From NCBI GenBank assembly GCA_018645265.1, contig JABGOS010000118.1, positions 7,855 through 71,854 on the forward strand: DNA of 64,000 nt. Reading direction: 5' to 3'. How positions within the stretch are numbered: the first letter of the stretch is position 1; every line of letters begins with the position of its first letter. This DNA comes from Deltaproteobacteria bacterium. Its GTDB lineage: Bacteria; UBA10199; 2-02-FULL-44-16; JAAZCA01. Position numbers and translations under genes: made by a program. Of this stretch, positions 1 to 64,000 are shown one piece after another. Under the pieces are notes generated by a model. It ran no database searches and was not told where the DNA came from. It saw nothing but the letters and a program-made list of their open reading frames with translations.

Positions 1-882
1 CGCCGCTCCTCTGCTAAAAAATTGTATGAATTTAGTACTATGATTAGCGATTTGAGTCATGACTCGCTGGCAAAGCCACTTGGAGAGCTAGTAAGAAATG
101 TACTTGAACGCTCTGGCTATATCGAAGCTTTGGCAAAGGCATCCAGCATCGAAGCGGAGGCGAGGATCGAGAATATAAACGAGCTCGTCACTGCTATGGA
201 AGAATTTATTTCAAATGATGATTCCTATCCGTTGACTCAGTTTTTGGATCAAGTGGCGCTTGTTTCCGATACCGATAGTATGAGTGATGATTCCGGTGCC
301 GTTACTATGATGACTATGCATCTCGCGAAGGGGTTGGAGTATCCAAACGTTTTTATTGTAGGTATGGAGGAGGGGCTTTTTCCTCATGCGAGATCATTGG
401 ACGATCCTGATGAACTGGAGGAGGAGAGAAGGCTCTGTTATGTGGGTATGACGAGAGCTATGGAGAAGCTTACGCTTACGCATGCTTTCAGACGAAGGCA
501 CTTTGGAACGGAGAGATATAACGTGGCCTCGAGGTTTCTGGATGAAATTCCGAAGCGATATGTAGAGAGAAAGGCATTCGGTCATCCATCGCCACAAATA
601 AGAACTAATTCCTTTTCAAAACAGGGGGAGAGTACTCCGAATCGTTCCAATCTTTCTCCTAACAATAGTTCTTCAGATTTTGATTTCGATTTTGATCAAC
701 GACCTGCAGAGGAGAGGGTGGATCCCTATATGAGGGGTACGCGCGTCAAGCATCCAACCTTTGGTGCGGGTGTCGTCAGGACTTGTGAGAAGACTAACGC
801 GGGACATAAGGTTACAGTTAGGTTTCAAGACGGACAGATTAAAAAGCTGATAGCTGAGTGTGCTGGCCTTATTACTATCTAG
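1..882 (+). CDS. UvrD/PcrA/Rep-family DNA helicase, C-terminal portion (5' end cut by window edge)
   Basis: The frame is open from base 1. It carries the superfamily-1 helicase C-terminal motifs HLAKGLEYPNVFIVGMEEGLFPH and RLCYVGMTRAMEKL. The tail has a DFDFDFD acidic repeat and a Tudor-like KHPTFGAGVV...VRFQDGQIKKL segment typical of the UvrD C-terminus. Confidence 0.8.
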   Translation, partial: RRSSAKKLYEFSTMISDLSHDSLAKPLGELVRNVLERSGYIEALAKASSIEAEARIENINELVTAMEEFISNDDSYPLTQFLDQVALVSDTDSMSDDSGAVTMMTMHLAKGLEYPNVFIVGMEEGLFPHARSLDDPDELEEERRLCYVGMTRAMEKLTLTHAFRRRHFGTERYNVASRFLDEIPKRYVERKAFGHPSPQIRTNSFSKQGESTPNRSNLSPNNSSSDFDFDFDQRPAEERVDPYMRGTRVKHPTFGAGVVRTCEKTNAGHKVTVRFQDGQIKKLIAECAGLITI

Positions 883-1005
883 TTTATATCTAATAATATC
901 AAATAGTTATCGTCGTAAATGTTAAGCGTTTTTTTTGCGCAACTTTTTGCGCCTAATATCGATAATATAAAAAGTTTAAAGGGGTATATATAGGAGGGGC
1001 ATGTC

Positions 1006-2250
1006 ATGGGTGATGATCTAATTAGATTGGTTGGGGGTATACATGTGGACGCTGCTGTATTGGAGGAAGGCGCGGATGCAGCCGTGGATGATTTTAAGCC
1101 AGAGCTCGCAGGTGATCTATACTTTCAAAATACCTGTAGAAAGCTTGATGGTTCGTTGGATAAGAAGGGGTGTCTGATAAATGGTTTTTATATTACTCCG
1201 GACCAAACAACGAAAAAATCTACTGGAATTCTTCCAGGTGGATATTCACTGGGCTCTCTGCTTGCGGAGGATCCAAAGCCAGCAGTTGTTCCAATAGAGG
1301 TGTCCGATCTATCCGATAAGACTCAGGAGGGGGTGCAATGGGTGTCCGATGTGGTGGTAGATGGGGTTTCTATATTGGCTGCTACTGTTGATGAAGTATT
1401 TACAGTTACAGCTTCTATCTATCCGGGCTCTACCGTAACGGAGGGTGTTCCAAAAGTCGTGATAGAGGATAGGGAAGGGGTTGTGGTAACTGCACCTCCA
1501 GGGGGAGTTGATAATGCTGAGGTTAAGGTAGCGAACGTGGAAGCAACAGCTGCAACAGTTGTAGCTGGTTCGAAGGATGAGTTGGTGGATTTTCTGGATA
1601 CGCATGACGATTGTCAGAAAGTCCCCGGGGTGATGAAGTCACAGTACAATTGGTCGGGCGCCGATTTTCAGGAAGTCGTCTATCAGCATCTATTGAAAAG
1701 GCTGGATGCAGGTCAGCCTGTTAATCCTTTAGATTATTTGCAGATATATCCTAATCTTGATGCATGGAGCGATTTTATTGTCGAAAAATATGCTGAGTTG
1801 GATTTAAAAGAACGTTCAAATGAGCATGTCGCATTTGAAATGATTGTCGATAAGGTGACTGGACATTATTGGGTCAGTAAAGGCGAATTTAAAGATTATT
1901 CTTCAGGTATAACTAGACTTAGAGATATGTCATTTGCTATCGCTCAGCGAATTGTGAATGGTGGCGCCGATGTAGATTCAGGCCCTTTGTCGGCAGAAGC
2001 CTTCTTCACTATTTCATCACAACTTGGTGATATGAAGACTCTGAAGCTGTTAGTGGATTATGTTAAAGGAAGACTTGCTGATGAAGAAACGCTGGAAGGT
2101 GATAAACTGTTTTATCAGGCTGTTTCTGCTCTATTCTTTTACGATCTCTACTCCACTGAGAATGCGGGTTATCTAAAGTTGCAGGAAGGAGCCCTTGCGG
2201 CTGTTAGGGATAGTTCTAAAACTCCCGAGAATGTATTAAAGTTATTGTAA
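1006..2250 (+). CDS. hypothetical protein (acidic, Val/Thr-rich N-half, helical C-half)
   Basis: 414-aa ORF with AGGAGG about 10 nt upstream. No recognisable family motif. Confidence 0.5.
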   Translation: MGDDLIRLVGGIHVDAAVLEEGADAAVDDFKPELAGDLYFQNTCRKLDGSLDKKGCLINGFYITPDQTTKKSTGILPGGYSLGSLLAEDPKPAVVPIEVSDLSDKTQEGVQWVSDVVVDGVSILAATVDEVFTVTASIYPGSTVTEGVPKVVIEDREGVVVTAPPGGVDNAEVKVANVEATAATVVAGSKDELVDFLDTHDDCQKVPGVMKSQYNWSGADFQEVVYQHLLKRLDAGQPVNPLDYLQIYPNLDAWSDFIVEKYAELDLKERSNEHVAFEMIVDKVTGHYWVSKGEFKDYSSGITRLRDMSFAIAQRIVNGGADVDSGPLSAEAFFTISSQLGDMKTLKLLVDYVKGRLADEETLEGDKLFYQAVSALFFYDLYSTENAGYLKLQEGALAAVRDSSKTPENVLKLL

Positions 2251-2257
2251 TCTCGAG

Positions 2258-2722
2258 TTAGAGCTTCCACTCCAGTACTTCTGGAAATTCATCGTTTTCC
2301 GAAAAGGAATCATCGGAGATATCATCAAAAGATGTATCCCCGTTAACGAGGTGACTGATAAATTTTTTCAGCTCCTCCAGGTTGGTATAGGGCTTGTGGA
2401 GCAAGTGAAAGTCGTAGCTCTTGAGGTTGAATCGCGAAAGATTGCTACTGTAGGCGGTTGTTAAAACGATAACACAATCTGGACACACTTCCTTTGCGTA
2501 TTTGGCTAAATCATATCCTTTCATGTGAGGCATAATCACGTCGCTGATCAAAACCTTGAATGAACATTCCTCGATCAACTCTTTTGCAATTAGGGGGTCA
2601 TCGATGAATTTAACATCGTCGATACCCATATCTCCAAGAATCCTTCTCCAAAATGATAGATAGATTGGATCGTCATCTACAACCAGCGCCATGAAGTCAG
2701 GTTTTCTCTTTGGTTTGATCAA
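2258..2722 (-). CDS. stand-alone response-regulator receiver (CheY-like)
   Basis: Acidic pocket LVVDDD, phospho-acceptor context LISDVIMP, LTTAY and conserved K in LLHKP. No output domain. Confidence 0.75.
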   Translation of the reverse strand: MIKPKRKPDFMALVVDDDPIYLSFWRRILGDMGIDDVKFIDDPLIAKELIEECSFKVLISDVIMPHMKGYDLAKYAKEVCPDCVIVLTTAYSSNLSRFNLKSYDFHLLHKPYTNLEELKKFISHLVNGDTSFDDISDDSFSENDEFPEVLEWKL

Positions 2723-2915
2723 AATATGTATCCTCGATATTATTTAATACAATTAATGTGCCATAAATCGATCCTGGATGGCTCTGTAATATATTGAAAA
2801 TAAAGGAAGTTTTCTTCTGCCCGGATATGGGATCTGTTTGGTGGGGTTATTTTTACTGGGTTTTTAGGCGATTCTGACGCCCAAAATAATAAGGTAAGTA
2901 AATCAGCAGGTTACA

Positions 2916-3578
2916 TTATCTACGCAATGTCAAAAGCGTGGCGGTAGTTTGACGGCATAACCTCGTGAATTGCCGACAGTTTAGAATTTTAACACCCTTC
3001 CATCTTTTTTTACTCAGATAGCCTCCAAGATCCAATATGAGGCGTGGCCGTGAAGAAAGTGAAACATCTAACCCCTCGAGTTGCTTCTTGGTGAGAGTCC
3101 CTATTATGATGAGCGATGGGGATGGGTCTTTACCGACAATCCAATCGCCATAGGTTAAACTTCCTTTAAATGAATCCATAAATTGGTGACGACCGATGAG
3201 GGTAGCTCTTTTCTTAGTGGTGCGCGTTGAGTACTTATCTGCCCAATCCAGCAGGGTGTTTCCCCTTATATCATAACCCATTATCCAGCCGTTCTTTTGC
3301 ACTACAAGTTCGACTGTTCCTGATTTTTTTGCAATTGGATCTAACAGTGGGAGATGCTTGCTGACCTTTTTTTGTAATGCCCTGCAAATTGTGAGTCCTG
3401 ACAAGCCGACAAGTTTTATGCTATCAGCAATGTTTTTCAAATACCGTGCGTCAGTTTTGAGGGCGATGTGTTTTATATTTTTTTTTGTGCTGGAGAGGTG
3501 GATATTGATGGGATCCTTGCCATCCGAGTTTGTATATAAATGGCCGACAATGCTTGGTATGTTGAACCTCTTCTTCAA
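2916..3578 (-). CDS. hypothetical protein, translationally coupled to ribF (ATGA overlap)
   Basis: 220-aa ORF with a 4-nt overlap to ribF and a basic C-terminus. No confident family assignment. Confidence 0.45.
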   Translation of the reverse strand: MKKRFNIPSIVGHLYTNSDGKDPINIHLSSTKKNIKHIALKTDARYLKNIADSIKLVGLSGLTICRALQKKVSKHLPLLDPIAKKSGTVELVVQKNGWIMGYDIRGNTLLDWADKYSTRTTKKRATLIGRHQFMDSFKGSLTYGDWIVGKDPSPSLIIIGTLTKKQLEGLDVSLSSRPRLILDLGGYLSKKRWKGVKILNCRQFTRLCRQTTATLLTLRR

Positions 3579-4519
3579 TTGGTATCCCGTTTGGCTTGAT
3601 GAAATGTGCGTGATGTTTCTATGTCCATCCTTATGCGTTCCTTTAGATCTTTCTGAGATCTGAAGGCGACTTGGTCGCGGACCCTCTTTAGGAAACCGAT
3701 TTCAATATTCTTCCCGAGGAGGTTCATGTCGACATCCAAAAGGTGTGTTTCGATAGCGAAGTCAGAGTCTGGAAATGTAGGGTTGTCGCCGATGCTGGTA
3801 ACCGATGGATATGGTTTCTCGACACCTTCAACGATGGTTTCAGTTATGTATACTCCATTCCTGGGTGTGAGTTCGTTGTATGTGCGCATGTTAGCCGTGT
3901 GCGCGTCGAGGGCGCCTCCGAGACCCCTGCCAGATATGACCATTCCTTCTATGGAGTAGGGTCTTCCAAGAAGGGAGTTAGCCATATCGATATCGCCATC
4001 CGATATCATCCCTCTTATGTTTGTAGAGCTTATTAGCGTTTCCTCTCTGAACTGAGCCTCGACCTTGTCGATTTCAATTCCTTGAGAACATGCGAGGTTA
4101 GACAGTGTGTCGCTGGTTCCCTCCCTATGAATTCCAAATGTAAAATCATAACCAACCACTATTGCTGATGCATTCAACCTTTCCACAATTATCTTTTTAA
4201 AAAAATCATCCGCATGCATATGTGAAAAATCGGATGTGAAGGGTTCCATGATACACACATCTACACCTATGGTTTTCAGCGCGGCTATTTTTTGTTCAGG
4301 TGTTTGTAGGAGGCGTGGTGGATGCTCGGGCGCTAAGATCTTGGCGGGATGGGGGTTGAAGGTGTATACGACGCAGGTGCCGCAAAGCATTGCTCCTTTC
4401 TTTTTTGCGCGTTGAATCAACTCTTGATGGCCTAGATGCACACCATCGAAATTTCCAAACACTATTACTGGAGAGCTTGTATCTTTTGAAAAATCTTTTG
4501 ATGAGAAGTGTTTAATCAT
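3575..4519 (-). CDS. ribF: bifunctional riboflavin kinase / FMN adenylyltransferase
   Basis: N-terminal FAD-synthetase motif VIVFGNFDGVHLGHQ and C-terminal riboflavin-kinase domain (GRPYSIEGMVISGRGLG, ETHLLD). Confidence 0.9.
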   Translation of the reverse strand: MIKHFSSKDFSKDTSSPVIVFGNFDGVHLGHQELIQRAKKKGAMLCGTCVVYTFNPHPAKILAPEHPPRLLQTPEQKIAALKTIGVDVCIMEPFTSDFSHMHADDFFKKIIVERLNASAIVVGYDFTFGIHREGTSDTLSNLACSQGIEIDKVEAQFREETLISSTNIRGMISDGDIDMANSLLGRPYSIEGMVISGRGLGGALDAHTANMRTYNELTPRNGVYITETIVEGVEKPYPSVTSIGDNPTFPDSDFAIETHLLDVDMNLLGKNIEIGFLKRVRDQVAFRSQKDLKERIRMDIETSRTFHQAKRDTN

Positions 4520-4535
4520 AATTATTTGATAAAAC

Positions 4536-7289
4536 TTAGTTGAGCCTTTCGATTACCAGTGTTTTGGTGCCCGTGATTTTTTCCTCATCCCTGGAGCCAA
4601 TGATGATGCTGTTGCTGCCAGGTTTCAATGGAATGGTCATGTTGAAATTCATCGACGAGGAACCCTTGGGGTTTGTCTTGTAATCTATCTTTTTCTCATC
4701 GACGAATATGAAGTAATCACGAATCTTATCGTTATCTATTATTGTGCCTGATACTTGGGCTGAGCCGCCATGGACTTTGGTCTGGATGTTGTTGAATGAT
4801 ATCTTCGGTGGTGAAAGTGTGGTGCCAGGTTCCGGCAACATAGTTCCTTTAGTGGGGTAGAGTTTTATTCTCTTTGTTATGAATAAACGGCGTTTTATAT
4901 CGGCCAGCGTTAGGTCTATTGAACAGTTGGATTCGTCAAATCCTGGGAGCATATGAAATTTCAACTTAGTGCTCGTTTTCTGCTTGGCTTTTAGTTCACC
5001 AATTTTGATTCGACCCTTTTCAATAAACACCTTATCATCACATTCCCCGGATAGGCTTATGATGGTGTCTTCACTGCTTGTACCTATACCCTTGTTTTCC
5101 ACTTTGATGTCCATCGCAATCGGTGAACTTTTGAACGCCTTGCCATAGGTTGCTTTTGGTACGCTGTAGCTCATAGAGAAGATTGGTTCTGGGAGTTCCT
5201 TCACAGGAATTCCAATCTTCATTTCTGGAGGTGCCTTCTCATTGGCTTCTTCGAAGGTTAATTCCATAGGTAGGTCCTGCGTCGCCAGGCTTTTTGGAAG
5301 CTCAATAGGCACCTTCCAACTTTTGCTCTGACCTGCTTTTAGGAGGCCGAATGGAAATTCACGGTTTGCAAGGAAAGCGAAATCTTCAGATTGGCCTATC
5401 GCCAGGAGTCTGGAATAATTACCGGTGCCAATATTTTTTGCTGTAAGCTCGATCTCCACTTTTTCACCAGCTTCTGCCTGCTTCGTAGGTTTACCATTCT
5501 GAAGGATCTTCTGTGTGAGCTTGAGCTTTGGTGCGCCAGTGCTCTTTGCTAATTTCCAATCAATGCCTAACTTGCCTAGTGCGGAATCAATCTTTGTCTG
5601 CTCTGCGGCGGTAGCTTTTTCAACAACCGGTTTCGAGGAGCTCAACACGGCGCTTCTTAAGCTATCCTTCGAATTATCCTCAATTATTTTCTGTGAGAGC
5701 TTTACAGCGAAGTCATCGGCAACGTCGATCTTTTTTGAGTATTCACGCTTGGATCTTTCCTCGATCTCCTCTTCCCCCTCCTTGGGCTTGAGGTAACGTA
5801 CAGTGTATTTAGGTTGCTTGAATTTTGATTTCTTAAACTCCTTGCTTCTTTCTAAATGTTCATCAAAGTCCTTCTCTGAGAAGAATTTGTCCGGGTAGAG
5901 GTTGATCTCTTCCTTATCAACTATGACAGGTATGAGATGTATGTCTGGCATAACTCCGATGAGTTGTATGGATTCTGTGCCGGCTGGTTTATATTTCGCG
6001 ATTGTTAGCTTGAGAGCTGTATCGTTGCCGAGTTCAAAGATTGTTTGAACTGATCCCTTTCCAAAGGATTCGCTCCCCATCACAACTGCGCGATTATGCG
6101 CTTGAAGCGACCCTGCTACGATCTCAGAGGCCGATGCTGAACCTTCGTTTATAAGAACTATCACCGGATAATCTGGCTCAGTCCCTCCCAGATGGGCTTC
6201 ATCCTTATCCAAAATGTCTCCACCCTTGCCTACGGTGGACACAATTACGCCCTTCTTTATGAAGAGGTCGGCTATGCTTACAGAGGAGCTGAGCAATCCG
6301 CCTGGATTATTCCTTAAGTCCAGCACTAGGCCGTCGAGCTTGCCATTGTTCTGATCGTGAATACTTTTTATAGCTGCCTTCGTGTCCTTGTATGTATTGG
6401 ACTGGAAGCTCTTTATTCCTATGTATCCTATCTTCTTTTTAGTGGATGGTAGCATTCCATATTTAACGCTATCAATATTAATCAAGGCTCGCGTTAGAGT
6501 TATGCTTCTCGATGGACGACCTTCGCGTTCAACGATTATCCTAACTTTCTTACCGACCTTGCCGCGCAATTTATTTACCGCATCTGTGAGTGACATATTG
6601 ATCGTGGATTCATCACCGATTTGGACGATCTTGTCGCCAGACTTTATTCCATGACGATAGGCGGGAGTTCCTTCTATAGGTGCAATTACGGTGAGCATCC
6701 CATCTTTCATCGTAATGACAATTCCTAATCCGCCGAACTTTCCTCGGGTACCAATTTTAAATTCGTTATAAACTTTTTTAGACAAAAAGTTGGAATGAGG
6801 ATCTAACGCATTCAACATCCCGTTGATTGCAACTCTTTCAATTTCTTCCGGTTTGATATCCCCCTCGTAATTTAAAAATATAAAATCCATGAGCTGAATC
6901 ATAACCTCATCGAGTTGTTGTAGGTTTCTCATAGGACGAATTTTGAATCTTTTCTTTGCGAGTCCCACCGTGACAACTATGAAGTCGTTTCCGTTTTCTT
7001 TTACCAAAATTTCCGGGATTCCCTTTTGAAGCATTTCAAGGGATTCGGAGAGCATCTTCTTGGGATCTATTCTCTTGGGGTCGATGTAGTGTTTATGGAT
7101 TGCTACGATAGCTCTGTCCAAAACATTGCTGTCATATTTTTCCGGATATGCGCTGGAGCTGTTGGTCGCAAGGAGGAAGATGGTGGCACAAAATAGAGCT
7201 ATCGATGCGAAGGCTAAAGATCGCTTTGTAAATGGATTTAATAAATTCATAACTCCCCTATGTTTGAACTCTGTTATATTGTAACCCAC
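4536..7289 (-). CDS. S41-family C-terminal processing (tail-specific) protease with PDZ domain and long C-terminal extension
   Basis: N-terminal signal anchor, PDZ (GLGIVITMKDG...GIKSGDKIVQIGD) and S41 catalytic region (VLDLRNNPGGLL, GSASASEIVAGSLQ). About 300 extra C-terminal residues. Confidence 0.85.
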   Translation of the reverse strand: MGYNITEFKHRGVMNLLNPFTKRSLAFASIALFCATIFLLATNSSSAYPEKYDSNVLDRAIVAIHKHYIDPKRIDPKKMLSESLEMLQKGIPEILVKENGNDFIVVTVGLAKKRFKIRPMRNLQQLDEVMIQLMDFIFLNYEGDIKPEEIERVAINGMLNALDPHSNFLSKKVYNEFKIGTRGKFGGLGIVITMKDGMLTVIAPIEGTPAYRHGIKSGDKIVQIGDESTINMSLTDAVNKLRGKVGKKVRIIVEREGRPSRSITLTRALINIDSVKYGMLPSTKKKIGYIGIKSFQSNTYKDTKAAIKSIHDQNNGKLDGLVLDLRNNPGGLLSSSVSIADLFIKKGVIVSTVGKGGDILDKDEAHLGGTEPDYPVIVLINEGSASASEIVAGSLQAHNRAVVMGSESFGKGSVQTIFELGNDTALKLTIAKYKPAGTESIQLIGVMPDIHLIPVIVDKEEINLYPDKFFSEKDFDEHLERSKEFKKSKFKQPKYTVRYLKPKEGEEEIEERSKREYSKKIDVADDFAVKLSQKIIEDNSKDSLRSAVLSSSKPVVEKATAAEQTKIDSALGKLGIDWKLAKSTGAPKLKLTQKILQNGKPTKQAEAGEKVEIELTAKNIGTGNYSRLLAIGQSEDFAFLANREFPFGLLKAGQSKSWKVPIELPKSLATQDLPMELTFEEANEKAPPEMKIGIPVKELPEPIFSMSYSVPKATYGKAFKSSPIAMDIKVENKGIGTSSEDTIISLSGECDDKVFIEKGRIKIGELKAKQKTSTKLKFHMLPGFDESNCSIDLTLADIKRRLFITKRIKLYPTKGTMLPEPGTTLSPPKISFNNIQTKVHGGSAQVSGTIIDNDKIRDYFIFVDEKKIDYKTNPKGSSSMNFNMTIPLKPGSNSIIIGSRDEEKITGTKTLVIERLN

Positions 7290-7492
7290 TATAATTCCAA
7301 ATATTTTTCACAAATTCGAGCGAATTAGGGCAATATGATGCTTTGACATTTCGATTCAGTCAAGAAGGAACTCTTCTGTTAACAGGTGTTTTTAGTAAAA
7401 AACATGATGTAGTGAAATAGAAAATCTTGCCAACCTATTGAAATATCCCTATAATACGAAATTGAGATGGTCTTACTTTCAGGGGGAAAGAA

Positions 7493-8902
7493 TTGAATAT
7501 CGGCCAATTATCATCACAATTCTGGTCAGCAGCGATGCCTACAATTCTTGTAAGTACTGGAATAATATGCTTTATGTTGGCTGTCAGTATGGTGGCCCTC
7601 AGGTGGCAGGCTTTCTATTCCTCATTTCGACGAATCATCCTCAGAAGGCCTCAGTACGATTACCATAAGATATTTCGTGATTATCTTGAGAGATTCAACA
7701 CCATAGGGGATCGTAGGGAGTTGTACCCAGCGATTCTTTCAGCCGCCTGTAGAATTATCGATGCATCTGGGGCATCCCTTATAATCAGAGATTCAAAGGA
7801 TACTTTGCAGATGAAGGCTACCTTCGGTCTGAAGCCCTTCAGCTTTGATGTAGGCGAGGTGAAGGAATTCCTTACCAGGCTTGAGACTGAGAGAAGGGTG
7901 ATCACGCGTGGCGACCTGGTAGGTTCAACCAGATATAGGGATATCAAGAATGAAGGTCTTCGCTGGTTTGTGCAGTTCAATGCCGAAGCGTGTGTGCCGC
8001 TTTTTGTTGGAGATAGACTCTATGGTCTTGTCAATCTTGGTTCCAGAAAGAAGAAACGATACGACAGGGAGACTCGTGATCTATTAAAGCTTTTGGCTGT
8101 TCAGTTTGCCACAGCAATTCACAATGCGAATCTCTATCAAGCCCTGATTAAACAAAATCTCAAGTTGCAGGAAACCTCGAAGTTCAAGACGCAGCTGCTT
8201 GCCAATGTATCTCATGAACTGAGAACTCCACTTACTGGAATAATAGGTTTGTCAGAGCTCTTGGCTGAAGGAGGCGATGGCCCGGTTAATGAGGAGCAGG
8301 TGAAACATCTTTTCCTCATTCGTCAGTCTGGCACCAAGCTTCTCGATACTGTGACGGCGATGCTGGACCTTTCGAAACTTGAGGTCGATCGTCTCAATCT
8401 GGCTATCCAGAAGGTTAATATTGGTAAGGTTGTGTCGCAGGTTGCTAGTGATTTGCAGCTTAACAAATATACGAAGCTGGAAGTGAAGATGGGAGATGAT
8501 ACCCCTGGTGTGTATGGTGACGAGCAGAGGCTCAGGCAGATTGTGAAACATCTTCTTGAGAATGCGGTTAAGTTTACGAAGCGGGGCAAGATCTTAATCA
8601 ATGCGGAGAAATGTGGTGAGATGCTTAAGGTTTCAATCAAGGATACCGGTATAGGTATTGATAAGAAGAGACAAAAGATAATATTTGAAGGTTTTCACCA
8701 AGCTGACGGCAGTGCAACCAGGGAGTATGAAGGGTTGGGGCTCGGCCTTACAATATCAAAGAAACTCGTGGAACTACACGGTGGTAGAATTTGGCTTAAC
8801 AGCAAGGTTGGAAGGGGTAGTGAATTCAACTTTACTCTGCCTCTGAAGCCCGCTGGGGTATATTCCGACCAAAGAGCTGGAACCAGGCGTTTTGCCTCAT
8901 AA
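7493..8902 (+). CDS. sensor histidine kinase (TM segment, GAF-like domain, HisKA, HATPase)
   Basis: H-box LANVSHELRTPLTGIIGLSELL. ATPase N/G boxes LLENAVKFT, IKDTGIGID, GLGLGLTISKKLVELHGGRIW. TTG start called by the ORF track. Confidence 0.8.
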   Translation: MNIGQLSSQFWSAAMPTILVSTGIICFMLAVSMVALRWQAFYSSFRRIILRRPQYDYHKIFRDYLERFNTIGDRRELYPAILSAACRIIDASGASLIIRDSKDTLQMKATFGLKPFSFDVGEVKEFLTRLETERRVITRGDLVGSTRYRDIKNEGLRWFVQFNAEACVPLFVGDRLYGLVNLGSRKKKRYDRETRDLLKLLAVQFATAIHNANLYQALIKQNLKLQETSKFKTQLLANVSHELRTPLTGIIGLSELLAEGGDGPVNEEQVKHLFLIRQSGTKLLDTVTAMLDLSKLEVDRLNLAIQKVNIGKVVSQVASDLQLNKYTKLEVKMGDDTPGVYGDEQRLRQIVKHLLENAVKFTKRGKILINAEKCGEMLKVSIKDTGIGIDKKRQKIIFEGFHQADGSATREYEGLGLGLTISKKLVELHGGRIWLNSKVGRGSEFNFTLPLKPAGVYSDQRAGTRRFAS

Positions 8903-9015
8903 TTTTCCTGTACGATCTAGTCTGATATCCTAAAAATTACGTTGATTTGGGGTGTTGCATCTGTTAGATGCCACCATCTTATATCTATTACTCAGTTAAT
9001 TATTGGATTTCCTTG

Positions 9016-10626
9016 ATGAAGAAAGTTTCGATTTCAGTATTGATCGTAATCCTGTCGATCGCCGTTGTGGCAGAGTTGTCGGCTAAGCCAAGTTGGCATA
9101 GCTCCAAGCGTAGCGGTCTATCTTCAGATAAGATCTCTATATCGGGTGACACTAGGCCACAGCCCGTCTATCCGACTCCTGAAGAGTCTCAAATCGTTGA
9201 AACAAGCGTTGGTCAGATGTTCGATAAAAGCGATGAACCTTCAAACAGGGTCCTGAACCTGGATGATTGCATACGCCTTGCAGTTCAGCGCAATAAACGT
9301 CTCATCGCTGCGGGATACGAGATTGATGCTGCAAGGAGCCAACTGACCGAGGCGAAGGCGCTTCTTTGGCCGGTTCTCGAATATAAGTATCGAATGGCAC
9401 CAGTGCCTAAGGATGTGGATGATGCATTCAATAAATTTTTTGAGGGAGAGGTCACCCTCTTTAATAGTTTGCATGTAGGGATCGGGGTTCCTATTTCATC
9501 ATTTGGCCAATTGCACACAGTTAAAAAAATGGCTCGTGGTGGTGTTGAAGCTGCTAAGGTAAGAAAAGTGAGCACTACCTACGATACGATATTCCAAATT
9601 AAAAAAATCTACTACGGAATTCAGTTGGCGAAGGAGATGATTAAACTCATCAATGAAGCCGTGGATGGTATTGAAAAGAAGCTCAAGGAAGAGGATGCGA
9701 AGGAAGAGAAGAATATGGATCCTTACGACATCCTTCGGCTCAAGGTCTTCAAAGTTGAATTGGAAAGACGTCTGCAAGAAGCAGGGAATAATATGGAATT
9801 GGCGTTTGAAGGTTTGAGAATCCAGATGGATTTTGATTCTGATGTTGAAATACAACTCGATTCTTATGATCTTCGTCCTCTCATACATAAAATGGATGCG
9901 GAACAGAGATATATAGATGTTGCGATGGAGCATCAACCTAACGCCAAACTGCTCGACGTAGGTATTGATGTTAAGCGTGAGCAGTATCGGTTGGAGAAAT
10001 TTAAACTGGCACCTAAATTGGGCTTTGGGTTTTTTGCGGATGTAGGCCGTTCTGTAGGTTTTATAAGAGGGCTTCAATCTACGGATGATTTTAATGACCC
10101 CTTCAACTATACGCGTGCAGGTGTTGGATTGCAGCTGAGTGGCAATCTGGATTTTCATGGTTCATATGCGAAAATCAAAAAGGCTCGTGCGGAATACTTT
10201 AAATCGACTTACGAGAGACATATAGCCAGGAGAGGGCTGAGCCTTGAAATGAAGAAGGCGTATCTTACAGCAAAGAGAATGCGGGAGAACGTTACCAGAT
10301 CCAAGAAGGCCGAGTCGATAGCGCGTCAGATGACATTCCTATCGAAGATGAATGTTGATATGGGGATTGGTGACAATGATAGGTATGCCGATGCTCTGAA
10401 ATTCGTACTCCTGACCAGGGGGCAGTATTTTAAAACGGTTTTCGATTTCAATACTGCGTTAGCTGAAGTTGAAAGGCGAATCGGAGCGGAGAAATACACA
10501 GAGCTCATTTCAGTTCCGAATATGTCGGAACACGAATTTTTCAATATAGAATCAGCTGAGGATACAGGGTTTGAATACTATGATGATGATCATGTCGACA
10601 TGGAGGGGATTGAAAATGAGGATTAA
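9016..10626 (+). CDS. TolC-like outer membrane efflux protein (OEP family)
   Basis: Signal peptide MKKVSISVLIVILSIAVVA and the typical OEP N-terminal repeat start LNLDDCIRLAVQRNKRLIAAGYEIDAARSQL. Start chosen at an internal ATG of the 8968 ORF. Confidence 0.6.
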   Translation: MKKVSISVLIVILSIAVVAELSAKPSWHSSKRSGLSSDKISISGDTRPQPVYPTPEESQIVETSVGQMFDKSDEPSNRVLNLDDCIRLAVQRNKRLIAAGYEIDAARSQLTEAKALLWPVLEYKYRMAPVPKDVDDAFNKFFEGEVTLFNSLHVGIGVPISSFGQLHTVKKMARGGVEAAKVRKVSTTYDTIFQIKKIYYGIQLAKEMIKLINEAVDGIEKKLKEEDAKEEKNMDPYDILRLKVFKVELERRLQEAGNNMELAFEGLRIQMDFDSDVEIQLDSYDLRPLIHKMDAEQRYIDVAMEHQPNAKLLDVGIDVKREQYRLEKFKLAPKLGFGFFADVGRSVGFIRGLQSTDDFNDPFNYTRAGVGLQLSGNLDFHGSYAKIKKARAEYFKSTYERHIARRGLSLEMKKAYLTAKRMRENVTRSKKAESIARQMTFLSKMNVDMGIGDNDRYADALKFVLLTRGQYFKTVFDFNTALAEVERRIGAEKYTELISVPNMSEHEFFNIESAEDTGFEYYDDDHVDMEGIENED

Positions 10627-11341
10627 GCTTAATCATATAGTGGCTCTTTTTGTAGTGATTGCATTGCTTATCTTGTCCACCGAGGGATTTTGTGTGAAGC
10701 GCTCCTATCCTGCAGGGACGCCTACGAGGTCGATCCAGGATTTGGATGATATGTTAGATGATTTTATTGTGAAGCCGAAGGGAGAGAAGCTGACCCCTGA
10801 GGAGGACGCCAAGAATAGGGAGCTTAAACAGAAAATTATACATGGCACCTTCGATATACGTGAGTTAGCAGAGCTGTCGTTGGCGAAACACTGGGCAAAA
10901 AGGACGGATAAGGAACAGGGTGAGTTTGTAGATCTCCTTACTAACCTTCTCGAAGAGAAGGCCCTCTTTTCTAAAGAACAGTCTGCAGCAAAGAGTAAGA
11001 GCGGAGGAAAGTATACAGTAACGTATCGTGGACATAAGTTTATGAATAAGAGTCAGACTAGGGCTTATGTCAGAACAAGGGTTACGGTTCCTTCAGAGAA
11101 TATAACGATCACGTTGAATTATAAGCTCAAGAAAATGGACGGTGAGTGGAAGATCTATGATATCATTGTCGATCAGGCGAGCTTGGTTGCCAATTATAAA
11201 TATCAGTTTAACACCATTATAACCAAGAATAGTTATAATGATCTCGTGCAGCGAATGACGGGGAAGTTGGATGAGCTTAAGCTGAAGCGAGGTGCTGATA
11301 CTCAGCCGCAAAAAGCTACTAAAGCAAAAAATAAGAAATGA
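10616..11341 (+). CDS. MlaC/Ttg2D-family periplasmic phospholipid-binding protein
   Basis: Signal peptide and the family signature WKIYDIIVDQASLVANYKYQF. GGAGGGG SD precedes the internal ATG at 10616. Confidence 0.6.
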   Translation: MRIKLNHIVALFVVIALLILSTEGFCVKRSYPAGTPTRSIQDLDDMLDDFIVKPKGEKLTPEEDAKNRELKQKIIHGTFDIRELAELSLAKHWAKRTDKEQGEFVDLLTNLLEEKALFSKEQSAAKSKSGGKYTVTYRGHKFMNKSQTRAYVRTRVTVPSENITITLNYKLKKMDGEWKIYDIIVDQASLVANYKYQFNTIITKNSYNDLVQRMTGKLDELKLKRGADTQPQKATKAKNKK

Positions 11342-11427
11342 ACGTTTAGATTATACGCGTCTAAATGTTGAGGCGTTGAACGTGGTTAGATCTCTCAGCA
11401 CGTAAATGCCTAGGTAATCGGACATCC

Positions 11428-12831
11428 ATGTACAACAAATCAATTATAATTCTTGCAGATGGGACACGAGCCGATATCTTCGATGAGTTAGTTGCCAAGG
11501 GTGATCTTCCTAATATTTCAAAATATCTCATAGAACCAGGCTCGAAGCTTCCTGCCGTCACGACGTTTCCCTCTACTACTGGGCCTGCTCATCTGCCATT
11601 CCTTACAGGGTGTTTCCCAGGTACCTGTAATGTTCCTGGTATACGTTGGATGGATAAAGCGAAGTACGATGCGGGAGCCTTCTTCAACAGTTATCGTTCG
11701 TATGTAGGGTTTGAGAGCTTCTGCATGGCGAGTGACATGTGGCCCCATATTAAAACTGCTTTTGAACTGATTCCCAATTCATACAGTATTTTTAATTCTA
11801 TTGCTCGCGGTGCGAAGGGCCGACGTAATTTTACGAAGATCAGTCGGATCTGGTACTGGTATTACGGTCATCTGACTGATCGCTGGGGATTCGTCGATGA
11901 TATGGCTTTGAAAAAGTTACTTCAGGTGCTGGAACGTGATCCTGCCTTCGTTTTTACCGTATTTCCGGCTACCGATGTATATGCTCATTTGTCATATCCC
12001 CATCATGAGAGGGTGATCGAGCAATATCGCCGTATGGATGGTTATGTAGGGAAATTGGTGGATACTCTAGTTGCTCGTGGCGAGATGGATACGACAGCGA
12101 TCTTCTTGGTGAGCGATCATGGTCTTTCAAAAACCGATAAACACTTTTGTGTAAATACATTTTTAGAGGATCACGACCTGCCTCCCTTTTTCTATCCGCT
12201 GATCTTCAAGAAGAAGGGAAAACTTTCCGCTAATATGGTGTCTGGTAATGCGATGACGCATCTATATTTCAGGAATAAGGATGGCTGGTCGAGGCGAACT
12301 ACAGTTGATGAGCTGAAAAGTATTTCACCTAATATAATCGATGATCTTTTGGAAGAAGCCGCTGTCGATATTGTTTCGGTACGTAATGGGGAAGGCGGAG
12401 CGGATGTATACAGCAGGAGAGGGCATGCTAGGGTGCGCCTTGATGGGTCGACGCTCCATTATGAAGTAAAGGGATCGGATCCCTTTGGGTATAAGAAACT
12501 TCAATCTGATTTAAGTCCGGAGCTTTCATTGAATAAAACTTGGGAGACGGAATATCCCGATGCACCATTTCAGATTGCACATCTCCTTACGTCACCGCGG
12601 GCTGGCGATCTTATCATTTCGGCTACTCCCGGTTTTGATCTTCGTGTGAAGTATGAACATCCTGAACACTTCGCATCGCACGGATCACTTCATACTAGTC
12701 ACATGCGGGTGCCGATAGTTTCGAATGTGAAGTTTGAGGAAAGGCCAGTGCGAACTGTTGATGTCTTTCCGACAGTTTTAAAGCTTTTAGGTCATGATAT
12801 ACCCGGTCATATCGACGGTGAGCCTTTATAG
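11428..12831 (+). CDS. alkaline-phosphatase-superfamily protein (type I phosphodiesterase / nucleotide pyrophosphatase-like)
   Basis: N-terminal IIILADGTRADIF metal-site motif, TTFPSTTGPAH, and the superfamily hallmark VSDHGLS. Confidence 0.6.
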   Translation: MYNKSIIILADGTRADIFDELVAKGDLPNISKYLIEPGSKLPAVTTFPSTTGPAHLPFLTGCFPGTCNVPGIRWMDKAKYDAGAFFNSYRSYVGFESFCMASDMWPHIKTAFELIPNSYSIFNSIARGAKGRRNFTKISRIWYWYYGHLTDRWGFVDDMALKKLLQVLERDPAFVFTVFPATDVYAHLSYPHHERVIEQYRRMDGYVGKLVDTLVARGEMDTTAIFLVSDHGLSKTDKHFCVNTFLEDHDLPPFFYPLIFKKKGKLSANMVSGNAMTHLYFRNKDGWSRRTTVDELKSISPNIIDDLLEEAAVDIVSVRNGEGGADVYSRRGHARVRLDGSTLHYEVKGSDPFGYKKLQSDLSPELSLNKTWETEYPDAPFQIAHLLTSPRAGDLIISATPGFDLRVKYEHPEHFASHGSLHTSHMRVPIVSNVKFEERPVRTVDVFPTVLKLLGHDIPGHIDGEPL

Positions 12832-12987
12832 ATCATAATAATATCTAACAATATCATATAGGTACGATAAGTGTAGTGGCCAGGCCGCATGCTCATTCTG
12901 GTGCTATAAAACTAGCAACTTTCTTCAATATTTCCCGATAATTACAATAGTTGTAGGGCACAATAAAAGTGATGAGGAGAGTGTGAA

Positions 12988-14865
12988 ATGGTTGATCCAA
13001 TTAAAATCAGAGTGGGCGATTATCAGTTAATAGATAATGGTAATGGCGTGTACAACCCGGAGTGGGATGCGGGAGATAGGTTGGTCAACGATGAGGGCGT
13101 TCTTGTTTCGGAGAAGGATGAGAAGGTTCAGCAGTTCTTGAAAGAGCATGGCCTGGATACGTTCCACGGTTTGAGAGTGAGGGAGTTTGCAGACTATGTA
13201 ACGGTTTTGAGGCAGGAAAAAGTAAAACTCAAAAGTTGTGGAAGTGAGAAGGAGTGTATTGAAGGCTATAAGAAAGTTCAGGAAGCTGCAATTAAATCCT
13301 CAGTATCAGCGAACCTTGAATCTGTGCTCACAAAGCAGCTGATTGAGACGATGGGTGGAAATGGTTACCTTGTACCTCTTTATTTTGCTTCCAGTGAAGC
13401 GACATATGGAAATGTCGGAGGCCTTGATAAGGCTCTTGGAATGGCAAAAAAATTGGCTGATGCATCTGGCGTTGATGCGACCGCGAGAATAGATTCAATA
13501 AAACATAAGGGGTATACAAAGGCTATTGAGCAAGCACATGAGCATGCAGAAGGATATGTGGAGAAGAAATATTCTGGCTGGTTGGCGAATATGAATGGCT
13601 CTTTGAATCGTGTCCTGGACCTTCTAAAAGCAACGAGACTCAGTGGTGATCTTCTTTTCGCTACAAAGTTCATCGGGAAAACCGTAGTTGCCGTTGAGAA
13701 AACTCGCAAGGAAGGTTACCGTCAACATGCTGATGGTTATCTTAAGGTAGCGGATGGATATATAACGAAAGCTTATTCCGGTTGGTTGCAGAATATGGAT
13801 GGCCAGCTGGCTGCTGCGGAGAATACTGCTACGGAAGGTAAGGTGATTGGAGAGTTTACGGCCAGAATCATAGAGACGCGTAGGAAGGGCTACAAACAGA
13901 TGGTTGATGGTCTGGTTGGTCAAGCAACACGATATATGGAGCAAGGATATTCCGGTTGGCTTCAGAATATGAATGCTAACTTGGACCAAGCGATAACCTT
14001 CGTAGAGGCTAAGGTTCAAGGAAAAGAGGAGTATGTGTTTACAGCAGAGGTTCGTAAGGCAATGCTTGCCGCTATTGAAGCAACGAGAAAGGACGGATAT
14101 CGTAAGGATGCTCAATTGTATATCACGCAAGCGGAAGCATATATAACAAAACATCATAGTGGTTGGCTGCCAAATATGGATGGTCAGCTGGCTGCTGCAG
14201 AGAAAACTGCAACGAAAGGTAAGGTGATTGGAGAGTTTGCAGACAGAATTATTGAGACGCGTAGAAAGGGTTATAAACAGATGGTTGATGGTCTGGTCGG
14301 CCAAGCAATACAATATGCCGAGAGGGGACATTCCGGTTGGCTTCAGAATATGAATGCTAACTTGGACCAAGCGATAACCTTCGTAGAGGCTAAGTTGCAA
14401 GATAAGACAGAGCATGTCTTCGTTGCTGCTGCTAAGAAAGGGATGTTTGCCGTTATTGAAGCGGCAAGAAAGGACGGATATCGTAAGGATGCTCAATCGT
14501 ATATCACGCAAGCGGAAGCATATATAACAAAACATTACAGTGGTTGGTTGCAGAATATGGATGGCCAACTGGCTGCTGCAGAGAAAACTGCAATTAAAGG
14601 TAAGGTGATTGGAAAGTTTGCGTCTGATATTATCAAGATGAGAAGAAAAGGTTATACGCGTAAGGTTGATGATCTCATAGCCTCCGCGAAGAGCTTAATA
14701 GCCAGGAGATATTCTGGCTGGAAGACTAATGCAAGTGGCGAGTTAGATAGAGCCGTCGAGTTTGTTAAGGCAAAGATACCTGGCAAAAAAGAGGATGTTT
14801 TTTCCAGAGCTCAGCAGGAGAAGAAGTTAGAGGAGATCGCAGCAGTCAGGACGGAAATAAAATAA
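12988..14865 (+). CDS. tandem-repeat protein of unknown family (YSGWLxNM[D/N]GxL repeats), cytoplasmic by sequence
   Basis: GGAGAG SD. At least 7 repeat modules alternate between two types (GY[KR]..YSGWLQNMDGQLAAAE and GYKQMVDGLVGQA..YSGWLQNMNANLDQAITFVEAK). No signal peptide or TM segment. Confidence 0.7.
   Translation: MVDPIKIRVGDYQLIDNGNGVYNPEWDAGDRLVNDEGVLVSEKDEKVQQFLKEHGLDTFHGLRVREFADYVTVLRQEKVKLKSCGSEKECIEGYKKVQEAAIKSSVSANLESVLTKQLIETMGGNGYLVPLYFASSEATYGNVGGLDKALGMAKKLADASGVDATARIDSIKHKGYTKAIEQAHEHAEGYVEKKYSGWLANMNGSLNRVLDLLKATRLSGDLLFATKFIGKTVVAVEKTRKEGYRQHADGYLKVADGYITKAYSGWLQNMDGQLAAAENTATEGKVIGEFTARIIETRRKGYKQMVDGLVGQATRYMEQGYSGWLQNMNANLDQAITFVEAKVQGKEEYVFTAEVRKAMLAAIEATRKDGYRKDAQLYITQAEAYITKHHSGWLPNMDGQLAAAEKTATKGKVIGEFADRIIETRRKGYKQMVDGLVGQAIQYAERGHSGWLQNMNANLDQAITFVEAKLQDKTEHVFVAAAKKGMFAVIEAARKDGYRKDAQSYITQAEAYITKHYSGWLQNMDGQLAAAEKTAIKGKVIGKFASDIIKMRRKGYTRKVDDLIASAKSLIARRYSGWKTNASGELDRAVEFVKAKIPGKKEDVFSRAQQEKKLEEIAAVRTEIK
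13740..14640. repeat. about 378-bp tandem DNA repeat, roughly 2.3 nearly identical copies, internal to the repeat-protein gene
   Basis: 13775-14152 versus 14153-14530 are identical by eye apart from scattered substitutions (e.g. ggatggccagctggctgctgcggagaatactgc / ggatggtcagctggctgctgcagagaaaactgc). A partial third copy follows at 14531-14640. Confidence 0.8.
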
Positions 14866-14892
14866 TTGCTGGTATTTAATGTTAATGACCGG

Positions 14893-14921
14893 GGCTACCT
14901 TCTTGGTAGCCTTATTTTTTT
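14893..14921 (+). terminator. rho-independent terminator after the repeat-protein gene
   Basis: ggctacc-ttctt-ggtagcc hairpin followed by ttattttttt. Confidence 0.6.
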
Positions 14922-15119
14922 ATGTAACTTCTTTGCATCATCCGTAATGTCAATGGGATGATATTCGTTGGAATTGGGAGAATGGTCTGGAATGCATACC
15001 TGTCATTTCCTCTTGAAATCCTTTCACTTCATCTATATGGTCAGCCTTCAAATTGAACGGGAGGTTTGATGGCGACGCAACACGTTGAAATAACAAATAA
15101 AATTAATAAGGAGAATGAT

Positions 15120-16415
15120 ATGGAAAAGCTTCCATTTAAGGTGAAGGATATTGAACTGGCTGAATGGGGTCGCAAGGAGATGAGGCTGGCTGAGCAGGAG
15201 ATGCCGGGGCTTATGGCGATTCGCGAAAAATATGGACCCAAGAAGCCTTTGAAGGGTGCGCGTGTTGCGGGATGTCTTCATATGACAATTCAGACCGCTG
15301 TGCTGATTGAGACATTGATCGAACTCGGTGCAGATGTGCAGTGGTCCAGCTGCAATATCTTTTCTACACAGGATCATGCAGCAGCCGCGATCGCGAAGAC
15401 TGGTGTTCCAGTTTACGCATGGAAGGGTGAAAGTGAGGAGGAGTATGATTGGTGTATCGAACAAACTCTTTACTTCAATGATGGCCAGCCCCTTAACATG
15501 ATTTTGGATGACGGTGGTGATCTCACTGCGATGGTTTACAATAAATATCCGAAGCTCCTTGAAGGTATCAAGGGTATCTCCGAGGAGACGACAACTGGTG
15601 TTCATCGACTCTATCAGATGATGGAGAAGGGCAAACTCAAGACACCATCATTCAACGTAAATGATTCAGTAACTAAATCAAAATTCGATAACCTTTATGG
15701 CTGTCGCGAGTCGCTCGCTGATGGCATCAAGCGTGCGACCGACATCATGGTCGCCGGTAAGGTTGTAGTGGTCGCCGGATACGGGGATGTTGGTAAGGGT
15801 TGCGCTCAAGCGATGAAGGGTCTCGGAGCGCGCGTCATTATAACCGAGATTGATCCTATTGTCGCGCTTCAGGCGGCGATGGAAGGTTATGAAGTTAAGA
15901 CGATGGAGGGCGCCATTGCTGAAGGAGATATTTTCGTCACTGCTACCGGTTGCTGTAAGGTTATCACTGGCGATCATATGTCGAAGATGAAGGATAAGGC
16001 TATAGTGTGTAACATTGGACACTTCGATCATGAAATCGAAATGGCATGGTATAATGATCATCCAGAGGTAAAGAAGATGGAGATTAAACCTCAGGTCGAT
16101 ATGTACACATTTCAGGATGGACACGCTATTATAGTTCTCGCGGAGGGAAGGCTTGTGAATTTAGGCTGTGCAACGGGTCACCCCTCCTTCGTGATGAGCA
16201 ATTCTTTTACAAATCAGTGTCTCGCTCAGATAGAGATGTTCACAAAGAAATATGATGTAGGCGTCCACATGCTTCCGAAACAGCTGGATGAAGAGGTTGC
16301 AAGGTTGCACCTCGATAAGCTGGGTGTGAAACTCACAAAACTTACCAGTGAACAGTCGAAGTACCTTGGAATACCAGCAGATGGGCCATACAAGCCATCG
16401 TTCTACAGGTACTAA
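15120..16415 (+). CDS. ahcY: S-adenosyl-L-homocysteine hydrolase
   Basis: [17 protein letters not shown]-terminus, NAD-binding [16 protein letters not shown], and HFDHEIE. AAGGAGAA SD 8 nt before the ATG at 15120, which lies inside the ORF-track TTG ORF. Confidence 0.9.
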
Positions 16416-16461
16416 TTATAGGTGTCCTTGATTCATCAGTTGTTAGATCGATAGGGCTATC

Positions 16462-17073
16462 GTGGCAAAAAAATACATAGCTATTGCAGGGAATATGGGG
16501 TCGGGGAAATCGAGCCTAGTCGATTTTCTCTGCAAGCATTTCAAGCTTAAGCCATTCTTCGAATACAATGATTGTAATCCTTTCCTTCCGCTATTTTATA
16601 AAGATATGGAGCGTTGGGGTTTTCATTCTCAGATGCACTTTCTGACACATAAGTTTCGCATCCATCGTGAATTGGATAACTATCCTGATACGGTTGTACA
16701 GGATCGTTCCATCTATGAGGATGCGGAGATTTTTGCCTACAATCTTTATCGACAAGGGTGCATGTCGAAGGATGAGTGGCATACCTATCATGATCTCTAC
16801 GAGACTATGGTGAATGCTATAGAGCCTCCAGACCTTCTTATCTACCTGAGGTGTCCTATTCGAACGCTAAAGAAGAGGATTGAGGGTAGGGGGAGGGCGA
16901 TTGAAACATCGGTGCCGGATGAATATATTAAACGTTTGGAGCGGTACTACAAACGATGGTTAAAAAAATACGACCGTTCCCCGGTGCTTGAGCTTTCAAC
17001 TGAAAAGATGGATTACATCGAAGATTTCCTTCACAGGCAGGACCTCTTAAAATCAATTTCGAAACATTTGTAA
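16462..17073 (+). CDS. deoxynucleoside kinase (dAK/dGK/dCK family)
   Basis: P-loop IAIAGNMGSGKSSL, DRSIYEDAEIFAYNLY substrate-site region and ERGR-type LID (IEGRGRAIE). Confidence 0.8.
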   Translation: MAKKYIAIAGNMGSGKSSLVDFLCKHFKLKPFFEYNDCNPFLPLFYKDMERWGFHSQMHFLTHKFRIHRELDNYPDTVVQDRSIYEDAEIFAYNLYRQGCMSKDEWHTYHDLYETMVNAIEPPDLLIYLRCPIRTLKKRIEGRGRAIETSVPDEYIKRLERYYKRWLKKYDRSPVLELSTEKMDYIEDFLHRQDLLKSISKHL

Positions 17074-17074
17074 G

Positions 17075-17128
17075 AAAAGTGTCCGACACTTTTTTCCAAT
17101 TATCCCAGAAAAGTGTCCGACACTTTTT
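17075..17128. repeat. two copies of the palindromic element AAAAGTGTCCGACAC-TTTTT immediately after the dNK stop
   Basis: 17075-17095 and 17109-17128. Each is an A-tract, the palindrome GTGTC-C-GACAC, then a T-tract. Confidence 0.8.
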
Positions 17129-17154
17129 GAGGTGTGATGCCCACTGCGTTCCGA

Positions 17155-17229
17155 TTATGGTACGAGCATAACGTACATCAGCAGGACAATCAGTGACAGT
17201 GGAACGAGTCTAACTATGAGATATCGCAT
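17155..17229 (-). CDS. candidate small hydrophobic peptide, 24 aa (MRYLIVRLVPLSLIVLLMYVMLVP)
   Basis: ATG preceded by GGGAGA-aagcc. The peptide is entirely hydrophobic or membrane-like. It lies inside the 420-bp islet bracketed by the palindromic elements. Below the ORF-track size cutoff. Confidence 0.25.
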   Translation of the reverse strand: MRYLIVRLVPLSLIVLLMYVMLVP

Positions 17230-17434
17230 GGCTTTCTCCCAGGTTATTTGAAATTCTATAATGCAAATATTAAGCCATCTACGTCGGAGAATGATGGCCG
17301 TATAACAGCATGAAATTATTAGAAAAGATCAAAATCTAAGGGAGAATCGAAGAATTCTCAGCCTGGGAAAGAGAAGGTGTTTTTATCAGGATGAGAGGAC
17401 CTGCTGATAATTACTGCTAAATTGCTTCTAAACG

Positions 17435-17494
17435 CAAAAAAGGTGTCGGACACTTTTTTGGTGAAAATTCTAATAAGTGTCGGACACCTTTTGG
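17435..17494. repeat. two copies of the palindromic element (AAAAAAGGTGTCGGACAC-TTTTTT and AAGTGTCGGACACC-TTTTGG) just 3' of lemA
   Basis: 17435-17459 and 17475-17494. Same core as the other copies, in the complementary orientation. Confidence 0.8.
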
Positions 17495-17506
17495 TTTGAA
17501 TGCTGA

Positions 17507-18094
17507 CTACTGTGCTGCAGGTTGTGTGCTGAAATCAACTTTTGGGACATCCTTGGCCGAGTCGGAAGCCTTGAAATATGCATCTTCCTTCGAATATCCA
17601 AACAAACCAGCTATCATATTGTTGGGAAATCTACGTACGAACACGTTGTACTGTTTTACCACTTCATTATATCTCTTTCTCTCAACAGCGATCCTGTTTT
17701 CCGTGCCAGCCAGTTCATCCTGAAGCTGAATGAAATTGGTGTTAGCCTTTAAGTCAGGATATCTCTCTACGACGAGAAGAAGGCGTGAAAGGGCGGCAGT
17801 CAACTGATTGTTCGCAGCTATTTTGCCGGGGATAGTAGTTGCTCCGCCGACCTTAGCTCTTGCCTCCGTAACCTGGGTGAATGTGTCCTTTTCGTGTTTA
17901 GCATACCCCTTCACGGTGTTTACAAGGTTTGGAATCAGATCTGCCCTCCGCTGTAGAACATTTTCAACCTGAGCCCATGCGGTTTCCACGCTCTCGTTTA
18001 ACGTTACGATCGAATTATATTTTCTCATACAGCTGGAGCCTAAGATGATTACTGCCAGCACTACGATACCTGTTATGATCCATTTTATTTTCAT
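17507..18094 (-). CDS. lemA: LemA family protein
   Basis: N-terminal TM anchor followed by a LemA-type helical domain (AWAQVENVLQRRADLIPNLVNTVKGYAKHE ... RRFPNNMIAGLFGY). Internal ATG with GGAGAA SD preferred over the ORF-track start at 18106. Confidence 0.85.
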   Translation of the reverse strand: MKIKWIITGIVVLAVIILGSSCMRKYNSIVTLNESVETAWAQVENVLQRRADLIPNLVNTVKGYAKHEKDTFTQVTEARAKVGGATTIPGKIAANNQLTAALSRLLLVVERYPDLKANTNFIQLQDELAGTENRIAVERKRYNEVVKQYNVFVRRFPNNMIAGLFGYSKEDAYFKASDSAKDVPKVDFSTQPAAQ

Positions 18095-18131
18095 ATGATT
18101 CTCCAATTGTAAGTCTAATCTATTAACTCAA

Positions 18132-18839
18132 TTAGAACTGCATCCTATCGACAAAATCCGTGATGACAGTCAACTCCGTTATATATCTTTCAAACATTTC
18201 CAACGCCTCATCACCCCTTGGCATCAGTGATTCACCAGTGCGAGACTCAATAATCTGTAGGAAAATCTCAGTGTTGATATCTACCTCAGCAGATATTAAT
18301 TCCACTGTGGCCTTAGCCTCTCGGGGAGGCTTCTTGCCGAGCAGTCGTAATGCTCCCCTGAATGTTGCGAGAAATGTAGGAAAGGATTTAACCATAATTT
18401 CTGATATCAACTTCGGTTTGTTGCAGTTCTCAGCGTAGAACGCCCTGAGATGAAGCAGCTTTCCTTTCAACTCACTTTCGCATTGATGTCTTAAGTTTTT
18501 CGGGTCGACAGATATCCCTTCGAGCGGATCCTTGCCGAGCAATACTTTATGCTGGTCCTTGATGTCCATGAATTCCATTGGAAATACATCAAGGGATGTC
18601 TCTATATGTTTGGTGTCGAAAAAATGGGGAGGGGGGTTTCCTTTTTTTACCCACTTGCGAACAATTGTATTCGATTTCGATAGTGCACCCGGAGATGGCT
18701 CGTCGATCACGCAGAATATGTTGAAGTCTGAAAACTTTTTTGAATAGTTATTGCTAGCTGCGGAGCCATATAGAACAACAGATTTCAGCTGTTCGCCATA
18801 GATACGTTCCAATTCATGTGCTAGTTGATGTGGTGTCAT
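18132..18839 (-). CDS. nucleotidyltransferase-fold (Pol-beta superfamily, minimal NTase) protein
   Basis: hG[GS]x9-13D.D pattern: VVLYGSAASNNYSKKFSDFNIFCVID. Helical C-terminal half. Confidence 0.55.
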   Translation of the reverse strand: MTPHQLAHELERIYGEQLKSVVLYGSAASNNYSKKFSDFNIFCVIDEPSPGALSKSNTIVRKWVKKGNPPPHFFDTKHIETSLDVFPMEFMDIKDQHKVLLGKDPLEGISVDPKNLRHQCESELKGKLLHLRAFYAENCNKPKLISEIMVKSFPTFLATFRGALRLLGKKPPREAKATVELISAEVDINTEIFLQIIESRTGESLMPRGDEALEMFERYITELTVITDFVDRMQF

Positions 18840-18861
18840 AAAAATCTCCCGTTATTTGCGT

Positions 18862-19602
18862 CTACCATCCGCGAGAGGCTCCTCCGCCTCCGGAAAGCCC
18901 ACCGCCGAATCCTCCAGAACCGCCTCCGAAGCCGCCACCTGTTCGTCCGCCACCGCCTCCGAAGCCACCGAGGAAGAATAGGAAAAGCCATGGATGGCGG
19001 ATGAAGAGGTATCCCATGACGAGCAGCATGAGGATTTTCCCCAGAATGCTCAGGGGGCCTTTTTTCTTCTTATACTGAGGCAACCCTTCGTATGCCTTAA
19101 TTTCTTTCTGTGGATCAAATTGCAAATTCTCATTTGTGACCACGGTGTCGACTATCGATATAGTTCCATTAGCAACGCCACGGCTGATCTCGCCGCTCTT
19201 AAAAAATGGAATGACGACGCGATCCATTATTCTTCCGGCGAGCGCATCGTTTATAGCGCCTTCAAGGCCGTATCCAACCTCTATGCGCATCTTCCTCTCA
19301 TTCGGTGCAATTAGGAAAAGAACTCCATTATCTTTTCCCTTCTTTCCAATACCCCATTTTTTAAAGAGCTCTACGGCATAGTCATCGATAGGCAGTTCAT
19401 CCAAGGAGGAGACTGTCGCAACCGCCACTTCCACGCCAGTCTGTTTTTCAAAGGATGTAAGGAAAGATGTGAGATCCCTTTTTGTCTGAGCATCAATGAT
19501 GCCAGCTGAATCGGTTACAAATCCTGCAGGCTTAGGAAACTCTGCGAGGAGTGTTGCAGGTAGAAGACATAGAAAAAGTGTTATGAATAAAAGACGTTTC
19601 AT
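18862..19602 (-). CDS. TPM-domain (YgcG-like) secreted/membrane protein with Gly-rich C-terminal tail
   Basis: Signal peptide. TPM fold motifs FVTDSAGII, VEVAVATVSSLDELPIDDYAVELFKKWGIGKKGKDNGVLFLIAPNERKMRIEVGYGLEG. A TM segment, then a GGGFGGGSGGFGGG tail. Confidence 0.8.
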   Translation of the reverse strand: MKRLLFITLFLCLLPATLLAEFPKPAGFVTDSAGIIDAQTKRDLTSFLTSFEKQTGVEVAVATVSSLDELPIDDYAVELFKKWGIGKKGKDNGVLFLIAPNERKMRIEVGYGLEGAINDALAGRIMDRVVIPFFKSGEISRGVANGTISIVDTVVTNENLQFDPQKEIKAYEGLPQYKKKKGPLSILGKILMLLVMGYLFIRHPWLFLFFLGGFGGGGGRTGGGFGGGSGGFGGGLSGGGGASRGW

Positions 19603-19687
19603 TGAGGGGCGTCTATAGCCGATAATGCCCTGTGTGTAAAATCAAAGTTGAGTCGCTATAAATTCGGTAGAAAGGGGATGGTTCGGC

Positions 19688-20719
19688 TCAACAAATTCTA
19701 GGCAGCTGCTCGCCGGAGAGCATGGTGATTAAACGGCGACTGCCGATAGTTGTTATTAGGTTCACCTTTCCAACGTTATCTTCGGTGACGCAGCCTATAA
19801 TTTCAGATTCTTTTCCCTGTGGATGGGATTGCATAGTTGCCAGCGCTACTTCGGCTGAATCGGCTGGCACTACAGCCACTAGTTTTCCTTCGTTTGCGAC
19901 GTAGAGAGGGTCGATGCCTAAAAGCTCGCATGCCGCTGCTGTTCCCTCTTTTAGGGGGATCTTGCTCTCATCTATTTCAATACCAAAATTGTTCTCACCG
20001 ACCGCTTCACAAAGAACTGTAGCGAGTCCACCGCGAGTTGCATCGCGCATAAATTTTATATTCGGCACTGCTGCAGAGAGATGCTCTGCTAGTGAATTTA
20101 AGGGTGCGCAGTCGCTCTCGATTGAAGTATCCATGGATAATCCCTCGCGCGCACTCATTATGGCCATTCCATGGTCGGCAATTGATCCATTGATGATGAT
20201 TACATCGCCAGTTTCTATACGGGAGGAGGTCATAGCCTGCTTTACAAAAAGCTGTCCAATGCCAGATGTGTTGATAAAGATCCCATCACAGTTTCCCTTT
20301 TCAACGACCTTTGTATCTCCAGCGACTATCATTATTCCGCATGCTCTAGCTACGGTAGCCATCGATGCAACGATACTCTCCAACTGCTTAAACTCAAAAC
20401 CCTCCTCGATGATGAATCCAGCAGTCATATAGATGGCTCTTGCGCCGGACACAGCCAGGTCATTTACAGTGCCGCATACGGCGAGCTTACCGATGTCACC
20501 GCCAGGAAAGAAGATAGGTTTTACCACATATGAATCTGTCGTATATGCGAGATATGTTCTTGGTATTTCAACTATGGCAGCATCACCCATAGCGTTTAGG
20601 ATGGGGTTGCTGAAATGACTTGCGAATATTCCCTGAATCAATTCTTGGCTCTGTATTCCACCACCGCCATGTGCCATTGTGATTCGTGATTCGTTGTTGC
20701 TGAGTTGTGTTTCATTCAT
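19688..20719 (-). CDS. hypE: [NiFe]-hydrogenase maturation protein HypE
   Basis: N-terminal MAHGGGG motif and the PurM/AIR-synthase-like fold. The C-terminal Cys (PRIC) is consistent with HypE. Confidence 0.9.
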   Translation of the reverse strand: MNETQLSNNESRITMAHGGGGIQSQELIQGIFASHFSNPILNAMGDAAIVEIPRTYLAYTTDSYVVKPIFFPGGDIGKLAVCGTVNDLAVSGARAIYMTAGFIIEEGFEFKQLESIVASMATVARACGIMIVAGDTKVVEKGNCDGIFINTSGIGQLFVKQAMTSSRIETGDVIIINGSIADHGMAIMSAREGLSMDTSIESDCAPLNSLAEHLSAAVPNIKFMRDATRGGLATVLCEAVGENNFGIEIDESKIPLKEGTAAACELLGIDPLYVANEGKLVAVVPADSAEVALATMQSHPQGKESEIIGCVTEDNVGKVNLITTIGSRRLITMLSGEQLPRIC

Positions 20720-20733
20720 AAAAACCTCGGGTG

Positions 20734-21816
20734 TTAGCTTCCATATTTAAAATGAGCGGCACACGTCCCTTCGCTAGATACCATGCATGCACCTATGGGA
20801 TGTGAGGGAGTACAATTATTTCCAAATAGTGGGCAGTCTGCCGGCTTAATGTTTCCAGTAAGGATTTCTCCACAACGACATCCGGCTGGTTCCACAGTCT
20901 CTTCAATTGTGACGTTGAATTTTTTAGCTGCATCGTAGGATGAAAACTCATCCCTTATCGACAAGCCGCTTTCAGGTATGTTTCCAATACCTCTCCATTC
21001 CGCATCCGACGCTTCAAATATTCTGTTCAGCAGAGCTTTCGCTTTTATATTTCCGTTGGCGGTAACTACCCTGCGATATGAATTGTGGAGCTTGGGGTCA
21101 CCTGAGGAGATTTGAACAGCCAACTCATAAATTGCTTCGAGCATATCTGAAGGTTCAAAGCCTGCAATGGAACAAGCCACGGGATGTTTTTCAAAAATAG
21201 GGGTATAAGACTCGGATCCTATGATAGTGCTAACGTGTCCTGGAAGGATGAAGCCGTCGATCTCTGTCCGACCTGATAGCAGGGCTAGGAGGGCGGGAGG
21301 GACAACCTTGTTGGCACAAAGCACTGAATAGTTGCTGATACTCTGTCTTGATGCGATGTCGATGGATGCGGCAATAGTTGGAGCTGTTGTCTCAAAACCT
21401 ACGCCGAGGAATATAATTTCTTTATCGATATTATTTCGAGCCAACTCCAAAGCATCCAATGTTGAATATACGATACGGATATCCTGTCCACGGGCACGCT
21501 CACTCTCTAGGCTGGACGTCGACCCTGGAACCTTTATCATATCCCCAAAGGTGCATATGATAGTATTATCCTGACGGGCAAGTGCAATCGCGTGATCGAG
21601 GTAGCGATTCGGTGTTACGCAAACGGGGCAGCCAGGTCCAGATATCAGATTGATATTCTGAGGAAGGATCTGTCGAATTCCAAAACGAGCGAGCGCCATA
21701 GTATGCGTTCCGCAGACCTCCATTATCGTCATAGATTGATCTTTGGCTACCGCAACGATACGGTTTGCTATCGCGTTGGCTTTTTCCCGATCCCTGTATT
21801 CGGTGATATATTTCAT
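20734..21816 (-). CDS. hypD: [NiFe]-hydrogenase maturation protein HypD
   Basis: CGTHT, GPGCPVCVTP and C-terminal CxxC...CxxC motifs (ETVEPAGCRCGEILTG; CPLFGNNCTPSHPIGACMVSSEGTCAA). Confidence 0.9.
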   Translation of the reverse strand: MKYITEYRDREKANAIANRIVAVAKDQSMTIMEVCGTHTMALARFGIRQILPQNINLISGPGCPVCVTPNRYLDHAIALARQDNTIICTFGDMIKVPGSTSSLESERARGQDIRIVYSTLDALELARNNIDKEIIFLGVGFETTAPTIAASIDIASRQSISNYSVLCANKVVPPALLALLSGRTEIDGFILPGHVSTIIGSESYTPIFEKHPVACSIAGFEPSDMLEAIYELAVQISSGDPKLHNSYRRVVTANGNIKAKALLNRIFEASDAEWRGIGNIPESGLSIRDEFSSYDAAKKFNVTIEETVEPAGCRCGEILTGNIKPADCPLFGNNCTPSHPIGACMVSSEGTCAAHFKYGS

Positions 21817-21827
21817 ATTGATTTGAA

Positions 21828-22070
21828 TTATGATTGATCTGAATTGTCGTTTCTTGCGATTTCAGCCATCTTGTTGAGAAGCTTAACCGTCTCCTCCGCT
21901 TCCTTCTCATCTATCTTCTTGATTGCGAATCCTGCGTGTACGAGGATGTAATCTCCAATATCGGCATCGTCGAGGAAGGCGATGTTCACATCCCTCTTCG
22001 TTCCTCCGACGTTGACGGTCGCGGATTCGTTTTCAATTTTTTCAATTTGCATCGGTACAGCCAAACACAT
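21828..22070 (-). CDS. hypC: [NiFe]-hydrogenase maturation chaperone HypC
   Basis: Starts MCLAVP (the HypC Cys2 signature). 80 aa. Confidence 0.85.
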   Translation of the reverse strand: MCLAVPMQIEKIENESATVNVGGTKRDVNIAFLDDADIGDYILVHAGFAIKKIDEKEAEETVKLLNKMAEIARNDNSDQS

Positions 22071-22085
22071 GTGATCTCTCCTGTA

Positions 22086-22553
22086 TTACTGTAAAAAACC
22101 GAACGCCGTTCTATCATCTTCCATTTCGGAGCATTCGATATCCGAATGGGAGTTTACGAGTTTAAGAAAAAGTGGAATATCAGTGATCCCCTTGATGAAG
22201 ATTTCATGAAGCCTCTTCGTATTTTGAGGGACGAGCTTTAGAGCTGTGGTGCGCGGGCCACGCAGTAGGCGCTGAATGCCCTTTATGTCGGAGAATTTAA
22301 TGAATCTCTCAGGTCCCCATAGAAGACGCATGCCCACTCTATCGCTATAGAGTTTGAATCTGCATAGTATCGATTGCTTCGTGAGCGTTGTAGCTCCCTT
22401 TAATGTCGTCCAGGATGAATAGATAACGGGGTCAGTAGAACCCTCAGCGATGATGGCTTCTCCAAATCTCTTCATGCGCCATGTGATGACATACGGGGAG
22501 ACGAGTATTAGTCCGACTATAATCAGAACAATTGTCAGCAATTGAGTATCCAT
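22086..22553 (-). CDS. hypothetical single-pass membrane protein located between hypC and hypF
   Basis: TM helix LLTIVLIIVGLILVSPYVITW. No recognisable motifs. Start set at the internal ATG (MDTQLL) to avoid overlapping the hypF stop. Confidence 0.45.
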   Translation of the reverse strand: MDTQLLTIVLIIVGLILVSPYVITWRMKRFGEAIIAEGSTDPVIYSSWTTLKGATTLTKQSILCRFKLYSDRVGMRLLWGPERFIKFSDIKGIQRLLRGPRTTALKLVPQNTKRLHEIFIKGITDIPLFLKLVNSHSDIECSEMEDDRTAFGFLQ

Positions 22554-22563
22554 CCTCTTCCTT

Positions 22564-24867
22564 TCATTTTGTTTTATGAAGGTGTGCTGCGATGGCCGCC
22601 TGTCCAAGTGCTACGCCTCCATCGCCTGGGGGCACGAGAGAGTGCGTATAGACCGTAAACCCTTTATCTACAAGTAATTTCTTGAGTTTCGTCATCAGTA
22701 TCGCATTTTGGAAACATCCCCCCGACAGACAGACACGCCGTCTGTCGTGTATTGCATTCCCTTTATCAATTTTTGTACATATATCGAACAATGCGCCTAC
22801 AATTGTATTGTGAAAACGCATACTTATAACGCCAAGCTCTGTGCCAGCTTGAACCCCCTCGCTGATGGCTGCAATCATCGGCGAGAAATTAATTCTCAGT
22901 GCTCCGTTGCAGGTTTCGTCGATTGTAAATGGATATACACCGTGCTCAGATTCGTCCGCAATCTGCTCAAGCTCCATCGCTGCCTGTCCCTCGAAAGAGT
23001 TTTTCATTCGAAGACCTGTCAAAGCTGCCACAGCGTCGAAAAGTCTTCCGCAGCTGGAGGTCATCGGGCAGTTGATATCCTTTTCAATCATCTGCTGAAC
23101 AAATTTAATTTTCTCATCACCGATTTTTTTGAAATGTTGAATCGTTCGCACTCTGCTGTCTGCAGTCTGAAGATATGCGAGTGCCATCCTCCAACATTCC
23201 TTCGCTGCGACATTCCCCCCGGGCATTGGTATCTGTCCGAAGTGTGCAGCACGCTCGAATGTTTCATAATCGGCCATGAGAACTTCTCCACCCCAAATTG
23301 TTCCGTCCGTTCCGAACCCCGTTCCATCGAGTGCGATGCCGATTACCTTTTCATTAGGTAAATCGTTTTCAGCCATGCAGCTGGCTATGTGAGCATGATG
23401 GTGTTGCACTTCAGTGATCGGTGATCTGTGGTTGGTCGCTATTTTATTTGCAAAACGTGTGCTGAAATAATCTGGATGCATATCGCATGTGACGATCTCG
23501 GGTTTAATGTTCAGAATGTGCATCAGGTGGTCAGCTACCATCTCCAGAGAATCATGGGAATCCAAATTCTCCATGTCACCCAAATGCTGCGATAAAAAAG
23601 CATTGTGACCCTTCGTGAAACAGATGGTGTTTTTTAGATCCGCTCCAACAGCGAAGAGTTGTGGCATTTCAAAGCTCAGTCTTATCGGTGTTGGTGTATA
23701 GCCGCGTGCCCTGCGGAGCATCAACGGCTTGCCATCCATAAGGCGGGTTATGGAATCATCGACTCGAATATGAATATTGCGATCGTGGATGAGGAATGCA
23801 TCAGCTATATCCTTCAGTTTGCGAAACGCCTGGTCATCAATGAATGCGATAGGCTCGTTGGAAATATTGCCACTGGTCATAACCAAAACGCGCCCTGCAC
23901 CAGATTTAAAGAGCAAATGATGTAATGGCGTGGAAGGTAGCATCACACCTAAGTGACTATTGCCCGGGGCAATCATCTCTGAGATTTTCGAGCCCTCTTT
24001 TCTATGCAATAGCACGATAGGGCGCTGTGGTGATATCAACAGCCTTTCTTCCTCATCAGAAATATCACAGAGGGTATTTACTGTCTGTATATTACCAACC
24101 ATGATTGCGAACGGCTTTTCATCACGATCTTTGCGTGCGCGAAGCCTTGTCACCGATTCATCATTCGTGGCATCGCAAGCGAGGTGATAGCCGCCTAACC
24201 CTTTGACCGCGATGATCTTGCCATCATCCATAGATCTCAATGCCTGTTTAACAGGGTCATCAGGGGATTGGGAGGTCGAATTGTCAGACCGGATGAACTT
24301 CACTTGTGGCCCGCACCTTTCGCACGCATTTGGCTGTGCATGAAATCTTCTATTCGATGGGTCGGTGTATTCGTGCTTGCAATCCTCACAGAGTTCAAAC
24401 TCCTTCATCGTCGTCATTGGACGGTCGTATGGTAAATGCTGAATTATGCTATAGCGCGGGCCGCAATTCGTACAGTTGATGAAAGGATATGCGTATCTCC
24501 TGTCGCCTGTATCCATCAGCTCTCTCGTGCAATCATCGCAAGGTGCGATGTCTGGAGATATTAACGTGGTTGAGCTTCCAGTATTTTCGCTTTCGATGAT
24601 TTTGAAATCCGTTTCATCGGTGGTGTTTATAACGGTTGAATCGATTCTTTGAATATGGGCGAGGGGAGGGAGCTCATTTTGAACTCTATCTAGGAAGGAG
24701 TTCAAACGCTCCTCCGGGCCTTCTGCTTCGATTGTCACTCCTTCGGAATGATTGAAGACGTGACCGCCCAGTCCAATTTCCGTAGCTAGCTTGTAGATAA
24801 ACGGACGAAAGCCCACACCCTGAACGGTGCCATCGATATCTATACGCCAGCGGCTGGAAAATCCCAT
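22564..24867 (-). CDS. hypF: carbamoyltransferase HypF
   Basis: Acylphosphatase domain (VQGVGFRPFIYKLA), twin Zn-finger repeats (CDDCTRE...CTNCGPRYSII; CEDCKHEY...CERCGPQ), YrdC-like and Kae1-like domains (HHHAH..., GGCFQN). Confidence 0.9.
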   Translation of the reverse strand: MGFSSRWRIDIDGTVQGVGFRPFIYKLATEIGLGGHVFNHSEGVTIEAEGPEERLNSFLDRVQNELPPLAHIQRIDSTVINTTDETDFKIIESENTGSSTTLISPDIAPCDDCTRELMDTGDRRYAYPFINCTNCGPRYSIIQHLPYDRPMTTMKEFELCEDCKHEYTDPSNRRFHAQPNACERCGPQVKFIRSDNSTSQSPDDPVKQALRSMDDGKIIAVKGLGGYHLACDATNDESVTRLRARKDRDEKPFAIMVGNIQTVNTLCDISDEEERLLISPQRPIVLLHRKEGSKISEMIAPGNSHLGVMLPSTPLHHLLFKSGAGRVLVMTSGNISNEPIAFIDDQAFRKLKDIADAFLIHDRNIHIRVDDSITRLMDGKPLMLRRARGYTPTPIRLSFEMPQLFAVGADLKNTICFTKGHNAFLSQHLGDMENLDSHDSLEMVADHLMHILNIKPEIVTCDMHPDYFSTRFANKIATNHRSPITEVQHHHAHIASCMAENDLPNEKVIGIALDGTGFGTDGTIWGGEVLMADYETFERAAHFGQIPMPGGNVAAKECWRMALAYLQTADSRVRTIQHFKKIGDEKIKFVQQMIEKDINCPMTSSCGRLFDAVAALTGLRMKNSFEGQAAMELEQIADESEHGVYPFTIDETCNGALRINFSPMIAAISEGVQAGTELGVISMRFHNTIVGALFDICTKIDKGNAIHDRRRVCLSGGCFQNAILMTKLKKLLVDKGFTVYTHSLVPPGDGGVALGQAAIAAHLHKTK

Positions 24868-24942
24868 AGGGCGGGACTCTAAGGGTGATGCCCCCTCACT
24901 GTCAAGGTCAATAAAAGGGGTTGAAATGATCGTTTGTAGGCA

Positions 24943-24973
24943 ATAAAAAGGCCCCCTAGCGATTGGGGGCCCT
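24943..24973 (-). terminator. rho-independent terminator after paralog-A gene
   Basis: On the minus strand: gggcccccaatcgctagggggcc followed by ttttta. Confidence 0.55.
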
Positions 24974-24995
24974 TTGAATCGCTTGGATTGGTAGC

Positions 24996-25736
24996 TTATT
25001 CGGCAGCCGGTATTTTCTTCAGTATAGCCATTACAGCTTTTTTGCTAAATGGTTCAAATGTCTTTGTTGTTGGTTTGACGGAGCGGGATCCCCAGGAGAG
25101 ACTCCTTCCATATCCATCTGATCTGCTGTAACAGCGTTCAAATCCTCTTCCATTCTCAGCATTGATTTTTACGTAACATGATTGAGAGTCTATATCCCAG
25201 CTGATATGTAATGCATCGGCTATATCAACTCCAGCTTCAGCAAATGTCCCCTTCGACACCTGCGCGCCATAGGCTACATCGATTCCGAGTCTGTCCTCTG
25301 CAAACTCAGCGAGTTCCTGTCCTGCTGGGAATTTCTCAGCGGCCAGTGTTTTTCTCAGAGTGCGAAAGCCTTTTTCACTGAATCCCCTAGGGGTTTCAAA
25401 TTGTGCGACAGTTGGTTTTGGATCGGGTTTACGGCTAAATCCGCGATTTGGATATGATGTGGTATGGATTGAAGTAGCTCCAGTGCCTTCTTCGCGGATC
25501 ACAAATTGTGTCGATGTAGCTGTCCCGAATTGTCCGAAAGCTGTTTTTTCTGGCATGACACGTTTTGTTGCTATGATGTCGCCCTTACGATTTACACTAA
25601 ATGTCCAACCATCTTCCCTGAAGTTTAAACCGTTCTCTTCGCCTATTTTGTAAAACCAACTTGGAAGCTTTACAGTTTCAGCTGCAGGTTCTGTGCCTTT
25701 CGGTACTCCTGCTACACTTCCTACTGGTAACGTCAT
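24996..25736 (-). CDS. hypothetical protein, paralog A of a two-gene family embedded in the hyp cluster
   Basis: 246 aa. It shares EDGWTFSVNRKGDIIATKRVMPEK, YPNRGFSRK and C..K.......C blocks with the adjacent 192-aa ORF. Confidence 0.5.
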   Translation of the reverse strand: MTLPVGSVAGVPKGTEPAAETVKLPSWFYKIGEENGLNFREDGWTFSVNRKGDIIATKRVMPEKTAFGQFGTATSTQFVIREEGTGATSIHTTSYPNRGFSRKPDPKPTVAQFETPRGFSEKGFRTLRKTLAAEKFPAGQELAEFAEDRLGIDVAYGAQVSKGTFAEAGVDIADALHISWDIDSQSCYVKINAENGRGFERCYSRSDGYGRSLSWGSRSVKPTTKTFEPFSKKAVMAILKKIPAAE

Positions 25737-25906
25737 AAATGCCTCCTTTTGAGTTCAATTTGAATTCCAGAGCTTATAGTAAAAACTTGTGTTCATATCA
25801 ATCTCCCAACAAGTTTTCCGTATACTGGAGTATACAGGGAAGTCCTATACGCAGTGCTTCTATGCAATGCGTTATATATAACAAACGATATGATATTTAA
25901 TGATTA

Positions 25907-26485
25907 TTATTTTTCGGTTGGCTTGGAGATTATTGCTTTTACCTTCGCAACTGCTCTTGGATCGAAACTCATGATATACCTAACTACAGGAACGACATCT
26001 TTTGTTACGGGAGATCGGAGGCATGATCTCGTAGCCGTGCCGTCCGGTTTGATTTTTATAAAACAATCCTCTTTGGAATAGGGGATGATTGGCGAATCTA
26101 TTATGAGATCGTCATTATCCAGCTGAAAGGTGGAACAATAAGGCACCCTCGAACCGAAGCCAGCATCCTGAGCTTTCTCAACAAGATCCTGGGTTGTTTC
26201 GTCACAAGCACACGGAAGTTCTCTTCTGATTCCGCGAACTTCATCTTTTGTCGCTTCGCATTCTCTACTGTATGATCTGCCCCGATGAGGGAAGACCATT
26301 ACTGGTCCTCTTTCCGAAATACTCAATGTAACTGGAACCTTTTTATCGTCGGCAGGCATCATTTTCAAACCTACGATATCACCATCATGATCGACTTTAA
26401 AGTTCCAGCCCATGTTTTCCAGGTGAAGCTGACATCTATTTCCCAATGCTATTAAAGCTGTTGGAAGAACTTGTTCGGTAGACAT
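25907..26485 (-). CDS. hypothetical Cys-rich protein, paralog B (NMGWNFKVDHDGDIVGLKMMPADD N-domain)
   Basis: 192 aa with 7 Cys, including a CAC pair. Homologous blocks to paralog A over the full length. Confidence 0.5.
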   Translation of the reverse strand: MSTEQVLPTALIALGNRCQLHLENMGWNFKVDHDGDIVGLKMMPADDKKVPVTLSISERGPVMVFPHRGRSYSRECEATKDEVRGIRRELPCACDETTQDLVEKAQDAGFGSRVPYCSTFQLDNDDLIIDSPIIPYSKEDCFIKIKPDGTATRSCLRSPVTKDVVPVVRYIMSFDPRAVAKVKAIISKPTEK

Positions 26486-26621
26486 AAATGCTCCTAGATA
26501 TAATTCTGAAATATTTACTCACTTATCGCGGTTTTGGTGAAAATGTTTCGCCTTTTTTGGGTAATTATGGATGGTGTCGAACAGAGCCTATTTAAACAAT
26601 AATAGCTGTATAAACGGTATG

Positions 26622-27011
26622 TTAGGCCTCAATAGATACGAGTTTCATTTCATTGCCGCTTATGAGTTTGATGCTTTCACACTTGCATGTGGGGCATGCT
26701 GGGGGAAGGTAGAGGGCTGGGGCATGGGCTACCTTATGAGCGAAATCGTGATCAGCGAAGCGGTCATCGGTAAAGTTGTGATTGCACTTGGTACACTCAA
26801 GTTTCACCGGAACCTCTTCAATTACAAACTGCATTTCTGCCATCAGTGGGTTTTTTGCATAGTCCTTGAGACATAGATCCAGGTTTTCTCTCTGAAAGGC
26901 ATTCATCACGCCTATCTTGAGTTTTGCGGTCCGAACCTTCTCCATATTTCGGTTCTTCGCTTCCTTCTCTATTATCTTACAGATCGTTTCCGATATAGCC
27001 AGTTCATGCAT
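26622..27011 (-). CDS. hypA: hydrogenase nickel-incorporation protein HypA
   Basis: Internal start MHELAISETI (HypA begins MHE[LM]S[IL]) with AGGAGGGATGAT SD. C-terminal Zn site CTKCNHNF...CPTCKC. The ORF-track N-terminal extension is rejected. Confidence 0.8.
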   Translation of the reverse strand: MHELAISETICKIIEKEAKNRNMEKVRTAKLKIGVMNAFQRENLDLCLKDYAKNPLMAEMQFVIEEVPVKLECTKCNHNFTDDRFADHDFAHKVAHAPALYLPPACPTCKCESIKLISGNEMKLVSIEA

Positions 27012-27107
27012 ATCATCCCTCCTGATCGAGGTGCTATACATCCCTAGCATTGGTTGTGCAATAGTGTATCGAAAATGATTGAAAAGAAAGGCACCCTGTG
27101 GTGTCCT

Positions 27108-27132
27108 CAAAAAGGTGTCGGACACTTTTTGG
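27108..27132. repeat. single copy of the palindromic element (CAAAAAGGTGTCGGACACTTTTTGG) in the hypA/apbE divergent intergenic region
   Basis: Lies 10 nt upstream of the apbE SD GGGGGGAGA. Confidence 0.8.
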
Positions 27133-27142
27133 GGGGAGATGT

Positions 27143-28177
27143 ATGAAACACAAAAAAATCATTGTAATTGGGGTGTTGGCGGTTCTGTGCATAGCGCTGA
27201 TTTGGGCCTTCTTTCCCCGGAGATATGATGGCAGCTTCTATCCGATGGGTGGTATTCCATTTAAAGTCGTCGCCTACGGAAAAAATTTCATTCAGTTCGA
27301 TAGAATTATGGAAGCGGTTGAAAATGATGTGGCCAAGCTTGAGAAGATCTTCAGCAGATATGATAGAACGAGCGAGCTTTCAAAGCTGAACGAAATTGCT
27401 GAAAGGAAGCCAGTTCAGGTAAGCAAAGGGATGCATCGAATGATTGCTCTTTCCAAGAAGTGGTATCGAATGAGTGGTGGCGCGTTTGATCCGAGCGTAG
27501 CTCCACTTGTGAACCTATGGAAGCGGGCTGGTAAATCGAATATCCTACCTAGCGATGATGAGATTGCTGCTCTTCTCAAGAGCGTCGGTATGGATAAAGT
27601 GGATATGCTTGATGGTGACGAGGTCTTTTTCGCCGCGAAGGGAATGAAACTTGATTTTGGTGCAATTGCTAAGGGGTTTATCGTCGACAGATCTGTATCC
27701 TCCGCTTCGGAAGCTGGAAATGAATCTGGTTTGATTGAAGCTGGCGGTGATGCATATATCTTTGTCGAAGATAGTACTAAAATAGGCGTTCAGGACCCGA
27801 CCGACAGTGCGAAGCTGATGGCCACCGTCAGCGTTTCAGCCGGGGCTGTTGTTACTTCCGGGGATTATGAGAGGTATGTAGAAATTGATGGCAAAAAATA
27901 TTCCCATATTGTAGATCCGCGCACCGGTTATCCATCTGATAACGGGGTGATCAGTGTAACTGTTGTCGGTGGTGCTGCTGTCGATGCCGATGCCTTGGCA
28001 ACATCAGTGATGGTCTTGGGTGTCGATGGTGGAATTGGGTTGGTAAGGAAGCTGGCGGATATGCATCTGATAATTGTGGAAAAGAATGCGGATGATTATC
28101 TCGTGCATGTTTCGAAACAACTTTTACCTATCATTGAATGGCACTCGAATTGGTCTGATAAGGTTTCTGAGTTTTAA
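27143..28177 (+). CDS. apbE: FAD:protein FMN transferase (ApbE family)
   Basis: MSGGAFDPSVAPLVNLW, LDFGAIAKGFIVD, TSGDYERYVEIDGKKYSHIVDPRTGYP, and the Mg-site DADALATSVMVLG. N-terminal signal anchor. Confidence 0.85.
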   Translation: MKHKKIIVIGVLAVLCIALIWAFFPRRYDGSFYPMGGIPFKVVAYGKNFIQFDRIMEAVENDVAKLEKIFSRYDRTSELSKLNEIAERKPVQVSKGMHRMIALSKKWYRMSGGAFDPSVAPLVNLWKRAGKSNILPSDDEIAALLKSVGMDKVDMLDGDEVFFAAKGMKLDFGAIAKGFIVDRSVSSASEAGNESGLIEAGGDAYIFVEDSTKIGVQDPTDSAKLMATVSVSAGAVVTSGDYERYVEIDGKKYSHIVDPRTGYPSDNGVISVTVVGGAAVDADALATSVMVLGVDGGIGLVRKLADMHLIIVEKNADDYLVHVSKQLLPIIEWHSNWSDKVSEF

Positions 28178-28187
28178 TTGAAAGAAT

Positions 28188-29438
28188 ATGAAAGAGAATA
28201 GGCGCGTAAAATATATTAGGATTGCATCGTTTAGTTTTCTAGCGTTTTCGGTGATGTTTTCCTATGCGATAGCAAGGCCATCGGCGGAATCGTTATTTCT
28301 GGCGACACATTCCAGCAAAAGTCTTCCGCTGGTATGGCTTATAGTGGCAGCTGCGATGTTGTGTGTGGTTGCCATCTACAATTGGTTTGTCACAAAACAC
28401 GATCTCATTCGCCTTTTTGGATACGCCGCATTCGCCAGCAGCATAACCTTGGTGGGGTTGCTTCTTCTAAAGAGGATGGAAGTATATGGAGTGAATTACG
28501 CCATATATGTCTGGAAGGATATATATGTAGTGGTTCTGGTGGATCTCTTCTATATGTATGCCAATTCCGTATTTCCCATAAAGACAGCTCGGTGGATATA
28601 TGGTTTTTTCGGGGCGTTTGCAGCGGCGGGAAGTATCGTTGGTAATCTGTTGGTAGGTAAGCTCGCAATGGCATATGGAACCGTCGGTTCCTTTTGGTTT
28701 GCCGTTCCTGTATTGGCACTTATTGGATTTTTCTGCCTGCCACTTTCAAAAATCGTTGGAATCGGGAAACCTTTGGAAAAGAAATATAATCATGCCCACA
28801 TCCGTGAAGCGTGGAAGGTTGTGAGGAATAGCTCTTATCTTACACTTATACTCCTTTTGATCTTCGTAGTGCAGATTGCCGTTGTCCTGATAGATTTTGA
28901 GTTCAATGGGGTGGTCGAGAGTGCATTTCCAGATATGGATGTTCGCACCGGAATGATAGGTAAAATTTATGCGATTATTAACAGTGCTACGTTTGTACTG
29001 CACCTCATTACCGGACCGCTATTGAGGTTGGTAACCGTCCCAGGAGCGCTAATCTCCATTCCATTTATTCTGGCACTCAGTGTTGTTACATTTATAGCAT
29101 TTCCTGCATTCATGGTAGTAGCTGTGATGAAAGCGGCGAGTAAAGTTTTTGATTATACGATATTCAAGTCTGCGAAGGAGATTCTGTATATTCCCCTTAC
29201 CTATGAAGAGAAAACTATGGGCAAGTCGATAGTCGACATGCTTTCTTATCGTATTGCGAAGGGCGGGGCATCGCTTTTGCTAATGGGCATTCTTGGATTG
29301 GGGCTGATGAAGATCGTTCCGTGGGTGACACTTGCTCTTATACTGCTTTGGATTGTTATCACGTGGGCGATAGTTAAGAGGTTCAGAAGTAAGGTGGATA
29401 GGTCTCAGGAGATGACATCTGACTTTGTAAATAGGTGA
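28188..29438 (+). CDS. polytopic membrane transporter (MFS-like; N-terminus resembles TLC/ADP-ATP-translocase-type carriers)
   Basis: About 11-12 predicted TM helices. The N-terminal FLAFSVMFSYAIARPSAESLFL resembles the TLC-family start. The subfamily call is weak. Confidence 0.45.
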   Translation: MKENRRVKYIRIASFSFLAFSVMFSYAIARPSAESLFLATHSSKSLPLVWLIVAAAMLCVVAIYNWFVTKHDLIRLFGYAAFASSITLVGLLLLKRMEVYGVNYAIYVWKDIYVVVLVDLFYMYANSVFPIKTARWIYGFFGAFAAAGSIVGNLLVGKLAMAYGTVGSFWFAVPVLALIGFFCLPLSKIVGIGKPLEKKYNHAHIREAWKVVRNSSYLTLILLLIFVVQIAVVLIDFEFNGVVESAFPDMDVRTGMIGKIYAIINSATFVLHLITGPLLRLVTVPGALISIPFILALSVVTFIAFPAFMVVAVMKAASKVFDYTIFKSAKEILYIPLTYEEKTMGKSIVDMLSYRIAKGGASLLLMGILGLGLMKIVPWVTLALILLWIVITWAIVKRFRSKVDRSQEMTSDFVNR

Positions 29439-29551
29439 TCTTTATGTATTAGTTGTGTCTGAAGGGGAGATAATCCGAGCGATATAACTATTGGCAAGGC
29501 CCCAGTATCCTTATAGTATGCGCGAAACAAGCTCCGGGAGTGTTTCTAAGT

Positions 29552-32500
29552 ATGGGTAATGAAAAGGAAATTATTGAGTCGAAGAATGGTAATTATGAGG
29601 TCATCCGCAAGTTGGGTGAAGGTTTTACCGGTGAAGTCTATGTTGTGAACGATCTTACCCGGGGTGAACCGTGCGCGCTGAAGCTTTTAAACCCTGAGGC
29701 TTTTAAGGAGGGACAGCTCACTGCTTTTAAACGTGAGTTCATGTTGCTCTCCGATCTTCACAATCCCCATGTATGTGCTGTCTATGATTTCGGATTTTCC
29801 AGTAACAAGGATCGCTACTTTTTTACGATGGAGGTCGTACAGGGTAAAGATCTCTATAAGTATGTCGAAGGCCTAGCTATCGACGAGATTGAAGAACTCT
29901 TCGTTCAAATCGTGGATGGTCTGGGTGTGATTCATCAGGCAGGTCTCATCCATTACGATATCAAGGGATCCAACATCCTGGTAACCAATACGCCGACAGG
30001 TGGTGTCCTTGCAAAGATCGTCGATTTTGGACTCGCCGCACCCTCGGCAGAGGTTCATGAAAATATAGCCGGAACTGTACGCTACATGAGTCCGGAGATG
30101 ATTCTGCACGATCAGACGATAGATTACAGGAGTGATCTTTATTCGTTGGGTATCGTTTTTTATCGGATGTTGGCCGGTGATTACCCTAGTCAGGGAACAA
30201 ATATGAAAGAGGTTCTTTCCTGGCATGTCAGTCACACGGATCTTGATTCAGCACCCCTCAAGGCGAAGGGTGTGCCTGATTATCTAATCGAGGTGGTTGA
30301 GAATCTTACAAAACCTATTCCCACAGAGAGATTTTCCTCGGCAGCAGTGATAGTTAGGTTTCTGGAGCTTCATTCAGGGAAAAAATATGCAGAAGTGCAG
30401 AGGCAGCTTGTTTCAACGCTGATGGAGGAAGGCCCGCTCGTTGCGAGGGATGGCATTATGCAGACGATACGTCCGATGCTTCATCGTTTGGGAGAGAAAA
30501 AGAAATTTGAAGAGGATGATCACCAGACCTTGGTTGTAAGCGGTCCATCAGGTTCCGGGAAATCGAGAATTCTTAAGGAAGCGAAGTATATAACGCAGCT
30601 GATGGAAGTAAATAGGGTGATAGTGAGTGGCGACACAGAGGGACAGGATCTCGATGCATTTAAAAAATTCATCGGATGTGAGGGGCTGTCAGACGATGAC
30701 GCTACAAAGCATCTACTGGAAAGACAGCCTCTATGTCTAATGGTGGATGATCTTGATAAGTGCAACGGGCAGGTTAGGAACTTTGTGACTGCATTTGTTA
30801 ACACGCTTTATTCGTCCCGCTTTCTTGGAAAAGAAAGCATGGTTTACGTTCTTCTTTCGATGTCGGTCGATGGTCCTAAGGCACCTCTTCCTGTTTCATT
30901 GCATCTTGATGTTGAAAATAGATTTCTCGAACCCTTCAGCGCTGAGGATGTGATCAACTATCTGAGGCTGGCAATCGGTGAATCCAATCCTTCAAATAAA
31001 CAGGTTAAGGATATTTTAAATTTCTCTGGAGGAATTCCGGAGCTCGTTAGAATAGCTATTGCAACATTAGATTCGCCAGGTGGTAAGATTGAAGGTGGTG
31101 CCGATAAGATATTTGCTGAGAAGATAGACAAGCTCGATGATGCCGCGCGGAGGGTCCTTGGAATTTTAGTGTTAGCGGGTAGGCCTATTTCACAACACCA
31201 TCTTATCGTTCTTTCTGGCGTGATTATCGAGAATGCTCTCAGCGAGCTGCTGAAGGATGGGTTTATCACCTTCAACAGGGAAAAAGAAAGCTATGAGGCA
31301 GCATCGGGAGCAGTTGCTTCAGCTGTTCAGGCGGCGCTTGGCGAGGAGGAGGAGAAGGATATGGGCAAATCCCTTCTCGAACATTTCGAAGAGTACTCCC
31401 CTGATGATATCGATGCCATAACGAGGTTTGCGAAGTTGGGAGCAGATCCGGATAAGGTGCCGGGTTATATAATTGCGGCTGCTGAGAAAAAGGATTCCAT
31501 ATCAGACCTTGAGGGTACTTATAAATATTACAAGGATGCTATTGATGTTCTTCAAACTGGCGATGAGAGGCTTCCAAGTATTCATAGAAAACTGGCTAGA
31601 CAGCAGATTTTTATAGGAGAATTGGACGAAGCTATAAAACATATTGAGGAGGCCACCAAGGAGTCGGGTGAAAATAAGGATGATCTTCTGATGAGGAGCT
31701 GGATTGGGCGTATCCGCCATAAACCGGACGAGGCGCTTGAGTATATTCAAAAAGCGATGAAGGTCATGGCTGATGGGGCCGAACAAGTTGAGGTGCTGAA
31801 ACTGATGAATGAAGAGGCACAGTGCTACATCCAGATGGGTCAGCCTGATAAGGCCATTGAAATTTTTACAAAGACTCAGACTGAGGCCGATAATATGGCG
31901 GAGGATCAGAGGAAGCAGGTTGCGAATAATAATTTGGGCTTGGCATTGGCTCTGAAGGATGACTTCGACAATGCTATTGAATTTTATAATAAGAAATTTG
32001 ATTTTTTCTCTGATGATAAGAGGCTTGCGGCATCCATTCTTAGTCAGCTGGGCTACGTCTATCAGAGGGGAAATAAACTTACCGACGCTCTTGAGACTTG
32101 TAAGAAGAGCTGGGAACTTTATTCCGAAGTTGGCGACACCCATAGTTCGATGTCAATCTTGAGCAATCTCGTCTGTATCTGTCAGAGCCTAGCTCGTTTT
32201 ACAGATGCACTTCCATATGTGACGGCAAGTATTGAGCTTGCTTCGAAGGCAGGTTCGGAGAGGGATCTAGCTAACAACTTTTTGAATCTTGGGATGCTAT
32301 ATCTAAACCTGGGTTTGGAGGATGTTGCTGGAAGATACCTTAACGAAGCGGCGCGCATCTTTCAGAAGCTCAAGGATCCTCATATGGAGGGATGGGTTCA
32401 GCTCTCTATGGCTTACAGATACAAACATATTCATCGTTATGACGAGGCACTTGCCTATCTGAATGTTGTTATAAAGAGGGGAGCCGATAAGGGATATGCG

Positions 32501-33187
32501 GATCTCTCCCTGTGGGGCAATTATGAGGCGGCCGATATGCTCGTTGACCTGGGTCAAATAGAGAAGGCTGAAAAGTATCTATCCACCTTGGATGAGGTGT
32601 GGGACGGGGAGGAGAACGTCACCGAGACTACCATCAAGGTGGAGCTGTTGAGATGCAAAATCAGAGTCGGATCCAGAAAAGATGTTGGTGAACCCCTTGA
32701 AAAAAGGCTTCTGGAGTTGGCGGATCTATCGGATAATATGGAACTCAGGGAACTTGTCGGCGAAGTCTATCACACTTTGAGCGAGTACTATGGGATCTCA
32801 GGTGATCAGAAAAAGTCTGCCGAATTTGTTGCCAAGGCGAAAGATATAATCGATGAGATCGCATCCTCTCTTTCAGAGGAGTATCGCGGTTCATTTATGA
32901 AACAGAAATTTAGACAGAAGGTCGCCGAGGACAGCGTGAAGCTTAAGGATGTGATCGGGGAGATTAGGCGGGAGCTCGGTATTCCAGAGAAAATAAAACC
33001 TTCAATCAATGAGCCTTCGATTCGTGATGATACCGCTTTGAATGCGGAGCCAAGCGGAAAAACCGCTGATCTTTCCTCCGCTAATCTCGAGTTGGGGGAG
33101 ACGAGTGCTCTACCGGAATCTGAATCACAAGCATTGAGCAGGGAGATATCTAGAGATTTGAAGAAAAAAAAGGAAGAGGATAAGTAG
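29552..33187 (+). CDS. multidomain Ser/Thr protein kinase - STAND/AAA NTPase - TPR regulator (PknK/MalT-like architecture)
   Basis: Kinase Gly-loop LGEGFTGEVY, VAIK-like ALKLL, catalytic HYDIKGSNILV, DFGLA, SPE. Walker A VVSGPSGSGKSRIL and Walker B LCLMVDDLD. C-terminal TPR-like repeats, roughly 500 aa. Start set at the ATG at 29552, inside the GTG ORF. Confidence 0.85.
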   Translation: MGNEKEIIESKNGNYEVIRKLGEGFTGEVYVVNDLTRGEPCALKLLNPEAFKEGQLTAFKREFMLLSDLHNPHVCAVYDFGFSSNKDRYFFTMEVVQGKDLYKYVEGLAIDEIEELFVQIVDGLGVIHQAGLIHYDIKGSNILVTNTPTGGVLAKIVDFGLAAPSAEVHENIAGTVRYMSPEMILHDQTIDYRSDLYSLGIVFYRMLAGDYPSQGTNMKEVLSWHVSHTDLDSAPLKAKGVPDYLIEVVENLTKPIPTERFSSAAVIVRFLELHSGKKYAEVQRQLVSTLMEEGPLVARDGIMQTIRPMLHRLGEKKKFEEDDHQTLVVSGPSGSGKSRILKEAKYITQLMEVNRVIVSGDTEGQDLDAFKKFIGCEGLSDDDATKHLLERQPLCLMVDDLDKCNGQVRNFVTAFVNTLYSSRFLGKESMVYVLLSMSVDGPKAPLPVSLHLDVENRFLEPFSAEDVINYLRLAIGESNPSNKQVKDILNFSGGIPELVRIAIATLDSPGGKIEGGADKIFAEKIDKLDDAARRVLGILVLAGRPISQHHLIVLSGVIIENALSELLKDGFITFNREKESYEAASGAVASAVQAALGEEEEKDMGKSLLEHFEEYSPDDIDAITRFAKLGADPDKVPGYIIAAAEKKDSISDLEGTYKYYKDAIDVLQTGDERLPSIHRKLARQQIFIGELDEAIKHIEEATKESGENKDDLLMRSWIGRIRHKPDEALEYIQKAMKVMADGAEQVEVLKLMNEEAQCYIQMGQPDKAIEIFTKTQTEADNMAEDQRKQVANNNLGLALALKDDFDNAIEFYNKKFDFFSDDKRLAASILSQLGYVYQRGNKLTDALETCKKSWELYSEVGDTHSSMSILSNLVCICQSLARFTDALPYVTASIELASKAGSERDLANNFLNLGMLYLNLGLEDVAGRYLNEAARIFQKLKDPHMEGWVQLSMAYRYKHIHRYDEALAYLNVVIKRGADKGYADLSLWGNYEAADMLVDLGQIEKAEKYLSTLDEVWDGEENVTETTIKVELLRCKIRVGSRKDVGEPLEKRLLELADLSDNMELRELVGEVYHTLSEYYGISGDQKKSAEFVAKAKDIIDEIASSLSEEYRGSFMKQKFRQKVAEDSVKLKDVIGEIRRELGIPEKIKPSINEPSIRDDTALNAEPSGKTADLSSANLELGETSALPESESQALSREISRDLKKKKEEDK

Positions 33188-33204
33188 GCTCATCCTTTCT
33201 TCCA

Positions 33205-33720
33205 TCAACTTTCATTATCTAGAGGGTTCACCATCGATATATTGAGTAAGTCCTTCAATCCGGCCTCAAGTCTTTGTGTCTCATTCATTATATATGGACA
33301 TGCGCCGATGAGACATCCTGAATTTGAGGCGTCGTAGATTAGATGTAATCTTCCGAGGAAAGAAAATGCTGTAACGTTATTCTGGTCAGGAATTTTTAGT
33401 ATTCCGCTCTTGGTAGTGTGGCTGACAAGGGTTGTCGAACCATTTGTCTCTCGGCGCCATAACAAGACACCCTTCTTAAAGTATAGCGCATCGGTATCAT
33501 ACACGCACAGATCATCTATAGTTGATTTCCATCTAGGTATTTCAAATTGTGTCCAATTCTGGTTATGAAAATCGCTTGTAATGCCGGTGATCGATTCCTC
33601 ACTTAAATTGACGACAGTTCCTTTCATGAATGGGTGCGCTCTATCGGTGAAGGAACTGCAGTTTGGTTTTAAGTTGAATATGCTGTCCGGCAGTTTTTTT
33701 TGTGTCACACTCTTTGGCAT
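33205..33720 (-). CDS. hypothetical protein
   Basis: 171-aa ORF divergent from the 526-aa gene. No motifs recognised. Confidence 0.4.
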   Translation of the reverse strand: MPKSVTQKKLPDSIFNLKPNCSSFTDRAHPFMKGTVVNLSEESITGITSDFHNQNWTQFEIPRWKSTIDDLCVYDTDALYFKKGVLLWRRETNGSTTLVSHTTKSGILKIPDQNNVTAFSFLGRLHLIYDASNSGCLIGACPYIMNETQRLEAGLKDLLNISMVNPLDNES

Positions 33721-33932
33721 AGTTGTTGTGTCCTCGATGCGTTTATTTGCAGAAAAACGTTATAGTTGCTGTGAATCCCTAAGGCTATTGTAGTGTAATA
33801 TCAAATTGTTACGCTGAGTTCTCTATGGGACTTGGCTGCAGATCAGTCGCAGCTGAGCTTTCCTATTACTATTGAAAAATAATGCAATAAAAACATAAAA
33901 GTATGAACAGGCCTCTTGCAATGAAATAGGCA

Positions 33933-35513
33933 TTGTTATACGACTTATTGACAGGGAGGCATATGGTTAGAGCACTTCAATACAGTTCAGTTCCGAGTAG
34001 CTTTCATATAGCTGATCAGATTCATCCGTATAGATTCTGTCATCCGAATCTTGGTGGCAACCCGTTCTATGTTGCTCTGAGCCAATCGATTCCTACCAAG
34101 AATGATCAGACGGTATTGAATCATCTGCTGGGAGGGCAGGTGGGTCAGGCAGTGGCGGTACCGCTGCAGGATCTTCCACAGGAACTTCCCAGCGGTTTTC
34201 GATATTATGATATCACATCTGCAATACCTCCATACGTTCAGGAGAAACTGGGAACCTCTGAGTATATACCAGGCCCAAATTGTTATCACGCGGTGATGAC
34301 AACCCAATATGGGGATAGGTTTAGGGAGCGGTATGTTCATGATGAGGAGATCGGCTACTATCTGACTCGTGATTTTCAAGTATCAGCTAGAAGGGATCTT
34401 CTTGGTTCTGCTTTGATTTATACGCGGAGTGTTTACGGGTCATCCGGTATGAGTTTTGCTGAAGGGGTTAGCGTAGCGGGTGGCCCAGAGTACGATATCA
34501 AGGATTTTGGACTTACTACATTTGGCATATTCACTATGCAGATGCCAGGGGCATTCAAACCATCAAGAATACCTCGCGCAATAGGTGAATCCGAGGGACA
34601 CGGTGTTGTGAAGAAATCACTTCCTGATCTGAACGATGATGATTTTGTAGGTGATGAACAGCTATTTTCTCTAGCACCGGATGCGACAAGATCAGAGGGG
34701 TGGAAGGTTATTCCGACAGCTGATCCGGGAGTGCATGGGGCGATTATGTTGCTCGGAGGTATGGTATTTCAAAAGGGATGCTTCGGTGATCACTGTGGCT
34801 ATCGCATTGTTCCTGCTGACAAGGGGATGTCGTCGATTGAGATCAAACAGGAACGCTTTGCACCTAGGCGGGAGCCTGAGAATGATGCACACTACAGATA
34901 CACGAGCTACGTTCGTTCCAATAGAGATCCAGTAGAGAGGTTTGGCTTTAACTTGGAACTATCGAACAAGTTAGCGTCCTATGTCACTTTGATGGAGCAC
35001 TATCTTGGAAGGTTTAGAGGGATTAAGGACAAATCTTGGAAGCATTTCAATGAAGCCAGGATTGATCTGCTCAGCGTTGAGAATATGTGGGGCGTTCTGC
35101 GCGATATGGAAAAATTAATGTATGATGGTGAGCCAAGTAAAATGAATGCGTTGCTCAGAATTGATCCAACCATTGCTGAGATGTTTTTGGAACTCAAGAG
35201 TCTTAGATGGCAGTACCAAGTTATGACCGACAAGTACGCTCCCTTTCCGGATAGATGGTCACGTGATAGGGTTAAGCGTGAACTCGCAGAGTTGTATCGT
35301 GATCATTATGTCAATCCGGATAGTGAGATATTCAGGGATGAGGTTGTGGCGCATCTCAAAATCAGGGGGGTAGCTGAGGCATCGTGGAGTGGGGTCATCG
35401 CGGCGGTTGTTGAGAGGGTTAAGACATACGATCCTGTGGAATTTTCATCATCAAACGGTGCCAAAGGAATACCGTTCTCCGATCTTCTGGATGAAATAAT
35501 CGGATCTGGTTAA
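33933..35513 (+). CDS. hypothetical protein with OTU-like Cys motif (YIPGPNCYHAVMT) - possible cysteine peptidase
   Basis: 526 aa. The GxNC(Y/L)xHA motif resembles the OTU/A20 catalytic-Cys context (DGNCLMHA). A downstream His candidate is HGAIMLLGG. Unverified. Confidence 0.45.
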   Translation: MLYDLLTGRHMVRALQYSSVPSSFHIADQIHPYRFCHPNLGGNPFYVALSQSIPTKNDQTVLNHLLGGQVGQAVAVPLQDLPQELPSGFRYYDITSAIPPYVQEKLGTSEYIPGPNCYHAVMTTQYGDRFRERYVHDEEIGYYLTRDFQVSARRDLLGSALIYTRSVYGSSGMSFAEGVSVAGGPEYDIKDFGLTTFGIFTMQMPGAFKPSRIPRAIGESEGHGVVKKSLPDLNDDDFVGDEQLFSLAPDATRSEGWKVIPTADPGVHGAIMLLGGMVFQKGCFGDHCGYRIVPADKGMSSIEIKQERFAPRREPENDAHYRYTSYVRSNRDPVERFGFNLELSNKLASYVTLMEHYLGRFRGIKDKSWKHFNEARIDLLSVENMWGVLRDMEKLMYDGEPSKMNALLRIDPTIAEMFLELKSLRWQYQVMTDKYAPFPDRWSRDRVKRELAELYRDHYVNPDSEIFRDEVVAHLKIRGVAEASWSGVIAAVVERVKTYDPVEFSSSNGAKGIPFSDLLDEIIGSG

Positions 35514-35539
35514 ATAGTATTCAAATATCGATTTTTTCC

Positions 35540-35580
35540 AAAAAGGTGTCCGACACTAAAAAGGTGTCCGACACCTTTTG
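35540..35580. repeat. two abutting copies of the palindromic element (AAAAAGGTGTCCGACAC TAAAAAGGTGTCCGACACCTTTTG)
   Basis: 35540-35557 and 35558-35580. They sit between the 526-aa gene stop and the ECF sigma gene. Confidence 0.8.
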
Positions 35581-35690
35581 TTGTATTATTAACAATATAT
35601 ATCAGTTAGTTAGAGCGGCGCATGTTTTATTTCTCTTTATTGTAGACCAAAACGGCTGTGCATGCGTCTCAAGATGTGGAAGATGAGGCC

Positions 35691-36230
35691 ATGGATCTTA
35701 TAGATAATGCAATCAAGGGTAGCAACGTTGCGTGGAATGAAATCATCAGACGATATCAGAGGAGGGTTTTTGCTGTGGCACTTTCGGTGATGCGAAATTC
35801 TGATGATGCCGATGAAATTACGCAGGAGGTCTTTGTGAAGCTCTATACTCATATGGAGAGTTTAAAAAATAGAGATGGTGTTGGAAGTTGGCTCACCAAA
35901 ACCGCTTACAATATGTCTTGTGATAAATTGAGGTATAGAAAGATTAGGGGTTGGTTGTCATCCTCTGCAAAATCCGATTATGATGTTGCCGATGATCATT
36001 CGGTAAGCGAACGAATCCAAAAGGCCGAACTTGCCGAGACAATAGGAAAATGGATCGATGCGAAACTTTCGAGTAAGGAGAGGGCGGTCGTACAACTCAG
36101 AATTGGCGAGGAGATGAGCTTTCTAGAAATAGCGGAGGCGCTAGGTCTTTCTCAATCGAGCGTTAAGACTTACTATTATAGAGCTGTTGATAAGATGAAG
36201 ATGTTGTCTGGCAAGGGAGGGTTGTTATGA
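35691..36230 (+). CDS. ECF-type RNA polymerase sigma factor (sigma-70 family)
   Basis: Region 2 (YQRRVFAVALSVMRNSDDADEITQEVFVKLY) and region 4 HTH (SFLEIAEALGLSQSSVKTYYYRAVDKMK). ATG at 35691 within the GTG-started ORF. Confidence 0.85.
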   Translation: MDLIDNAIKGSNVAWNEIIRRYQRRVFAVALSVMRNSDDADEITQEVFVKLYTHMESLKNRDGVGSWLTKTAYNMSCDKLRYRKIRGWLSSSAKSDYDVADDHSVSERIQKAELAETIGKWIDAKLSSKERAVVQLRIGEEMSFLEIAEALGLSQSSVKTYYYRAVDKMKMLSGKGGLL

Positions 36231-36583
36231 AGAATGGTGATAACCTCAAGAAGCTTGCAGTGAACGTGGATAGACTTGAAGTTGATTGGAATGCGCAGCG
36301 CGTTCAAATCAACGATAGGATATCGAGGGGGGGGAAGCCCGTCATAAATTTATCATGGGTGTTAGGTGCATTGTCAGTTGCAGCGATGATTGTAGCTGCG
36401 GTAGTGATCTTTACGTTTTCGGCACCGCATGTTGAGGATGGAAGTGATCTGTTCACAGATATTGATATAGAAGAGTACGATATGCCGTATGGTCTTTACG
36501 TATTAAATGGTTTTACTGAAGAAGCTAGCAGTTTTGATGAAACCGCAAATTTTATACTAGCAGAGGAAGGAGATACGTTATGA
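36227..36583 (+). CDS. putative single-pass membrane anti-sigma factor
   Basis: 4-nt overlap with the sigma gene. Cytoplasmic N-terminus, one TM helix (WVLGALSVAAMIVAAVVIF), short periplasmic tail. Assignment is by gene context. Confidence 0.45.
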   Translation: MKNGDNLKKLAVNVDRLEVDWNAQRVQINDRISRGGKPVINLSWVLGALSVAAMIVAAVVIFTFSAPHVEDGSDLFTDIDIEEYDMPYGLYVLNGFTEEASSFDETANFILAEEGDTL

Positions 36584-37071
36584 AGAAATTATCAATTGTG
36601 GTGGTAGTTGTATTAGTTGCTCTGATATTCAGCGCTGATGCCTTTGCGCGAGGTGGTGAAAGAGGTGAAATGGGTGGAGGGGGTCATCGTGGTAAGTGGT
36701 GGAAGGATGCAGAGGTGGTCAAAACACTGAACCTTACTGAGAAACAGGTCGAGGGTATCAATAAAATTTCAAGTGATGAAAGAAGGGGGCAGATAAAAGT
36801 GCGTTCGGATCTCGAAATCCTTAGGATCGATATGGATGATGCTATGGAGGCGAAGGAGTTGGATTCAGGTAAGGTGAACAAGTTGATTGATAAATATGCA
36901 TCGCTCAAAGCCCAGCATGCAAAGGGTAGAATGAAGTCGTTGCTCGAGATTAGGAAATTATTAACACAGGAACAATATCTTAAGCTGAAGGCTATGCGCC
37001 CTGAGAGGGGTGGTAAGAAAGGTGCTAAGCGTCAAGATAAGGGTGGTAAAGAGAAGGGCAGGGGGAAATAG
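36580..37071 (+). CDS. Spy/CpxP-like periplasmic stress protein (two LTxxQ motifs)
   Basis: Signal peptide, LNLTEKQ and LLTQEQYLKLKAM motifs, helical and Lys-rich. 4-nt overlap with the upstream gene. Confidence 0.65.
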   Translation: MKKLSIVVVVVLVALIFSADAFARGGERGEMGGGGHRGKWWKDAEVVKTLNLTEKQVEGINKISSDERRGQIKVRSDLEILRIDMDDAMEAKELDSGKVNKLIDKYASLKAQHAKGRMKSLLEIRKLLTQEQYLKLKAMRPERGGKKGAKRQDKGGKEKGRGK

Positions 37072-37094
37072 TGCGGATGAAAATGTAAAAACAA

Positions 37095-37126
37095 AGCCCA
37101 TCACATTAGTGATGGGCTTCTTTATG
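37095..37126. terminator. bidirectional rho-independent terminator between convergent genes
   Basis: aaaaacaa-agcccatcac-atta-gtgatgggct-tctttat. Confidence 0.55.
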
Positions 37127-37144
37127 TATACGGGTGTTTTTCAA

Positions 37145-38740
37145 TCAGCGAAAAATCTTTTTGCCGATCAGACCAGCCATCATCCGATAGGTGGCTGCAG
37201 CATCGGCTGCCCCTGGGATTGTAGCTTGTGTATTCTCATGATATTTTGCTCTGCGGAGAAAGTACTCCTTCTTAACCTCCACAGAACCGAGGTTTTCTGG
37301 GTCAGCACCAAACCTGATGTGAATTGTCCCATCATGTGTGATGTGCACGTGAAATTGTGATGGGTCGAGTGTGATTCTTCCATCCATTTCGTACTCCGAC
37401 ATTGTCAGTAGGCCATTCCTTATCTGTTCAGAGAAATATAAATGGGTGCTTTGAGCTCTCACGCCGAGTTCATTCGAATTGTCTCCAAAGCCTTTGAAGT
37501 TCTGATCCCAAGACGGTACGATTACGCCGTTTTTCGCCTCCGTACAGCAGTATTTGAACATGCTTCTTACAAAGGGTGCGCTGAAAAAATGTTCAAATCG
37601 TTTGAGATGATCTGGGAGGCGTTTTAAATCGCTCTCATCAAGGTGATAGAGTAGATATTGAGCTCCATTAGTTCCCAAAAGTTTCATGTTTTCGATGACC
37701 ATTCGAGTATATCTAGAGCTCATCAGGAATTCTTCTGCACTTGAGAACATCTGGTACCAAAACCAGTCATCGCCACCGTAGGATGTCATATACTCGGGAT
37801 TGAATTTGAATCCTTCGGGATCTTTTAAGTATGCTGCACCATATTTATCCCGGATCTCTCCTATTAGCTCCATTTGGTAGTCGACATTAGTCTGCTTGGA
37901 GAGGAAATATAGCATCAACGATCTTTCCTCAGCCATGAAGATGACTTCCAGCTTGCGATCGATGTATCGGTCGACATCCGCCCTAAATAATCTCCCAAAC
38001 GGTTTTACACTATAGTAAATTCTTTTACCGCGGGCTAAATACGCTTCTACCCCTCTGTTTAGGGACTCAGAGCCATGCGGCCATCCGGAAGTTGTATACA
38101 CCAATGGTTGTTCAGACCATGCGAAACTTTTATCTACATCAGCGTAGTGTCTCTCGATGCCCTCCCTATCCACGACTCTGTAGTAGGTTGGATCAGACCC
38201 GTCGAACGCTATCAATCTGGATGAAGGATATAGAAGGTCTAGGTGCGCCTCCTTCTTAAGTCTCCTCATAGTTTGTGACAGTGCATCGACCCTGTCCCAG
38301 GGCATTGAATCCTTTGGCTTGAATTTAGGCGCCGATCTTCCGCAGGCGAGACATTGAGTAGGACATCCGTTTTGGAGGTCAATTATGGCGACTGTATTCC
38401 TTAGAAAAGCTAGTTCATGAATGTTGAGGCCGACTAAAGATTGTACCTCTCCAGTAGAGGAGGAATGGATGATATCATAAGCATGTTTCCAATCGACTCC
38501 GTCATAATTGAGATCAGGCAATCTATAACCACCACCCCAGAATGTTGAATAGTCCGGTGCGCCAAAGATAAGAGGATGCGGAATTGCTGGAGATGGGGCA
38601 GGGACCACCCTTCCTAGGATCCCTTGTCCGGTATGACTGGCCGCTGTTTGGGCGGAGGGATTGGTCATGGATCCGCTACCTGCCGAAAGCAGAGTGGTTA
38701 AATTTGCTGTGCCGAGGCTTTGTAAGATTCGTGTAACCAT
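37145..38740 (-). CDS. putative radical-SAM enzyme with Ser/Thr/Pro/Ala-rich N-terminal segment
   Basis: Single CxxxCxxC cluster (NGCPTQCLACG) about 125 aa from the N-terminus, followed by the Gly-rich FDGSDP. No second Cys cluster. The first 60 residues are low-complexity. Confidence 0.4.
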   Translation of the reverse strand: MVTRILQSLGTANLTTLLSAGSGSMTNPSAQTAASHTGQGILGRVVPAPSPAIPHPLIFGAPDYSTFWGGGYRLPDLNYDGVDWKHAYDIIHSSSTGEVQSLVGLNIHELAFLRNTVAIIDLQNGCPTQCLACGRSAPKFKPKDSMPWDRVDALSQTMRRLKKEAHLDLLYPSSRLIAFDGSDPTYYRVVDREGIERHYADVDKSFAWSEQPLVYTTSGWPHGSESLNRGVEAYLARGKRIYYSVKPFGRLFRADVDRYIDRKLEVIFMAEERSLMLYFLSKQTNVDYQMELIGEIRDKYGAAYLKDPEGFKFNPEYMTSYGGDDWFWYQMFSSAEEFLMSSRYTRMVIENMKLLGTNGAQYLLYHLDESDLKRLPDHLKRFEHFFSAPFVRSMFKYCCTEAKNGVIVPSWDQNFKGFGDNSNELGVRAQSTHLYFSEQIRNGLLTMSEYEMDGRITLDPSQFHVHITHDGTIHIRFGADPENLGSVEVKKEYFLRRAKYHENTQATIPGAADAAATYRMMAGLIGKKIFR

Positions 38741-38863
38741 TATTTTTATATAGAGTTTGTGCCTTAAAGTGGAACTATCTCGAACGATCTACTATCGGCG
38801 TGATGTTGATAATGTTGCTAGATAAATGGGTGGTCCTAGCTTGTTGATAAAATTGAAATAATA

Positions 38864-39961
38864 TTAAAAGAGGGACTCTACATCGAAAGGGTCAGGGCCA
38901 TTTCTTTCGGCGCTTATGTAAATGTGACGTGAAAAACCGCCAGTGGTGAGGGATAGATCGATATGGAATCCAGGTAGTGTCCTCTTTAAGCTATATGTTA
39001 TGGACATATCTCCAAATTCCATTAAGCCAGTACCGGAAAATAGGGGTCGCTTTGATGAGGTGACGAGATCAAAGATCTTTCCGCTGTCAGTAATCATGAA
39101 AGCCATTCCACCAATCGCAAGGCTATTTATTTCCATTTCTATTACTGCATGTTGTTTTCTGCTGTGAAATGCAGCTCCGAAGACATCGAATAGGAGGTCC
39201 GTTTCTGGTAGCGATGTTAAACCGCCTGCGTCCGCTATGATTTGATCCTTGTAGGCACCTGCATTTTCCGGTTTGGCTGGATGAAGCGATATTTGTGTGA
39301 TTTCGATGTCGTCGCCGAAATGATCTTTTAACCCATTTGCCAGTGCTCCCTCTCCATCACCGATAAGTAAAATTTTTGCAGGAGAGCCATCAGCTTTCTT
39401 TTCACGTACTTTGCTTATGGCATCGATAGGATTTGCGGAACATCCATCCGCCAGTAGCCGAAGTATTTGCTTATATGATCTTCCAAATTTATAATCACCG
39501 TGCTTACTGCGAAGCGCGTTTTCCATGCGCAGTGCATGTAAGGTTTGTTCCCTGATTTTAGGTTCAAGTTTGCCCATTCTCAAAAGTTCTTCAAATGCCC
39601 ATCGTTCCAAAGGAATATTGCCTTTATCATCTTCTATCTCCACAAGATCGGGAGGTGTGGTGGGTGTTCTTGGTGTTGGTTTGAATCTGGCTGCGCATCT
39701 TGCTAGGGCACCGGTGCATTTAGATGTTAGAGAACCAAGTGCGCCGAATAGTGTTCCGGGCGGAGTGGAGGATGGTTGCATGACAGCTGTGGCTTGGGAG
39801 TGCACAGCAGCATCACTCCAAAATCTAGAGGCATAGAGTGCTGCCAGTGAGGATGTGCCGAATCCAGGAGAGATGAGGTATGGTCTTGCAGTGACCTGGT
39901 GCAGTAAGAAACCTGTATCAGGCCCGGGTGTTGTGATTGGCCGGCTTGTCTGAAATGTCAT
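38864..39961 (-). CDS. hypothetical protein with Pro/Thr/Ser-rich N-terminus and Rossmann-like GxGxG segment (possible SAM-dependent methyltransferase)
   Basis: KILLIGDGEGALANGL followed by an acidic beta-strand end (DDIEITQISL). Weak motif-level call only. Confidence 0.35.
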   Translation of the reverse strand: MTFQTSRPITTPGPDTGFLLHQVTARPYLISPGFGTSSLAALYASRFWSDAAVHSQATAVMQPSSTPPGTLFGALGSLTSKCTGALARCAARFKPTPRTPTTPPDLVEIEDDKGNIPLERWAFEELLRMGKLEPKIREQTLHALRMENALRSKHGDYKFGRSYKQILRLLADGCSANPIDAISKVREKKADGSPAKILLIGDGEGALANGLKDHFGDDIEITQISLHPAKPENAGAYKDQIIADAGGLTSLPETDLLFDVFGAAFHSRKQHAVIEMEINSLAIGGMAFMITDSGKIFDLVTSSKRPLFSGTGLMEFGDMSITYSLKRTLPGFHIDLSLTTGGFSRHIYISAERNGPDPFDVESLF

Positions 39962-40237
39962 CCCTGTTCCTCATGCCTATTATCGCCAGTAAAATCAGAT
40001 AGTTGCGCTATAAATAATCAAAACCATTTTTATGGTATTTCATTAATAATATCAAGGCTTTATAGATATTATGCGAAGGCAGCGTGCTTATCGATCAAAT
40101 ATAAATCTTAGGCCGTATGAGTTTTTGAAGTTGTCATGCCGTATACTGCAGTACACAGAAATATGACCTGTAGGGTAACATTTTTCTGCAATATTGGATA
40201 ATCAGTATGATTAACCGTTAAGAGAGGAGGCTCTTCG

Positions 40238-40714
40238 ATGTATTCTACACATGGTATTTTGCCAGCAGGAATTCCAGTAGGAATGAGTGTGCCGGGATGT
40301 CAGGTAGCTTCACTAGTATCGACCGAGGCTGGAGGGTTGCCTGTGGTTTTTGATCAAATTCGCAGCAGTTGTGCTGCCGGGCCTTCAGGTTCTCTGCCTA
40401 CTCAAAGGAGTTTTGTTTTCTGGAGTGCTGGGGAGCCTGCCAGAAAAGATTTAATTCTTAGGCCGCGCATAGACTGCAATAGATTGGTAGGCTTCACACT
40501 GTGGCAGATAGATAGAGTCTATGGGGCGTCGGATCGTATAGGTAGGGTTAACCCTAGTAGGAAGTGGAACGGTTTAATGCATCAGGTTGATGTTAATAAG
40601 CTATGCTCTAGCCCGATAAGGGGTGCTCTGCTGGCCGCTGGTCTTCAGTTGATCGATGGCGCGTATCATCATTGGGACGAACCTCTAGGAAAGTATCTTC
40701 CTCTGTATCTTTAA
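40238..40714 (+). CDS. hypothetical Pro/Gly/Ser-rich small protein
   Basis: 158-aa ORF divergent from the radical-SAM islet. No motifs. Confidence 0.35.
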   Translation: MYSTHGILPAGIPVGMSVPGCQVASLVSTEAGGLPVVFDQIRSSCAAGPSGSLPTQRSFVFWSAGEPARKDLILRPRIDCNRLVGFTLWQIDRVYGASDRIGRVNPSRKWNGLMHQVDVNKLCSSPIRGALLAAGLQLIDGAYHHWDEPLGKYLPLYL

Positions 40715-40848
40715 TCCTTGATCGGTCTATGTTTGTAATAATTACATTTAGAAATGCAACGCGTGTGAGGCTGTGCGCTTGTATGTTTTCCTATTGATAT
40801 CCCTATGCATTTCTGTATAAGAGGGCCCTCTTTGAGGCGAGGAGGGCC

Positions 40849-41466
40849 ATGCTAAGGGAGCTAACTAAAGGATTATTCAGGGAAAATCCGGTCTTGGTGC
40901 TGATGTTGGGTCTATGCCCATTTCTGGCCGTATCGGTGTCTCTTCAGAATGCTGTAGGTATGGGGTTTGCGGCTACGTTCGTTCTTATTTGTTCGAATAC
41001 CATTATCTCGATCTTTGGAAGATTCTTTCCTAGCAAGATCAGAATCCCATGTTTTATCGTAGTTATTGCAACATTTGTTTCGATCGTAGAGATGGTGATA
41101 AGTGCATGGCTTCCCGAACTTAATAAGTCACTCGGTATTTTTATTCCGCTCATCGTTGTTAACTGCATCATTCTTGGCAGGGCAGAAGCATTCGCATCGC
41201 GCAATAAAGTAATTCCATCCATATTCGATGGTTTGGGTATGGGGCTGGGTTTTAGCATTGCGTTGATAATGATTTCGTTTATCCGTGAGGTGTTGGGATC
41301 TGGTCAAATTTGGGGTATTACGATTACATCGTATTTTTCAAATGAGGGTTTGATCAAGCCTGCAGCGGTGATGGTGATGGCGCCTGGAGCGTTCGTCGTA
41401 ATCGGTTTGATAATGGGATTTCAAAATTGGCGCAAGGCCAGAAAATTGGCGCAGCCAATAAGCTAG
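40849..41466 (+). CDS. rnfE: Rnf electron-transport complex subunit E
   Basis: NPVLVLMLGLCPFLAVS, GIFIPLIVVNCIILGRAEAFAS. Collinear with E. coli RsxE. GGAGGG SD. Confidence 0.9.
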   Translation: MLRELTKGLFRENPVLVLMLGLCPFLAVSVSLQNAVGMGFAATFVLICSNTIISIFGRFFPSKIRIPCFIVVIATFVSIVEMVISAWLPELNKSLGIFIPLIVVNCIILGRAEAFASRNKVIPSIFDGLGMGLGFSIALIMISFIREVLGSGQIWGITITSYFSNEGLIKPAAVMVMAPGAFVVIGLIMGFQNWRKARKLAQPIS

Positions 41467-41475
41467 AGGAATCTG

Positions 41476-42129
41476 ATGCAGGAATATATATTACTCTTTA
41501 TATCGATCGTACTCGTTAATAACTTTATATTAGCGAAGTTCCTGGGCCTTTGTCCGTTTATTGGTGTTTCCAAGCAGAGAAAAGCCGCGATCGGTATGGG
41601 TGGCGCTGTTATCTTCGTTATGACCATGGCTTCAGTTGTTTCATGGGTTGTGTATCGTTACCTGCTGGCACCGACGGATAGTAATCTATTCTATATGATG
41701 ATGGGGCAGGGTAAAGTTCCAGCTGATTTTGATTTTACATTTCTGACGACAGTCGTCTTTATTTTGGTGATTGCAACGCTCGTTCAGCTTGTTGAGATGT
41801 TCCTCATGAAGGTGGTTCCACCTCTGTATGATGCTCTTGGCATCTACCTTCCACTTATTACGACCAACTGTGCAGTGATGGGTGTTGCTCTTCTAAATAT
41901 TAAGGACTTTGGGATGTTGCAGAATGCGGGGGTGAGCCTTGTAAAGACTGCCCTGCAGGGTTTTGGTGGAGGTGTCGGTTTTATGCTCGTCATCTTTTTG
42001 ATGAGTGGCATTCGAGAAAGGCTTGATCAGATAGAAGTTCCGGATGCGCTGAAAGGCGCACCGATTGCTTTTATATGTGCAGGGTTGATGGCGTTGGCAT
42101 TTATGGGTTTTGCTGGTTTAGGACAATAG
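41476..42129 (+). CDS. rnfA: Rnf complex subunit A
   Basis: [51 protein letters not shown]...[11 protein letters not shown]. Collinear with RsxA. Confidence 0.9.
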
Positions 42130-42148
42130 TGAAGGACGAACGGATAAC

Positions 42149-43030
42149 ATGTTACCATCTCTAATGATATTAGGATTTCTTGGACTGCTCTTTGGCTTTG
42201 GGCTCTTTATAGCCTCGCGAGTCTTCAGAGTTAATGTTGATGTGCGTATCGCTAGAGTCGAGCATGCCCTTCCAGGTGCAAACTGTGGAGCGTGTGGGCT
42301 AGCAGGCTGCGGTGCCTTTGCAAAAGCGATCGTTCATGGAAGCGCTGACATAACGGGATGTATACCTGGTGGTGATTCTGTAGCGCATCTCGTTGCTGAT
42401 ATCATGGGTGTTGAAGCGAAAGAGGTAGAAAAGGATGTCGCAATTCTCAGGTGTCAGGGTAAAGATGTTCAAGATAGATATGAATATCAGGGTGTGAAGA
42501 CTTGCGCTGCAGCGGCGCTCATACACGGCGGCCCAAAGAGCTGTCTCGAGGGATGCATCGGTTTTGGAGATTGCTGTAAGGTCTGTCCCTTCGATGCTCT
42601 TCATATGAAGGATGGTCTTCCCGTAGTTGATGAAGCCAAATGTAAAAGCTGTGGTAAGTGCGTTGAAGCATGTCCAAAGGGTCTATTTGATCTTCAACCG
42701 ATTGGAAAATTGGTGCATGTCCGCTGCAAGAATCATGAGCTTGGGAAATTCGTTCGCAAGTCCTGTGCGGTGGGATGTATCGCTTGTAAAAAATGCGAAA
42801 AAATATGCAAATTCGATGCTGTTCATATCGAGAATAATCTTGCGGTCTTCGACTATGAAAAGTGCGTATCATGTGGTCTATGCGTAAAGGAATGTCCTAC
42901 TGGTACGATCGTGAATTTACGCATGGAGAGAAAAACAATTGGATTGTGGCCTATAAAGAAAAAGGAAGAGGTAAAGACTGAGGCTGTGGAGAGCGATGCA
43001 GCTCAACCTCAATCTGAAGCTCAATCTTGA
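42149..43030 (+). CDS. rnfB: Rnf complex subunit B (polyferredoxin)
   Basis: N-terminal TM segment, CGACGLAGCGAF cluster and four CxxCxxCxxxCP ferredoxin motifs. Confidence 0.9.
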   Translation: MLPSLMILGFLGLLFGFGLFIASRVFRVNVDVRIARVEHALPGANCGACGLAGCGAFAKAIVHGSADITGCIPGGDSVAHLVADIMGVEAKEVEKDVAILRCQGKDVQDRYEYQGVKTCAAAALIHGGPKSCLEGCIGFGDCCKVCPFDALHMKDGLPVVDEAKCKSCGKCVEACPKGLFDLQPIGKLVHVRCKNHELGKFVRKSCAVGCIACKKCEKICKFDAVHIENNLAVFDYEKCVSCGLCVKECPTGTIVNLRMERKTIGLWPIKKKEEVKTEAVESDAAQPQSEAQS

Positions 43031-43036
43031 ATATTT

Positions 43037-44359
43037 ATGAAAACATTTAAAGACGGCGGCATACATCCTCCTGAGATGAAACAACTCTCGAAGGACTCGA
43101 AGTTGGAAAGGATAGAGCTTCCTAAGCAGCTCATCTTTCCCGTATCCCAGCATATCGGTGCCCCTGCAAAGGCTATCGTGAGTGTGGGGGATGAGGTTCT
43201 TAAAGGTCAGGTTATTGCAGAGGCTAATGGGTTTGTCTCCGTTCCGATTCATGCATCCACCTCAGGCAAGGTTGTAACGATAGAGCCCCGTACAACGGTA
43301 CTTGGTAAGATATGCGACCATATAGTTATTGAGTCGGATGGGCAGGATAAGTGGTCTGAGGAGAATAAACGGTCACGTGAGTGGAAGGATCTTGGCAAAG
43401 ATAAGATTAAGTCCTTCATAAAGGATGCTGGAATTGTGGGGATGGGCGGCGCTGCTTTTCCTACGCATGTAAAACTCTCACCACCAGATGATCGTCCAAT
43501 AGATACGCTCATTCTTAACGGTATTGAGTGCGAACCTTATCTTACATGTGACTATCGCCTCATGATGGAGAAGACTAAGGGGGTTATAGAGGGTCTTCGT
43601 ATTATCATGAAGGTGTTAGGCGTTGAGAGAGCGATTATTGGGGTTGAGGCTAATAAACAGGATGCATTTGAAGCTATGCGTGATGCGTGTTGGGCTGATG
43701 ATGGTATCAGTGCTGAGTTGCTTAAAGTGAAATATCCGCAGGGCGCTGAAAAACAGCTTATTGAAGCGCTGATCGGTCGCGAAGTTCCGCCCGGTAAATT
43801 ACCGCTCGACGTTGGTGTAGTGGTACAGAATGTTGGTACTGCTTACGCTGTTTATGAGGCGGTAACTCAATCTAAACCTCTGATCGAGAGAGCGGTGACG
43901 GTTACAGGTGATGGGATATCGAAGCCTGCCAATCTGATCGTGCCTATCGGAACACCGATAAGTGATCTTCTTCAGCGTCAAGGTGTGAATCCTAAGACGA
44001 AGAAACTAATTCTTGGCGGACCTATGATGGGGATAGCCGTTCCGACGCCTGAGTTTCCGGTGACTAAGGGAACGAGTGGAATACTCGCTTTGATGAAAAT
44101 TCCGAACTACATGCCTGGTCCTTGTATCAGGTGTGGTAAGTGTGTTTCTGTATGTCCTCTTCGAGGGATGGCTGCCGAGATGGTCGCTGCGATTGAGGCT
44201 GGGCAGGTTGAGAAATACGAACATCTTCATGTGCTGGATTGTGTTGAGTGTGGAACGTGCACGTTCGCATGTCCATCGCATCGTACGTTGGTTCATTATG
44301 TTAAACAGGCGAAGGCTGAATATCAGGCATGGAAGGCTGAGCAACAGAATAAAAAATAG
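43037..44359 (+). CDS. rnfC: Rnf complex subunit C
   Basis: NADH/FMN-binding region GIVGMGGAAFPTHVKL and two 4Fe-4S motifs (CIRCGKCVSVCP, CVECGTCTFACP). Confidence 0.9.
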   Translation: MKTFKDGGIHPPEMKQLSKDSKLERIELPKQLIFPVSQHIGAPAKAIVSVGDEVLKGQVIAEANGFVSVPIHASTSGKVVTIEPRTTVLGKICDHIVIESDGQDKWSEENKRSREWKDLGKDKIKSFIKDAGIVGMGGAAFPTHVKLSPPDDRPIDTLILNGIECEPYLTCDYRLMMEKTKGVIEGLRIIMKVLGVERAIIGVEANKQDAFEAMRDACWADDGISAELLKVKYPQGAEKQLIEALIGREVPPGKLPLDVGVVVQNVGTAYAVYEAVTQSKPLIERAVTVTGDGISKPANLIVPIGTPISDLLQRQGVNPKTKKLILGGPMMGIAVPTPEFPVTKGTSGILALMKIPNYMPGPCIRCGKCVSVCPLRGMAAEMVAAIEAGQVEKYEHLHVLDCVECGTCTFACPSHRTLVHYVKQAKAEYQAWKAEQQNKK

Positions 44360-44368
44360 GGTGTCAGA

Positions 44369-45415
44369 ATGGCGGATGCATTATTCGAAAATAAACTGAT
44401 TGTTGGTCCATCACCACACGTTGGCACCTGTGACTCCGTGTCGAGGATTATGTGGAGCGTTGTGATCGCGCTTGTACCGGCGTTCTTCGTTGCGGCTCTG
44501 AACTTTGGGCTATACGCTGTGGCAGTTGCCCTTGTATCTATTATAACTGCTGTAATAGTTGAGGCGGCTGTGCAGAAGTTCAGGGGTGTACCGATTACGG
44601 TGAGTGATGGTTCAGCCGTGGTTACAGGTTTATTGCTTGCTTTTACGCTGCCACCCGATGTGCCATTGTATATTCCGGTTATTGGAAGTGCCTTTGCTAT
44701 AGGGATTGCGAAACACGCTTTTGGCGGCTTAGGTTGTAATATCTGGAATCCAGCCCTTGCTGGTCGCGCATTTTTGTTGGCTGCGTATTCGAGCAATATC
44801 GTAATGACAAAATGGCCAATTCTTGGGACGCCATTTACCGGAAATGTTGCTATCGATGCGGTGACGAAGGCTACGCCGCTCGCGGTGTTGAAAACAGCGC
44901 CGCTAGCATTTTTTAAAAGCTATTCGCTTATGGAACTTTTTCTTGGACGAATCGCAGGATCGATGGGGGAAATGTCTGCACTGGTCTTGATAATCGGCGG
45001 GCTCTTCCTTATCTTTAAGGGTTACATCAATTGGCGTCTTCCTCTAGGATTTATTCTGACGGTTGCAGTGCTTACAGTGTTATTACCTGTTCGCGATTCT
45101 CATGGAGAATTTATCGTATTGTGGAGACATCTTGATACTGTAGGTTTTAATCAGATCATAGGTATTTCTTTGGCACAGGTTCTCTCAGGTGGTCTGATGC
45201 TCGGAGCTTTCTTTATGGCAACCGATATGGTTACGAGCCCTCTCTCAGGAAGGGGGCAGCTCATATTCGGTATTGGATGTGGAGTTTTAACGGCGATCAT
45301 ACGCCTGTACGGTGGTTATCCTGAAGGCGTTTGTTACTCGATATTGATTATGAACACAGCTGTTTGGTTGATAGATAAGCATACAGTTCCGAGGTTCTTT
45401 GGAGCTAGAAAATGA
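44369..45415 (+). CDS. rnfD: Rnf complex subunit D (NqrB-like)
   Basis: Polytopic membrane protein. VTGLLLAF, GGLGCNIWNPALAGRAFLL, FMATDMVTSP. Confidence 0.9.
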   Translation: MADALFENKLIVGPSPHVGTCDSVSRIMWSVVIALVPAFFVAALNFGLYAVAVALVSIITAVIVEAAVQKFRGVPITVSDGSAVVTGLLLAFTLPPDVPLYIPVIGSAFAIGIAKHAFGGLGCNIWNPALAGRAFLLAAYSSNIVMTKWPILGTPFTGNVAIDAVTKATPLAVLKTAPLAFFKSYSLMELFLGRIAGSMGEMSALVLIIGGLFLIFKGYINWRLPLGFILTVAVLTVLLPVRDSHGEFIVLWRHLDTVGFNQIIGISLAQVLSGGLMLGAFFMATDMVTSPLSGRGQLIFGIGCGVLTAIIRLYGGYPEGVCYSILIMNTAVWLIDKHTVPRFFGARK

Positions 45416-46032
45416 CAGAAAAGAAAAAAATGCCTGATTGGATAAAGTTTCCCCTAACGCTCCTTGTAGTAACTTTAATCTCTGCGGCGAGTCTGGCTGC
45501 TCTATATTCCGTAACGCTTCCGAAAAAGAAAGCGATGCAGAAGAAGATTGAACAGGAGGCGCTGAAGGTAGTGATGCCGGAGGCTGATTCATTTGAAATA
45601 AAGATAGCCGATCTCGATGGTGAAAAGTTCCAGTATAGAATTGCCAAGAAGGGTGGCAGGGAAATTGGTTATGTAGCACAGGGTCATGCCACCGGTTATT
45701 CAAGTATTCTTCAAGTTATGGTGGGTGTTGATAAAAAATTTGTAGTGCAGGGTATAAAGGTTCTGTATCAGAAGGAGACTCCGGGTTTAGGTGATAAGGT
45801 GGAGGAGATCCTTTCAAAGAAGACGTGGGGAACTATTTTTGCTGGTACGAGTCCTGATGAGACTGGCCTTCGCCCCTGGTTTCAAGTTCAGTTCGATAAT
45901 AAGAAAGTTCCTGTAAAGGTGAATAAAGATGGCGGCGATATCGATGCGATAACCGGCGCCACCATATCATCACGTGCTGTATGTAATGCGGTTAACGAAG
46001 CAGTCTCCGGTATTCAAAAGGCCTTGAAGTAA
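45412..46032 (+). CDS. rnfG: Rnf complex subunit G (FMN-binding)
   Basis: N-terminal TM segment and the covalent-FMN motif DAITGATISSRAV. 4-nt overlap with rnfD. Confidence 0.9.
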   Translation: MTEKKKMPDWIKFPLTLLVVTLISAASLAALYSVTLPKKKAMQKKIEQEALKVVMPEADSFEIKIADLDGEKFQYRIAKKGGREIGYVAQGHATGYSSILQVMVGVDKKFVVQGIKVLYQKETPGLGDKVEEILSKKTWGTIFAGTSPDETGLRPWFQVQFDNKKVPVKVNKDGGDIDAITGATISSRAVCNAVNEAVSGIQKALK

Positions 46033-46190
46033 TCCGGTTCCTGGTAATTTCAGTAATAACCTTATAAATCATATAGATATATATGTCACAGGTTTGCTCT
46101 TGTTGCCCGGCAAAGTACGCAACTTTTTTGTCATTCGAACGAGAAGTCTAATCATTCAAGAGGTTGCCTTAAGTAGTGGAGGTTTTAAAA

Positions 46191-46997
46191 ATGATCGGTT
46201 CGGCATTAAATGTTTTAGCTTCAACAACTATAGCTGCAGGGGCAGCTTTTGCTGGTGCTGTGCCGTCTCCCGGCAAGTGGTTGGGAGCGAAGTTGGATAG
46301 ATTCTGTGCACCCGCGACTGATTCCATGGGGTGGAGCACAATACCAGTCGATGCAAACAGAAATTATTTCTACACAAAGCGCGTGCAGAGGGCTTTAGCG
46401 CAGCGCTCAACTGCCTACAATGCTTTCAAGTGGAGTTTTGATAAAGCTTTTGCAGCATCTGCACTGATTGCCACCGCCCCTCTGCTAGCAGCATCAGGCG
46501 CGGCTATTCGTTTAACCGCTGGGGGTCCTATACTATTTGTTCAAGAACGTATTGGAAAGGATAGTATGCCGTTCGATGTATATAAGCTTCGTACAATGCA
46601 TGTCGGTTCAGAAGAGCTGGGTACCTATACTGCTTCAGAGGGTGATCCGAGAGTGACGCGCGTTGGTAAATTCTTAAGACGATACCGCTTCGATGAGTTG
46701 CCACAATTTATAAATGTGTTGATTGGTGATATGAGCATGATAGGCCCGAGGCCAGATGCATTAGATATGGTTCGTATGAAGGTAGAAGCTAATGATGGAT
46801 TTAATGCTCGCCACTTGGCTAAACCTGGAATTACAGGTTGGGCACAGGTGCGGGAAGTATATGTAAATGAAGATATGACTCGGCTTGAACTTCAGGTGCA
46901 TGATGATATTTTTGGTATTACAAATGCTTCGGTTCTGCTTGATCTAGAGGTCGTGTTGAGAACTGCCTGGACCATCTTTGCTGGACGTGGAAATTAG
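46191..46997 (+). CDS. monotopic phosphoglycosyl transferase (bacterial sugar transferase / PglC-WbaP C-domain type) with about 85-aa N-terminal extension
   Basis: GGPILFVQERIGKD, KLRTM, DELPQFINVLIGDMSMIGPRPD. ATG at 46191 has a GGAGG SD. The GTG start at 46176 in the ORF track is rejected. Confidence 0.8.
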   Translation: MIGSALNVLASTTIAAGAAFAGAVPSPGKWLGAKLDRFCAPATDSMGWSTIPVDANRNYFYTKRVQRALAQRSTAYNAFKWSFDKAFAASALIATAPLLAASGAAIRLTAGGPILFVQERIGKDSMPFDVYKLRTMHVGSEELGTYTASEGDPRVTRVGKFLRRYRFDELPQFINVLIGDMSMIGPRPDALDMVRMKVEANDGFNARHLAKPGITGWAQVREVYVNEDMTRLELQVHDDIFGITNASVLLDLEVVLRTAWTIFAGRGN

Positions 46998-47449
46998 AGG
47001 ATAATATCCTTAAGTGTCTTTGGGATCTCATTTAAGGATTCTTCTACAGATGTTGAAAGAGAAGTTCCCATGCCAATATGTTCCGGCTGAATTCCCACAA
47101 TAATAACTTTTTCTGGATAACTTCCTGCGTGCTTCGCTAATTCCAGTGCGCCCAGTAAGTCGGTAGCGTGAAGGCTGATCTCGTCATTCGTGTCACGCTT
47201 GAGATCTGCGGCATTGAAAATGCTGATTTCGCCCGGTTTTGCTTCAAAATCTGCACAATCGATAATAACAACTAGTTTCCTTCCTTCGATCATATGGAGT
47301 AGGGCGACTCCTGGAGTTCCGCCATCGATGATATCGATATCATCTGACCAGTTCATTGTGCGAAGTTTGGCGATGGCATGGATGCCTACACCCTCGTCGC
47401 TCATGAGGTAATTTCCAACTCCGATTATCGCTGTAGGTTTCTTTGTCAT
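46994..47449 (-). CDS. hydrogenase maturation endopeptidase (HycI/HoxW type)
   Basis: IIGVGNYLMSDEGVGIHA, IIDGG, and HATDLLGAL metal-site motifs. Internal ATG (MTKKP) chosen. Confidence 0.85.
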   Translation of the reverse strand: MTKKPTAIIGVGNYLMSDEGVGIHAIAKLRTMNWSDDIDIIDGGTPGVALLHMIEGRKLVVIIDCADFEAKPGEISIFNAADLKRDTNDEISLHATDLLGALELAKHAGSYPEKVIIVGIQPEHIGMGTSLSTSVEESLNEIPKTLKDIIL

Positions 47450-47518
47450 AATTCTGCATCCAATAAAAAACCGGGGAGAGACATAGCCCCTCCCCGGTCG
47501 CATTGCAATCTATCAAAG

Positions 47519-48823
47519 TTACTTATTGTTGAAGTTAACTTTTAAATAATGCGTCGAGCAGGATATGCATGGATCGTATGCGCGTACCAGCATTTCAAGA
47601 AGCAGCTCAACTTCAGCCTGAGGCTTATTGACGATCTGGGGAACCAGCGCTTCCATATCCCTCTGTATGTTATTGTGATTCTGGTTTGTAGGGATAATGC
47701 AGTTGGCCTTTGTGCAAACACCGTCATCATCGTAGGTATAGTCATGAATCAGGATTCCGCGAGGTACATCCACTACTCCGATTCCGCGGCCAGCCTTCGG
47801 CTTGACCTCAACTGTTTCCTCCTTGATGCCACGATGTAGGAGTTCATCGATGATGCGTACTGAGTCATCCACCATATAGATGCATTCGACAAACTGTGCC
47901 ACAGTATTCATGAAGGTATTGTAGCACGGTGCAACGAGCCCAATCTCCTCAGCGTACTTTTTGGCATTCGGTGTCAACTGGGCATGGTTGATGTTGAAAC
48001 GGGCAAGCGCTCCAACCATGAGAGAATCCTGTTTCCGTTTTGTGTACTTTGCTGTGGATTGCGGTACGCAGAACTCATTAGTCCAGGTTTCGTATTCCGT
48101 GATCGGGGCTGTGTCGCCGAGCGATGAGCCAAGAAGACCGTCGTAGAGTGCATATTCATTTTTGTCGGTTAGTGAGACATACTCGGTTTCGCGCGTAAAG
48201 TTTGGCAGCTTAGGTGCAAGTGCCTTGAGGAGGTTTCCAACTGCCGTAAGGTCGGGAGCAGCAGAAAGAAGCGTATCCTTCAAACCCTTCAGTTCATCTA
48301 TAGTTGGAACCTTGGAAAAGCCACCAGGGATGATTCTCTGTGGATGAATCGTCCGACCACAGACGAGATCGCTCATTTGGTTTGCGATTCTATGAAGTTT
48401 TATAACTGTTTTTACCTCGTTTGGATGGGAGGTAGCGAGTGGGATTACCGAGCCTACGCCTACGAGATCCGGTAGCACTAGGTAGCCTACATGCAACACA
48501 TGGCTCTGAAGGTTTTCAGCGTGAATTGCAAGACGTCTAAGCAGTTCTGATTGATCAGAGAGCTTTAAGCCCATCGCGTTTTCTGTAGCTTTGACCGATG
48601 CGGAGGTATGGCCGATCGAGCAGATGCCACAAATGCGGCTGGTTATATGGTGAAGCATGTCCCATTTTTGTCCGATAACCATGGCTTCAAAATAGCGTGG
48701 CGCCTCTGGGCCCTGCCACTGTACATTCTCAACGTTGCCATCTTTGGCATTGACCACTATGTTTCCATGACCCTCAACGCGGGTTACATAATGAATATCG
48801 ATATTAAGGTTTCCGTTACTCAT
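47519..48823 (-). CDS. [NiFe]-hydrogenase large (alpha) subunit, group 3b-like
   Basis: L1 motif RICGICSIGHTSA. C-terminal L2 motif DPCISCSTHYL. GGAGGAA SD. Confidence 0.9.
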   Translation of the reverse strand: MSNGNLNIDIHYVTRVEGHGNIVVNAKDGNVENVQWQGPEAPRYFEAMVIGQKWDMLHHITSRICGICSIGHTSASVKATENAMGLKLSDQSELLRRLAIHAENLQSHVLHVGYLVLPDLVGVGSVIPLATSHPNEVKTVIKLHRIANQMSDLVCGRTIHPQRIIPGGFSKVPTIDELKGLKDTLLSAAPDLTAVGNLLKALAPKLPNFTRETEYVSLTDKNEYALYDGLLGSSLGDTAPITEYETWTNEFCVPQSTAKYTKRKQDSLMVGALARFNINHAQLTPNAKKYAEEIGLVAPCYNTFMNTVAQFVECIYMVDDSVRIIDELLHRGIKEETVEVKPKAGRGIGVVDVPRGILIHDYTYDDDGVCTKANCIIPTNQNHNNIQRDMEALVPQIVNKPQAEVELLLEMLVRAYDPCISCSTHYLKVNFNNK

Positions 48824-48874
48824 TTTTCCTCCAAGTAAAATCTTTTAGCCATCAAAAGACAGCTATGATTATTA

Positions 48875-49615
48875 TTATCCCTTAGGAAGTTCATTTGTGA
48901 AATATGTTGCCATTCTCTTGGTGAGTTCATCGACTGAGAGGTTGTACTTCTCAAGAACTTCCTTGTGAGCGTCGACATTTGGATCGTTTACTAGACCACG
49001 ACAGCCCCAACAGGTAGCCCCTTCAGTGACACAGCAAGCATCACATCCTGCGCGAGTAATTGGTCCAACACATGTCTGACCCTTTTCAAAGACGCATACA
49101 TTGCCAGCTTGTTTGCAGTCAACGCACATTGGGTAGTTAGGTATGTCAGGCTGTGTGCCAGTGAGGAGTGATTTTACTACCTTTACGAACTCACTCTGAG
49201 TCATAGGGCAGCCGTAAACCTTGTAATCTACGTCTATAACTTCACCGATGCCGCGCGCTCTGTATGTATCATAGTCTTTCCAATTCTCGCCATAGACTTC
49301 CTTGCGAACTGTTTCCAAGGGGCGAATATTTTTGAGGGCGTTGATCCCACCGCTCGTTGCACATGCGCCGATGGCGACTACGATCTTCGCGTTTTTTCTA
49401 ATATCCTTTAGACGAGCTTCATCAGCCACGCGTGTGCAAGAACCTTCGATGAAGGCGATATCGTAATCATCTGAATGTTCCTTCATGGCTTCGCGGAAGC
49501 TCACTATTTCAACATGTTCCAATACGTCGAGAAGGGCCTCTTCGAGGTTTACGACCGTAAGCTGGTCACCTTCACAACCTGCAAAATCAAAAAATGCTAT
49601 TTTTGGTTTACTCAT
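48875..49615 (-). CDS. [NiFe]-hydrogenase small (delta) subunit
   Basis: FDFAGCEGD, GSC, AIGACATSGG proximal-cluster Cys pattern. C-terminal extra Cys (CPMTQSEF..., CVDCKQAGNVC, GCDACC). Confidence 0.85.
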   Translation of the reverse strand: MSKPKIAFFDFAGCEGDQLTVVNLEEALLDVLEHVEIVSFREAMKEHSDDYDIAFIEGSCTRVADEARLKDIRKNAKIVVAIGACATSGGINALKNIRPLETVRKEVYGENWKDYDTYRARGIGEVIDVDYKVYGCPMTQSEFVKVVKSLLTGTQPDIPNYPMCVDCKQAGNVCVFEKGQTCVGPITRAGCDACCVTEGATCWGCRGLVNDPNVDAHKEVLEKYNLSVDELTKRMATYFTNELPKG

Positions 49616-49661
49616 GACTTATCCTTTCCCTCAATAACTCTCACGCGGAGAGGTTAGTTCG

Positions 49662-50498
49662 TTAGAATGCCTCTGGAATTTGGCCTACCTCAGCGAGCGT
49701 GAATACAGGGCCATCCTGGCAGCAATAAAGGTTGTTGATCTGGCAATGCCCGCACTTACCAACACCACATTTCATGTTGCGTTCGAGAGAGACGATTATG
49801 TTGTCATCAGTGATGTCCTTCTTCTTAGCTTCCGCGATAACAAACTTGTACATAATTGGAGGTCCAACCACCACACATGAGGTGGTGTTCGGATTCGGAT
49901 TGATCTTTGAGAATAGGGTTGTGATAACGCCCGTGTTTCCTGTCCAGCTGGCATCACCATTGTCCACTGTCTCCAGGAGGTTTACATCCTTCATCTCGGA
50001 GATCTTTTTGAGCTCATCGGTGAAAAAGCGTTCAGTCGGCGACTTTGCTCCGAAGAGGATCGTTACATCTTTGTAATCCCCACGGTTGTCGAGAACGTAG
50101 TTGATGAATGAACGAGCAGGTGCCAGTCCAAGTCCGCCAGCTACAAAAAGAATATCGCGTCCCTTTGTTTCTTCATATGGGAAGTTCGTGCCAAATGGGC
50201 CTCTGATTCCAACTGTTGAACCGGCTTCAAGTTTATGAAGTGCTCCGGTAACATTGCCGGCATTGCGAACTACCAATTCAAAATAACCCTTCTGTGTTGG
50301 CGAAGAGGATATCGATATTGGAGCCTCACCGATTCCCAGCACTGAAACTTCAACGAATTGACCCGGTTTGTGTCCGAGCTCGTTTCCGTTATTGAGTTTG
50401 AGTTTGAAATATTTTTCCGTAGTGGTCAGCATCTTCGCTTCTTCGATCGTAGCGATAACTGGCGCGTATAGTGATTTATCGTTCATTGCGGTGGCCAT
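49662..50498 (-). CDS. hydrogenase gamma subunit (FAD/NAD(P)-binding, 2Fe-2S; DHOD-electron-transfer-subunit-like)
   Basis: GQFVEVSVLGIGEAPISISS (flavin-binding barrel), FVAGGLGLAP (NAD(P)), CGVGKCGHCQ cluster. Confidence 0.85.
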   Translation of the reverse strand: MATAMNDKSLYAPVIATIEEAKMLTTTEKYFKLKLNNGNELGHKPGQFVEVSVLGIGEAPISISSSPTQKGYFELVVRNAGNVTGALHKLEAGSTVGIRGPFGTNFPYEETKGRDILFVAGGLGLAPARSFINYVLDNRGDYKDVTILFGAKSPTERFFTDELKKISEMKDVNLLETVDNGDASWTGNTGVITTLFSKINPNPNTTSCVVVGPPIMYKFVIAEAKKKDITDDNIIVSLERNMKCGVGKCGHCQINNLYCCQDGPVFTLAEVGQIPEAF

Positions 50499-50525
50499 GA
50501 TATGTTGCCCTCCAATTTAAATTAA

Positions 50526-51557
50526 TTAGCTGCAGAGTTCGTTTAAAATCTTTACCGGGTCTGTTATGTCCGGCAAGCAAGTTGATGAACAGCGTCCACA
50601 TCCTACACAGGCGAGCTCACCGTTCAATTTATCTGCTACGTAGACAGTTTTTCTCAATATGCGATGACGAAAGCGATCCGCTCTGTTCTCGCGGAAATTC
50701 TCATCGCCAGCGACTTTTGCGAAAGGTTCTAGTAAGCAACCATCCCACTTTCTTGTGCGCTGACCTGTCGCGAGGTCCAATTCGATGGTGTCTTTAACGT
50801 CGAAGCAGTAACAGGTTGGACATACGAGATTGCAGGAACCGCAGCTGTAACATTTTTCGGCCAGTTTTTCCCAAATTGCGTTGTTATAGCTATTCTTCAT
50901 TGAAGCCGTAATCCCATCGGTATCGCACTTTACTTTCCTGTCGGCCTTGCAGAGGTTGGGTAGTTCGCTGCGAACCTTATCACGTGCTGTGTTATCATCG
51001 TTTGTAGCGTCCTCAGCGGAAGCATACTTGGAAAGTAGGTTTGCACCTTTTTCCGTTCCAACTTCTACATAGTACTTGTTTCCGATATCGGTGAGGAGAA
51101 GGTCGTAGCCCTTATCCACTGTCGAGGAATCCATCGATCCCCAGAATGACCATTCGGATGCCTGCGTTGGTTCGAGCGCAATTACTGTGGCGGCATTTCT
51201 GCGAGCCTTGTAATGCTGATCAGCATTGTTCTCATCCCAGATGATATCCATTTGGTTGAGCGCTTTTAGGTCATAACTGTGGATTCCAAGCAGCACGAAA
51301 GGATCGGCTTCGATGTTCGGCTTGATTTCGGTGTTGGCACCGAGTTTGAAGTCGAACAGCTTTTCCTTAGGTGGCTGGAAGAACGTTCTCGGCGAGCGTA
51401 GGGTGACGTCATAGTCCATTACGATTTCATCGGCATTATTGATGTTGCCGAACTCGTATTTCGTCTCCTTGGCTTTGACACCAATCGTGCGTTCCGATTT
51501 GACCAGGTTTTCTGCGAACTTCTTAAAATTCTCTTTAGACAGCGTTTTTGCAGTCAT
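50526..51557 (-). CDS. hydrogenase beta subunit (4Fe-4S; sulfhydrogenase HydB-like)
   Basis: CYSCGSCNLVCPTCYCFD and CVGCGRCSSTCLP. The true start MTAKTLS is 7 nt after GGAGGAGAG. The upstream ATG of the ORF track lies inside the SD. Confidence 0.85.
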   Translation of the reverse strand: MTAKTLSKENFKKFAENLVKSERTIGVKAKETKYEFGNINNADEIVMDYDVTLRSPRTFFQPPKEKLFDFKLGANTEIKPNIEADPFVLLGIHSYDLKALNQMDIIWDENNADQHYKARRNAATVIALEPTQASEWSFWGSMDSSTVDKGYDLLLTDIGNKYYVEVGTEKGANLLSKYASAEDATNDDNTARDKVRSELPNLCKADRKVKCDTDGITASMKNSYNNAIWEKLAEKCYSCGSCNLVCPTCYCFDVKDTIELDLATGQRTRKWDGCLLEPFAKVAGDENFRENRADRFRHRILRKTVYVADKLNGELACVGCGRCSSTCLPDITDPVKILNELCS

Positions 51558-51625
51558 TTTTGACTCTCCTCCCATTCGTGGTTTTGAAAAGGCGGGCGAA
51601 TATTATGCGAAAGTAGGTGCAATGC

Positions 51626-51655
51626 AAGAAAAATAGCCCTTTCCGGGCTATATAG
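51626..51655 (-). promoter_or_regulatory. terminator-like hairpin with U-tract in the 5' leader of the hydrogenase operon (minus strand)
   Basis: Minus-strand tagccc-ggaaa-gggcta followed by ttttt. It lies about 60 nt upstream of the beta-subunit start and about 200 nt from the divergent HDAC gene. Confidence 0.35.
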
Positions 51656-51850
51656 GGGGGTGTCCAGATGCTTGATTTATCGATTGTTATTGATAGGTAA
51701 TGCGAAAGATGGCATGAAACGACGGTTGGGGAGGGGAGTGATAGTATTGTCCCTGCATAAAAGGGTTTTTAGGGGTAAAATGATCTGCCTGAGTGTCGGT
51801 TCCTTTCCGACGGTGGTGTCGGTAAACGAGTTTAGTGGCAGGGAGTCTTA

Positions 51851-52786
51851 ATGAGTACTGCATATATATGGGAAGAGCTTTTTACATATCATGAGATGGG
51901 TTATCTTCATCCTGAATCGCCAAAACGCCTCCTCTCCATTAAGGAGGTTCTGGAGAGTAATGGTGTGGGGCGTGAACTCACAAAAATCGATTCGAGGCCT
52001 GCCACTAAAGAGGAAATAGCTTTTATACACGACGAGGTTTACATAAAGAGAGTCGAAGGTACGGACGGAGAGAACCTTACTCATCTCGATCCCGATACTA
52101 GCGCCAATCGCTATAGCTGGAAGGCGGCGCAGCTGGCAGCTGGCAGTGCGATTCGATGTGCGGAAGTTGTTGCGAGTGGTGAGCATAAAAATGCATTTGC
52201 TTTTCTGAGGCCTCCGGGACATCACGCTGAACGCGATAAGGCTATGGGTTTTTGTTTTTTCAACAACGTGGCTATAGCGGCGGAATGGCTAATCAGATCA
52301 AAGAAAGCCGATCGGGTGGCGATTATAGATTTCGATGTGCATCATGGAAATGGAACTCAACATGCTTTTTCTAAAAGACCGGATGTTCTTTTTGTATCAT
52401 CGCACCGCCATCCTTTCTTTCCTGGAACCGGATCAGAGGATGAGATCGGTGAGGGTGAGGGTGAGGGGTATACTCTGAATATTCCACTTAAGGGTGGTGC
52501 TTCGGATGATGATTACAAACGTGTATTTGATGTAGTTTCTAGAAGGGTCGAAAAATATAGGCCAAATTTTATTTTGGCCTCAGCAGGTTACGACTCACAT
52601 AGAGCCGACCCTCTTGGTGGTATGGATGTAACGACGGATGGCTTCCGCTACATGATGGCCAGGCTTGTTGATCTCTCCAGAGAATTTAGTGATGGAAGGC
52701 TGGTCGCGATCTTGGAGGGAGGGTATAATTTGAAGGCTCTCAGGGATTCTGTTGAGGTTCAGCTGGAGGAGATGGTGTCTGGGTAA
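51851..52786 (+). CDS. histone-deacetylase-family (AcuC/AphA-like) deacetylase
   Basis: Zn-site motifs DFDVHHGNGTQ, SHRHPFFPGTG, and GGY. Confidence 0.85.
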   Translation: MSTAYIWEELFTYHEMGYLHPESPKRLLSIKEVLESNGVGRELTKIDSRPATKEEIAFIHDEVYIKRVEGTDGENLTHLDPDTSANRYSWKAAQLAAGSAIRCAEVVASGEHKNAFAFLRPPGHHAERDKAMGFCFFNNVAIAAEWLIRSKKADRVAIIDFDVHHGNGTQHAFSKRPDVLFVSSHRHPFFPGTGSEDEIGEGEGEGYTLNIPLKGGASDDDYKRVFDVVSRRVEKYRPNFILASAGYDSHRADPLGGMDVTTDGFRYMMARLVDLSREFSDGRLVAILEGGYNLKALRDSVEVQLEEMVSG

Positions 52787-52807
52787 ATTTATGAATGGGG
52801 GTTCGAT

Positions 52808-53419
52808 ATGAAAAAGGTATTGTTAGCGATTGTAGTTGTTGCGTTGTTCTGTGCAGTAGGTTGTAAATCAAAACCTAAAATTAATGCTGAAGAGGAAGTG
52901 CAGAAAGGAGAGAAGATGAGCGAGGTGAAGACATTTGCAGAACCAAAGGAGGCGGTTGTCGAAGTGGATAAAAAATACACCGCTGTAATCAAAACCAGCA
53001 AGGGTGACATAACTTGCGAGTTGTTCGCAAAGGAGGCGCCGCTTTCAGTTACAAATTTCAAGCAGCTTGCGGATGGTGGTTTTTATAATGGGCTTACCTT
53101 TCATAGGGTTGTGCCGGATTTCGTAGTTCAGGGCGGTGACCCTGATGGTACGGGATCTGGAGGCCCAGGCTATACGATTCCAGCTGAAATCAAACCTGAT
53201 TTGAAGCATATCAAGGGTGCGCTTGCTTGGGCTAGGCTTGGTGATGAAGTTAACCCGGAAAAACGTTCAAGTGGGTCGCAGTTCTATATCACGCTTGAGC
53301 CGACACCTTTTCTCGATGGCGGATATACGGTTTTTGGAAAGACCATTTCAGGAATGGATATAGTGGAGCAGATTCAAATAGGTGATAAGATTGAGTCGGT
53401 AGAAATTAAAGCTGAATAG
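52808..53419 (+). CDS. cyclophilin-type peptidyl-prolyl cis-trans isomerase, lipoprotein
   Basis: Lipobox LFCAVGC. FHRVVPDFVVQGGDPDGTGSGGPGYTIPAE. Confidence 0.9.
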   Translation: MKKVLLAIVVVALFCAVGCKSKPKINAEEEVQKGEKMSEVKTFAEPKEAVVEVDKKYTAVIKTSKGDITCELFAKEAPLSVTNFKQLADGGFYNGLTFHRVVPDFVVQGGDPDGTGSGGPGYTIPAEIKPDLKHIKGALAWARLGDEVNPEKRSSGSQFYITLEPTPFLDGGYTVFGKTISGMDIVEQIQIGDKIESVEIKAE

Positions 53420-53445
53420 TTAGGCTGAAAAAGTCTGAGAAAATA

Positions 53446-53478
53446 TGGGGGTGCGATAATATCGCATCCCCTTTTTTA
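53446..53478 (+). terminator. rho-independent terminator between convergent PPIase and PBP genes
   Basis: ggggtgcgat-aat-atcgcatcccc followed by ttttttata. Confidence 0.6.
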
Positions 53479-56139
53479 TAGTTCCCCATCCATTTGCGAG
53501 TTTTGAAAATCATCCAGGCTGTCGATCTCTTCGAGGTCCTCTTCGAAAAAACGGCCAGCTCTGTCAGCTCCACCACCTTCAGGTGTGAGATCCTGATTTG
53601 GTCTCGCACCGAATAGTGCGGAACCGCCGGTCAGAGATGCTATATCTGAATGAGGAAGACCTGAGGGTTTGATAAAATTGTCCGCCTCCAGATCCTTGGT
53701 GGCTTCCTTCATGAACTCCAGAAAGATAGGAGCTGCGGTGTTGCCGCCAGCTACGCGTTTTCCAATAGGTTTGAGTTCATCAAAGCCGACCCAAACACCT
53801 GCTAACAGCTTTGGCACAAAACCTATGAACCAGACATCCGTCTCATCATTAGTTGTGCCGGTTTTTCCGGCAGCTGGTTTGCCGAGGGCTCGCACCCTTG
53901 TGCCGGTGCCACCCTCCACAACACCCTTTAGTAATTCAGTCATCAAGTATGCCGTCTGTGGTGAAATCACGTGGCGAGGAGGTATTTGCTCGCCGTATAG
54001 TGTTCTTATCTCAAGGTCTGTCAGAACTAGCTTGTCACGATCGATGATCTCCAGTCCTTCCCTGAAGAGGGCTGGATTTAAATCGGTTTCCTGGATTATC
54101 ATTTCGGGGGTTTTTGGGGTATCCTCATCCTTCTTGACGTGCTGCTTTCCTCTCTTATCCTTTCTACTCTTCTCAATCTTTTCATCATTTCGTCTATTTA
54201 GGATCTGGAGGATCTCCCCTTGGGAATCTACTATCTTCGTTATTGCAACTGAAGGAATTAATTTTCCGTTATTTGCAAATACCGAATATGCCTGGATCAT
54301 ATCCTTTAGATAGACTGCGTTTGAGCCGAGTGACATCGAAAGGTATTTTTCGATCGGTGTGGTTATACCAAGTTTTCTTGTATAGGCGGTTAGGTAGTGG
54401 GTGCCTATGTCATAGGTTATCTTTACAGTTGGAATATTTCTGGAGAATTTTAATGCATTCCTAAATGGTGTTGGTCCTTTGTGTTTTCCGCCGTAGTTCT
54501 TTGGTCTCCATACTTTATGACGACCGACGCGATATTCAACGGGGGCATCCAGGATGGCAGTATCGAATGTGTAACCTTTATCCAGGGCTGCAGCGTAGAC
54601 GAACGGCTTGAAGGCTGATCCTGGCTGGCGAAGTGCTTGGGTGACCCTGTTAAATTCACTTCTTCCGAAATCATAGCCGCCTACCATGGCTTCGATGAAG
54701 CCGGTGCCAGGTGTCATGGCCAAGAGGGCACCTTCGACAAGGGGCTCCTGAGCGAGTGCGAAGGATCCGTCCTTTAAACGCCTGACGAGTATGACATCAC
54801 CTATCTTCAAGATTGTTTTCGGGTCGTTAATATATTTTCTACCTTCTTCACCGAGCCATTTCGTTGAAAATGGTCTGGCCCAAGCATAACCACCCGCATC
54901 AATTGTGCCGGTTACATCTCCGATTCGTACGTAGACTTTTTTATCTCTGAATGTTGATACAACAGCTTCATAGATATCATCAGTTTTAAATTTTATGTGT
55001 CGGGTTTTTTTTATTTTACTATCAGGAGGCCAGTCAACAATATCCCCGTACTGTTTGATTAAGATCCTTTTGCCCAGCCAGGCAGCTTTTTTTTCAATTT
55101 GATGTGGTGGGACGTTTTCCTTGGCCCCTCTCCAGCCATGGCGACGATCGAGTTTTTCTATGCCCGCCCTTACAGATCGCACTGCAGCCCTTTGCAGCGG
55201 GAGGTCTACCGTCGTATATATTCTTAATCCGTTATGGTAGAGGAATGCATCGCCATATTCCTCTTTCACTATCCTTCGAATATATTCCGTGAAGTAGGCG
55301 GCATCGTTATCATTAAAACTTTTATCAACTCCTGCGACGTATACTTCGAAATGCTCATCTGCTGCGGCCTTGGCCTGATCCTCTGTGATGTGTCCCTCTT
55401 CCACCATTCGGTTTAAGACAATGAGTTGCCTATTTCGTGCCTGTTTGGGACTGGCAACCGGCGAAAATGTCGAAGGCGCAGTCGGAAGCCCTGCTATAAG
55501 GGCTATTTGGCCGAGACTGAGATCTTTTGTATCCTTGTGAAAATAATTTCTAGCAGCGGCAGCTACTCCATAGGACCTATTCCCGAGGTAGATCTGATTC
55601 AAGTAGAGCGTTAATATCTGTTCTTTGCTGAAATGTCGCTCCAGTCGTACAGCCAGTATCGCTTCCTTTATCTTCCTGGATAGTTTTCGCTCGGGGGTGA
55701 GTAGAAGGGATCTAGTAATCTGCTGGGTGATAGTTGAGCCACCCTGTGTAATGTGTCCGGCACGTATATTTGCTATAAATGCCCTGAATATCGATTTAGC
55801 ATCGACACCGCTGTGTTCGAAGAATCGGGCATCCTCGGCATCTATAAACGCTTGTGATATCTGCTTGGGGATTTCGTCGTAGGGTAGGAAAATGCGACAC
55901 TCGGTCCAGTATTCCCCAATTCTGGTCCCATCTTTTGCAAAGACTTCGCTGATAACAGGAGGTCGATAGTCCTTCATGGATGCAATTTCAGGCAGATCTT
56001 GTGCGAAATAAAAATAGATCGTTACGAGGGCTGCTAGAGCTAGAACGATAGATACTATGAGAAAGCCGACGACAAATTTGATCAGTCGAAGGCTGCCTAG
56101 TATGGCCCTTGAAACCGTGGTGATTATCGAACGAAGCAT
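53476..56139 (-). CDS. class A penicillin-binding protein (PBP1A: glycosyltransferase + transpeptidase)
   Basis: GT51 motifs FIDAEDARFFEHSGVD, GGSTITQQ, RKIKEA. TPase SxxK (GSAFKP), SLGSN, KTGT. Acidic C-terminal tail. Confidence 0.9.
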   Translation of the reverse strand: MLRSIITTVSRAILGSLRLIKFVVGFLIVSIVLALAALVTIYFYFAQDLPEIASMKDYRPPVISEVFAKDGTRIGEYWTECRIFLPYDEIPKQISQAFIDAEDARFFEHSGVDAKSIFRAFIANIRAGHITQGGSTITQQITRSLLLTPERKLSRKIKEAILAVRLERHFSKEQILTLYLNQIYLGNRSYGVAAAARNYFHKDTKDLSLGQIALIAGLPTAPSTFSPVASPKQARNRQLIVLNRMVEEGHITEDQAKAAADEHFEVYVAGVDKSFNDNDAAYFTEYIRRIVKEEYGDAFLYHNGLRIYTTVDLPLQRAAVRSVRAGIEKLDRRHGWRGAKENVPPHQIEKKAAWLGKRILIKQYGDIVDWPPDSKIKKTRHIKFKTDDIYEAVVSTFRDKKVYVRIGDVTGTIDAGGYAWARPFSTKWLGEEGRKYINDPKTILKIGDVILVRRLKDGSFALAQEPLVEGALLAMTPGTGFIEAMVGGYDFGRSEFNRVTQALRQPGSAFKPFVYAAALDKGYTFDTAILDAPVEYRVGRHKVWRPKNYGGKHKGPTPFRNALKFSRNIPTVKITYDIGTHYLTAYTRKLGITTPIEKYLSMSLGSNAVYLKDMIQAYSVFANNGKLIPSVAITKIVDSQGEILQILNRRNDEKIEKSRKDKRGKQHVKKDEDTPKTPEMIIQETDLNPALFREGLEIIDRDKLVLTDLEIRTLYGEQIPPRHVISPQTAYLMTELLKGVVEGGTGTRVRALGKPAAGKTGTTNDETDVWFIGFVPKLLAGVWVGFDELKPIGKRVAGGNTAAPIFLEFMKEATKDLEADNFIKPSGLPHSDIASLTGGSALFGARPNQDLTPEGGGADRAGRFFEEDLEEIDSLDDFQNSQMDGEL

Positions 56140-56143
56140 TTTG

Positions 56144-56227
56144 TGCGAGAGAGGGGACTCGAACCCCTACAGCCTTGCGGCCACAAGAACCTGAATCTTG
56201 CGTGTCTGCCAATTCCACCACTCTCGC
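56144..56227 (-). tRNA. tRNA-Leu (anticodon CAG)
   Basis: Minus strand: GCGAGAG acceptor stem, anticodon stem-loop CAAGA-TTCAGGT-TCTTG, long variable arm GTGGCCGCAAGGCTGTAG, T-arm GGGGTTCGAGTCCCC. CCA is not encoded. Confidence 0.8.
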
Positions 56228-56306
56228 AAACGGATGTGGGCTCCTATCATTCAACCTATTTAAAGGCAACGGTTTTTTGTTTGCGGGTGAGAAGCCGTGG
56301 CGGGGA

Positions 56307-56465
56307 TTATTCGACTCCGGAATCTTCATCAAATACGTTTAAATTGTCATCTTCCTGGTAGAGGATAGCCCCGCAGTTAGGGCAGGTGGATTCCTGACCT
56401 ACAAAATTGCCACAATTTGGACAGGTTTCGGGGTTGTCGAAACTAAGCTCTTCTATGTCTGCCAT
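56307..56465 (-). CDS. 52-aa zinc-ribbon protein (MADIEELSFDNPETCPNCGNFVGQESTCPNCGAILYQEDD...)
   Basis: Two CPNCG knuckles. GGAGGTG SD 5 nt upstream of the ATG. Below the ORF-track size cutoff, so read manually. Confidence 0.55.
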   Translation of the reverse strand: MADIEELSFDNPETCPNCGNFVGQESTCPNCGAILYQEDDNLNVFDEDSGVE

Positions 56466-56542
56466 CCATCACCTCCAATGGCTGTTAAAATCTTCATACA
56501 GTTTGTTCAAATATTCATTATTCAAGTGATGTCAATTGAAAT

Positions 56543-57493
56543 TTATTTCTGAATTACCGTTCCCGTTTTTCCTCGCAGTGCCGCTAAGCAATTCGGTATT
56601 GAGGTGATAATCACCTTCTTTCCACCATGTTCAAGGAAGTCCAGGGATGCCTTTATTTTTGGTTTCATGCTGCCGGCGGCAAATTCACCGTTTGCCAAGT
56701 GTTGTTTTAGCTCGGATGCTGTGACTCGTTTCAGAGCTGTCTGATCCGCTTTCCCAAAGTTGAGATATGCGAACTCGACCTGAGTTAAAATGATCAGCGT
56801 TTCAGCTTCAACCTCTGTAGCTAGTATTGAGCTGGTTAAATCCTTATCTATGACTGACTCTGTTCCATAGAAGAGATTGTGACGATTGAGGCTGACAGAT
56901 ACTCCGCCACCACCTCCTGCTATGACTATATAACCCTTGTTGAAAAGGGTCTTAATCGGTTCTGATTCCAATATCTTAACAGGTTTTGGACTTGGAACTA
57001 CGCGGCGCCAACCGCGACCGGAATCCTCCTTCATAATCCAACCGCGACCGATGTGGAGCTCTTGCGCCTCACGTTCATTATAGAACATCCCGACCGGCTT
57101 AGAAGGGTTATCAAAGGATGGGTCCTTAGCATCGACCATTACTTGCGTGACTATAGTTGCTACAGGTAACTTGACACCTCTTTTTCTCAGGGAGTTTGTT
57201 AGAACCTGCTGGATCATGTAGCCCATTCCCCCCTGGGTGTCGGCTACGCACGTATCCATGGGGAGAGGGTAGACAGTTTTGCTGGCTATTTCACTTCTCA
57301 GGATAGTTGCTCCAACCTGTGGTCCGTTGCCGTGGGTTATTATGATTCTGTCGTAACCATTTATGACGAGTTCGGCGATATGTTCCATGCTTTCAGAAGT
57401 TGAGTAAAACTGTTCCTGGATCGTCCCTCGCATCCCCGGTTTGCTAATGGCGTTTCCGCCGAGCGCTATTACTATGCCGCCTTTTTTGATCAT
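56543..57493 (-). CDS. arcC: carbamate kinase
   Basis: IVIALGGNAI N-terminal motif and the amino-acid-kinase fold. GGAGGTG SD. Confidence 0.85.
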   Translation of the reverse strand: MIKKGGIVIALGGNAISKPGMRGTIQEQFYSTSESMEHIAELVINGYDRIIITHGNGPQVGATILRSEIASKTVYPLPMDTCVADTQGGMGYMIQQVLTNSLRKRGVKLPVATIVTQVMVDAKDPSFDNPSKPVGMFYNEREAQELHIGRGWIMKEDSGRGWRRVVPSPKPVKILESEPIKTLFNKGYIVIAGGGGGVSVSLNRHNLFYGTESVIDKDLTSSILATEVEAETLIILTQVEFAYLNFGKADQTALKRVTASELKQHLANGEFAAGSMKPKIKASLDFLEHGGKKVIITSIPNCLAALRGKTGTVIQK

Positions 57494-57591
57494 TTACACC
57501 TCCAGACTTTGCGCCTATAGGGGACCGGGAAGGGGGCGTCAATAGCATTTTTTTCTTTGTGTTTGAGGGGATTAATTGGCGGGGAGGTCTT

Positions 57592-58098
57592 ATGAGGGAT
57601 ATATCGGTTGAAAAACTAATCCAGATCTTCCAGATGGAGGCACATCCGGAGGGTGGATATTTTAAAGAAACCTATAGGGCGTTTGAATCGATTTCAAAGG
57701 TTGCTCTGCCTGAACGTTTCAATGGAGATAGAAGCTTTTCAACGGGGATATACTATCTCTTGCCCGAGGGGACCAAATCATCTCTGCACAGGATTGCTTC
57801 AGATGAGATGTGGCATTTTTATCTAGGTGATCCCTTGGTGGTTGTTCAATTTATGCCAGATGGGCAAGTTGTTGAAACTATTTTAGGAAACGAGATTGAA
57901 AGGGGTCAGAAGGTCCAGCATGTGGTGCCAGCAGGTTGCTGGTTTGGAGCATATCCAGGGCCAGGTAGCCATTTTTCATTCGTGGGATGTACCGTTGCCC
58001 CGGGATTTGATTTTGGCGATTTTGAGATGGGTAATAGGGATCAGCTCTTAAAGGAGTACCCGTCCGCAAAAGCTCTTATAGAGAAGCTTATGGCTTAG
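57592..58098 (+). CDS. cupin-fold protein, DUF985 family
   Basis: HPEGGYFKETYR, TGIYYLL, SSLHRIASDEMWHFYLGDPL. The ATG at 57592 follows GGGGAGG. Confidence 0.75.
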   Translation: MRDISVEKLIQIFQMEAHPEGGYFKETYRAFESISKVALPERFNGDRSFSTGIYYLLPEGTKSSLHRIASDEMWHFYLGDPLVVVQFMPDGQVVETILGNEIERGQKVQHVVPAGCWFGAYPGPGSHFSFVGCTVAPGFDFGDFEMGNRDQLLKEYPSAKALIEKLMA

Positions 58099-58183
58099 TA
58101 GGTGACTTCGGTCTTGACGTTCACTAGGTAACGAGTAGAATCCAGAAATCTTGAGGAACAATTAACTTGTGGGAGGAGAAACT

Positions 58184-58720
58184 ATGAAGAAATTAGCATT
58201 AGCAGTAGTGGTTTTCGCCATCTTCGCTATGGTTGCGAGTTCGGCGATGGCAAGAAAAGTTCGTACGACCCAGGACATGGTTGGCAGCAAGCAGAACGTT
58301 GTTAAAACATGCGAAGGTAAGGGCGTAAAGATGATCGGTATTACCTATAACGATACTCAGAATGCAGATTGCATGGATGCAGTTTCGGTCATCTGTAAGG
58401 GTAAGAAGGGTGAATTTGAAGTTCCGAATAGTGACTTCAACGATCGTAGCAAGATTCGCATCAAGTGTAATCCTTATGAAAAGGTAGTAGGCGTTGTTTA
58501 TAAGGATCGTGCTGGTAAGGATCAAGCTGATGGCGCAAGCGTGATCTGCAGAGACCGCAAGCATGGTGAAGAAAGAATAGCATACAACAAAGATCTTCAG
58601 GGTGGTCGTCAGTACGTCGAAACCAAGATTATGTCCCCTAAAGATCAGGTTATCGGTATTGTGTATAACGATCGCGTGAATGGCGACTGTGTGGATGGAG
58701 TTGGAATCGTAGAGAAATAA
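58184..58720 (+). CDS. secreted protein with three Cys-containing repeats of about 45 aa
   Basis: Signal peptide MKKLALAVVVFAIFAMVASSAMA. Repeats IGITYNDTQNADCMDAVSVIC / VGVVYKDRAGKDQADGASVIC / IGIVYNDRVNGDCVDGVGIV. The ATG follows GGAGGAGAA. Confidence 0.6.
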   Translation: MKKLALAVVVFAIFAMVASSAMARKVRTTQDMVGSKQNVVKTCEGKGVKMIGITYNDTQNADCMDAVSVICKGKKGEFEVPNSDFNDRSKIRIKCNPYEKVVGVVYKDRAGKDQADGASVICRDRKHGEERIAYNKDLQGGRQYVETKIMSPKDQVIGIVYNDRVNGDCVDGVGIVEK

Positions 58721-58746
58721 GAAGTAATTTACAGTTTAATAATAGA

Positions 58747-58780
58747 GGGGCGCTCTGTGAAATGCAGGGCGCCTTTTTTA
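58747..58780 (+). terminator. rho-independent terminator
   Basis: ggggcgctctg-tgaaatg-cagggcgcc followed by tttttta. Confidence 0.65.
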
Positions 58781-58805
58781 TATCTGTATGTTAGGAATTG
58801 TGCTG

Positions 58806-59375
58806 CTAAATGATACTTTCAATGGAGAATCTTTTTGTAACGTCGCTATCAAACTTCTCACAATAGACGTGATTAATCGCTGCTAGGGTAGTTAAAACTA
58901 GGTCGGCATTTAGGAGGTCGTTTGCCGGCAATGCTGCTTTCGATATATCCCCGTCGAAGTTGAGATCACAGCACATGAGTACGCTTCCTGAGCCGTTCTT
59001 CGTTATGGATGAATCAAGTTTGTGTAGACTGTCAGCTGTGTCAGGGCCGATCATAAGAGGGAGACCCCAAAGGCGGCAAACTAAAGGCCTGATTTTGTAT
59101 ATGCTGCAGAGACCGTTAGCGTTTAAAAACTTACATCTAGAACTGTCATCTGGTGGCGAGGTTAGTTTGTAGCTAGGTGAATTTGTTTGTAAGTGGTCGA
59201 ACTCAATCTTCCATACCGTTATTCCTGTGATACAACACTTGCTGCATCCACTGTGGCATGTGATCTTCTCATTATGTTTCGCTTTTAGATTGTTGGTGAA
59301 ATCATCGACTTTCTTTAGCAGGTCTAGATAATCCCGAAACATATTAAAAGCCCGCCGTGCGGATGAATCTTCCAC
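58806..59375 (-). CDS. YkgJ/UPF0153-family putative Fe-S or Zn-binding protein
   Basis: CHSGCSKCC and NGLCSIYKIRPLVCR motifs. The start is uncertain: GTG at 59375 or ATG at 59342. Confidence 0.55.
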   Translation of the reverse strand: MEDSSARRAFNMFRDYLDLLKKVDDFTNNLKAKHNEKITCHSGCSKCCITGITVWKIEFDHLQTNSPSYKLTSPPDDSSRCKFLNANGLCSIYKIRPLVCRLWGLPLMIGPDTADSLHKLDSSITKNGSGSVLMCCDLNFDGDISKAALPANDLLNADLVLTTLAAINHVYCEKFDSDVTKRFSIESII

Positions 59376-60294
59376 TGTTGTTGACGATCAGTCCTTTGGC
59401 ATATTTGGATAACAATTTTTTGCCTTTTTCTGGTCCCACTACGAATACTGCTTCAGCCAACCCATTTGCGAGGGCTGCCTCTCTCATTACTGCTACAACG
59501 CCTTTGCAGGGGGTGTTTATTGCACTCTTGGATCTTGGATCAATTATCGATGTTCCTCTGTATTTGCTGGCACTGACGGCGGCGACTCCGGTATTCATGA
59601 CCGTAAGATTTAATGCATGTTTTGCAAATGTACCTGAATCATCCTGTACTTGAATTCTCCAGGGCCCGCTCATTCCGTTTCCAATACCTCTGAATATGCT
59701 ACCGACCTTGACCATAGCGTTGTGCATATTTGCATGATAAACATAGTGGACGATTACGTCGGCTAGAAAGCCATCGATTATTTTATCGAAGTTGACTCTC
59801 ATCCCAGCCGTCTTGAGTTCTACGGTGTAGTTGGATTTATCTATAGCGATATCTCTGTAACTGCCCGGTCCTTGGTAATATGTAATATCGAAGGCGCCAT
59901 CAGTCCAACCGGAAACTTTTTTAGCGGCTTGAAAGGCGGCTAAGACTTCAGAGGATACTGTAACAGGACCCTTGCCTGCATTGGCGTTTACTCTCGAAAC
60001 CTCACTTTGGGCGTTTGCCCAGTTTAAGTTGGTATGGACTGTATTTATTTTGGATAGGACGACGTCGAAGAGCTTTTCCATGGTCTTTTTATCTTTCGAC
60101 CATCCAACGATAATTATGGAGACAGGAATACGACCGCCGATTGTAGCGTGTCTTTGGTACTGCTCGATACCTCCACCTATAGCGGTTCGCGTAGTGGAGA
60201 TGAGTATGAGCAGGGATAGAAGGGTAGAAGCGAAGACTTTATAGGCCTGAAGCCTCCTCGCGCCGTTTTTGTTTGAGATCATTTGGTCCCCCAC
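59344..60294 (-). CDS. ApbE-family paralog 1 (secreted; Mg-site motif degenerate)
   Basis: WTDGAFDITYY, NFDKIIDGFLADVIV, IIDPRSKS, AEAVFVVGPEKGKKLL. It lacks the D-A-x-x-T of the canonical ADALSTA site (it has ALANGLAEA). Confidence 0.6.
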   Translation of the reverse strand: MGDQMISNKNGARRLQAYKVFASTLLSLLILISTTRTAIGGGIEQYQRHATIGGRIPVSIIIVGWSKDKKTMEKLFDVVLSKINTVHTNLNWANAQSEVSRVNANAGKGPVTVSSEVLAAFQAAKKVSGWTDGAFDITYYQGPGSYRDIAIDKSNYTVELKTAGMRVNFDKIIDGFLADVIVHYVYHANMHNAMVKVGSIFRGIGNGMSGPWRIQVQDDSGTFAKHALNLTVMNTGVAAVSASKYRGTSIIDPRSKSAINTPCKGVVAVMREAALANGLAEAVFVVGPEKGKKLLSKYAKGLIVNNSGRFIRTAGF

Positions 60295-61276
60295 TGGCTT
60301 TGCCGTAGACCGGCCAGCGACTTTCTTTGGTCAAAGAGCTTGTGTTTAGGTCTTTGGATGCAACGATCTGACCTTGCTGATCTACCATAATTCCCTTGAT
60401 GGCATCATTTCTATCCACGAACTTGATGGCACCCTTTGATCCGATGGCGTAAGCGGCCAGGCCAAAGGCCGTAGCAGTTGTAGCGTCATTGGCCAATATC
60501 GTTATGCTTTTCATCATAGGATCTCCGACAGGATTCCTGGTTTTTCCATCTATCAGGTTTCTTCCAAGACCTGTCGGGGTTATCGTCGCTGCACCTACGT
60601 TTCTAATGTTATAGTTGAAGGCTCGGTATGCATACTTTGAGTGTTGAGCGTTTCCACCAAAGCCTATCTGAATGTTCCACGGTGTAAAAATGTTGTGTCC
60701 TCTATTTCGACTGATTGGTCCTACGTTCACCATCGCATTGTTAAAACCGGCTTTTGCGATTTCATTCAGGGCTATGTCCACATAATAACCCTTGGAAATT
60801 TTGCTGAGGTCCAACTTCATGCCGGAGCTTTTAAATGAAATTGTTAAGTTTTCTCTGTCGAGGGAAATGCGTCTCCAATCACGTTTCGAGAATGCATTGC
60901 TTTGGGAGGGTGCCGCTATATCAAAAAAACCTTTTGTCTGAGCTGAGAGGGTAGTTGCGCTCTTGACCATGTAGAAAACATACGAAGGAAGTCGAAGCGC
61001 CTGGCCTTTTTGAAGGTTGTTAATCTGAGTTGCAAGCCCACCCCCACCAAAAAGTTGACCATCTATTCTGACTATAACTGAAAGCGCAGATGAGAGGATT
61101 TGTTCGGCCTGTTGTTTACTCTCCTCTGGGGCAACCACCGTCATGTGGACAGGTGTACCGTCCGTAAGTTGCCCTTGGGTCGTAAACTGCCTTCCCGCTG
61201 CATTTGCGTTAACCGCTAAGATGGTAAGTACTGTTATGGATAGTGCGACAAATTTGATTTTTTTGAACATGGTCAA
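60239..61276 (-). CDS. ApbE-family paralog 2 (secreted)
   Basis: Signal peptide. KGFFDIAAP, DLSKISKGYYVD, LIDGKTRNP, ANDATTATAFGLAAYAIG. Confidence 0.65.
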   Translation of the reverse strand: MTMFKKIKFVALSITVLTILAVNANAAGRQFTTQGQLTDGTPVHMTVVAPEESKQQAEQILSSALSVIVRIDGQLFGGGGLATQINNLQKGQALRLPSYVFYMVKSATTLSAQTKGFFDIAAPSQSNAFSKRDWRRISLDRENLTISFKSSGMKLDLSKISKGYYVDIALNEIAKAGFNNAMVNVGPISRNRGHNIFTPWNIQIGFGGNAQHSKYAYRAFNYNIRNVGAATITPTGLGRNLIDGKTRNPVGDPMMKSITILANDATTATAFGLAAYAIGSKGAIKFVDRNDAIKGIMVDQQGQIVASKDLNTSSLTKESRWPVYGKASGGPNDLKQKRREEASGL

Positions 61277-64000
61277 TTCTCCAGGGCCTTTTTGAGGTAA
61301 CGGCCGGTATGAGATTTTAAATTTTTACTCAATTCCTCAGGCGTGCCTGTTGCGATTATTTTGCCACCTGCTTCGCCGCCTTCGGGACCAAGGTCGATAC
61401 AATAGTCCGCAAACTTGATGACGTCAAGGTTATGCTCTATTACTATAACTGTGTTTCCGCTCTCCACTAGTTTGTCCAGAACGTCCAATAGCTTTTGAAT
61501 ATCGTCGAAATGAAGACCTGTGGTAGGCTCATCCAGGATATATAACGTTTTACCGCTTACCCCATCAATGGGGTGTATAAAAGCTCTTCTAGAGAGCTCC
61601 TTCGATAGTTTTATTCTCTGAGCTTCACCGCCTGAAAGGGTGTTTGCCGCTTGTCCGAGTTCTATATAACCGAGTCCCACATCGATTAAAGTTTCCAGTT
61701 TATGTCTAATTGAGGGTATATTTTCAAAGAAGCTGTGTGCTTGGTTTACAGTCATTCTGAGGACATCAGCTATTGAGGCGCCCTTGTATTTTACTTCGAG
61801 GGTTTCTCTGTTAAACCTAAGGCTTTGGCAGACCTCGCATTCCACATAGACGTCAGGTAAGAAGTGCATTTCGATTCTTAAGATGCCATCGCCTTCGCAG
61901 GCTTCGCATCGTCCACCTTTAACATTGAAGGAGAACCGACCTGGCTTATATCCTCTTGCTTTAGCCTCTGGCAGATGGCTAAAAAGATCCCTGATGTGAG
62001 TAAATATACCGGTGTAGGTTGCAGGGTTGGATCTAGGGGTCCTGCCGATTGGTGTCTGATCTATATTTATGACCTTGGAGATATTCTGCCAGCCCTCTAT
62101 ATCATCGACCTTTCCGGCCGCTTTTTTAGATCTTGCTATGCGCTGCATCAGTCCAGAATATAGCGTATCGTTAATTAGAGTGGATTTGCCAGAACCTGAC
62201 ACTCCGGTTACAGCGGTGAAGAGTCCGAGTGGAATAGATACATCTATATCCTTCAAATTATGTTCATGGGCCCTCTTGATATTAAGCCATAGATCCTTTG
62301 TCCCTCTTCGTCCGTGTGGCTTATCGATTTTTACATCTCCTGCAAGATATCTTCCGGTGAGTGAATTCTTATCATTCATCACCTCTTCTGGGGATCCGGC
62401 CGATACGATCCTGCCACCCTTGATACCGGCCCCGGGGCCGAGATCAATTATGTGATCCGCCTCCAGCATCGTGTCCCTATCATGTTCGACAACGAGCACT
62501 GTATTTCCGATATCGCGGAGTCTCTTAAGGGTCGATATGAGACGTTCGTTGTCGCGTTGATGCAGGCCGATCGAAGGTTCATCCAATACGTAGAGTACGC
62601 CGGTTAGCGCAGAGCCGATTTGGGTGGCGAGTCTGATTCGCTGGTCCTCACCACCTGCAAGGGTGGCGCTAGAGCGTTCAAGGGTGAGGTAGTTCAAGCC
62701 AACATCAATCAGGAAGCTCAGACGTTCTTGTATCTCATTTAGAATTTTGTCTGCTATTTTTAAATCTTTTTTGCCCAGTTTTAATGACTTGAAGAATTCG
62801 AGAGCTTTGCTTATGGGCAATTTTACTACTTCAGATATATTCTTTTCGCCCACAGTTACATGTAAACTCTCAGGTTTGAGTCTTCTTCCTTCACAGGTTG
62901 GGCAATCCTGCATGTTCATAAATTTTTCTATGTAATCCTGCACTGACGCTGAGGTTGTTGCGGCAAGTCTTTTCTCCAGGTATGGGATTACACCTTCGAA
63001 TGGTGTGCTAAAGATATGTCGCCTATCTCCTCCTGTATCATAGGAGAATCGTATTTTTTCGTTGCCGGATCCGTATATGATAACCCTTTTTACCTCTTCA
63101 GGGAGTTCGTTGTAAGGAGTGCGTATGTCGAATTTGTAGTGTTTTGCCAGAGCTTGGATGAGGTCAACACGATCAGTCGCTTTCATTCTTTGCCATGGTT
63201 TTACGGCTTCTTCGCGGAGTGAAAGGTGGGTATTTGGAACCACTAAATCTGGGTCGAAATATCTTCTGCTCCCCAAACCATCACAGTCGGGACAGGCTCC
63301 TTTTGGGCTGTTGAAACTGAATAGCTGTGGGGTGATTTCGGGAATGCTGATGCTGCAGTAGGCACATGCATGTTTTTCAGAGAGAAGCGTTTCGCCATCT
63401 TTCGTCAGCAGTTTTACAATGCCATCACCAAATTTCAGTGCCGTTTCGAGGGAGTCCGCCAGGCGTGTGCGGATGCTGCCCTTGATTTCAAGCCTGTCTA
63501 CGAAAAGATCGATATCATGTTTTTTCTTACCGTTCAGCTTTGGCAGATTCGATAACTCGAAGGTTTTACCGTCAATTCTAACCCTCACGAAGCCCTGCTT
63601 GGCAAGATTCTTCAACTCTCTTGAATGTTCACCCTTTCTACCGCTTACAATCGGAGAAAGGATGGATACTTTCGATGACTTGGTGAGTTTCATTATAGAA
63701 TCGACCATCTGCGATATGGTCTGACCGGAAATCGGTCTTAAACAGCCTGGGCAATGTGGTTTTCCAATACGAGCGAAAAGGAGTCTTAAATAATCATAGA
63801 TTTCCGTTGAGGTTCCGACTGTCGATCTTGGATTTCTGCTTGCGGTGCGTTGTTCGATGGATATAGCAGGGGAGAGCCCTTCGATTGAGTCGATGTCAGG
63901 CTTATCCATTTGAGTTAGAAACTGTCTGGCGTACGCTGAAAGTGATTCTATGTACCTTCTCTGTCCCTCGGCATATATGGTGTCGAAGGCAAGGGAAGAT
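61273..64000 (-). CDS. uvrA: excinuclease ABC subunit A (N-terminal about 25 aa beyond window end)
   Basis: The frame continues to base 64000 and encodes SLAFDTIYAEGQRRYIESLSAYARQFL. Twin ABC ATPase modules and Zn-fingers (CPDCDGLG, CEACEGDG). Confidence 0.9.
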   Translation of the reverse strand, partial: SSLAFDTIYAEGQRRYIESLSAYARQFLTQMDKPDIDSIEGLSPAISIEQRTASRNPRSTVGTSTEIYDYLRLLFARIGKPHCPGCLRPISGQTISQMVDSIMKLTKSSKVSILSPIVSGRKGEHSRELKNLAKQGFVRVRIDGKTFELSNLPKLNGKKKHDIDLFVDRLEIKGSIRTRLADSLETALKFGDGIVKLLTKDGETLLSEKHACAYCSISIPEITPQLFSFNSPKGACPDCDGLGSRRYFDPDLVVPNTHLSLREEAVKPWQRMKATDRVDLIQALAKHYKFDIRTPYNELPEEVKRVIIYGSGNEKIRFSYDTGGDRRHIFSTPFEGVIPYLEKRLAATTSASVQDYIEKFMNMQDCPTCEGRRLKPESLHVTVGEKNISEVVKLPISKALEFFKSLKLGKKDLKIADKILNEIQERLSFLIDVGLNYLTLERSSATLAGGEDQRIRLATQIGSALTGVLYVLDEPSIGLHQRDNERLISTLKRLRDIGNTVLVVEHDRDTMLEADHIIDLGPGAGIKGGRIVSAGSPEEVMNDKNSLTGRYLAGDVKIDKPHGRRGTKDLWLNIKRAHEHNLKDIDVSIPLGLFTAVTGVSGSGKSTLINDTLYSGLMQRIARSKKAAGKVDDIEGWQNISKVINIDQTPIGRTPRSNPATYTGIFTHIRDLFSHLPEAKARGYKPGRFSFNVKGGRCEACEGDGILRIEMHFLPDVYVECEVCQSLRFNRETLEVKYKGASIADVLRMTVNQAHSFFENIPSIRHKLETLIDVGLGYIELGQAANTLSGGEAQRIKLSKELSRRAFIHPIDGVSGKTLYILDEPTTGLHFDDIQKLLDVLDKLVESGNTVIVIEHNLDVIKFADYCIDLGPEGGEAGGKIIATGTPEELSKNLKSHTGRYLKKALEN

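Follow-up and report, generated by a model that had tools for sequence, protein, structure and literature searches.

A small, previously undescribed protein family with a conserved N-terminal domain and predicted helical repeat modules

The window analysed in this study, a 64,000-nt stretch of a contig of a Deltaproteobacteria bacterium, encodes a 625-aa protein (hereafter, the window protein) that belongs to a small and previously undescribed family. An N-terminal domain of about 170–190 aa is common to the members of this family and is followed by modules predicted to be helical. Our preferred interpretation, to which we give slightly less than even confidence, is that the protein is a non-enzymatic, elongated helical-repeat rod, scaffold, or spacer with a structural role, having an acidic head and a basic rod of variable length. 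We would place the window protein in the cytoplasm, whereas its distant relatives would be anchored as lipoproteins. The evidence for the gene, the repeats, and the family is described first, and the possible functions are weighed where the relevant observations appear.

Results

The 625-aa gene and its expression signals

The open reading frame claimed in the original prediction was present, and its product is deposited at NCBI as MBT3182391.1 ('hypothetical protein HN337_07790 [Deltaproteobacteria bacterium]'). The gene and the adjacent signals are as follows.

12988..14865, + strand: coding sequence of 625 aa, from open reading frame and composition (69.5 kDa, pI 9.1)
12975..12979, + strand: Shine-Dalgarno-like AGGAG, read from the sequence, with the ATG 8 nt downstream
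14891..14923, + strand: terminator-like hairpin followed by a T-run, 9-bp stem with 5 GC pairs, 26 nt past the stop codon

These signals agreed with the prediction that the gene is monocistronic with its own Shine-Dalgarno sequence and terminator. The number of hairpin/T-run sites in the region was not above shuffle expectation, and only the position of this hairpin is suggestive. With gaps of 156 nt and about 200 nt to the adjoining genes, the gene may plausibly form a monocistronic unit. Its GC and GC3 were in line with those of the neighbouring genes. Because of this composition, the Shine-Dalgarno and terminator-like sites, and a dN/dS of 0.18–0.32 between the repeat units described below, we conclude that the open reading frame is a real gene under selection.

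An N-terminal extension carrying a signal peptide is impossible, since only 5 codons separate the ATG from an in-frame TGA upstream. The protein begins MVDPIKIRVGDY with a low maximum hydrophobicity, and the combination of a signal peptide and a lipobox ([LVI][ASTVI][GAS]C) that marks a lipoprotein was not found in it. No TM segment was detected by the Kyte-Doolittle method with a 19-aa window (maximum, 1.23). The predicted lack of both a signal peptide and a TM segment was thus confirmed, and the lack of a signal peptide suggests that the window protein is located in the cytoplasm. The protein was Lys/Ala-rich and moderately hydrophilic, with a GRAVY of -0.48.

Two alternating module types and the repeat unit

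The SGW motif was found seven times in the window protein, at aa 196, 264, 322, 391, 449, 518, and 576. The spacing from one SGW to the next was 68, 58, 69, 58, 69, and 58 aa, which means that two module types alternate; the predicted presence of at least seven modules of two alternating types was therefore correct. The A type (m2, m4, and m6) is 58 aa in length and the B type (m3 and m5) is 69 aa, and the terminal modules m1 and m7 are divergent and B-like.

13492..13695, + strand: module 1, aa 169-236, 68 aa, divergent B type
13696..13869, + strand: module 2, aa 237-294, 58 aa, A type
13870..14076, + strand: module 3, aa 295-363, 69 aa, B type
14077..14250, + strand: module 4, aa 364-421, 58 aa, A type; aa identity of 86% to m6 and 69% to m2
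14251..14457, + strand: module 5, aa 422-490, 69 aa, B type; aa identity of 77% to m3
14458..14631, + strand: module 6, aa 491-548, 58 aa, A type
14632..14862, + strand: module 7 and C-terminal helix, aa 549-625, divergent B type; best match, the terminal module of the relative P0003 (48%)

The residues G7, Y8, A19, S28, G29, W30, N33, L38, and F54 were invariant in all seven modules. Within the protein, m2, m4, and m6 were 66–86% identical to each other and m3 and m5 were 77% identical.

The period of the super-repeat was 381 bp (127 aa) according to TRF, and a second repeat search also gave a spacing of 381, so that the period of 378 bp (126 aa) proposed originally should be corrected. The TRF score of the array was 1260 and perfectly identical stretches as long as 65 nt are shared within it, far above chance. 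The segments 13775-14152 and 14153-14530 had been described as differing by only a handful of substitutions. At this 378-bp register, their identity was 28%, that is, random; when compared from 13775 at the 381-bp register, 61 differences were counted (84% identity), and the best 381-bp register within the array gave 85% DNA identity. For the whole units, DNA identity was 78% between U1 and U2, 69% between U2 and U3, and 61% between U1 and U3, and the corresponding protein identity was 73%, 61%, and 53%. With units at 61–78% DNA and 53–73% protein identity, the term 'near-identical' was an overstatement.

The dS between units was put at 0.3–0.9, or at 0.6–2.1 for whole units, with 0.32 for m4/m6 as the closest module pair. 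Since these values are high, the duplications are old, in disagreement with the very recent duplication assumed in the original prediction. Furthermore, the dN/dS of 0.18–0.32 shows that the copies have been kept by purifying selection. The longest exact run is 65 nt (13949-14013 = 14330-14394), and such patches of exact identity, up to 65 nt, may be gene conversion tracts.

A variant shorter by one unit

A word-indexed single-sequence search of 5.8 billion proteins retrieved P0001 (498 aa) as the sole relative. Its source is ENA contig L001 (2,238 bp, SPAdes coverage of 2.07), which is 100% identical to window positions 12260-13857 and 14216-14878; P0001 is the same gene as that of the window.

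13858..14238, + strand: 381-bp unit missing from L001 (contig comparison; flanks identical)

The deletion junction in L001 falls in a 23-nt exact repeat (13835-13857 = 14216-14238). The short form is either an unequal-crossover allele of the same population or a collapse in low-coverage assembly, the latter being suggested by the 2x coverage and by the position of the junction in the 23-nt repeat. Copy-number variability, which had been expected for this array, is thus represented by a contig short by exactly one 381-bp unit, and this case is possibly an assembly collapse. An exact 38-nt probe found no further alleles among metagenome contigs.

The shorter assembly also bears on whether the array itself is an assembly artefact, or the open reading frame not a gene. 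In addition to the missing unit, such an explanation can appeal to the tendency of short-read assemblies to break or mis-join at repeats, and most homologues lie on contigs of 2–6 kb. However, the three units of the window differ by 15–39% in DNA, so that they cannot stem from artefactual re-use of one copy. The dN/dS values of 0.2–0.3 and the 6–7 modules in independent homologues of other samples also argue against it. The window contig is 221 kb in length, and the artefact, if there is one, is the short 2x-coverage version. Because its three units all differ among themselves, the window array cannot be an artefactual expansion, and we regard an artefact or a spurious open reading frame as scarcely credible.

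A conserved N-terminal domain defines the family

The original prediction overlooked a conserved domain at the N-terminus (about aa 1-168), which lies outside the repeats. This domain defines the family and retrieves its relatives. When 1.84 billion representatives were scanned exhaustively with phmmer (E <= 0.001), 20 proteins were retrieved, 18 of which look like true relatives. Of the other hits, P0014 was rejected as an unrelated eukaryote-like repeat, and P0001 is the gene of the window itself. Two of the relatives compare with the window protein as follows.

P0002: 626 aa, 36% identity to the window protein, E 1.8e-112
P0003: 568 aa, 37% identity to the window protein, E 2.3e-101

Matches to the N-terminal domain within the family had E values from 1e-112 to 1e-7 (phmmer and hmmsearch). 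In the alignment of the domain (A2), we recognised Y.L(I/V)D(D/N)G(D/N)G.(Y/F), D30, G37, G55, G(I/L), and G.GCYIPL..A, and the residues G18, D30, and G55 were invariant. The head of the window protein carries the family motif as Y.LID(D/N)G(D/N)GVY.P...D. Inspection led us to reject 'DNGNG' as a calcium site of the DxDxDG type, the Asp positions being in the wrong register. A protein was assigned to the family when the N-terminal domain is followed by at least one helical module with R..GY, aromatic-G-x, and (M)(N/D)..L, and the window protein has this arrangement. The modules of each relative have their own turn motif, namely SGW, YRW, ARYGR, KGWKDEMN, or NGY, and the number of recognisable modules was 7 in both the window protein and P0002, 6 in P0003, and 3 in P0004. 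By these searches, the family is extremely sparse and patchy in distribution.

None of the modules of P0002 and P0003 was more than 50% identical to the A and B modules m2-m6 of the window protein. The internal modules of the window protein resemble each other most, and the closest partner of m7 is the module at the end of P0003. This pattern indicates that the internal A+B unit was amplified in this lineage and that the end modules remain positional orthologues.

The N-terminal domain was acidic (pI 4.2–5.7) in all 17 members tested, with a pI of 5.1 for aa 1-168 of the window protein. In 12 of the 17 members the repeat region was basic, reaching a pI of 8.8 or more, and its net charge was +18 in the window protein; a charge dipole thus runs through much of the family.

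A lipobox-like Cys was found 15–45 residues ahead of the N-terminal domain in 8 of the 18 relatives, 3 of the 8 having canonical h-regions. The window protein and its closest relatives (P0002, P0003, P0004, P0006, and P0008) possess neither a signal peptide nor a lipobox, their sequences opening with the domain itself. The lipoprotein relatives fit poorly with a cytoplasmic role of the window protein.

Predicted structure

The AF2 model obtained from the single sequence had a pLDDT of 43 and was unusable. With the 17-sequence family alignment (A3), the pLDDT was 93.2 and the pTM was 0.61; this model is built on only 17 sequences, and at this pTM the overall shape is uncertain. The N-terminal domain is divided into two parts in the model.

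12988..13317, + strand: head of the N-terminal domain, about aa 1-110 (AF2 model and alignment A2)
13318..13491, + strand: cryptic module 0, about aa 111-168 (AF2 secondary structure)

The head was predicted to contain short strands at 5-9, 12-16, and 31-34 and helices at 45-53, 64-82, and 87-103. Module 0 consists of a long helix (113-140), a YGN turn, and a short helix (143-160), and is a degenerate eighth hairpin forming the C-terminal half of the conserved domain. Consistent with this hairpin, the repeats of P0005 align to aa 125-180 of the window protein.

After the head, the model is entirely helical save for a beta-bridge in the B linkers, in line with the helical repeats that had been predicted. 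Each of the seven hairpins has a helix of 29–36 aa with RK.GY, a Y-S-G turn, and a helix of 15–18 aa. Every SGW is located at the turn, and the short helices begin at W198, 266, 324, 393, 451, 520, and 578. The A linker is short ('GKVIGEF'), and the B linker is longer and holds the beta-bridge ('VQGKEEYVF'). In the model, the conserved RK.GY, YSGW, N, L, and linker F look like packing residues rather than catalytic ones. The head domain may be ligand-binding or enzymatic.

Library and structure searches

Searches of Pfam, NCBIfam, PHROGs, and PADLOC with the window protein and 17 family members gave no credible match. Weak matches (Pyruv_OxRed_insertion with 27.3 bits, PAD, phrog_1090, and ZorF) were judged to be noise inflated by the repeats, since none was common to two family members. 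The protein, a profile of the modules (A1), and one of the N-terminal domain (A2) served as queries in sequence and profile searches of the PDB. The best match (E=0.0067) covered 42 residues of an EEP-domain protein, and the remaining matches were designed repeats. The motif had been called unrecognised, and it stays so in all of these libraries. No catalytic family was matched in any library, and no family of any kind by more than one member; this result favours our non-enzymatic reading.

Foldseek against the PDB returned generic helical repeats and rods (Ctr9, designed toroids, Exo70, and MUN) with TM of 0.1–0.2, and against BFVD there was no match below E=0.001. Profile searches of the protein collection with A1 and A2 gave zero homologues, and genome contigs searched with the protein gave zero relatives. 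Zero relatives were also found in viral and metagenome contigs scanned with alignment A4, and none of 20 viral pattern matches encodes one.

These results allow us to evaluate the suggestion that the protein is phasin- or LEA-like, or an apolipoprotein-like amphipathic protein, which would coat granules or protect against desiccation. The protein is indeed helical, repeat-rich, moderately hydrophilic, and Lys/Ala-rich. However, no phasin, LEA, or apolipoprotein family of Pfam was matched, and the model (pLDDT 93) predicts ordered hairpins with a conserved aromatic core of Trp, Tyr, and Phe together with Met, not disordered 11-mers or 22-mers. Modules of 58 and 69 aa and a globular head are unlike those families, and PHA genes are absent nearby, where genes for a phosphodiesterase, AhcY, dNK, MlaC, and OEP are found instead. 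The suggestion is thus very improbable, the GRAVY of only -0.48 being another point against LEA.

Genomic context

The upstream neighbours encode OEP, MlaC, and a type I phosphodiesterase, and the downstream neighbours encode AhcY and a deoxynucleoside kinase. The closest genome, L002, is a MAG labelled 'uncultured Myxococcales', in which AhcY is 91% identical. Synteny with L002 ends at 12822 and restarts at 15007, with the same flanking genes kept.

12823..15006, no strand assigned: variable slot between conserved genes (blastn/tblastx against L002)

In L002, the slot is occupied by an unrelated 467-aa ORFan (BLASTP of the slot proteins, E=1.7). No direct or inverted repeats that would mark a mobile-element insertion were found flanking the gene. 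Across the homologue contexts, there was no conserved gene neighbourhood; the sole recurrence was the pair of P0002 and P0006 (459 aa), which are adjacent paralogues in L082. This 459-aa neighbour had been a candidate partner gene and was rejected for being the paralogue. No common partner gene was found, and the slot gene of L002, the downstream gene of L084, and that of L090 are mutually unrelated.

The variable slot and the lipobox-like relatives raise the alternative that the protein belongs to the envelope or the cell surface, as a coat, an adhesin, or a spacer in the periplasm; repeat number would then alter reach or antigenicity, and export would be non-classical here. A Cys ahead of the domain in 8 of the 18 relatives, with hydrophobic h-regions of canonical form in 3, would fit such a protein, as would the unrelated gene in the slot of the sister genome L002, the tandem paralogues in another genome, and the differing number of modules among relatives. 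Bacterial surface proteins typically show intragenic repeat variation (PMC2639597), and the length of the helical lipoprotein Lpp can fix envelope spacing (PMC5736177). On the other hand, the window protein and P0002, P0003, P0004, P0006, and P0008 lack any signal for export, and secretion-system genes are not adjacent. An envelope location for the window protein is accordingly considered unlikely, if worth keeping in mind.

The same slot could also hold accessory cargo of a variable hotspot with a role in conflict, for example as an effector or immunity protein of the polymorphic type or as a sensor in phage defence, and the rod of this cargo would be a recognition surface. The unrelated ORFan in the closest genome, the neighbourhood of the distant relative P0005, which includes AbiEii, HTH, and DUF6036-type genes, and the very sparse and patchy family agree with this idea. 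However, PADLOC matches were at noise level, the 21.8 bits of ZorF covering one 35-aa stretch and not being common to members; viral contigs held no relative, and the fold search of BFVD was empty below E=0.001. In addition, no toxin, nuclease, or NTPase domain was found, the composition is native-like, and the contexts in L082, L090, and the window consist of housekeeping or mixed genes. We therefore regard a conflict role as improbable.

Discussion

We infer the rod or scaffold role, the anionic partner, and the localisation, and the picture that we envisage is as follows. In the predicted architecture, an acidic beta/alpha head (about aa 1-110) stands ahead of eight helical hairpins, of which seven are recognisable and one is cryptic. 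Unequal recombination would have raised the A+B double module inside the array (127 aa, 381 bp) to three copies, which have diverged since then under purifying selection, and the length of the rod would change by whole modules. As an alternative to a plain rod or spacer, the basic repeat region (+18) might act as a multivalent platform to which an anionic partner binds.

A bolder extension of this structural role is that the protein founds a modular class of 'rulers', in which recombination tunes the rod in 127-aa steps. In uncultured Deltaproteobacteria-like bacteria, this class would operate both in the cytoplasm and, in lipoprotein form, in the envelope, setting a distance or offering multiple sites to an anionic polymer or membrane. 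We consider this extension speculative and rather doubtful.

The head domain and the 58/69-aa hairpin module, so far unannotated but modelled with confidence, are new to the catalogue of alpha-helical repeats, having no counterpart in Pfam, NCBIfam, or the PDB. The array is also a clean natural case of lineage-specific amplification of a double module. With about 18 representatives in 1.84 billion proteins, the family appears to include both putative cytoplasmic and putative lipoprotein forms. If the rod is truly a length-tunable spacer or scaffold, it could be of interest to envelope biologists and protein designers.

The window protein may work in the manner of an alpha-solenoid or a spectrin-type rod, and it falls outside the TPR/SLR, spectrin, phasin, and LEA families. 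The TPR/SLR units are 34–44 aa in length with equal helices. In contrast to TPR/Sel1-like and other alpha-alpha solenoids (BF2334, PDB 4i17; LGN; Ctr9), each module of the window protein spans 58 or 69 aa and pairs a long helix with a short one; the signature of the modules, RK.GY...YSGW..NM...L, bears no relation to the TPR consensus, and the TM-scores are 0.1–0.2. No TPR/SLR profile of Pfam matched the window protein or the 17 family members. The spectrin repeat (PF00435) is a unit of about 106 aa with three helices, and spectrin/plakin and CATCHR proteins are eukaryotic cytoskeletal or tethering factors. A three-helix bundle of about 106 aa was not found in the window protein, which has no sequence kinship with spectrin/plakin repeats or CATCHR rods (Exo70 and Munc13 MUN) and differs from them in unit length and helix count, with a TM of about 0.2.

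Designed repeat proteins (DHRs, iTHR, and tcTRP; 5cwg, 9mg8, and 9d01) recurred among the top profile and structure matches and are alike in having regular helical hairpins. Since they are artificial, the likeness shows only that the modules of the window protein are regular alpha hairpins.

In intragenic repeat genes of Mollicutes and Legionella, recombination adds or removes whole modules and thereby alters protein length (PMC2639597, PMC2996958). The window protein resembles such length-variable repeat proteins, and the Lpp ruler, in that length would change by whole modules, and its relatives include putative lipoproteins. Unlike those proteins, its units are long (381 bp) and 69–85% identical, and it has no export signal. 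Because the units are long and diverged, slippage should be rare in this array.

Genes in and around the repeat locus

We examined the position between the phosphodiesterase and AhcY genes, which holds the repeat gene in the window, in the closest related MAG (L002). There, the same two flanking genes enclose an ORFan unrelated to the window protein:

L002 4535-5938, + strand: ORFan, 467 aa, in the slot equivalent to window 12823-15006

This ORFan contains hydrophobic stretches, and no match to it was found in Pfam, PHROG or PADLOC. Accordingly, the intergenic position is a replaceable slot. Within the window, an ORF on the opposite strand and two further features were recorded.

Window 13624-14568, - strand: antisense ORF, 314 aa, wholly within the repeat array
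Window 19688-24867, - strand: hydrogenase maturation cluster (HypE-like AIRS, HypD, HypC and HypF), downstream of the repeat gene
Window 56144-56227, - strand: single tRNA gene, Rfam match

The antisense ORF is probably no gene: most likely the repeats simply leave the complementary strand free of stop codons. The hydrogenase maturation cluster, which is preceded by TPM-phosphatase and LemA genes, suggests that the host is anaerobic or hydrogen-metabolising. The tRNA gene was the sole Rfam match across the window at the gathering threshold.

Family members in other genomes

The alignment-based protein homologue search returned no matches, even though P0001, a version of the window gene shorter by one repeat unit, is in that database, and the metagenome contig scan missed even the JGI contigs known to hold family members; both negatives are thus weak. 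In MAG GCA_964462555.1, two family members were found as neighbouring same-strand paralogues:

L082 10001-11881 and 11944-13323, same strand as each other: P0002 (626 aa) and P0006 (459 aa); also on L083

In eight distant relatives (P0005, P0009, P0011, P0012, P0016, P0017, P0019 and P0020), a lipobox-like Cys was observed before the conserved N-domain; in several of them an 'SPN(F/Y)' motif lies between this Cys and the domain. One and the same domain thus occurs both in exported lipoprotein forms and in signal-peptide-free forms. Among these relatives, P0005 lies on contig L085 beside AbiEii, DUF6036, HTH_3, DUF6908 and aspartic-protease-like genes, surroundings that look like a mobile or defence-type island and that are peculiar to P0005, the other family contexts being unlike it.

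Follow-up and report, generated by a model that had tools for sequence, protein, structure and literature searches.

A Recurrent Intergenic Palindrome on a Deltaproteobacteria-like Contig, Most Likely a REP/TIR-Type Repeat Related to RAYT-like Transposases

Introduction

Among the short dispersed palindromes of bacterial genomes the best described are those of the classical REP/BIME/REPIN-RAYT systems of Escherichia coli and Pseudomonas, which are extragenic, often lie just past genes, occur in many copies per genome, form doublets that fold into larger hairpins, border a Y1 transposase gene present in single copy (the REPtron arrangement), vary between related genomes and incidentally affect termination and mRNA stability. 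Their stem-loop is imperfect and bears a conserved GTAG tetranucleotide at its foot, and the doublets known as REPINs are inverted. A second group is that of the TIRtron/TIRYT repeats (Di Nocera, De Gregorio and Rocco 2013), in which RAYT-like Y1 genes are placed between TIRs sharing the motif GGGGWSAS; some TIR families have undergone moderate-copy dispersal, some are self-complementary and some occur as dimers or clusters (PMC3733652). The TIRYT repeats probably correspond to RAYT group 1 (Bertels 2017) and to TnpA-Y1 subclass 2.1 (Quentin 2018), a subclass near whose genes no REP-like sequences are reported (Quentin 2018). Finally, Rho-independent bidirectional terminators, found at convergent and tandem gene ends, carry a hairpin between an A run and a T run, an order that reads the same on both strands.

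The element described here belongs to a 64-kb window of a 221-kb metagenome contig, and the copy count refers to this window. It is most likely a REP/TIR-type non-autonomous repeat, an element of a kind already known, and we consider it probable that its seven copies descend from the TIRs of a RAYT-like (TIRYT-type) HUH/Y1 tyrosine transposase gene.

The Palindrome and Its Seven Copies

A motif scan of the window found the exact core GTGTC[C/G]GACAC, with A and T runs on its flanks, seven times at four loci (core starts at 17079, 17113, 17443, 17477, 27115, 35546 and 35564), whereas the base composition would lead one to expect 0.02 occurrences, so that the palindrome is both real and recurrent, as the original prediction had held. 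When up to one mismatch is allowed the matches become eight; 100 shuffles of the window gave 1.0 on average and never more than 4. Each unit, 18–24 nt in length, is a perfect 5-1-5 palindrome lengthened by the A/T runs. Of the form GGTGTC(C/G)GACACC, in which the element had initially been written, the core stands for all seven copies and the longer version does not, the stricter GGTGTCSGACACC occurring only once because an inner G/C pair on both sides is a property of copy 7 alone. All seven copies fall in non-coding DNA, as had been stated, although ~92.7% of the window is coding; the chance that four independent loci would all be non-coding is ~3e-5.

Copy 1 (17075–17095, AAAAGTGTCCGACACTTTTTT) starts 1 nt past the stop codon of dNK (TAA, 17071–17073) and copy 2 (17109–17128) follows at a centre-to-centre distance of 34 nt, the two pairing in one long predicted hairpin. 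The same distance separates copy 3 (17436–17459, AAAAAAGGTGTCGGACACTTTTTT) from copy 4 (17475–17492, AAGTGTCGGACACCTTTT), whose end is 14 nt from the stop codon of lemA (17507–17509, minus strand). Copy 5 (27109–27130, AAAAAGGTGTCGGACACTTTTT) stands alone in the divergent hypA-apbE region and is preceded at 2 nt by a further, truncated half-site, GGTGTCC (27100–27106). Copy 6 (35540–35557, AAAAAGGTGTCCGACACT) starts 26 nt past the stop codon of a gene of 526 amino acids (TAA, 35511–35513) and is directly abutted by copy 7 (35558–35579, AAAAAGGTGTCCGACACCTTTT), the centres being 18 nt apart; copy 7 is located 78 nt upstream of an ECF sigma ORF. Doublets are thus present at three of the four loci and, judged by the central base, are direct and not inverted repeats. 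Further half-sites at positions 1299, 1341, 51792, 51815 and 53307 were set aside as chance occurrences in coding or unrelated sequence. A search of the whole window against Rfam at the gathering threshold matched tRNA alone, and in the region 16900–17700 the sole match at E ≤ 1 was a chance, miRNA-like one on a doublet.

Gene Context and Comparison with Relatives

The gene names given earlier to the neighbours were borne out by Pfam, which assigns dNK, LemA, HypA, ApbE and an ECF sigma factor. At three of the four loci the element lies 1–26 nt past a stop codon, that of dNK, of lemA or of the conserved 526-aa gene, the last of which is a real gene with an orthologue 42% identical (E = 2e-140) in the relative L175, and six of the seven copies are downstream of genes. 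Two details of the original prediction need correction. The doublet near the ECF sigma gene had been considered beyond explanation as a terminator, yet this doublet (35540–35579) follows the TAA of the 526-aa gene at 26 nt, and a 3′-end/terminator position thus accounts for it. Moreover, the copy near apbE had been placed 10 nt upstream of the Shine-Dalgarno sequence, whereas copy 5 ends directly at the G-run GGGGGGAGA (27131–27139) of the apbE ribosome-binding site, 12 nt before the ATG at 27143.

The closest relatives (L172–L178; dNK 78–93% identical, collinear genes) offer about 100 kb of sequence in which not a single copy of the palindrome is present, and the comparison of presence and absence that had been proposed found no copies at their orthologous junctions. 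The dNK-lemA gap, which measures 433 nt in the window, is reduced in these relatives to 19–48 nt, and at this junction they have either a different hairpin or almost no spacer; likewise, no conserved copy is found upstream of their orthologous genes. Since the relatives lack the copies and have the shorter gap, the copies are, as far as sequence comparison goes, to be regarded as lineage-specific insertions and not as conserved operators. Copy 5 marks the right edge of the hyp block, a block that is missing from L175.

The 433-nt gap includes an orphan spacer of 305 nt between the two doublets (17129–17434), which contains a 24-aa hydrophobic ORF (17155–17229, minus strand). Among the fetched loci none has a homologue of this spacer, Rfam gave no match to it, and blastn, tblastx and hmmsearch with a RAYT profile found no RAYT remnant in it.

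The Same Palindrome in Other Genomes

The pattern AAARGTGTCSGACACYTTT matched more than 91 stretches in a genome collection, against an estimate of about 17 expected by chance, and among the matches listed the same 19–23-nt sequence is present in several copies in many other genomes, for the most part those of Pirellulaceae. The phyla concerned are Planctomycetota, Bacteroidota, Bdellovibrionota-like MAGs and the Myxococcales/Deltaproteobacteria-like lineage of the window, and 11–23 nt are identical among the seven window copies and across these phyla. Viral contigs yielded one match in 2.9 million.

A classification of 91 of these loci by longest ORF gave a context (11 divergent, 9 convergent) that is noisy in high-GC DNA, and it was dropped, 42 of the 91 loci having fallen inside ORFs that were mostly over-extended or spurious; it was replaced by a measure of how far each locus lies from the stop codon that ends a long open frame. 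By this measure, with open frames of 150 aa or more considered, 49% of 105 loci in other genomes lie no more than 60 nt past such a stop, compared with 9.5% of random positions.

Doublets recur in other genomes with spacings of 17–70 nt, and extra half-sites adjoin 18 of 119 copies there, against 5.6% expected. Because truncated half-site duplications of this type are common to window copy 5, to the copies of other genomes and to the repeats upstream of RAYT genes, a staggered partial duplication of this sort is to be regarded as a signature of the palindrome family. The Pirellulaceae copies possess in addition a one-sided extension, GG-N5-TAGG(C/T)A(G/A)TTT, about 9 nt off the stem; no conserved one-sided flank of this kind is seen at the window copies. 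A reading of the Pirellulaceae flank as a sigma-54 promoter (TGGCA...GGCA) was rejected, the GG-GC spacing being 10 and not 12.

The Link to RAYT-like Y1 Transposase Genes

In three cultured planctomycetes, and likewise on three metagenome contigs, the palindrome lies directly beside a gene for a RAYT-like Y1 transposase (Pfam Y1_Tnp). In Stieleria sedimenti inverted palindromes are found on both sides of a 225-aa Y1_Tnp gene (Pfam E = 3.9e-16), and the repeat upstream of this gene is identical in sequence to window copy 7; homologues in Novipirellula rosea, in Planctomycetes bacterium CA13 and on the metagenome contigs L092, L093 and L164 have the palindrome on one or both sides. The transposase contains the motifs NHWH and YVERNP, has neither a Bac_DnaA_C nor an HTH domain by Pfam and gave no match in a PDB sequence search. 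The best NCBIfam match of the Stieleria protein is REP_Tyr_transpos, at 58.7 bits, the scores obtained with this model ranging from 58.7 to 67.5 bits, below its cut-off of 80.

Inverted repeats also flank the gene in 52 of 67 further metagenomic homologues for which both flanks were available. Most of these 52 fit AAAAGG[T/G]GTCAGGAACCTTTT, which equals the palindrome at 18 of 21 positions, and they mostly contain GGGGTCAG or its one-mismatch variant GGTGTCAG, both of which fit the TIRYT motif GGGGWSAS, the corresponding stretch of the window palindrome being GGTGTC[CG]G. On the other hand, tblastn and hmmsearch found no Y1_Tnp/RAYT gene in the 64-kb window or in the loci of the relatives, and none is present among the gene calls of the 10 kb upstream of the window. 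The link to a transposase in the source genome is thus a presumed one, made through the homology of the repeats, and we infer that this genome has, or once had, such an enzyme and that it moved the copies.

A Probable Repeat of the REP/TIR Type

The likeness to the TIRYT repeats extends from the flank motifs to the behavior of the window copies, which are spread over four loci, self-complementary and for the most part arranged in dimers, as in some TIR families; a difference is that no transposase gene is seen in the window or in the 10 kb upstream of it. With the classical systems the palindrome shares the short extragenic form and the position just past genes, the doublets giving larger hairpins, the flanking of a Y1 gene in other genomes, the variation between related genomes and possible side effects on transcripts. 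The suggestion that it could be a REP/BIME-like element is thus supported, the copies being extragenic, in part doubled, absent from orthologous junctions and identical to a repeat flanking a RAYT gene elsewhere. Unlike classical REPs, the window copies lack GTAG, no tetranucleotide comparable with the GTAG/CGTC tag (Di Nocera 2013) being common to the seven copies beside the element; furthermore, the palindrome is perfect through its center, the doublets are direct where those of REPINs are inverted and the transposase remains under the NCBIfam cut-off. Neither the searchable literature nor the supplements of two REP/RAYT surveys yielded the palindrome AAAAAGGTGTC-S-GACACCTTTTT in its exact form.

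A mechanism can be envisaged in which a single-copy transposase gene located elsewhere in the genome, or since lost, would encode an enzyme that recognizes the palindrome hairpin in single-stranded DNA and cuts and rejoins at the hairpin, thereby generating new copies and tandem doublets in intergenic DNA; the copies would persist where they are harmless, mostly just past stop codons.

A broader proposal, which we regard as tentative and rather less probable than not, is that a single REP-like family, nearly unchanged across distant phyla, is serviced by a very widespread RAYT-like clade of 225-aa transposases. Homologues of this clade are ~60% identical even in candidate-phyla-radiation bacteria, and the class to which it belongs has been described with terminal repeats but without REP populations. 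If the proposal were true, either the transposase and its target would travel together by horizontal transfer or the target would be under an unusually tight constraint, and the truncated half-site duplications would record how copies arise.

Termination, Regulation and Uptake as Alternatives

The first alternative is that the copies are bidirectional intrinsic terminators that arose in place, the shared sequence reflecting a good A-run/hairpin/T-run design with no mobile history. The placement of three loci after stop codons, two of the loci being between convergent genes, speaks for it, as do the predicted structures: the doublets, which offer a T run on either strand, have folding energies between -22 and -28 kcal/mol (z about -5 to -6), the values being -23.6 (+ strand) and -24.3 kcal/mol (- strand; z about -5.3) for 17070–17134, -28.1 (+ strand) and -21.8 kcal/mol (- strand) for 17432–17500 and -22.9 kcal/mol (z = -5.3) for copies 6–7. 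The single copies, with 4 to 6 G-C pairs only, are predicted to reach -4 to -14 kcal/mol (-7.5 for copy 1 and -10.7 for copy 3; -14 for an extended hairpin CCUC...GGGG of copy 5 that pairs with part of the Shine-Dalgarno sequence), and a simple terminator scan picks copy 7 only. The symmetric bidirectional terminator originally suggested is therefore plausible for the doublets and weak for the singles. As an account of the origin of the element, termination appears unlikely: terminators conserve shape and not sequence, whereas here the identity spans copies and phyla; the one unpaired central base is a poor design for an RNA hairpin, the single copies here reaching no more than -4 to -10.7 kcal/mol; one copy sits in a divergent promoter region; of the remaining gene ends of the window, most are without the element; the same junction in the relatives has a different hairpin or almost no spacer; and the sequence flanks transposase genes elsewhere.

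Terminator function is, on the other hand, compatible with the REP/TIR reading as a secondary role. Given the predicted stability of their hairpins, the doublets probably work additionally as bidirectional terminators; each would form a stem of ~20 bp between an A run and a T run, and would stop or stabilize transcripts that enter it from one side or the other, for instance at the dNK/lemA junction and 3′ of the 526-aa gene. The single copy beside the apbE ribosome-binding site could dampen apbE expression.

Less probable still is that the palindrome serves a dimeric DNA-binding regulator as its operator, or is the site of a nucleoid protein, the flanking genes forming a regulon. A perfect palindrome with a fixed C/G central base is typical of sites for symmetric dimers, one copy lies between hypA and apbE and one doublet precedes the ECF sigma gene; but copies 1–4 and 6–7 are immediately past stop codons, about half of the copies in other genomes lie no more than 60 nt past one, the relatives have no conserved site in front of the orthologous genes, the doublet spacing varies (18 or 34 nt) and Pfam reveals no common functional theme among the neighboring genes, so that this part of the original prediction is not upheld.

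The least probable reading, and a very improbable one, is that of a DNA uptake signal, for although an identical short sequence at terminator-like and sometimes paired positions recalls the uptake signals that in Neisseria and Pasteurellaceae are often inverted pairs inside terminators, such signals are dense (about one per kb), common inside genes and lineage-specific, whereas none of the seven copies is coding in a 93%-coding window and the same sequence occurs in unrelated phyla; it is, moreover, found beside transposase genes.

Implications

The REP/TIR reading explains a conspicuous repeat of the contig and flags likely transcript ends at dNK/lemA and past the 526-aa gene, as well as a possible brake on apbE. 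It would add, outside the well-studied Proteobacteria, a REP-like family that is unusually conserved in sequence and tied to a very common, poorly characterized clade of RAYT-like transposases, for whose spread, and that of their targets, the palindrome could serve as a marker; the general picture of REP/RAYT biology is unchanged.

Repeats of the REP-like kind are also a known cause of breaks in metagenome assemblies, assemblers breaking contigs at repeats. In support of a repeat, two contigs of the same species from another sample have their limits at the palindrome: one (L179) ends exactly at copy 1 and the other (L182) starts exactly at the 3′ edge of copy 5.

Copies of the palindrome and their gene context

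A pattern scan of the window finds the exact core GTGTC[C/G]GACAC seven times (starts at 17079, 17113, 17443, 17477, 27115, 35546 and 35564), base composition predicting 0.02 occurrences in 64 kb; with at most one mismatch allowed there are eight matches, whereas 100 dinucleotide-preserving shuffles give 1.0 on average and no more than 4. Each core has an A run to its left and a T run to its right, and the inner G/C pair (GGTGTC...GACACC) occurs on both sides in copy 7 only, which is why the strict 13-mer is found once. A truncated half-site, GGTGTCC (27100-27106), lies beside copy 5; further half-sites in the window, all in coding or unrelated sequence, appear fortuitous.

Pfam confirms AdoHcyase, dNK (16462-17073, + strand), LemA (17507-18094, - strand), HypA, ApbE (27143-28177, + strand) and the ECF sigma factor (35658-36230, + strand), and the 526-aa open reading frame (33933-35513) is a real gene, since a relative has a 42%-identical orthologue (E = 2e-140). 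The hypA start is most likely at 27011, with a canonical MHEL, the JGI gene call placing it at 27050; copy 5 (27109-27130) is outside the gene with either start. Copies 1-2 begin 1 nt after the dNK stop codon, copies 3-4 end 14 nt before that of lemA and copies 6-7 begin 26 nt past that of the 526-aa gene, so that the sole copy away from a 3' end is copy 5, which lies in the hypA/apbE divergent region and touches the G-run of the apbE Shine-Dalgarno sequence. With a coding share of ~92.7% in the window, the probability that four independent loci would all be non-coding is ~3e-5. The original prediction of a recurrent palindrome, present in seven copies at four loci and confined to non-coding DNA, is thus borne out on both counts, all four loci being non-coding.

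The orphan spacer of 305 nt between doublets 1-2 and 3-4 contains a very hydrophobic 24-aa open reading frame, MRYLIVRLVPLSLIVLLMYVMLVP (17155-17229, - strand), preceded by GGGAGA, which could be a small membrane peptide or a product of chance.

Predicted folding

The hairpins predicted for single copies are modest (-7.5, -10.0, -10.7 and -14.0 kcal/mol), and in the minimum-energy structure copy 4 forms no hairpin of its own. Because each unit is self-complementary, the members of a doublet are predicted to pair with one another, giving a stem of ~20 bp with one central mismatch and an energy of -23.6 (+ strand) and -24.3 (- strand) kcal/mol for doublet 1-2, -28.1 and -21.8 kcal/mol for doublet 3-4 and -22.9 kcal/mol for doublet 6-7 (z-scores -5.3 to -6.4). 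Bounded as they are by A and T runs, the doublets look, in these models, like good bidirectional terminators, and the single copies do not; the earlier suggestion of a symmetric hairpin terminating transcription in both directions is plausible for the former and weak for the latter. The extended hairpin of copy 5 is predicted to pair CCUC with part of the apbE Shine-Dalgarno G-run.

Comparison with relatives and assembly breaks

The window belongs to a 221.5-kb contig of JGI metagenome 3300072015. The closest dNK homologues, where named, belong to Myxococcales, Deltaproteobacteria or Pseudomonadota MAGs. The relatives L175-L177 (dNK 87% identical) and L178 (78%) are collinear with the window. 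The comparison proposed to see whether the copies are presence/absence insertions was carried out, and the palindrome is absent from ~100 kb of relatives L172-L178, including L172-L174 with a 93%-identical dNK. The dNK-lemA gap measures 433 nt in the window versus 48 or 19 nt in relatives, a 93% relative has another, different hairpin behind dNK, and the sequence 3' of the 526-aa gene orthologue in a relative is unrelated. The absence, the short gaps and the unrelated 3' sequence argue, at the level of sequence comparison, that the window copies are lineage-specific insertions and not conserved regulatory sites.

Two contigs of the same species, assembled from another sample (ENA ERZ27250158) and encoding identical dNK and ApbE proteins, stop exactly at copy 1 (L179, 1553-1576) and at copy 5 (L182, 1-14). 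Such breaks are common at repeats, and the pattern suggests that these two copies disrupt short-read assemblies.

With respect to the collinear L175, the window has four extra blocks, namely 12988-14865 (a 625-aa repeat protein), 19688-27011 (the hyp hydrogenase-maturation cluster), 29540-33720 (a Ser/Thr kinase block) and 35514-40800 (the ECF sigma block). Copy 5 lies at the right-hand boundary of the hyp block and doublet 6-7 at the left-hand boundary of the ECF block, so that two of the four synteny breakpoints coincide with repeats. The 625-aa frame contains three tandem 381-nt units (13543-14755; 64-81% identical to the reference copy) and a nested 55-nt repeat; the JGI gene calls give it no Pfam match. 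The TLC-family ATP/ADP translocase gene that follows apbE (28188-29438), unusual for a free-living Deltaproteobacteria-like lineage, is kept in relatives.

The palindrome in other genomes

In a scan of one genome per species (596 Gb) the pattern AAARGTGTCSGACACYTTT occurs in at least 91 stretches, against a chance estimate of ~17; it is present in 1 of 2.9 million viral contigs. The matches listed fall mainly in Pirellulaceae (Stieleria, Novipirellula, Rhodopirellula), where single genomes have many, the others being from Phycisphaerae, Sedimentisphaerales, Saprospiraceae, Bacteriovoracaceae, Geminicoccaceae and one Myxococcales MAG. Among these listed matches, 49% of 105 sites are found no more than 60 nt past the stop of an open frame of 150 aa or longer (9.5% of random positions), adjacent copies are spaced by 17-70 nt, and 18 of 119 copies have an extra truncated half-site nearby (5.6% expected).

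The dispersed Pirellulaceae copies (L001-L091; e.g., L054 89-108 and L053 7400-7420) share a conserved one-sided extension of ~20 nt, GG-N5-T(A/G)GG(C/T)A(G/A)TTT, which the window copies do not have and which may hold a transposase cleavage or guide site. Truncated left arms that are nested and grow progressively in length, for example AAAAAAAGGTGGCT AAAAAAAGGTGTCGGGCT AAAAAAAGGTGTCGGACACC, are seen at L010 3240-3300, at L066 2130-2190 and in L100 upstream of the RAYT gene, and look like the trace of abortive copying events.

A RAYT-like transposase flanked by the palindrome

In Stieleria sedimenti (L054) a gene of 225 aa lies between two inverted copies of the palindrome, one 59 nt upstream of its start codon and the other 4 nt past its stop. 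Its product, which contains PNHWH and YVERNP motifs, is a Y1/HUH transposase (Pfam Y1_Tnp, E = 3.9e-16), the best NCBIfam model being REP_Tyr_transpos at 58.7 bits (cut-off 80 bits), far above IS200. In Novipirellula rosea (L053) the palindrome follows the stop of a 66%-identical homologue by 23 nt, and in Planctomycetes bacterium CA13 (L183) the homologue is preceded by two copies and followed by a degenerate one. Homologues at ~60% identity occur in NPL-UPA2 and Parcubacteria, which makes this a very widespread clade. In the source genome, neither the window nor the gene calls for the 10 kb upstream of it include such a transposase gene.

Searched with an alignment of this transposase, metagenomes yielded 80 loci (45-66% identity, GC 33-71%). 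In L092 and L093 the gene is flanked by the exact palindrome, in L164 (GC 43%) it has the variant AAAAAGGTGTC[A/T]GACACCTTTT on both sides, and flanking inverted repeats are present at 52 of the 67 loci for which both flanks are available. Most of these 52 fit AAAAGG[T/G]GTCAGG[A/T]ACCTTTT, an imperfect repeat (such as AAAAGGTGTCAGGAACCTTTT) that is identical to the palindrome at 18 of 21 positions and usually ends ~35-40 nt before the start codon; the transposase-flanking repeats often show the same staggered half-site duplications as the palindrome copies.

Nature of the element

The best-supported reading is that the palindrome is a non-autonomous repeat of the REP/TIR type; the dispersed REP-like element envisaged in the original prediction is supported by the extragenic copies, by their absence in relatives and by the RAYT-like genes that the sequence flanks elsewhere. 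The repeat would derive from the terminal repeat of a gene for a RAYT-like transposase and would have been copied into intergenic DNA, where it would be tolerated mainly right after genes, and the doublets probably also act as bidirectional terminator or stabiliser hairpins. An origin purely as a terminator fits less well, leaving unexplained both the sequence identity across copies and phyla and the link to transposase genes. The operator of a dimeric regulator, also proposed earlier, is not supported, being at odds with positions after stop codons and with absence from the corresponding orthologous regions in relatives. A DNA uptake sequence likewise fits less well, given the total exclusion from coding DNA and the presence in several phyla. 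Elements of the REP/TIR kind are already known, and what stands out most here is that the repeat is conserved across phyla and linked to a clade of transposases that has been little studied.

The literal palindrome was not found in the searchable literature. RAYT-like genes flanked by terminal inverted repeats have been described as "TIRtrons" encoding "TIRYT" transposases, many of their repeats sharing GGGGWSAS and some repeat families being dispersed in moderate number, self-complementary, or arranged as dimers or clusters (Di Nocera et al., PMC3733652); the transposase-flanking repeats GGGGTCAG and GGTGTCAG found here fit this TIRYT motif. Quentin et al. equated TIRYT with subclass 2.1 (Bertels group 1) and found no REP-like sequences beside subclass 2.1 genes (PMC6006769), and Bertels et al. 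reported for group 1 the widest taxonomic spread and flanking 16-mers that are only modestly repeated (PMC5581495).

Other Y1 transposase genes were also observed. The Bacteriovoracaceae MAG L041, which has one GTGTCCGACAC copy, also contains another RAYT-like gene, a second and different one (6669-7511), with palindromes of its own on either side, AAAAATGTCG...CGACATTTTT (6557-6634 and 7481-7558), so that the A-run/hairpin/T-run design recurs in another REPtron. In Rubripirellula tenax (L184) a second Y1_Tnp gene, with a Bac_DnaA_C domain (12603-13592), lies 2 kb from the RAYT-like gene of 227 aa, so that two distinct types of Y1 transposase are neighbours.

Follow-up and report, generated by a model that had tools for sequence, protein, structure and literature searches.

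In classical hypABFCDE clusters, hypB sits between hypA and hypF. Small, non-universal genes may also be found among the hyp genes, such as hypX, hupG-K, hyaE/F and slyD, which occur in many taxa. The GTPase-type HypB (G3E P-loop, PF02492) is an alpha/beta NTPase with a Walker A motif and metal sites, and its nickel features are a CH-X30-34-C motif in the G domain and an N-terminal CxxCGC or His-rich site (PMC13202556). In T. kodakarensis, the partner of HypA is a MinD-type ATPase HypB (PMC13202556; structures 3a43 and 5aun). The stretch of DNA analysed here, 64 kb in length and hereafter called the window, carries a hyp cluster in which the slot of hypB is taken by two open reading frames, ORF B and ORF A. 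Their likeness to the GTPase-type HypB is limited to this genomic position: they are predicted to fold as an antiparallel beta-meander plus helices, and have neither the Walker A motif nor the metal sites. The likeness to the T. kodakarensis system lies in the adjacent HypA, which has the same long insert and aligns end to end with its T. kodakarensis counterpart, whereas A and B lack a deviant Walker A and any Mrp/MinD similarity, and the window does not encode an ATPase of this kind. As with the extra hyp-cluster genes, A and B are small and stand among hyp genes, but none of those families matches them in sequence and their own family was found in two organisms only. Taken as a system, the locus is a variant hyp cluster with orphan inserts.

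On the minus strand, the gene order is hypA, ORF B, ORF A, hypF, orf155, hypC, hypD and hypE, with apbE lying beyond hypA in the opposite direction (Table 1). HypC, HypF and HypA each match their own Pfam family, and the identities of HypD and HypE were taken from a precomputed Pfam map. A palindromic REP-like repeat is present in the apbE-hypA spacer. The initial annotation had given the exact coordinates of both ORFs, with hypA on one side and hypF on the other, in the place expected for hypB, and had reported that HypB is absent from the 64 kb; all of this was borne out. Its description of the spacing as tight was not, the intergenic gaps being 136 nt (hypA-B), 170 nt (B-A) and 128 nt (A-hypF). 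A good Shine-Dalgarno sequence precedes each ORF, as TAGGAG-N5-ATG in the case of B and AAGGAGG-N5-ATG in that of A, and hypA would be the first gene of a putative hypA-B-A unit.

Table 1. Genes and sequence signals of the hyp locus, and the hydrogenase operon, with their positions in the window
Feature	Position	Strand	Description
hypA	26622..27011	-	129 aa from MHE start; Pfam HypA E=2.6e-24
Conserved non-coding element, hypA-B spacer (candidate promoter or operator)	26514..26562	-	ATTACNCAAAAAAGRCGAAACATTTTCA, 8 variable bases, GCGATAAGTGAGTAAA
ORF B	25907..26485	-	192 aa
ORF A	24996..25736	-	246 aa
Candidate intrinsic terminator after A	24942..24975	-	11-bp G+C-rich stem AAAGGGCCCCC/GGGGGCCUUU, then UUUUUAUU
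hypF promoter-like block	24868..24905	-	TTGACA, 18 nt, TAGAGT; 10/12, best match in region
hypF	22564-24867	-	Pfam family match
orf155	22086-22553	-	155-aa one-helix membrane ORF
Group 3b-like hydrogenase operon	46994-51575		Fer4_22, FAD/NAD subunit, small subunit, large subunit at 47519-48823, HycI protease

The search for HypB covered the window together with about 9 kb upstream and about 6 kb downstream, that is about 80 kb of the 221,532-bp contig, and neither a GTPase-type nor a MinD-type HypB was found in this Pfam map, nor any other protein of the cobW/HypB, ParA, Mrp or MinD families. Among window ORFs of at least 80 aa, no Walker A of the HypB or MinD type was present, the only matches being dNK, a STAND kinase, UvrA and chance matches. 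The genes of hyp systems are often scattered, so that little can be concluded from an absence in 80 kb when the genome is larger. The HypA of the locus begins with MHELAIS, carries the canonical MHE nickel site and has 32 residues between its two CxxC motifs (CTKC...CPTC), which makes it a long-insert type. Its alignment to T. kodakarensis HypA (3a43) runs from end to end, insert included, whereas that to the H. pylori protein falls into two pieces. Given this resemblance, a MinD-type HypB elsewhere in the genome is plausible, and by this analogy the missing partner of HypA, possibly MinD-type, might be encoded elsewhere.

ORF B encodes a soluble alpha+beta protein (pI 6.3) with three His and seven Cys, the latter at positions 18, 76, 92, 94, 117, 141 and 155, and ORF A a basic protein (pI 9.1) with two Cys and two His. 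That the two are paralogues, as had been proposed along with the seven Cys of B, is confirmed by BLASTP (E=1e-7, 22% identity, 223 columns), which aligns nearly the full length of both, by a profile-profile comparison with hhalign of A and its orthologue against B and its orthologue (probability 96.4%, E=1.3e-9, 179 columns), and by the element order shared by their AF2 models (helix, five strands, helix, helix, five strands, helix). All four cross-comparisons of A with B, orthologues included, were significant (E between 1e-6 and 1e-7), which indicates that the duplication would predate the divergence of the two hosts. Judged by sequence, A and B are real genes under selection, related by an old tandem duplication. 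Among the shared blocks that had been pointed out, the C-terminal Cys block is present in all four proteins, but neither 'GW.F.V...GDI' nor 'YPNRGFSRK/FPHRGRSYSRE' is retained by the orthologues. Similarly, the 'CAC' pair is indeed found in B, but its first Cys, C92, is Gly in the B orthologue, where the other six of the seven Cys are kept. The only Cys common to the two paralogues and their orthologues form a C-x13/14-C pair, with one Cys at either end of a beta-hairpin. Six kept Cys is an unusually high number for a cytoplasmic protein of 192 aa such as B.

The AF2 model of B reached a pLDDT of 78.9 and a pTM of 0.70, from an alignment of only three sequences and with five models that span pLDDT 58 to 79, and that of A a pLDDT of 63.4, with low-confidence loops inserted into a B-like fold. 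Neither BLAST nor an hhalign comparison of the N-terminal with the C-terminal half (probability 0.3%) detected an internal sequence repeat within the fold. The PUR, Whirly and p32 (Mam33) folds, which resemble A and B in having a twofold set of strands plus helix, came up repeatedly as weak structural matches; no match was convincing, and Foldseek against BFVD gave a TM of at most 0.25. Such a predicted antiparallel meander is incompatible with a P-loop NTPase, even a degenerate one, and on the strength of these models A and B are not NTPases. No Walker A motif (GxxxxGK[ST]) was found in A or B by regular expression over all ORFs of at least 80 aa, nor was there a deviant Walker A (KGGxGK[ST]) or a match to an Mrp/MinD/ParA profile, and the cobW/HypB Pfam and hypB NCBIfam profiles did not match A, B or their orthologues even with E up to 1.

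Inspection of Cys and His positions revealed no CxxC, CH dipeptide, CxxCGC, His-rich tract or CH-X30-34-C in A or B, and no metal motif common to both was recognised. The metal-handling step that the initial annotation had offered as an example of their role is thus unsupported: there is no His-rich or CxxC metal motif, His are few, and only two Cys are common to both paralogue lineages. Hydrogenase accessory families in Pfam and NCBIfam did not match A or B, and the features of SlyD or FKBP-type proteins (an FKBP_C domain, a His/Cys-rich C-terminal tail) were not found in them. Searches of the Pfam and NCBIfam libraries as a whole, and of PHROG, PADLOC and PDB sequence profiles, also returned no match apart from one of B to DUF7205 (E=0.01), which was weak, was not reproduced in the orthologue and was rejected.

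To find homologues, A, B and the A orthologue were used as queries against 5.8 billion clusters in word-indexed searches, and 1.84 billion cluster representatives were searched exhaustively with a HMMER profile. The family members recovered were A, B, the B orthologue P0003, a frameshifted copy of the latter (P0004) and the A orthologue P0005. In all protein searches, the carriers of the family are therefore two organisms only, with one B and one A each. The NCBI entries for the pair, HN337_07845 and HN337_07850, are annotated as hypothetical proteins and belong to a MAG named 'Deltaproteobacteria bacterium'. Two further candidates, P0006 and P0007, were discarded as spurious, since both are repetitive and owe their scores to many weak repeats. 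Scans of GTDB-genome and JGI-metagenome DNA with B yielded one identical copy (L005). They also gave three short matches, and these three were rejected: L004 rests on the chance peptide ENMGWNFK within an unrelated 190-aa ORF, and L006 and L007 are similarly short. Within the databases covered by these searches, A and B form a lineage-restricted orphan family without known relatives, and are new in that sense.

The loci L001 and L008 (GCA_964458295.1) show TLC and apbE, both on the minus strand, followed by hypA, B, A, a hairpin with a T-run, and hypF, an order identical to that of the window. The pair thus adjoins hypA and hypF in 2 of 2 carriers, in a neighbourhood that is syntenic throughout; since all of it is syntenic, and with n=2, a functional link can be neither deduced from the conserved position nor dismissed because of it. 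HypA is 82% identical between the two organisms, the HypF N-terminus 78% and ApbE 70%; B and P0003 are 65% identical with a dN/dS of about 0.09, and A and P0005 only 35%, with a pN of 0.45 vs a pS of 0.79. Synonymous sites are saturated between the carriers (pS 0.63-0.79). The constraint on B is similar to that on ApbE, and that on A is much weaker; these substitution patterns indicate that B is under purifying selection. GC3 is 0.34 in A and 0.38 in B, below all 13 of the 13 neighbours compared (0.43-0.54). The orthologues of A and B have values of 0.43 and 0.40, and apbE and hypA of the second organism 0.55 and 0.56; the 5' end of its hypF has 0.38, and the A and B orthologues do not fall below this. 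The low GC3 of A and B hints mildly at a foreign origin or at different expression.

Transcription signals around the pair were compared between the two organisms. The strong hairpin after A, missed by a simple scanner, has an MFE of -25.6 kcal/mol (z=-4.1), and in the orthologous spacer of L008 a hairpin of -24.4 kcal/mol (z=-3.3), with a different stem sequence, precedes a U-run. A different stem of similar strength suggests that a terminator after A has been maintained by compensatory change, and it is a candidate for closing the B-A, or hypA-B-A, unit. The promoter-like block of hypF ends 8 nt upstream of the hypF ATG, which has no Shine-Dalgarno sequence, and about 55 nt at this block are almost identical in L008. 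The hypF transcript is probably leaderless, and the block, as read from the DNA, marks the boundary of the hypF-orf155-hypCDE unit. Together, the conserved terminator and the separate hypF promoter-like block suggest that the pair is insulated from hypF.

On the other side of the pair, the situation is less clear-cut. A conserved promoter-like sequence, TTGCRC-N17-TATAG, was seen by eye upstream of hypA, and no terminator or significant RNA structure was found in the hypA-B spacer, which means that read-through from hypA into B-A is possible. Co-expression with both neighbours had been suggested at the outset; it could stand for hypA, in the form of a hypA-B-A transcript, but not for hypF, with its promoter-like block and the conserved terminator before it. 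The hypA-B spacer also contains the conserved non-coding element listed in Table 1, whose blocks AAAAAAGRCGAAACATTTTCA and GCGATAAGTGAGTAAA are identical or nearly so in L001/L008 despite the saturation of synonymous sites. Its long blocks are unique in the window and are absent upstream of the hydrogenase operon and of hypF. This element may serve B-A as an internal promoter or operator. The GAAAC-N16-CGAT that it contains presumably recalls the -35 and -10 elements of ECF type; GAAAC-N15-17-CGAT is not enriched in the window (3 found, 1.8 expected), and no Rfam match was obtained between 22 and 28 kb.

In our opinion, there is an even chance that A and B constitute a lineage-restricted two-gene module placed at the junction of two hyp units, acting as a B/A hetero-oligomer and not as an equivalent of HypB. 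In this scenario, an old tandem duplication of an orphan gene would have given rise to A and B, both soluble cytoplasmic alpha+beta proteins. The module would have its own signals, namely a promoter- or operator-like element before B, individual ribosome-binding sites and a terminator after A, and would lie between hypA, from which read-through may occur, and the probably leaderless hypF-orf155-hypCDE. Conserved, Cys-rich and near-neutral, B might provide the core activity and pair, via the shared fold, with the basic and fast-evolving A; the two proteins could be joined at the C-x13/14-C beta-hairpin. They would take no part in nucleotide-driven nickel delivery as performed by HypB, and may be independent of hydrogenase maturation altogether. 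The hypB slot would then more likely be a permissive operon boundary, with a hypB of GTPase or MinD type located elsewhere or dispensable. 

Their own signals, orphan status and lack of accessory features favour such a stand-alone module, as do the large spacers with conserved blocks, the deviant GC3, the divergence of A, far faster than that of the Hyp proteins, and the fact that the element before B is missing at the hydrogenase operon and hypF. Several observations count against it. The sole terminator of the hypA-B-A stretch is the one after A, which gives it the look of a three-gene operon; the pair is exactly at the hypB position and has been kept there in both carriers despite saturated synonymous sites; six Cys are kept in B; and no hypB lies in about 80 kb, though the hydrogenase operon and HycI are in the window. 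The proposal of an accessory factor in hydrogenase maturation, made when the pair was first noticed, fares unevenly: the position and its recurrence in the second carrier agree with it, but no accessory family matches and A is 35% identical between carriers vs 82% for HypA. The link of A and B to hydrogenase maturation is positional only. Whatever their function, the limits of this orphan family are well drawn: its fold has no known relatives, its members fall into two clear pairs of orthologues, and the regulatory signals around the genes have been mapped.

A coupling to HypA is the alternative that best withstands these data, and we regard it as possible, if rather unlikely. Here hypA-B-A would be one operon, and a B/A complex would aid nickel insertion by HypA into a hydrogenase of group 3b type, for instance as an adaptor of the large subunit or by buffering Ni/Zn through the thiols of the conserved cysteines of B, with HypB encoded elsewhere. 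The absence of a terminator between hypA and B, with a conserved one only after A, is what would be expected of such an operon, and strand and order are the same in both carriers. Moreover, six of the seven Cys of B are conserved, the C-x13/14-C hairpin is found in all four proteins, and the hydrogenase and HycI protease genes are 20 kb away from A and B. However, the family is missing from all other hydrogenase-bearing organisms in the databases searched, and A has diverged between the carriers to a degree that HypA has not. The two proteins share no recognised metal motif and have few His, their GC3 is deviant, and the conserved promoter-like element in the 136-nt spacer suggests separate control. 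If B and A did cooperate with HypA, they would represent a new kind of nickel-insertion accessory. The HypB step would then be open to supplementation or bypass by an unrelated protein pair, which would bear on [NiFe]-hydrogenase maturation in HypB-less organisms and on heterologous hydrogenase production.

It is improbable that a mobile element left the pair at an operon boundary, as its remnant or its cargo, or that A and B are a conflict system inserted there, be it of the toxin-antitoxin, defence or immunity kind. Orphan status, low GC3 and a fast-evolving A beside a conserved B would suit this origin, and a REP-like palindrome is close by, in the apbE-hypA spacer. On the other hand, PADLOC and PHROG gave no match, BFVD Foldseek TM did not exceed 0.25, and the Pfam map of the region contains no integrase, transposase, tRNA or flanking repeats. 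The pair also occupies one position in two lineages between which dS is saturated, so that any insertion would be old and stable, and toxin-antitoxin partners would be atypical in being paralogous.

We consider it very unlikely that B/A is a non-orthologous replacement of HypB, loading or gating nickel on the long-insert HypA independently of nucleotides in a genome without any HypB, for although the pair lies exactly at the hypB slot and neither type of HypB was found in the window and its flanks, A and B lack NTPase features as well as a high-affinity nickel motif (CxxCGC, His-rich, CH-X30-34-C), an 80-kb absence weighs little where scattered hyp genes are common, the adjacent HypA is similar to the kind that has a MinD-type HypB as its partner (PMC13202556), and the family is limited to two organisms. 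The mapped region also holds an Rnf cluster, as seen in the Pfam gene map.

Judged by operon structure, the 155-aa ORF that separates hypF from hypC has a better claim to being a hyp-linked unknown than do A and B, the paralogous orphan ORFs lying between hypA and hypF. It fits tightly between its neighbors, with gaps of 10 nt to hypF and 15 nt to hypC, and it gave no match in Pfam, PHROG or PADLOC. The coordinates of this ORF and of the other features discussed here are collected in the table.

Features of the window considered in this part
Feature	Position	Strand	Remarks
155-aa ORF	22086-22553	minus	one predicted transmembrane helix; between hypF and hypC
Promoter-like block, hypF	24868-24905	minus	near-consensus TTGACA-18-TAGAGT; hypF start 24867
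HypA	26622-27011	minus	two CxxC motifs with a 32-residue insert between
TLC-family (ATP/ADP translocase-type) nucleotide transporter	28188-29438	plus	adjoins apbE
ECF sigma factor (190 aa), 118-aa ORF, 163-aa LTXXQ/Metal_resist (CpxP/CnrX-like) protein	35658-37071	plus
Complete Rnf cluster	40849-46032	plus	adjoins [NiFe]-hydrogenase operon
Four-subunit [NiFe]-hydrogenase operon, group 3b-like (sulfhydrogenase-type)	46994-51575	minus	with HycI-type endopeptidase
Palindrome RGTGTCCGACACY	17078-17090, 17112-17124, 17442-17454, 17476-17488, 27114-27126, 35545-35557, 35563-35575

hypF appears to be leaderless: the promoter-like block ends 8 nt upstream of the ATG, and no Shine-Dalgarno sequence precedes this ATG. 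Over about 55 nt, this block is nearly the same in L008, a syntenic locus of the second organism that carries the A/B family. HypA aligns end to end with that of T. kodakarensis (3a43), which is partnered by a MinD-type ATPase HypB, and such a long-insert, T. kodakarensis-like HypA is unusual in a bacterium with a deltaproteobacterial label.

Two copies of the B orthologue of the second organism, one from the NCBI MAG GCA_964458295.1 (L008, 2353-2799) and the other from a JGI contig (L001, 898-1485), differ only by one T, missing at nt 315 in the MAG, which leads to a frameshifted 148-aa call (P0004). The frameshift reflects either an error of assembly or a pseudogene present at the population level.

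The hyp genes lie 20 kb from the hydrogenase operon. The TLC-family transporter, noteworthy in a bacterium that is presumably free-living, is kept in the second organism, where a putative partial ORF for it lies at the beginning of L008. The three genes of the ECF unit possibly form an envelope or metal-stress sensing unit, in which the 118-aa ORF beside the sigma gene might encode an anti-sigma factor; a link with the conserved ECF-like element GAAAC-N16-CGAT, upstream of B in the hypA-B spacer, is speculation only.

The 13-bp palindrome occurs in 7 intergenic copies in the window vs. 0.6 expected and resembles a repeat of the REP or bidirectional-terminator type. For three copies (27114, 35545 and 35563) the flanks were read, and there runs of A and T enclose it (AAAAAGGTGTCCGACACCTTTTT). 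Of the seven copies, one is in the divergent apbE-hypA spacer and two precede the ECF sigma gene; the orthologous apbE-hypA spacer of L008 is without it. Spurious "MSDTFL..." ORF starts arise from this palindrome.

Follow-up and report, generated by a model that had tools for sequence, protein, structure and literature searches.

The 64,000-nucleotide stretch analysed here (the window) comes from the metagenome-assembled genome of an uncultured bacterium, which NCBI labels Deltaproteobacteria and whose closest relative bears the label Myxococcales. One locus in it holds three genuine accessory genes that are restricted to this lineage. They encode proteins of 531, 365 and 158 aa. The largest of these is probably a remote radical-SAM-type enzyme, an intact member of a rare and unnamed family. 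Taken as a whole, the locus is best explained as a group of lineage-restricted accessory genes comprising a radical-SAM-like enzyme, a linked tailoring set and tag-like N-terminal extensions, and this is the reading to which we incline. The three genes would sit in a variable slot between an Rnf operon and a module encoding an ECF sigma factor, an anti-sigma factor and a Spy-like protein. The features of the region are as follows.

35658-36230, plus strand: ECF sigma factor (Pfam Sigma70_r2/r4)
36227-36583, plus strand: anti-sigma factor, part of the adjacent ECF module
36580-37071, plus strand: LTXXQ/Spy-like protein (Pfam LTXXQ and Metal_resist)
37093-37120, both strands: bidirectional intrinsic-terminator-like hairpin, 12-bp stem with 6 G-C pairs
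37145-38740, minus strand: 531-aa ORF, probable intact member of a radical-SAM-like family
38189-38200, minus strand: G181-S-D-P184, family motif [GS][SG][DE]P, following predicted strand beta-2
38342-38365, minus strand: C126-x3-C130-x2-C133 (CPTQCLAC), putative [4Fe-4S]-binding triad, from the family alignment
38501-38740, minus strand: codons 1-80 of the 531-aa ORF, S/T/P/G/A-rich extension, from composition and pLDDT
38741-38863: 123-bp spacer separating the 365-aa gene from the 531-aa gene, in which a promoter/terminator scan finds no terminator-like site
38864-39961, minus strand: 365-aa ORF (NCBI locus tag HN337_07905), lineage-restricted two-part protein
39347-39370, minus strand: L198-LIGDGEG205, GxGxG-like motif of the 365-aa protein, in a predicted beta-alpha-beta unit
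39647-39961, minus strand: codons 1-105 of the 365-aa ORF, S/T/P/G/A-rich N-terminal extension, translated and constrained
39962-40237: 276-bp divergent intergenic region, holding a 16-nt element
40176-40191: the 16-nt element, TAACATTTTTCTGCAA
40238-40714, plus strand: 158-aa orphan ORF with a strong GGAGG RBS, first 60 residues P/G/S-rich

A preliminary description of this DNA had named the three ORFs, a bidirectional terminator and the adjoining regulatory module. All are present: the ORFs lie where they had been placed, the hairpin is real and separates the convergent LTXXQ (Spy-like) and 531-aa genes, and the identity of the module (35658-37071, plus strand) is borne out by Pfam matches in the adjoining ORFs. 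The module is neighbouring context and lies outside the three-gene islet.

The same description regarded the islet as compositionally distinct and possibly acquired by horizontal transfer. Composition does not set the region apart as a foreign island. In 500-nt windows, GC content is 0.42-0.50, compared with 0.39-0.49 in the flanks; the three genes range from 0.464 to 0.486, within about 2 sd of the 0.457 +/- 0.016 of 40 trusted genes; and 37001-40500 is unexceptional in its tetranucleotide distance from the window as a whole (z = -0.24). The segments that encode the extensions, taken alone, are GC-richer (0.50-0.56) because of their amino-acid composition. The feature that does stand out is the codon-model score: the three ORFs score 0.07-0.13 per codon, against 0.247 +/- 0.072, or roughly 2 sd low. 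Even so, the annotated frame is by far the best of six in every one of them. Recent horizontal acquisition is not supported, as there is neither a compositional shift nor an associated tRNA, integrase or flanking repeat. The sole tRNA of the window lies at 56143-56227, no integrase occurs among the window ORFs scanned, and no direct repeats were found around the region.

Probable relationship of the 531-aa protein to radical-SAM enzymes

An exhaustive phmmer search of 1.84 billion representatives with the 531-aa query recovered 41 relatives (clusters), which share a conserved core at query residues ~100-265. The two motifs reported earlier are both confirmed: a Cx3Cx2C cluster within GCPTQCLAC (residues 125-133) and, downstream, FDGSDP (residues 179-184). 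In an alignment of 37 family members, C126, C130 and C133 are invariant (37/37), and Q123 and G125 are nearly so; conservation reaches at least 90% at these two residues and at G219 and W220. S182, D183 and P184 are each kept in 24-32 of the 37, and the closest homolog (P0002) carries a literal GGEP at the position of G181-P184. The protein retains 47 of the 56 positions conserved across the family. Two departures from the radical-SAM pattern also hold. The residue before the last cysteine, usually aromatic, is Ala here and A/G/I/T/H in the family, and there is no auxiliary cluster, since no cysteine beyond the triad is invariant in the 37-member alignment. The remaining cysteines of the 531-aa protein, C397 and C398, are not conserved.

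Profile searches connect this family repeatedly, and always weakly, to the radical-SAM superfamily. The Pfam model Radical_SAM (PF04055) is matched by 11 of the 37 members at E < 0.1 (best E = 5.2e-6), over profile positions 1-122 of 166 and with the Cys motif aligned to the start of the model. Similarly, 11 of 37 match the radical-SAM family TIGR04517 (best E = 2.1e-5), and the other weak NCBIfam matches scattered among members are to radical-SAM families too. Neither Pfam nor NCBIfam gives a hit for the 531-aa protein itself; its alignment to TIGR04517 (E = 0.15) covers residues 116-141, around the presumptive cluster-binding loop. The invariance of the triad and the 11 members that match Radical_SAM together suggest that the 531-aa protein is a probable remote radical-SAM enzyme, and that its cysteine motif is not a coincidence.

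The AlphaFold2 model of the protein has a pLDDT of 83.4, is confident from residue ~80 and shows alternating beta and alpha elements from residue 117. As in the radical SAM superfamily, Cx3Cx2C directly follows the first predicted beta-strand, and [GS][SG][DE]P follows the second, at the position of the GGE motif, to which it may be functionally equivalent. The alternating core and the recurrent sub-threshold matches to PF04055 are further points of likeness. In contrast, the family has a helical insertion of ~100 residues between predicted strands 4 and 5 (~250-355) and a C-terminal beta-rich domain of its own, and the 531-aa protein adds a disordered N-terminus of ~80 residues.

The triad could instead bind a structural or redox-active metal and have nothing to do with SAM chemistry, the family then having some other alpha/beta fold and its Radical_SAM matches being driven by the motif alone. 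No score reaches a curated threshold: the best PF04055 score is 27.2 bits against a gathering cut-off of 29.5, all members being sub-threshold, and the local matches to TIGR04517 fall far short of its 325-bit cut-off. Profile searches of PDB sequences with the family find nothing, Foldseek finds no significant structural neighbour of the model in the PDB, and in an hhalign comparison with a single bona fide Radical_SAM protein the alignment was confined to the 16 residues of the Cys motif; the missing aromatic residue points the same way. However, in three members the best Pfam matches run 115-120 profile positions past the motif, and a GGE-like motif, literal in P0002, follows the next strand at the distance expected. 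With 24,736 models to choose from, a chance match of 11 of 37 members to one and the same model can be neglected. MiaB, SkfB and anSME, all radical-SAM enzymes, head the Foldseek ranking, although not at a significant level. An unrelated metal site is therefore unlikely.

As a radical-SAM-type enzyme, the 531-aa protein would hold a [4Fe-4S] cluster on C126, C130 and C133, in the loop after strand beta-1, while G181-S-D-P after beta-2 would take the role of GGE in binding S-adenosylmethionine. It would then generate a 5'-deoxyadenosyl radical and modify a substrate. It may act as a stand-alone enzyme with no auxiliary cluster, because no conserved partner gene lies beside members of the family elsewhere.

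The N-terminal extensions

The Ser/Thr/Pro/Gly-rich N-termini described earlier are real in all three proteins. When the 56 ORFs of the window were scored over their first 60 residues (STPGAQN minus DEKR), the three ranked first, second and third (0.62, 0.50 and 0.50; median 0.17, sd 0.15). By chance, the top three places would go to three neighbouring genes with a probability of about 54/27720 = 0.002. In the 531-aa protein the extension has STPGA = 0.53 and DEKR = 0.07, and residues 1-78 are predicted to be disordered, with AlphaFold2 pLDDT below 50. It is absent from most of the family, whose members mostly begin at about query residue 100. The N-terminal extension of the 365-aa protein is translated and under constraint: compared with the relative, it shows 47% amino-acid identity and a dN/dS of about 0.32, whereas the C-terminal domain has a dN/dS of about 0.10. 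Two orthologous GT1 proteins, encoded on contigs L002 and L004, both bear extensions of ~100 residues as well. The extensions resemble each other in composition and not in sequence, even between orthologs, and no sequence motif shared among them was found.

These uncharged segments of 80-105 residues are probably translated, disordered and fast-evolving add-ons specific to the lineage. Since they are attached to unrelated catalytic domains, they most likely serve as a localisation, export or docking tag rather than in catalysis. Against this, the window shows no machinery by which a tag of this kind could be recognised.

A more specific proposal is that the three proteins and the tagged GT1 are effectors, exported or injected by a predatory or host-associated bacterium by means of a type III-like N-terminal signal. 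Like the N-terminal signals of type III substrates, the extensions are disordered, Ser/Thr/Pro-rich, poorly charged and carried by unrelated proteins. Composition-coded export signals of this kind are expected to keep their composition and not their sequence, and this is how the extensions behave between orthologs. In addition, the enzymes that share them are fast-evolving, lineage-restricted and encoded at one locus; one extension has been added to a family that normally has none; the codon-model scores are low, as in accessory genes; and a Ser/Thr kinase of eukaryote-like type, with TPR repeats, and a fragment match to a TLC-type transporter are found nearby. However, a minimal type III signal is several times shorter than the extensions, and the extension of the 365-aa protein is constrained in sequence. 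No secretion-system gene is present within the 64-kb window (part of a 221-kb contig), and no chaperone gene: the small neighbouring ORFs are not acidic and chaperone-like, and the 158-aa product carries net positive charge. One of the supposed substrates would be an Fe-S enzyme, and enzymes of that kind are ill suited to export in an unfolded state. No paper was found that links radical-SAM enzymes with secreted effectors. The effector reading is thus quite unlikely.

A broader form of the idea, in which the extensions are a composition-coded export or targeting tag by which a Myxococcota-like bacterium delivers the fast-evolving radical-SAM-like, Rossmann-like and GT1 enzymes to another compartment or cell, seems very doubtful. 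If it were true, the delivered set would include the first radical-SAM-type enzyme to be used as an effector.

The 365-aa protein and the genes around it

The 365-aa protein has a single homolog (P0043, 55% identity) and no match in Pfam, NCBIfam, PADLOC or the PDB sequences. Its segment LLIGDGEG is invariant between the two and, as in class I SAM methyltransferases, is followed by a predicted helix and strand that align to the motif I/post-I region. In an hhalign comparison with a canonical class-I methyltransferase encoded on L004, it falls on motif I, at 41% identity over 32 columns and a probability of 1.4%. Unlike class I methyltransferases, it has no methyltransferase profile match in Pfam or NCBIfam at E <= 1, and the post-I position at the end of beta-2, where an acidic residue is expected, is Ser in both homologs. 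The AlphaFold2 model, built from only two sequences, has a pLDDT of 38.6 and is unusable as a fold; only the beta-alpha-beta unit at 195-225 reaches 60-72. The Rossmann or methyltransferase status of the protein is unproven, and the suggestion that it is a methyltransferase is not supported by family matches, by a confident model or by the residue at the acidic position.

Gene content at the locus is variable between relatives, as the comparison proposed earlier makes clear. On L002, a GT1 gene is followed by a gene for a 352-aa homolog of the 365-aa protein and then by a convergent LTXXQ gene, with only 56 bp where the window carries the 531-aa gene. This relative has neither the 531-aa nor the 158-aa gene and has GT1 instead, and it keeps the ECF sigma/anti-sigma/LTXXQ module at 66-77% identity. 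Because it holds the 365-type gene and not the radical-SAM-like gene, the two large genes are neither an obligate pair nor a fixed cassette. On L004, genes for a methyltransferase, a radical-SAM-like protein (P0005), a GT1 (54% identical to that of L002) and a GNAT protein follow one another in a single orientation. Elsewhere, P0039 is divergent from an RmlD/NeuB/FkbM/GT2 sugar cluster, while most contexts of the family contain no sugar genes. The radical-SAM-like, 365-like and GT1 genes are thus pairwise neighbours on three contigs, with one observation per edge. They probably form one loosely linked tailoring set, for which a glycoconjugate is the more likely target than a ribosomal peptide.

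A ribosomal peptide or a cofactor would be the target if, as previously suggested, the locus were a horizontally acquired cassette in which a radical-SAM enzyme and a methyltransferase act jointly. The 365-aa and 531-aa genes are on the same strand with no terminator between them, a canonical methyltransferase gene precedes the family member on L004, and PoyD-type RiPP epimerases (TIGR04517; 11/37) are the most frequent weak NCBIfam match of the family. Yet those scores are tiny and local, there is no conserved RiPP-type neighbourhood, and the family lacks the C-terminal auxiliary Fe-S cysteines of SPASM/twitch peptide maturases. The search for a small precursor-peptide gene yielded no plausible ORF in the 123-bp spacer, read on the strand of the genes, or in the 276-bp spacer, and the small ORFs beside another member (P0003, on L006) are not precursor-like. 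Moreover, nothing establishes the 365-aa protein as a methyltransferase, its relative on L002 occurs apart from any radical-SAM-like gene, and the region bears no compositional or mobility signature of transfer. Such a cassette is very unlikely.

Start codons and the 158-aa ORF

The least probable reading is that the low-complexity N-termini are annotation artefacts and that the true starts lie downstream, for example at a TTG (Leu74) in the 531-aa ORF: most homologs start near residue 100, JGI prefers Met25 (507 aa), the extensions have codon-model scores near zero, and ATG1 has no Shine-Dalgarno-like motif while TTG74 is preceded by GGTGGTGG, but chance alone would keep the roughly 73 codons before Leu74 open in only some 3% of cases (0.03), and in-frame the extension outscores the five other frames. 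Since a Shine-Dalgarno-like motif precedes only 17 of 38 trusted genes, its absence before ATG1 is weak evidence. For the 365-aa ORF, the sequence of the low-complexity segment is conserved in the relative, as are the start codon and RBS ('GAGG..ACAGGGATGACA'). We therefore reject the earlier suspicion of mis-called starts in the case of the 365-aa ORF and consider it unlikely for the 531-aa ORF.

The 158-aa ORF has no family match in Pfam or NCBIfam. Its reality rests on its RBS and on frame statistics, its codon frame being the best of six (0.069 against -0.44), and JGI also calls it as a gene. The 16-nt element TAACATTTTTCTGCAA in the intergenic region upstream recurs, with one R-position difference, upstream of a further orphan ORF at 33205-33720.

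Gene content of a variable slot

A variable slot is the best description of this region. It holds an intact member of a rare radical-SAM-like (rSAM-like) family together with two lineage-restricted genes, all of them with disordered N-terminal extensions. The three open reading frames (ORFs) called here are:

37145-38740, minus strand: 531-aa ORF, the rSAM-like protein
38864-39961, minus strand: 365-aa ORF
40238-40714, plus strand: 158-aa ORF, divergent from the 531-aa and 365-aa ORFs

All three are present among the JGI gene calls (221-kb contig, sample 3300072015), where the 531-aa gene starts at Met25. The NCBI entry for the 365-aa protein is HN337_07905, from a 'Deltaproteobacteria bacterium' MAG. 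One flank is formed by an ECF sigma/anti-sigma/LTXXQ (Spy-like) module, with a bidirectional terminator (12-bp stem, 37093-37120) between it and the 531-aa gene. The other flank is an Rnf operon, and Hyp hydrogenase maturation proteins and a NiFe hydrogenase are encoded elsewhere in the window.

These genes had been described as a compositionally distinct islet. This is not borne out, as their GC and tetranucleotide content match the rest of the window; on other points the preliminary description largely holds. In 500-nt windows, GC is 0.42-0.50 inside and 0.39-0.49 outside, and the three genes (0.464-0.486) compare with 0.457 +/- 0.016 for the 40 Pfam-supported genes of the window. The tetranucleotide distance between 37001-40500 and the whole window corresponds to z = -0.24. 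With no shift in GC, GC3 or tetranucleotide profiles, a compositional island is ruled out. The only GC-rich stretches are the segments that encode the low-complexity N-termini (0.50-0.56), which is due to their Pro, Ala, Gly, Ser and Thr codons. The codon-model scores of the three ORFs are atypical (0.07-0.13 per codon, against 0.247 +/- 0.072), a property they have in common with other orphan ORFs of the window, and for each the annotated frame is by far the best of six. No flanking repeats, tRNA or integrase marking the three genes were found.

The slot can be compared with that of one relative, an 'uncultured Myxococcales bacterium' MAG, whose 4.3-kb contig L002 carries the sole homolog of the 365-aa protein (P0043, 352 aa, 55% identity). 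On this contig, a glycosyltransferase gene (GT1, 520 aa) and the 352-aa gene run in one direction and are followed, after 56 bp, by the oppositely oriented LTXXQ, anti-sigma and ECF sigma genes. The products of this flanking module are 66-77% identical between the two loci, compared with the 55% of the 365-aa protein. L002 has no 531-aa gene and nothing resembling the 531-aa or 158-aa ORFs; neither flanking repeats nor a remnant of the 531-aa gene were detected in the relative, and there is no GT1 copy in the window. Since the gene sets differ, the slot is variable in gene content, a pattern in which gain and loss look alike.

Between the GT1 of L002 and the one that follows a family member on a further contig, L004, identity is 54%. 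In this bacterial lineage, each pairing is thus seen once: the window pairs the 365-like gene with the rSAM-like gene, L002 pairs GT1 with the 365-like gene, and L004 pairs the rSAM-like gene with GT1. At one observation per edge, there is at best moderate confidence that the three gene types form a loosely linked tailoring set.

A radical-SAM-like family outside curated models

None of the three ORFs could be assigned to a family through Pfam, NCBIfam or PADLOC, and the 531-aa protein alone had no Pfam or NCBIfam match. A word-indexed search of 5.8 billion proteins returned only the protein itself, and the same search with the family profile likewise gave self-matches only. Exhaustive HMMER searching of 1.84 billion cluster representatives yielded 41 proteins at E <= 0.001, including 29 at E <= 1e-10. 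The best relative is 35% identical, and the common core spans query residues ~100-265. In a 37-sequence family alignment, C126, C130 and C133 are invariant, and conservation is at least 90% at Q123, G125, G219 and W220. The FDGSDP segment singled out in the preliminary description is an instance of the family motif [GS][SG][DE]P, which reads GGEP in the closest homolog. The 531-aa protein retains 47 of the 56 family-conserved positions (range across the family, 28-54), and the gene is therefore intact rather than a degenerate copy.

The proposal that this ORF encodes a radical-SAM protein is supported as remote homology. Pfam Radical_SAM is matched individually by 11 of the 37 family members (best E = 5.2e-6), and in three of them the match spans profile positions 1-122 of 166, extending beyond the cysteine motif; every score lies under the gathering cut-off (27.2 vs 29.5 bits). 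The radical-SAM epimerase family TIGR04517 is weakly matched by 11 members, and isolated members match other radical-SAM families. An AlphaFold2 model built from the family alignment is confident (mean pLDDT 83.4, pTM 0.80): residues 1-78 are disordered, strands and helices alternate from residue 117, and beyond a long helical insertion (~250-355) the C-terminal part is rich in beta structure. Foldseek returned nothing significant against the PDB for this model; the top-ranked entries were the radical-SAM enzymes MiaB, SkfB and, lower, anSME (E 0.24-1.8), interspersed with old-yellow-enzyme-type TIM-barrel enzymes. When PDB sequences were searched with profiles, no match was obtained for the whole family, for the subgroup closest to canonical radical-SAM enzymes or for the 365-aa pair. 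When the family was compared with a single genuine Radical_SAM protein by hhalign, the cysteine motif alone was aligned. The cysteine cluster is certainly not coincidental, and the best reading is that the 531-aa protein is probably a remote relative of the radical-SAM superfamily. The family alignment contains no second conserved cysteine cluster, and the protein is therefore not a SPASM/twitch enzyme.

All family members are metagenomic. The only named ones are from DPANN archaea, namely a Candidatus Woesearchaeota MAG with two paralogs and a Candidatus Nanoarchaeia MAG with one; other members lie on contigs with bacterial-type genes. A search for literature on radical SAM with Woesearchaeota found nothing relevant. 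Within-genome paralogs occur as the member pairs P0014/P0019 and P0017/P0026. The Woesearchaeota copies are locus tags ACP5N1_01750 and ACP5N1_03915, and two further paralogs, on contigs both reported as 168,959 bp, probably lie on one contig. Genome and metagenome scans with the 531-aa protein, the 365-aa pair and the GT1 pair found nothing beyond L002, and the family alignment was too divergent to yield search patterns.

The gene neighbourhoods of the family vary from contig to contig, and the family thus lacks both an obligate partner and a recurring small ORF. Individual contigs offer two weak leads. One member (P0010, L014 5048-8035) divergently adjoins an operon of an ArsR-type regulator, a cysteine desulfurase (IscS) and NifU/IscU, a single case that fits an Fe-S protein. 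Several others lie close to sugar-modifying genes: L004 has a methyltransferase, family member, GT1 and GNAT in a single orientation; on L016, the family member is divergent from an RmlD/NeuB/FkbM/GT2 cluster; and on L009, GT9 and GT2 genes are a few kb away. On L006, a 47-aa ORF (2764-2907) overlaps the end of family member P0003 (1625-2767) and repeats its first 13 codons (MKHKLS[V/I]TMDEET), which suggests that the P0003 N-terminus arose from local duplication or recombination.

Nothing in the region overturns current knowledge. The 531-aa protein and its ~40 metagenomic relatives define a radical-SAM-like family outside all curated models. Its cluster loop is unusual, its helical insertion is large, and it has a C-terminal domain of its own. 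Once characterised, the family would bring one more chemistry to a superfamily noted for new reactions.

The 365-aa protein and the N-terminal extensions

The C-terminal part of the 365-aa protein contains an invariant LLIGDGEG in a predicted beta-alpha-beta unit. The protein matched nothing in profile libraries or among PDB sequences, and its AlphaFold model, made from two sequences, is unusable (pLDDT 38.6). At low probability, hhalign aligns LLIGDGEG with motif I of the canonical L004 methyltransferase, and Ser takes the place of the acidic post-I residue. No homology to that methyltransferase, or to the gene upstream of family member P0002, was detected. A Rossmann-like protein is plausible; a methyltransferase is unproven. 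A search for a nearby precursor peptide found none. The earlier idea of an acquired cassette, in which a radical-SAM enzyme and a methyltransferase would act on a peptide, is mostly unsupported.

In uncharged S/T/P/G/A/Q/N content of the first 60 residues, the three ORFs rank first, second and third of the 56 ORFs in the window. Mis-called starts had been offered as an explanation, and for the 365-aa gene this is ruled out. Its N-terminal 105 residues are 47% identical to those of P0043, with dN/dS ~0.32 against ~0.10 for the remainder (dS is saturated, making both ratios rough), and the ATG and the upstream GAGG..ACAGGG context are kept; the extension is therefore translated and constrained. 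For the 531-aa gene, the start is not fixed. Most relatives start at about its residue 100. No Shine-Dalgarno-like motif precedes ATG1, though such a motif is present at only 17 of 38 trusted genes, and Met25, Val45 and TTG74 are possible internal starts. On the other side, ~73 open codons upstream of Leu74 would be expected by chance only ~3% of the time, and the in-frame codon score of the extension exceeds that of all five other frames.

Extensions of ~100 S/T/P/G/A-rich residues are also carried by the GT1s of L002 (312-1874) and L004 (4646-6322), whose 54% identity lies in the catalytic part. An apparent motif spotted by eye ('GGLxxVFD'/'GTSxLxAxYA') was rejected, as the five-way best motif scored z = 0.5-1.4 against shuffles. 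Pairwise local scores among the extensions were not significant after 21 tests, and the two orthologous GT1 extensions have no detectable similarity to each other. What the extensions have in common is thus their composition and disorder, and not their sequence. A tag for localisation, export or docking would fit this, as would disordered tails that are simply typical of the lineage. There are no secretion or shell genes in the window, and for this reason an export signal is given a low probability; a search for literature linking radical SAM with secreted effectors found nothing relevant. Lineage-specific disordered extensions on three unrelated, mutually neighbouring enzyme types provide a testable case of a possible targeting tag.

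Within the part of the 365-aa gene that encodes the extension lies an antisense ORF of 103 aa (39525-39836, plus strand), with a codon score (0.074) slightly above that of the sense frame in that segment (-0.007). Because the sense protein is conserved in the relative, this is a shadow ORF of a GC-rich low-complexity region.

Orphan genes and sequence elements around the sigma module

The 158-aa ORF has no family match in Pfam, NCBIfam or PADLOC. A strong GGAGG ribosome-binding site precedes it, its frame scores best of the six, and a terminator-like site lies downstream; it is probably a real orphan gene. No defence system was found, and the 33-41 kb interval contains no riboswitch or other RNA family.

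A second divergent orphan pair lies on the far side of the ECF-sigma module:

33205-33720, minus strand: 171-aa ORF
33933-35513, plus strand: 526-aa ORF (516 aa in the JGI call)

Both lack matches in Pfam, NCBIfam and PADLOC. The N-terminus of the 526-aa protein is also poorly charged, ranking 8th of 56.

The 64-kb window contains exactly two copies of the 16-nt element TAAC[G/A]TTTTTCTGCAA, at 33747-33762 (minus strand) and 40176-40191 (plus strand). One is ~27 nt upstream of the 33205-33720 ORF and the other ~46 nt upstream of the 158-aa ORF, each with the same orientation relative to its ORF. They may represent a regulatory site common to the two orphan pairs that flank the ECF-sigma module; the pattern was derived from its own two sites, which makes its statistics circular. 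In addition, 'ATAGGCAT' immediately precedes the start of each divergent partner gene (33933 and 39961). No convincing ECF-type promoter motif was found in common with the region upstream of the sigma gene. The interval that separates the 526-aa ORF from the ECF sigma gene contains 'AAAAAGGTGTCCGACAC' as a tandem repeat (~35540-35582). With the second copy, a perfect hairpin is complete, AAAAGGTGTC-C-GACACCTTTT, resembling a terminator that has been partially duplicated.

Three ApbE-family (flavin transferase) paralogs occur in the window (27098-28177, 59344-60294 and 60239-61276), where the Rnf operon is also present. Two further genes of the window are:

28188-29438, plus strand: 416-aa protein, whose match to the TLC ATP/ADP-transporter profile (E = 5e-18) is confined to the final ~90 profile positions
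29540-33187, plus strand: 1215-aa eukaryote-like Ser/Thr kinase with TPR repeats, following the 416-aa protein

Together, the TLC match and the eukaryote-like kinase hint at a host- or prey-associated lifestyle of the bacterium, with the caveat that the TLC match covers only part of the profile.
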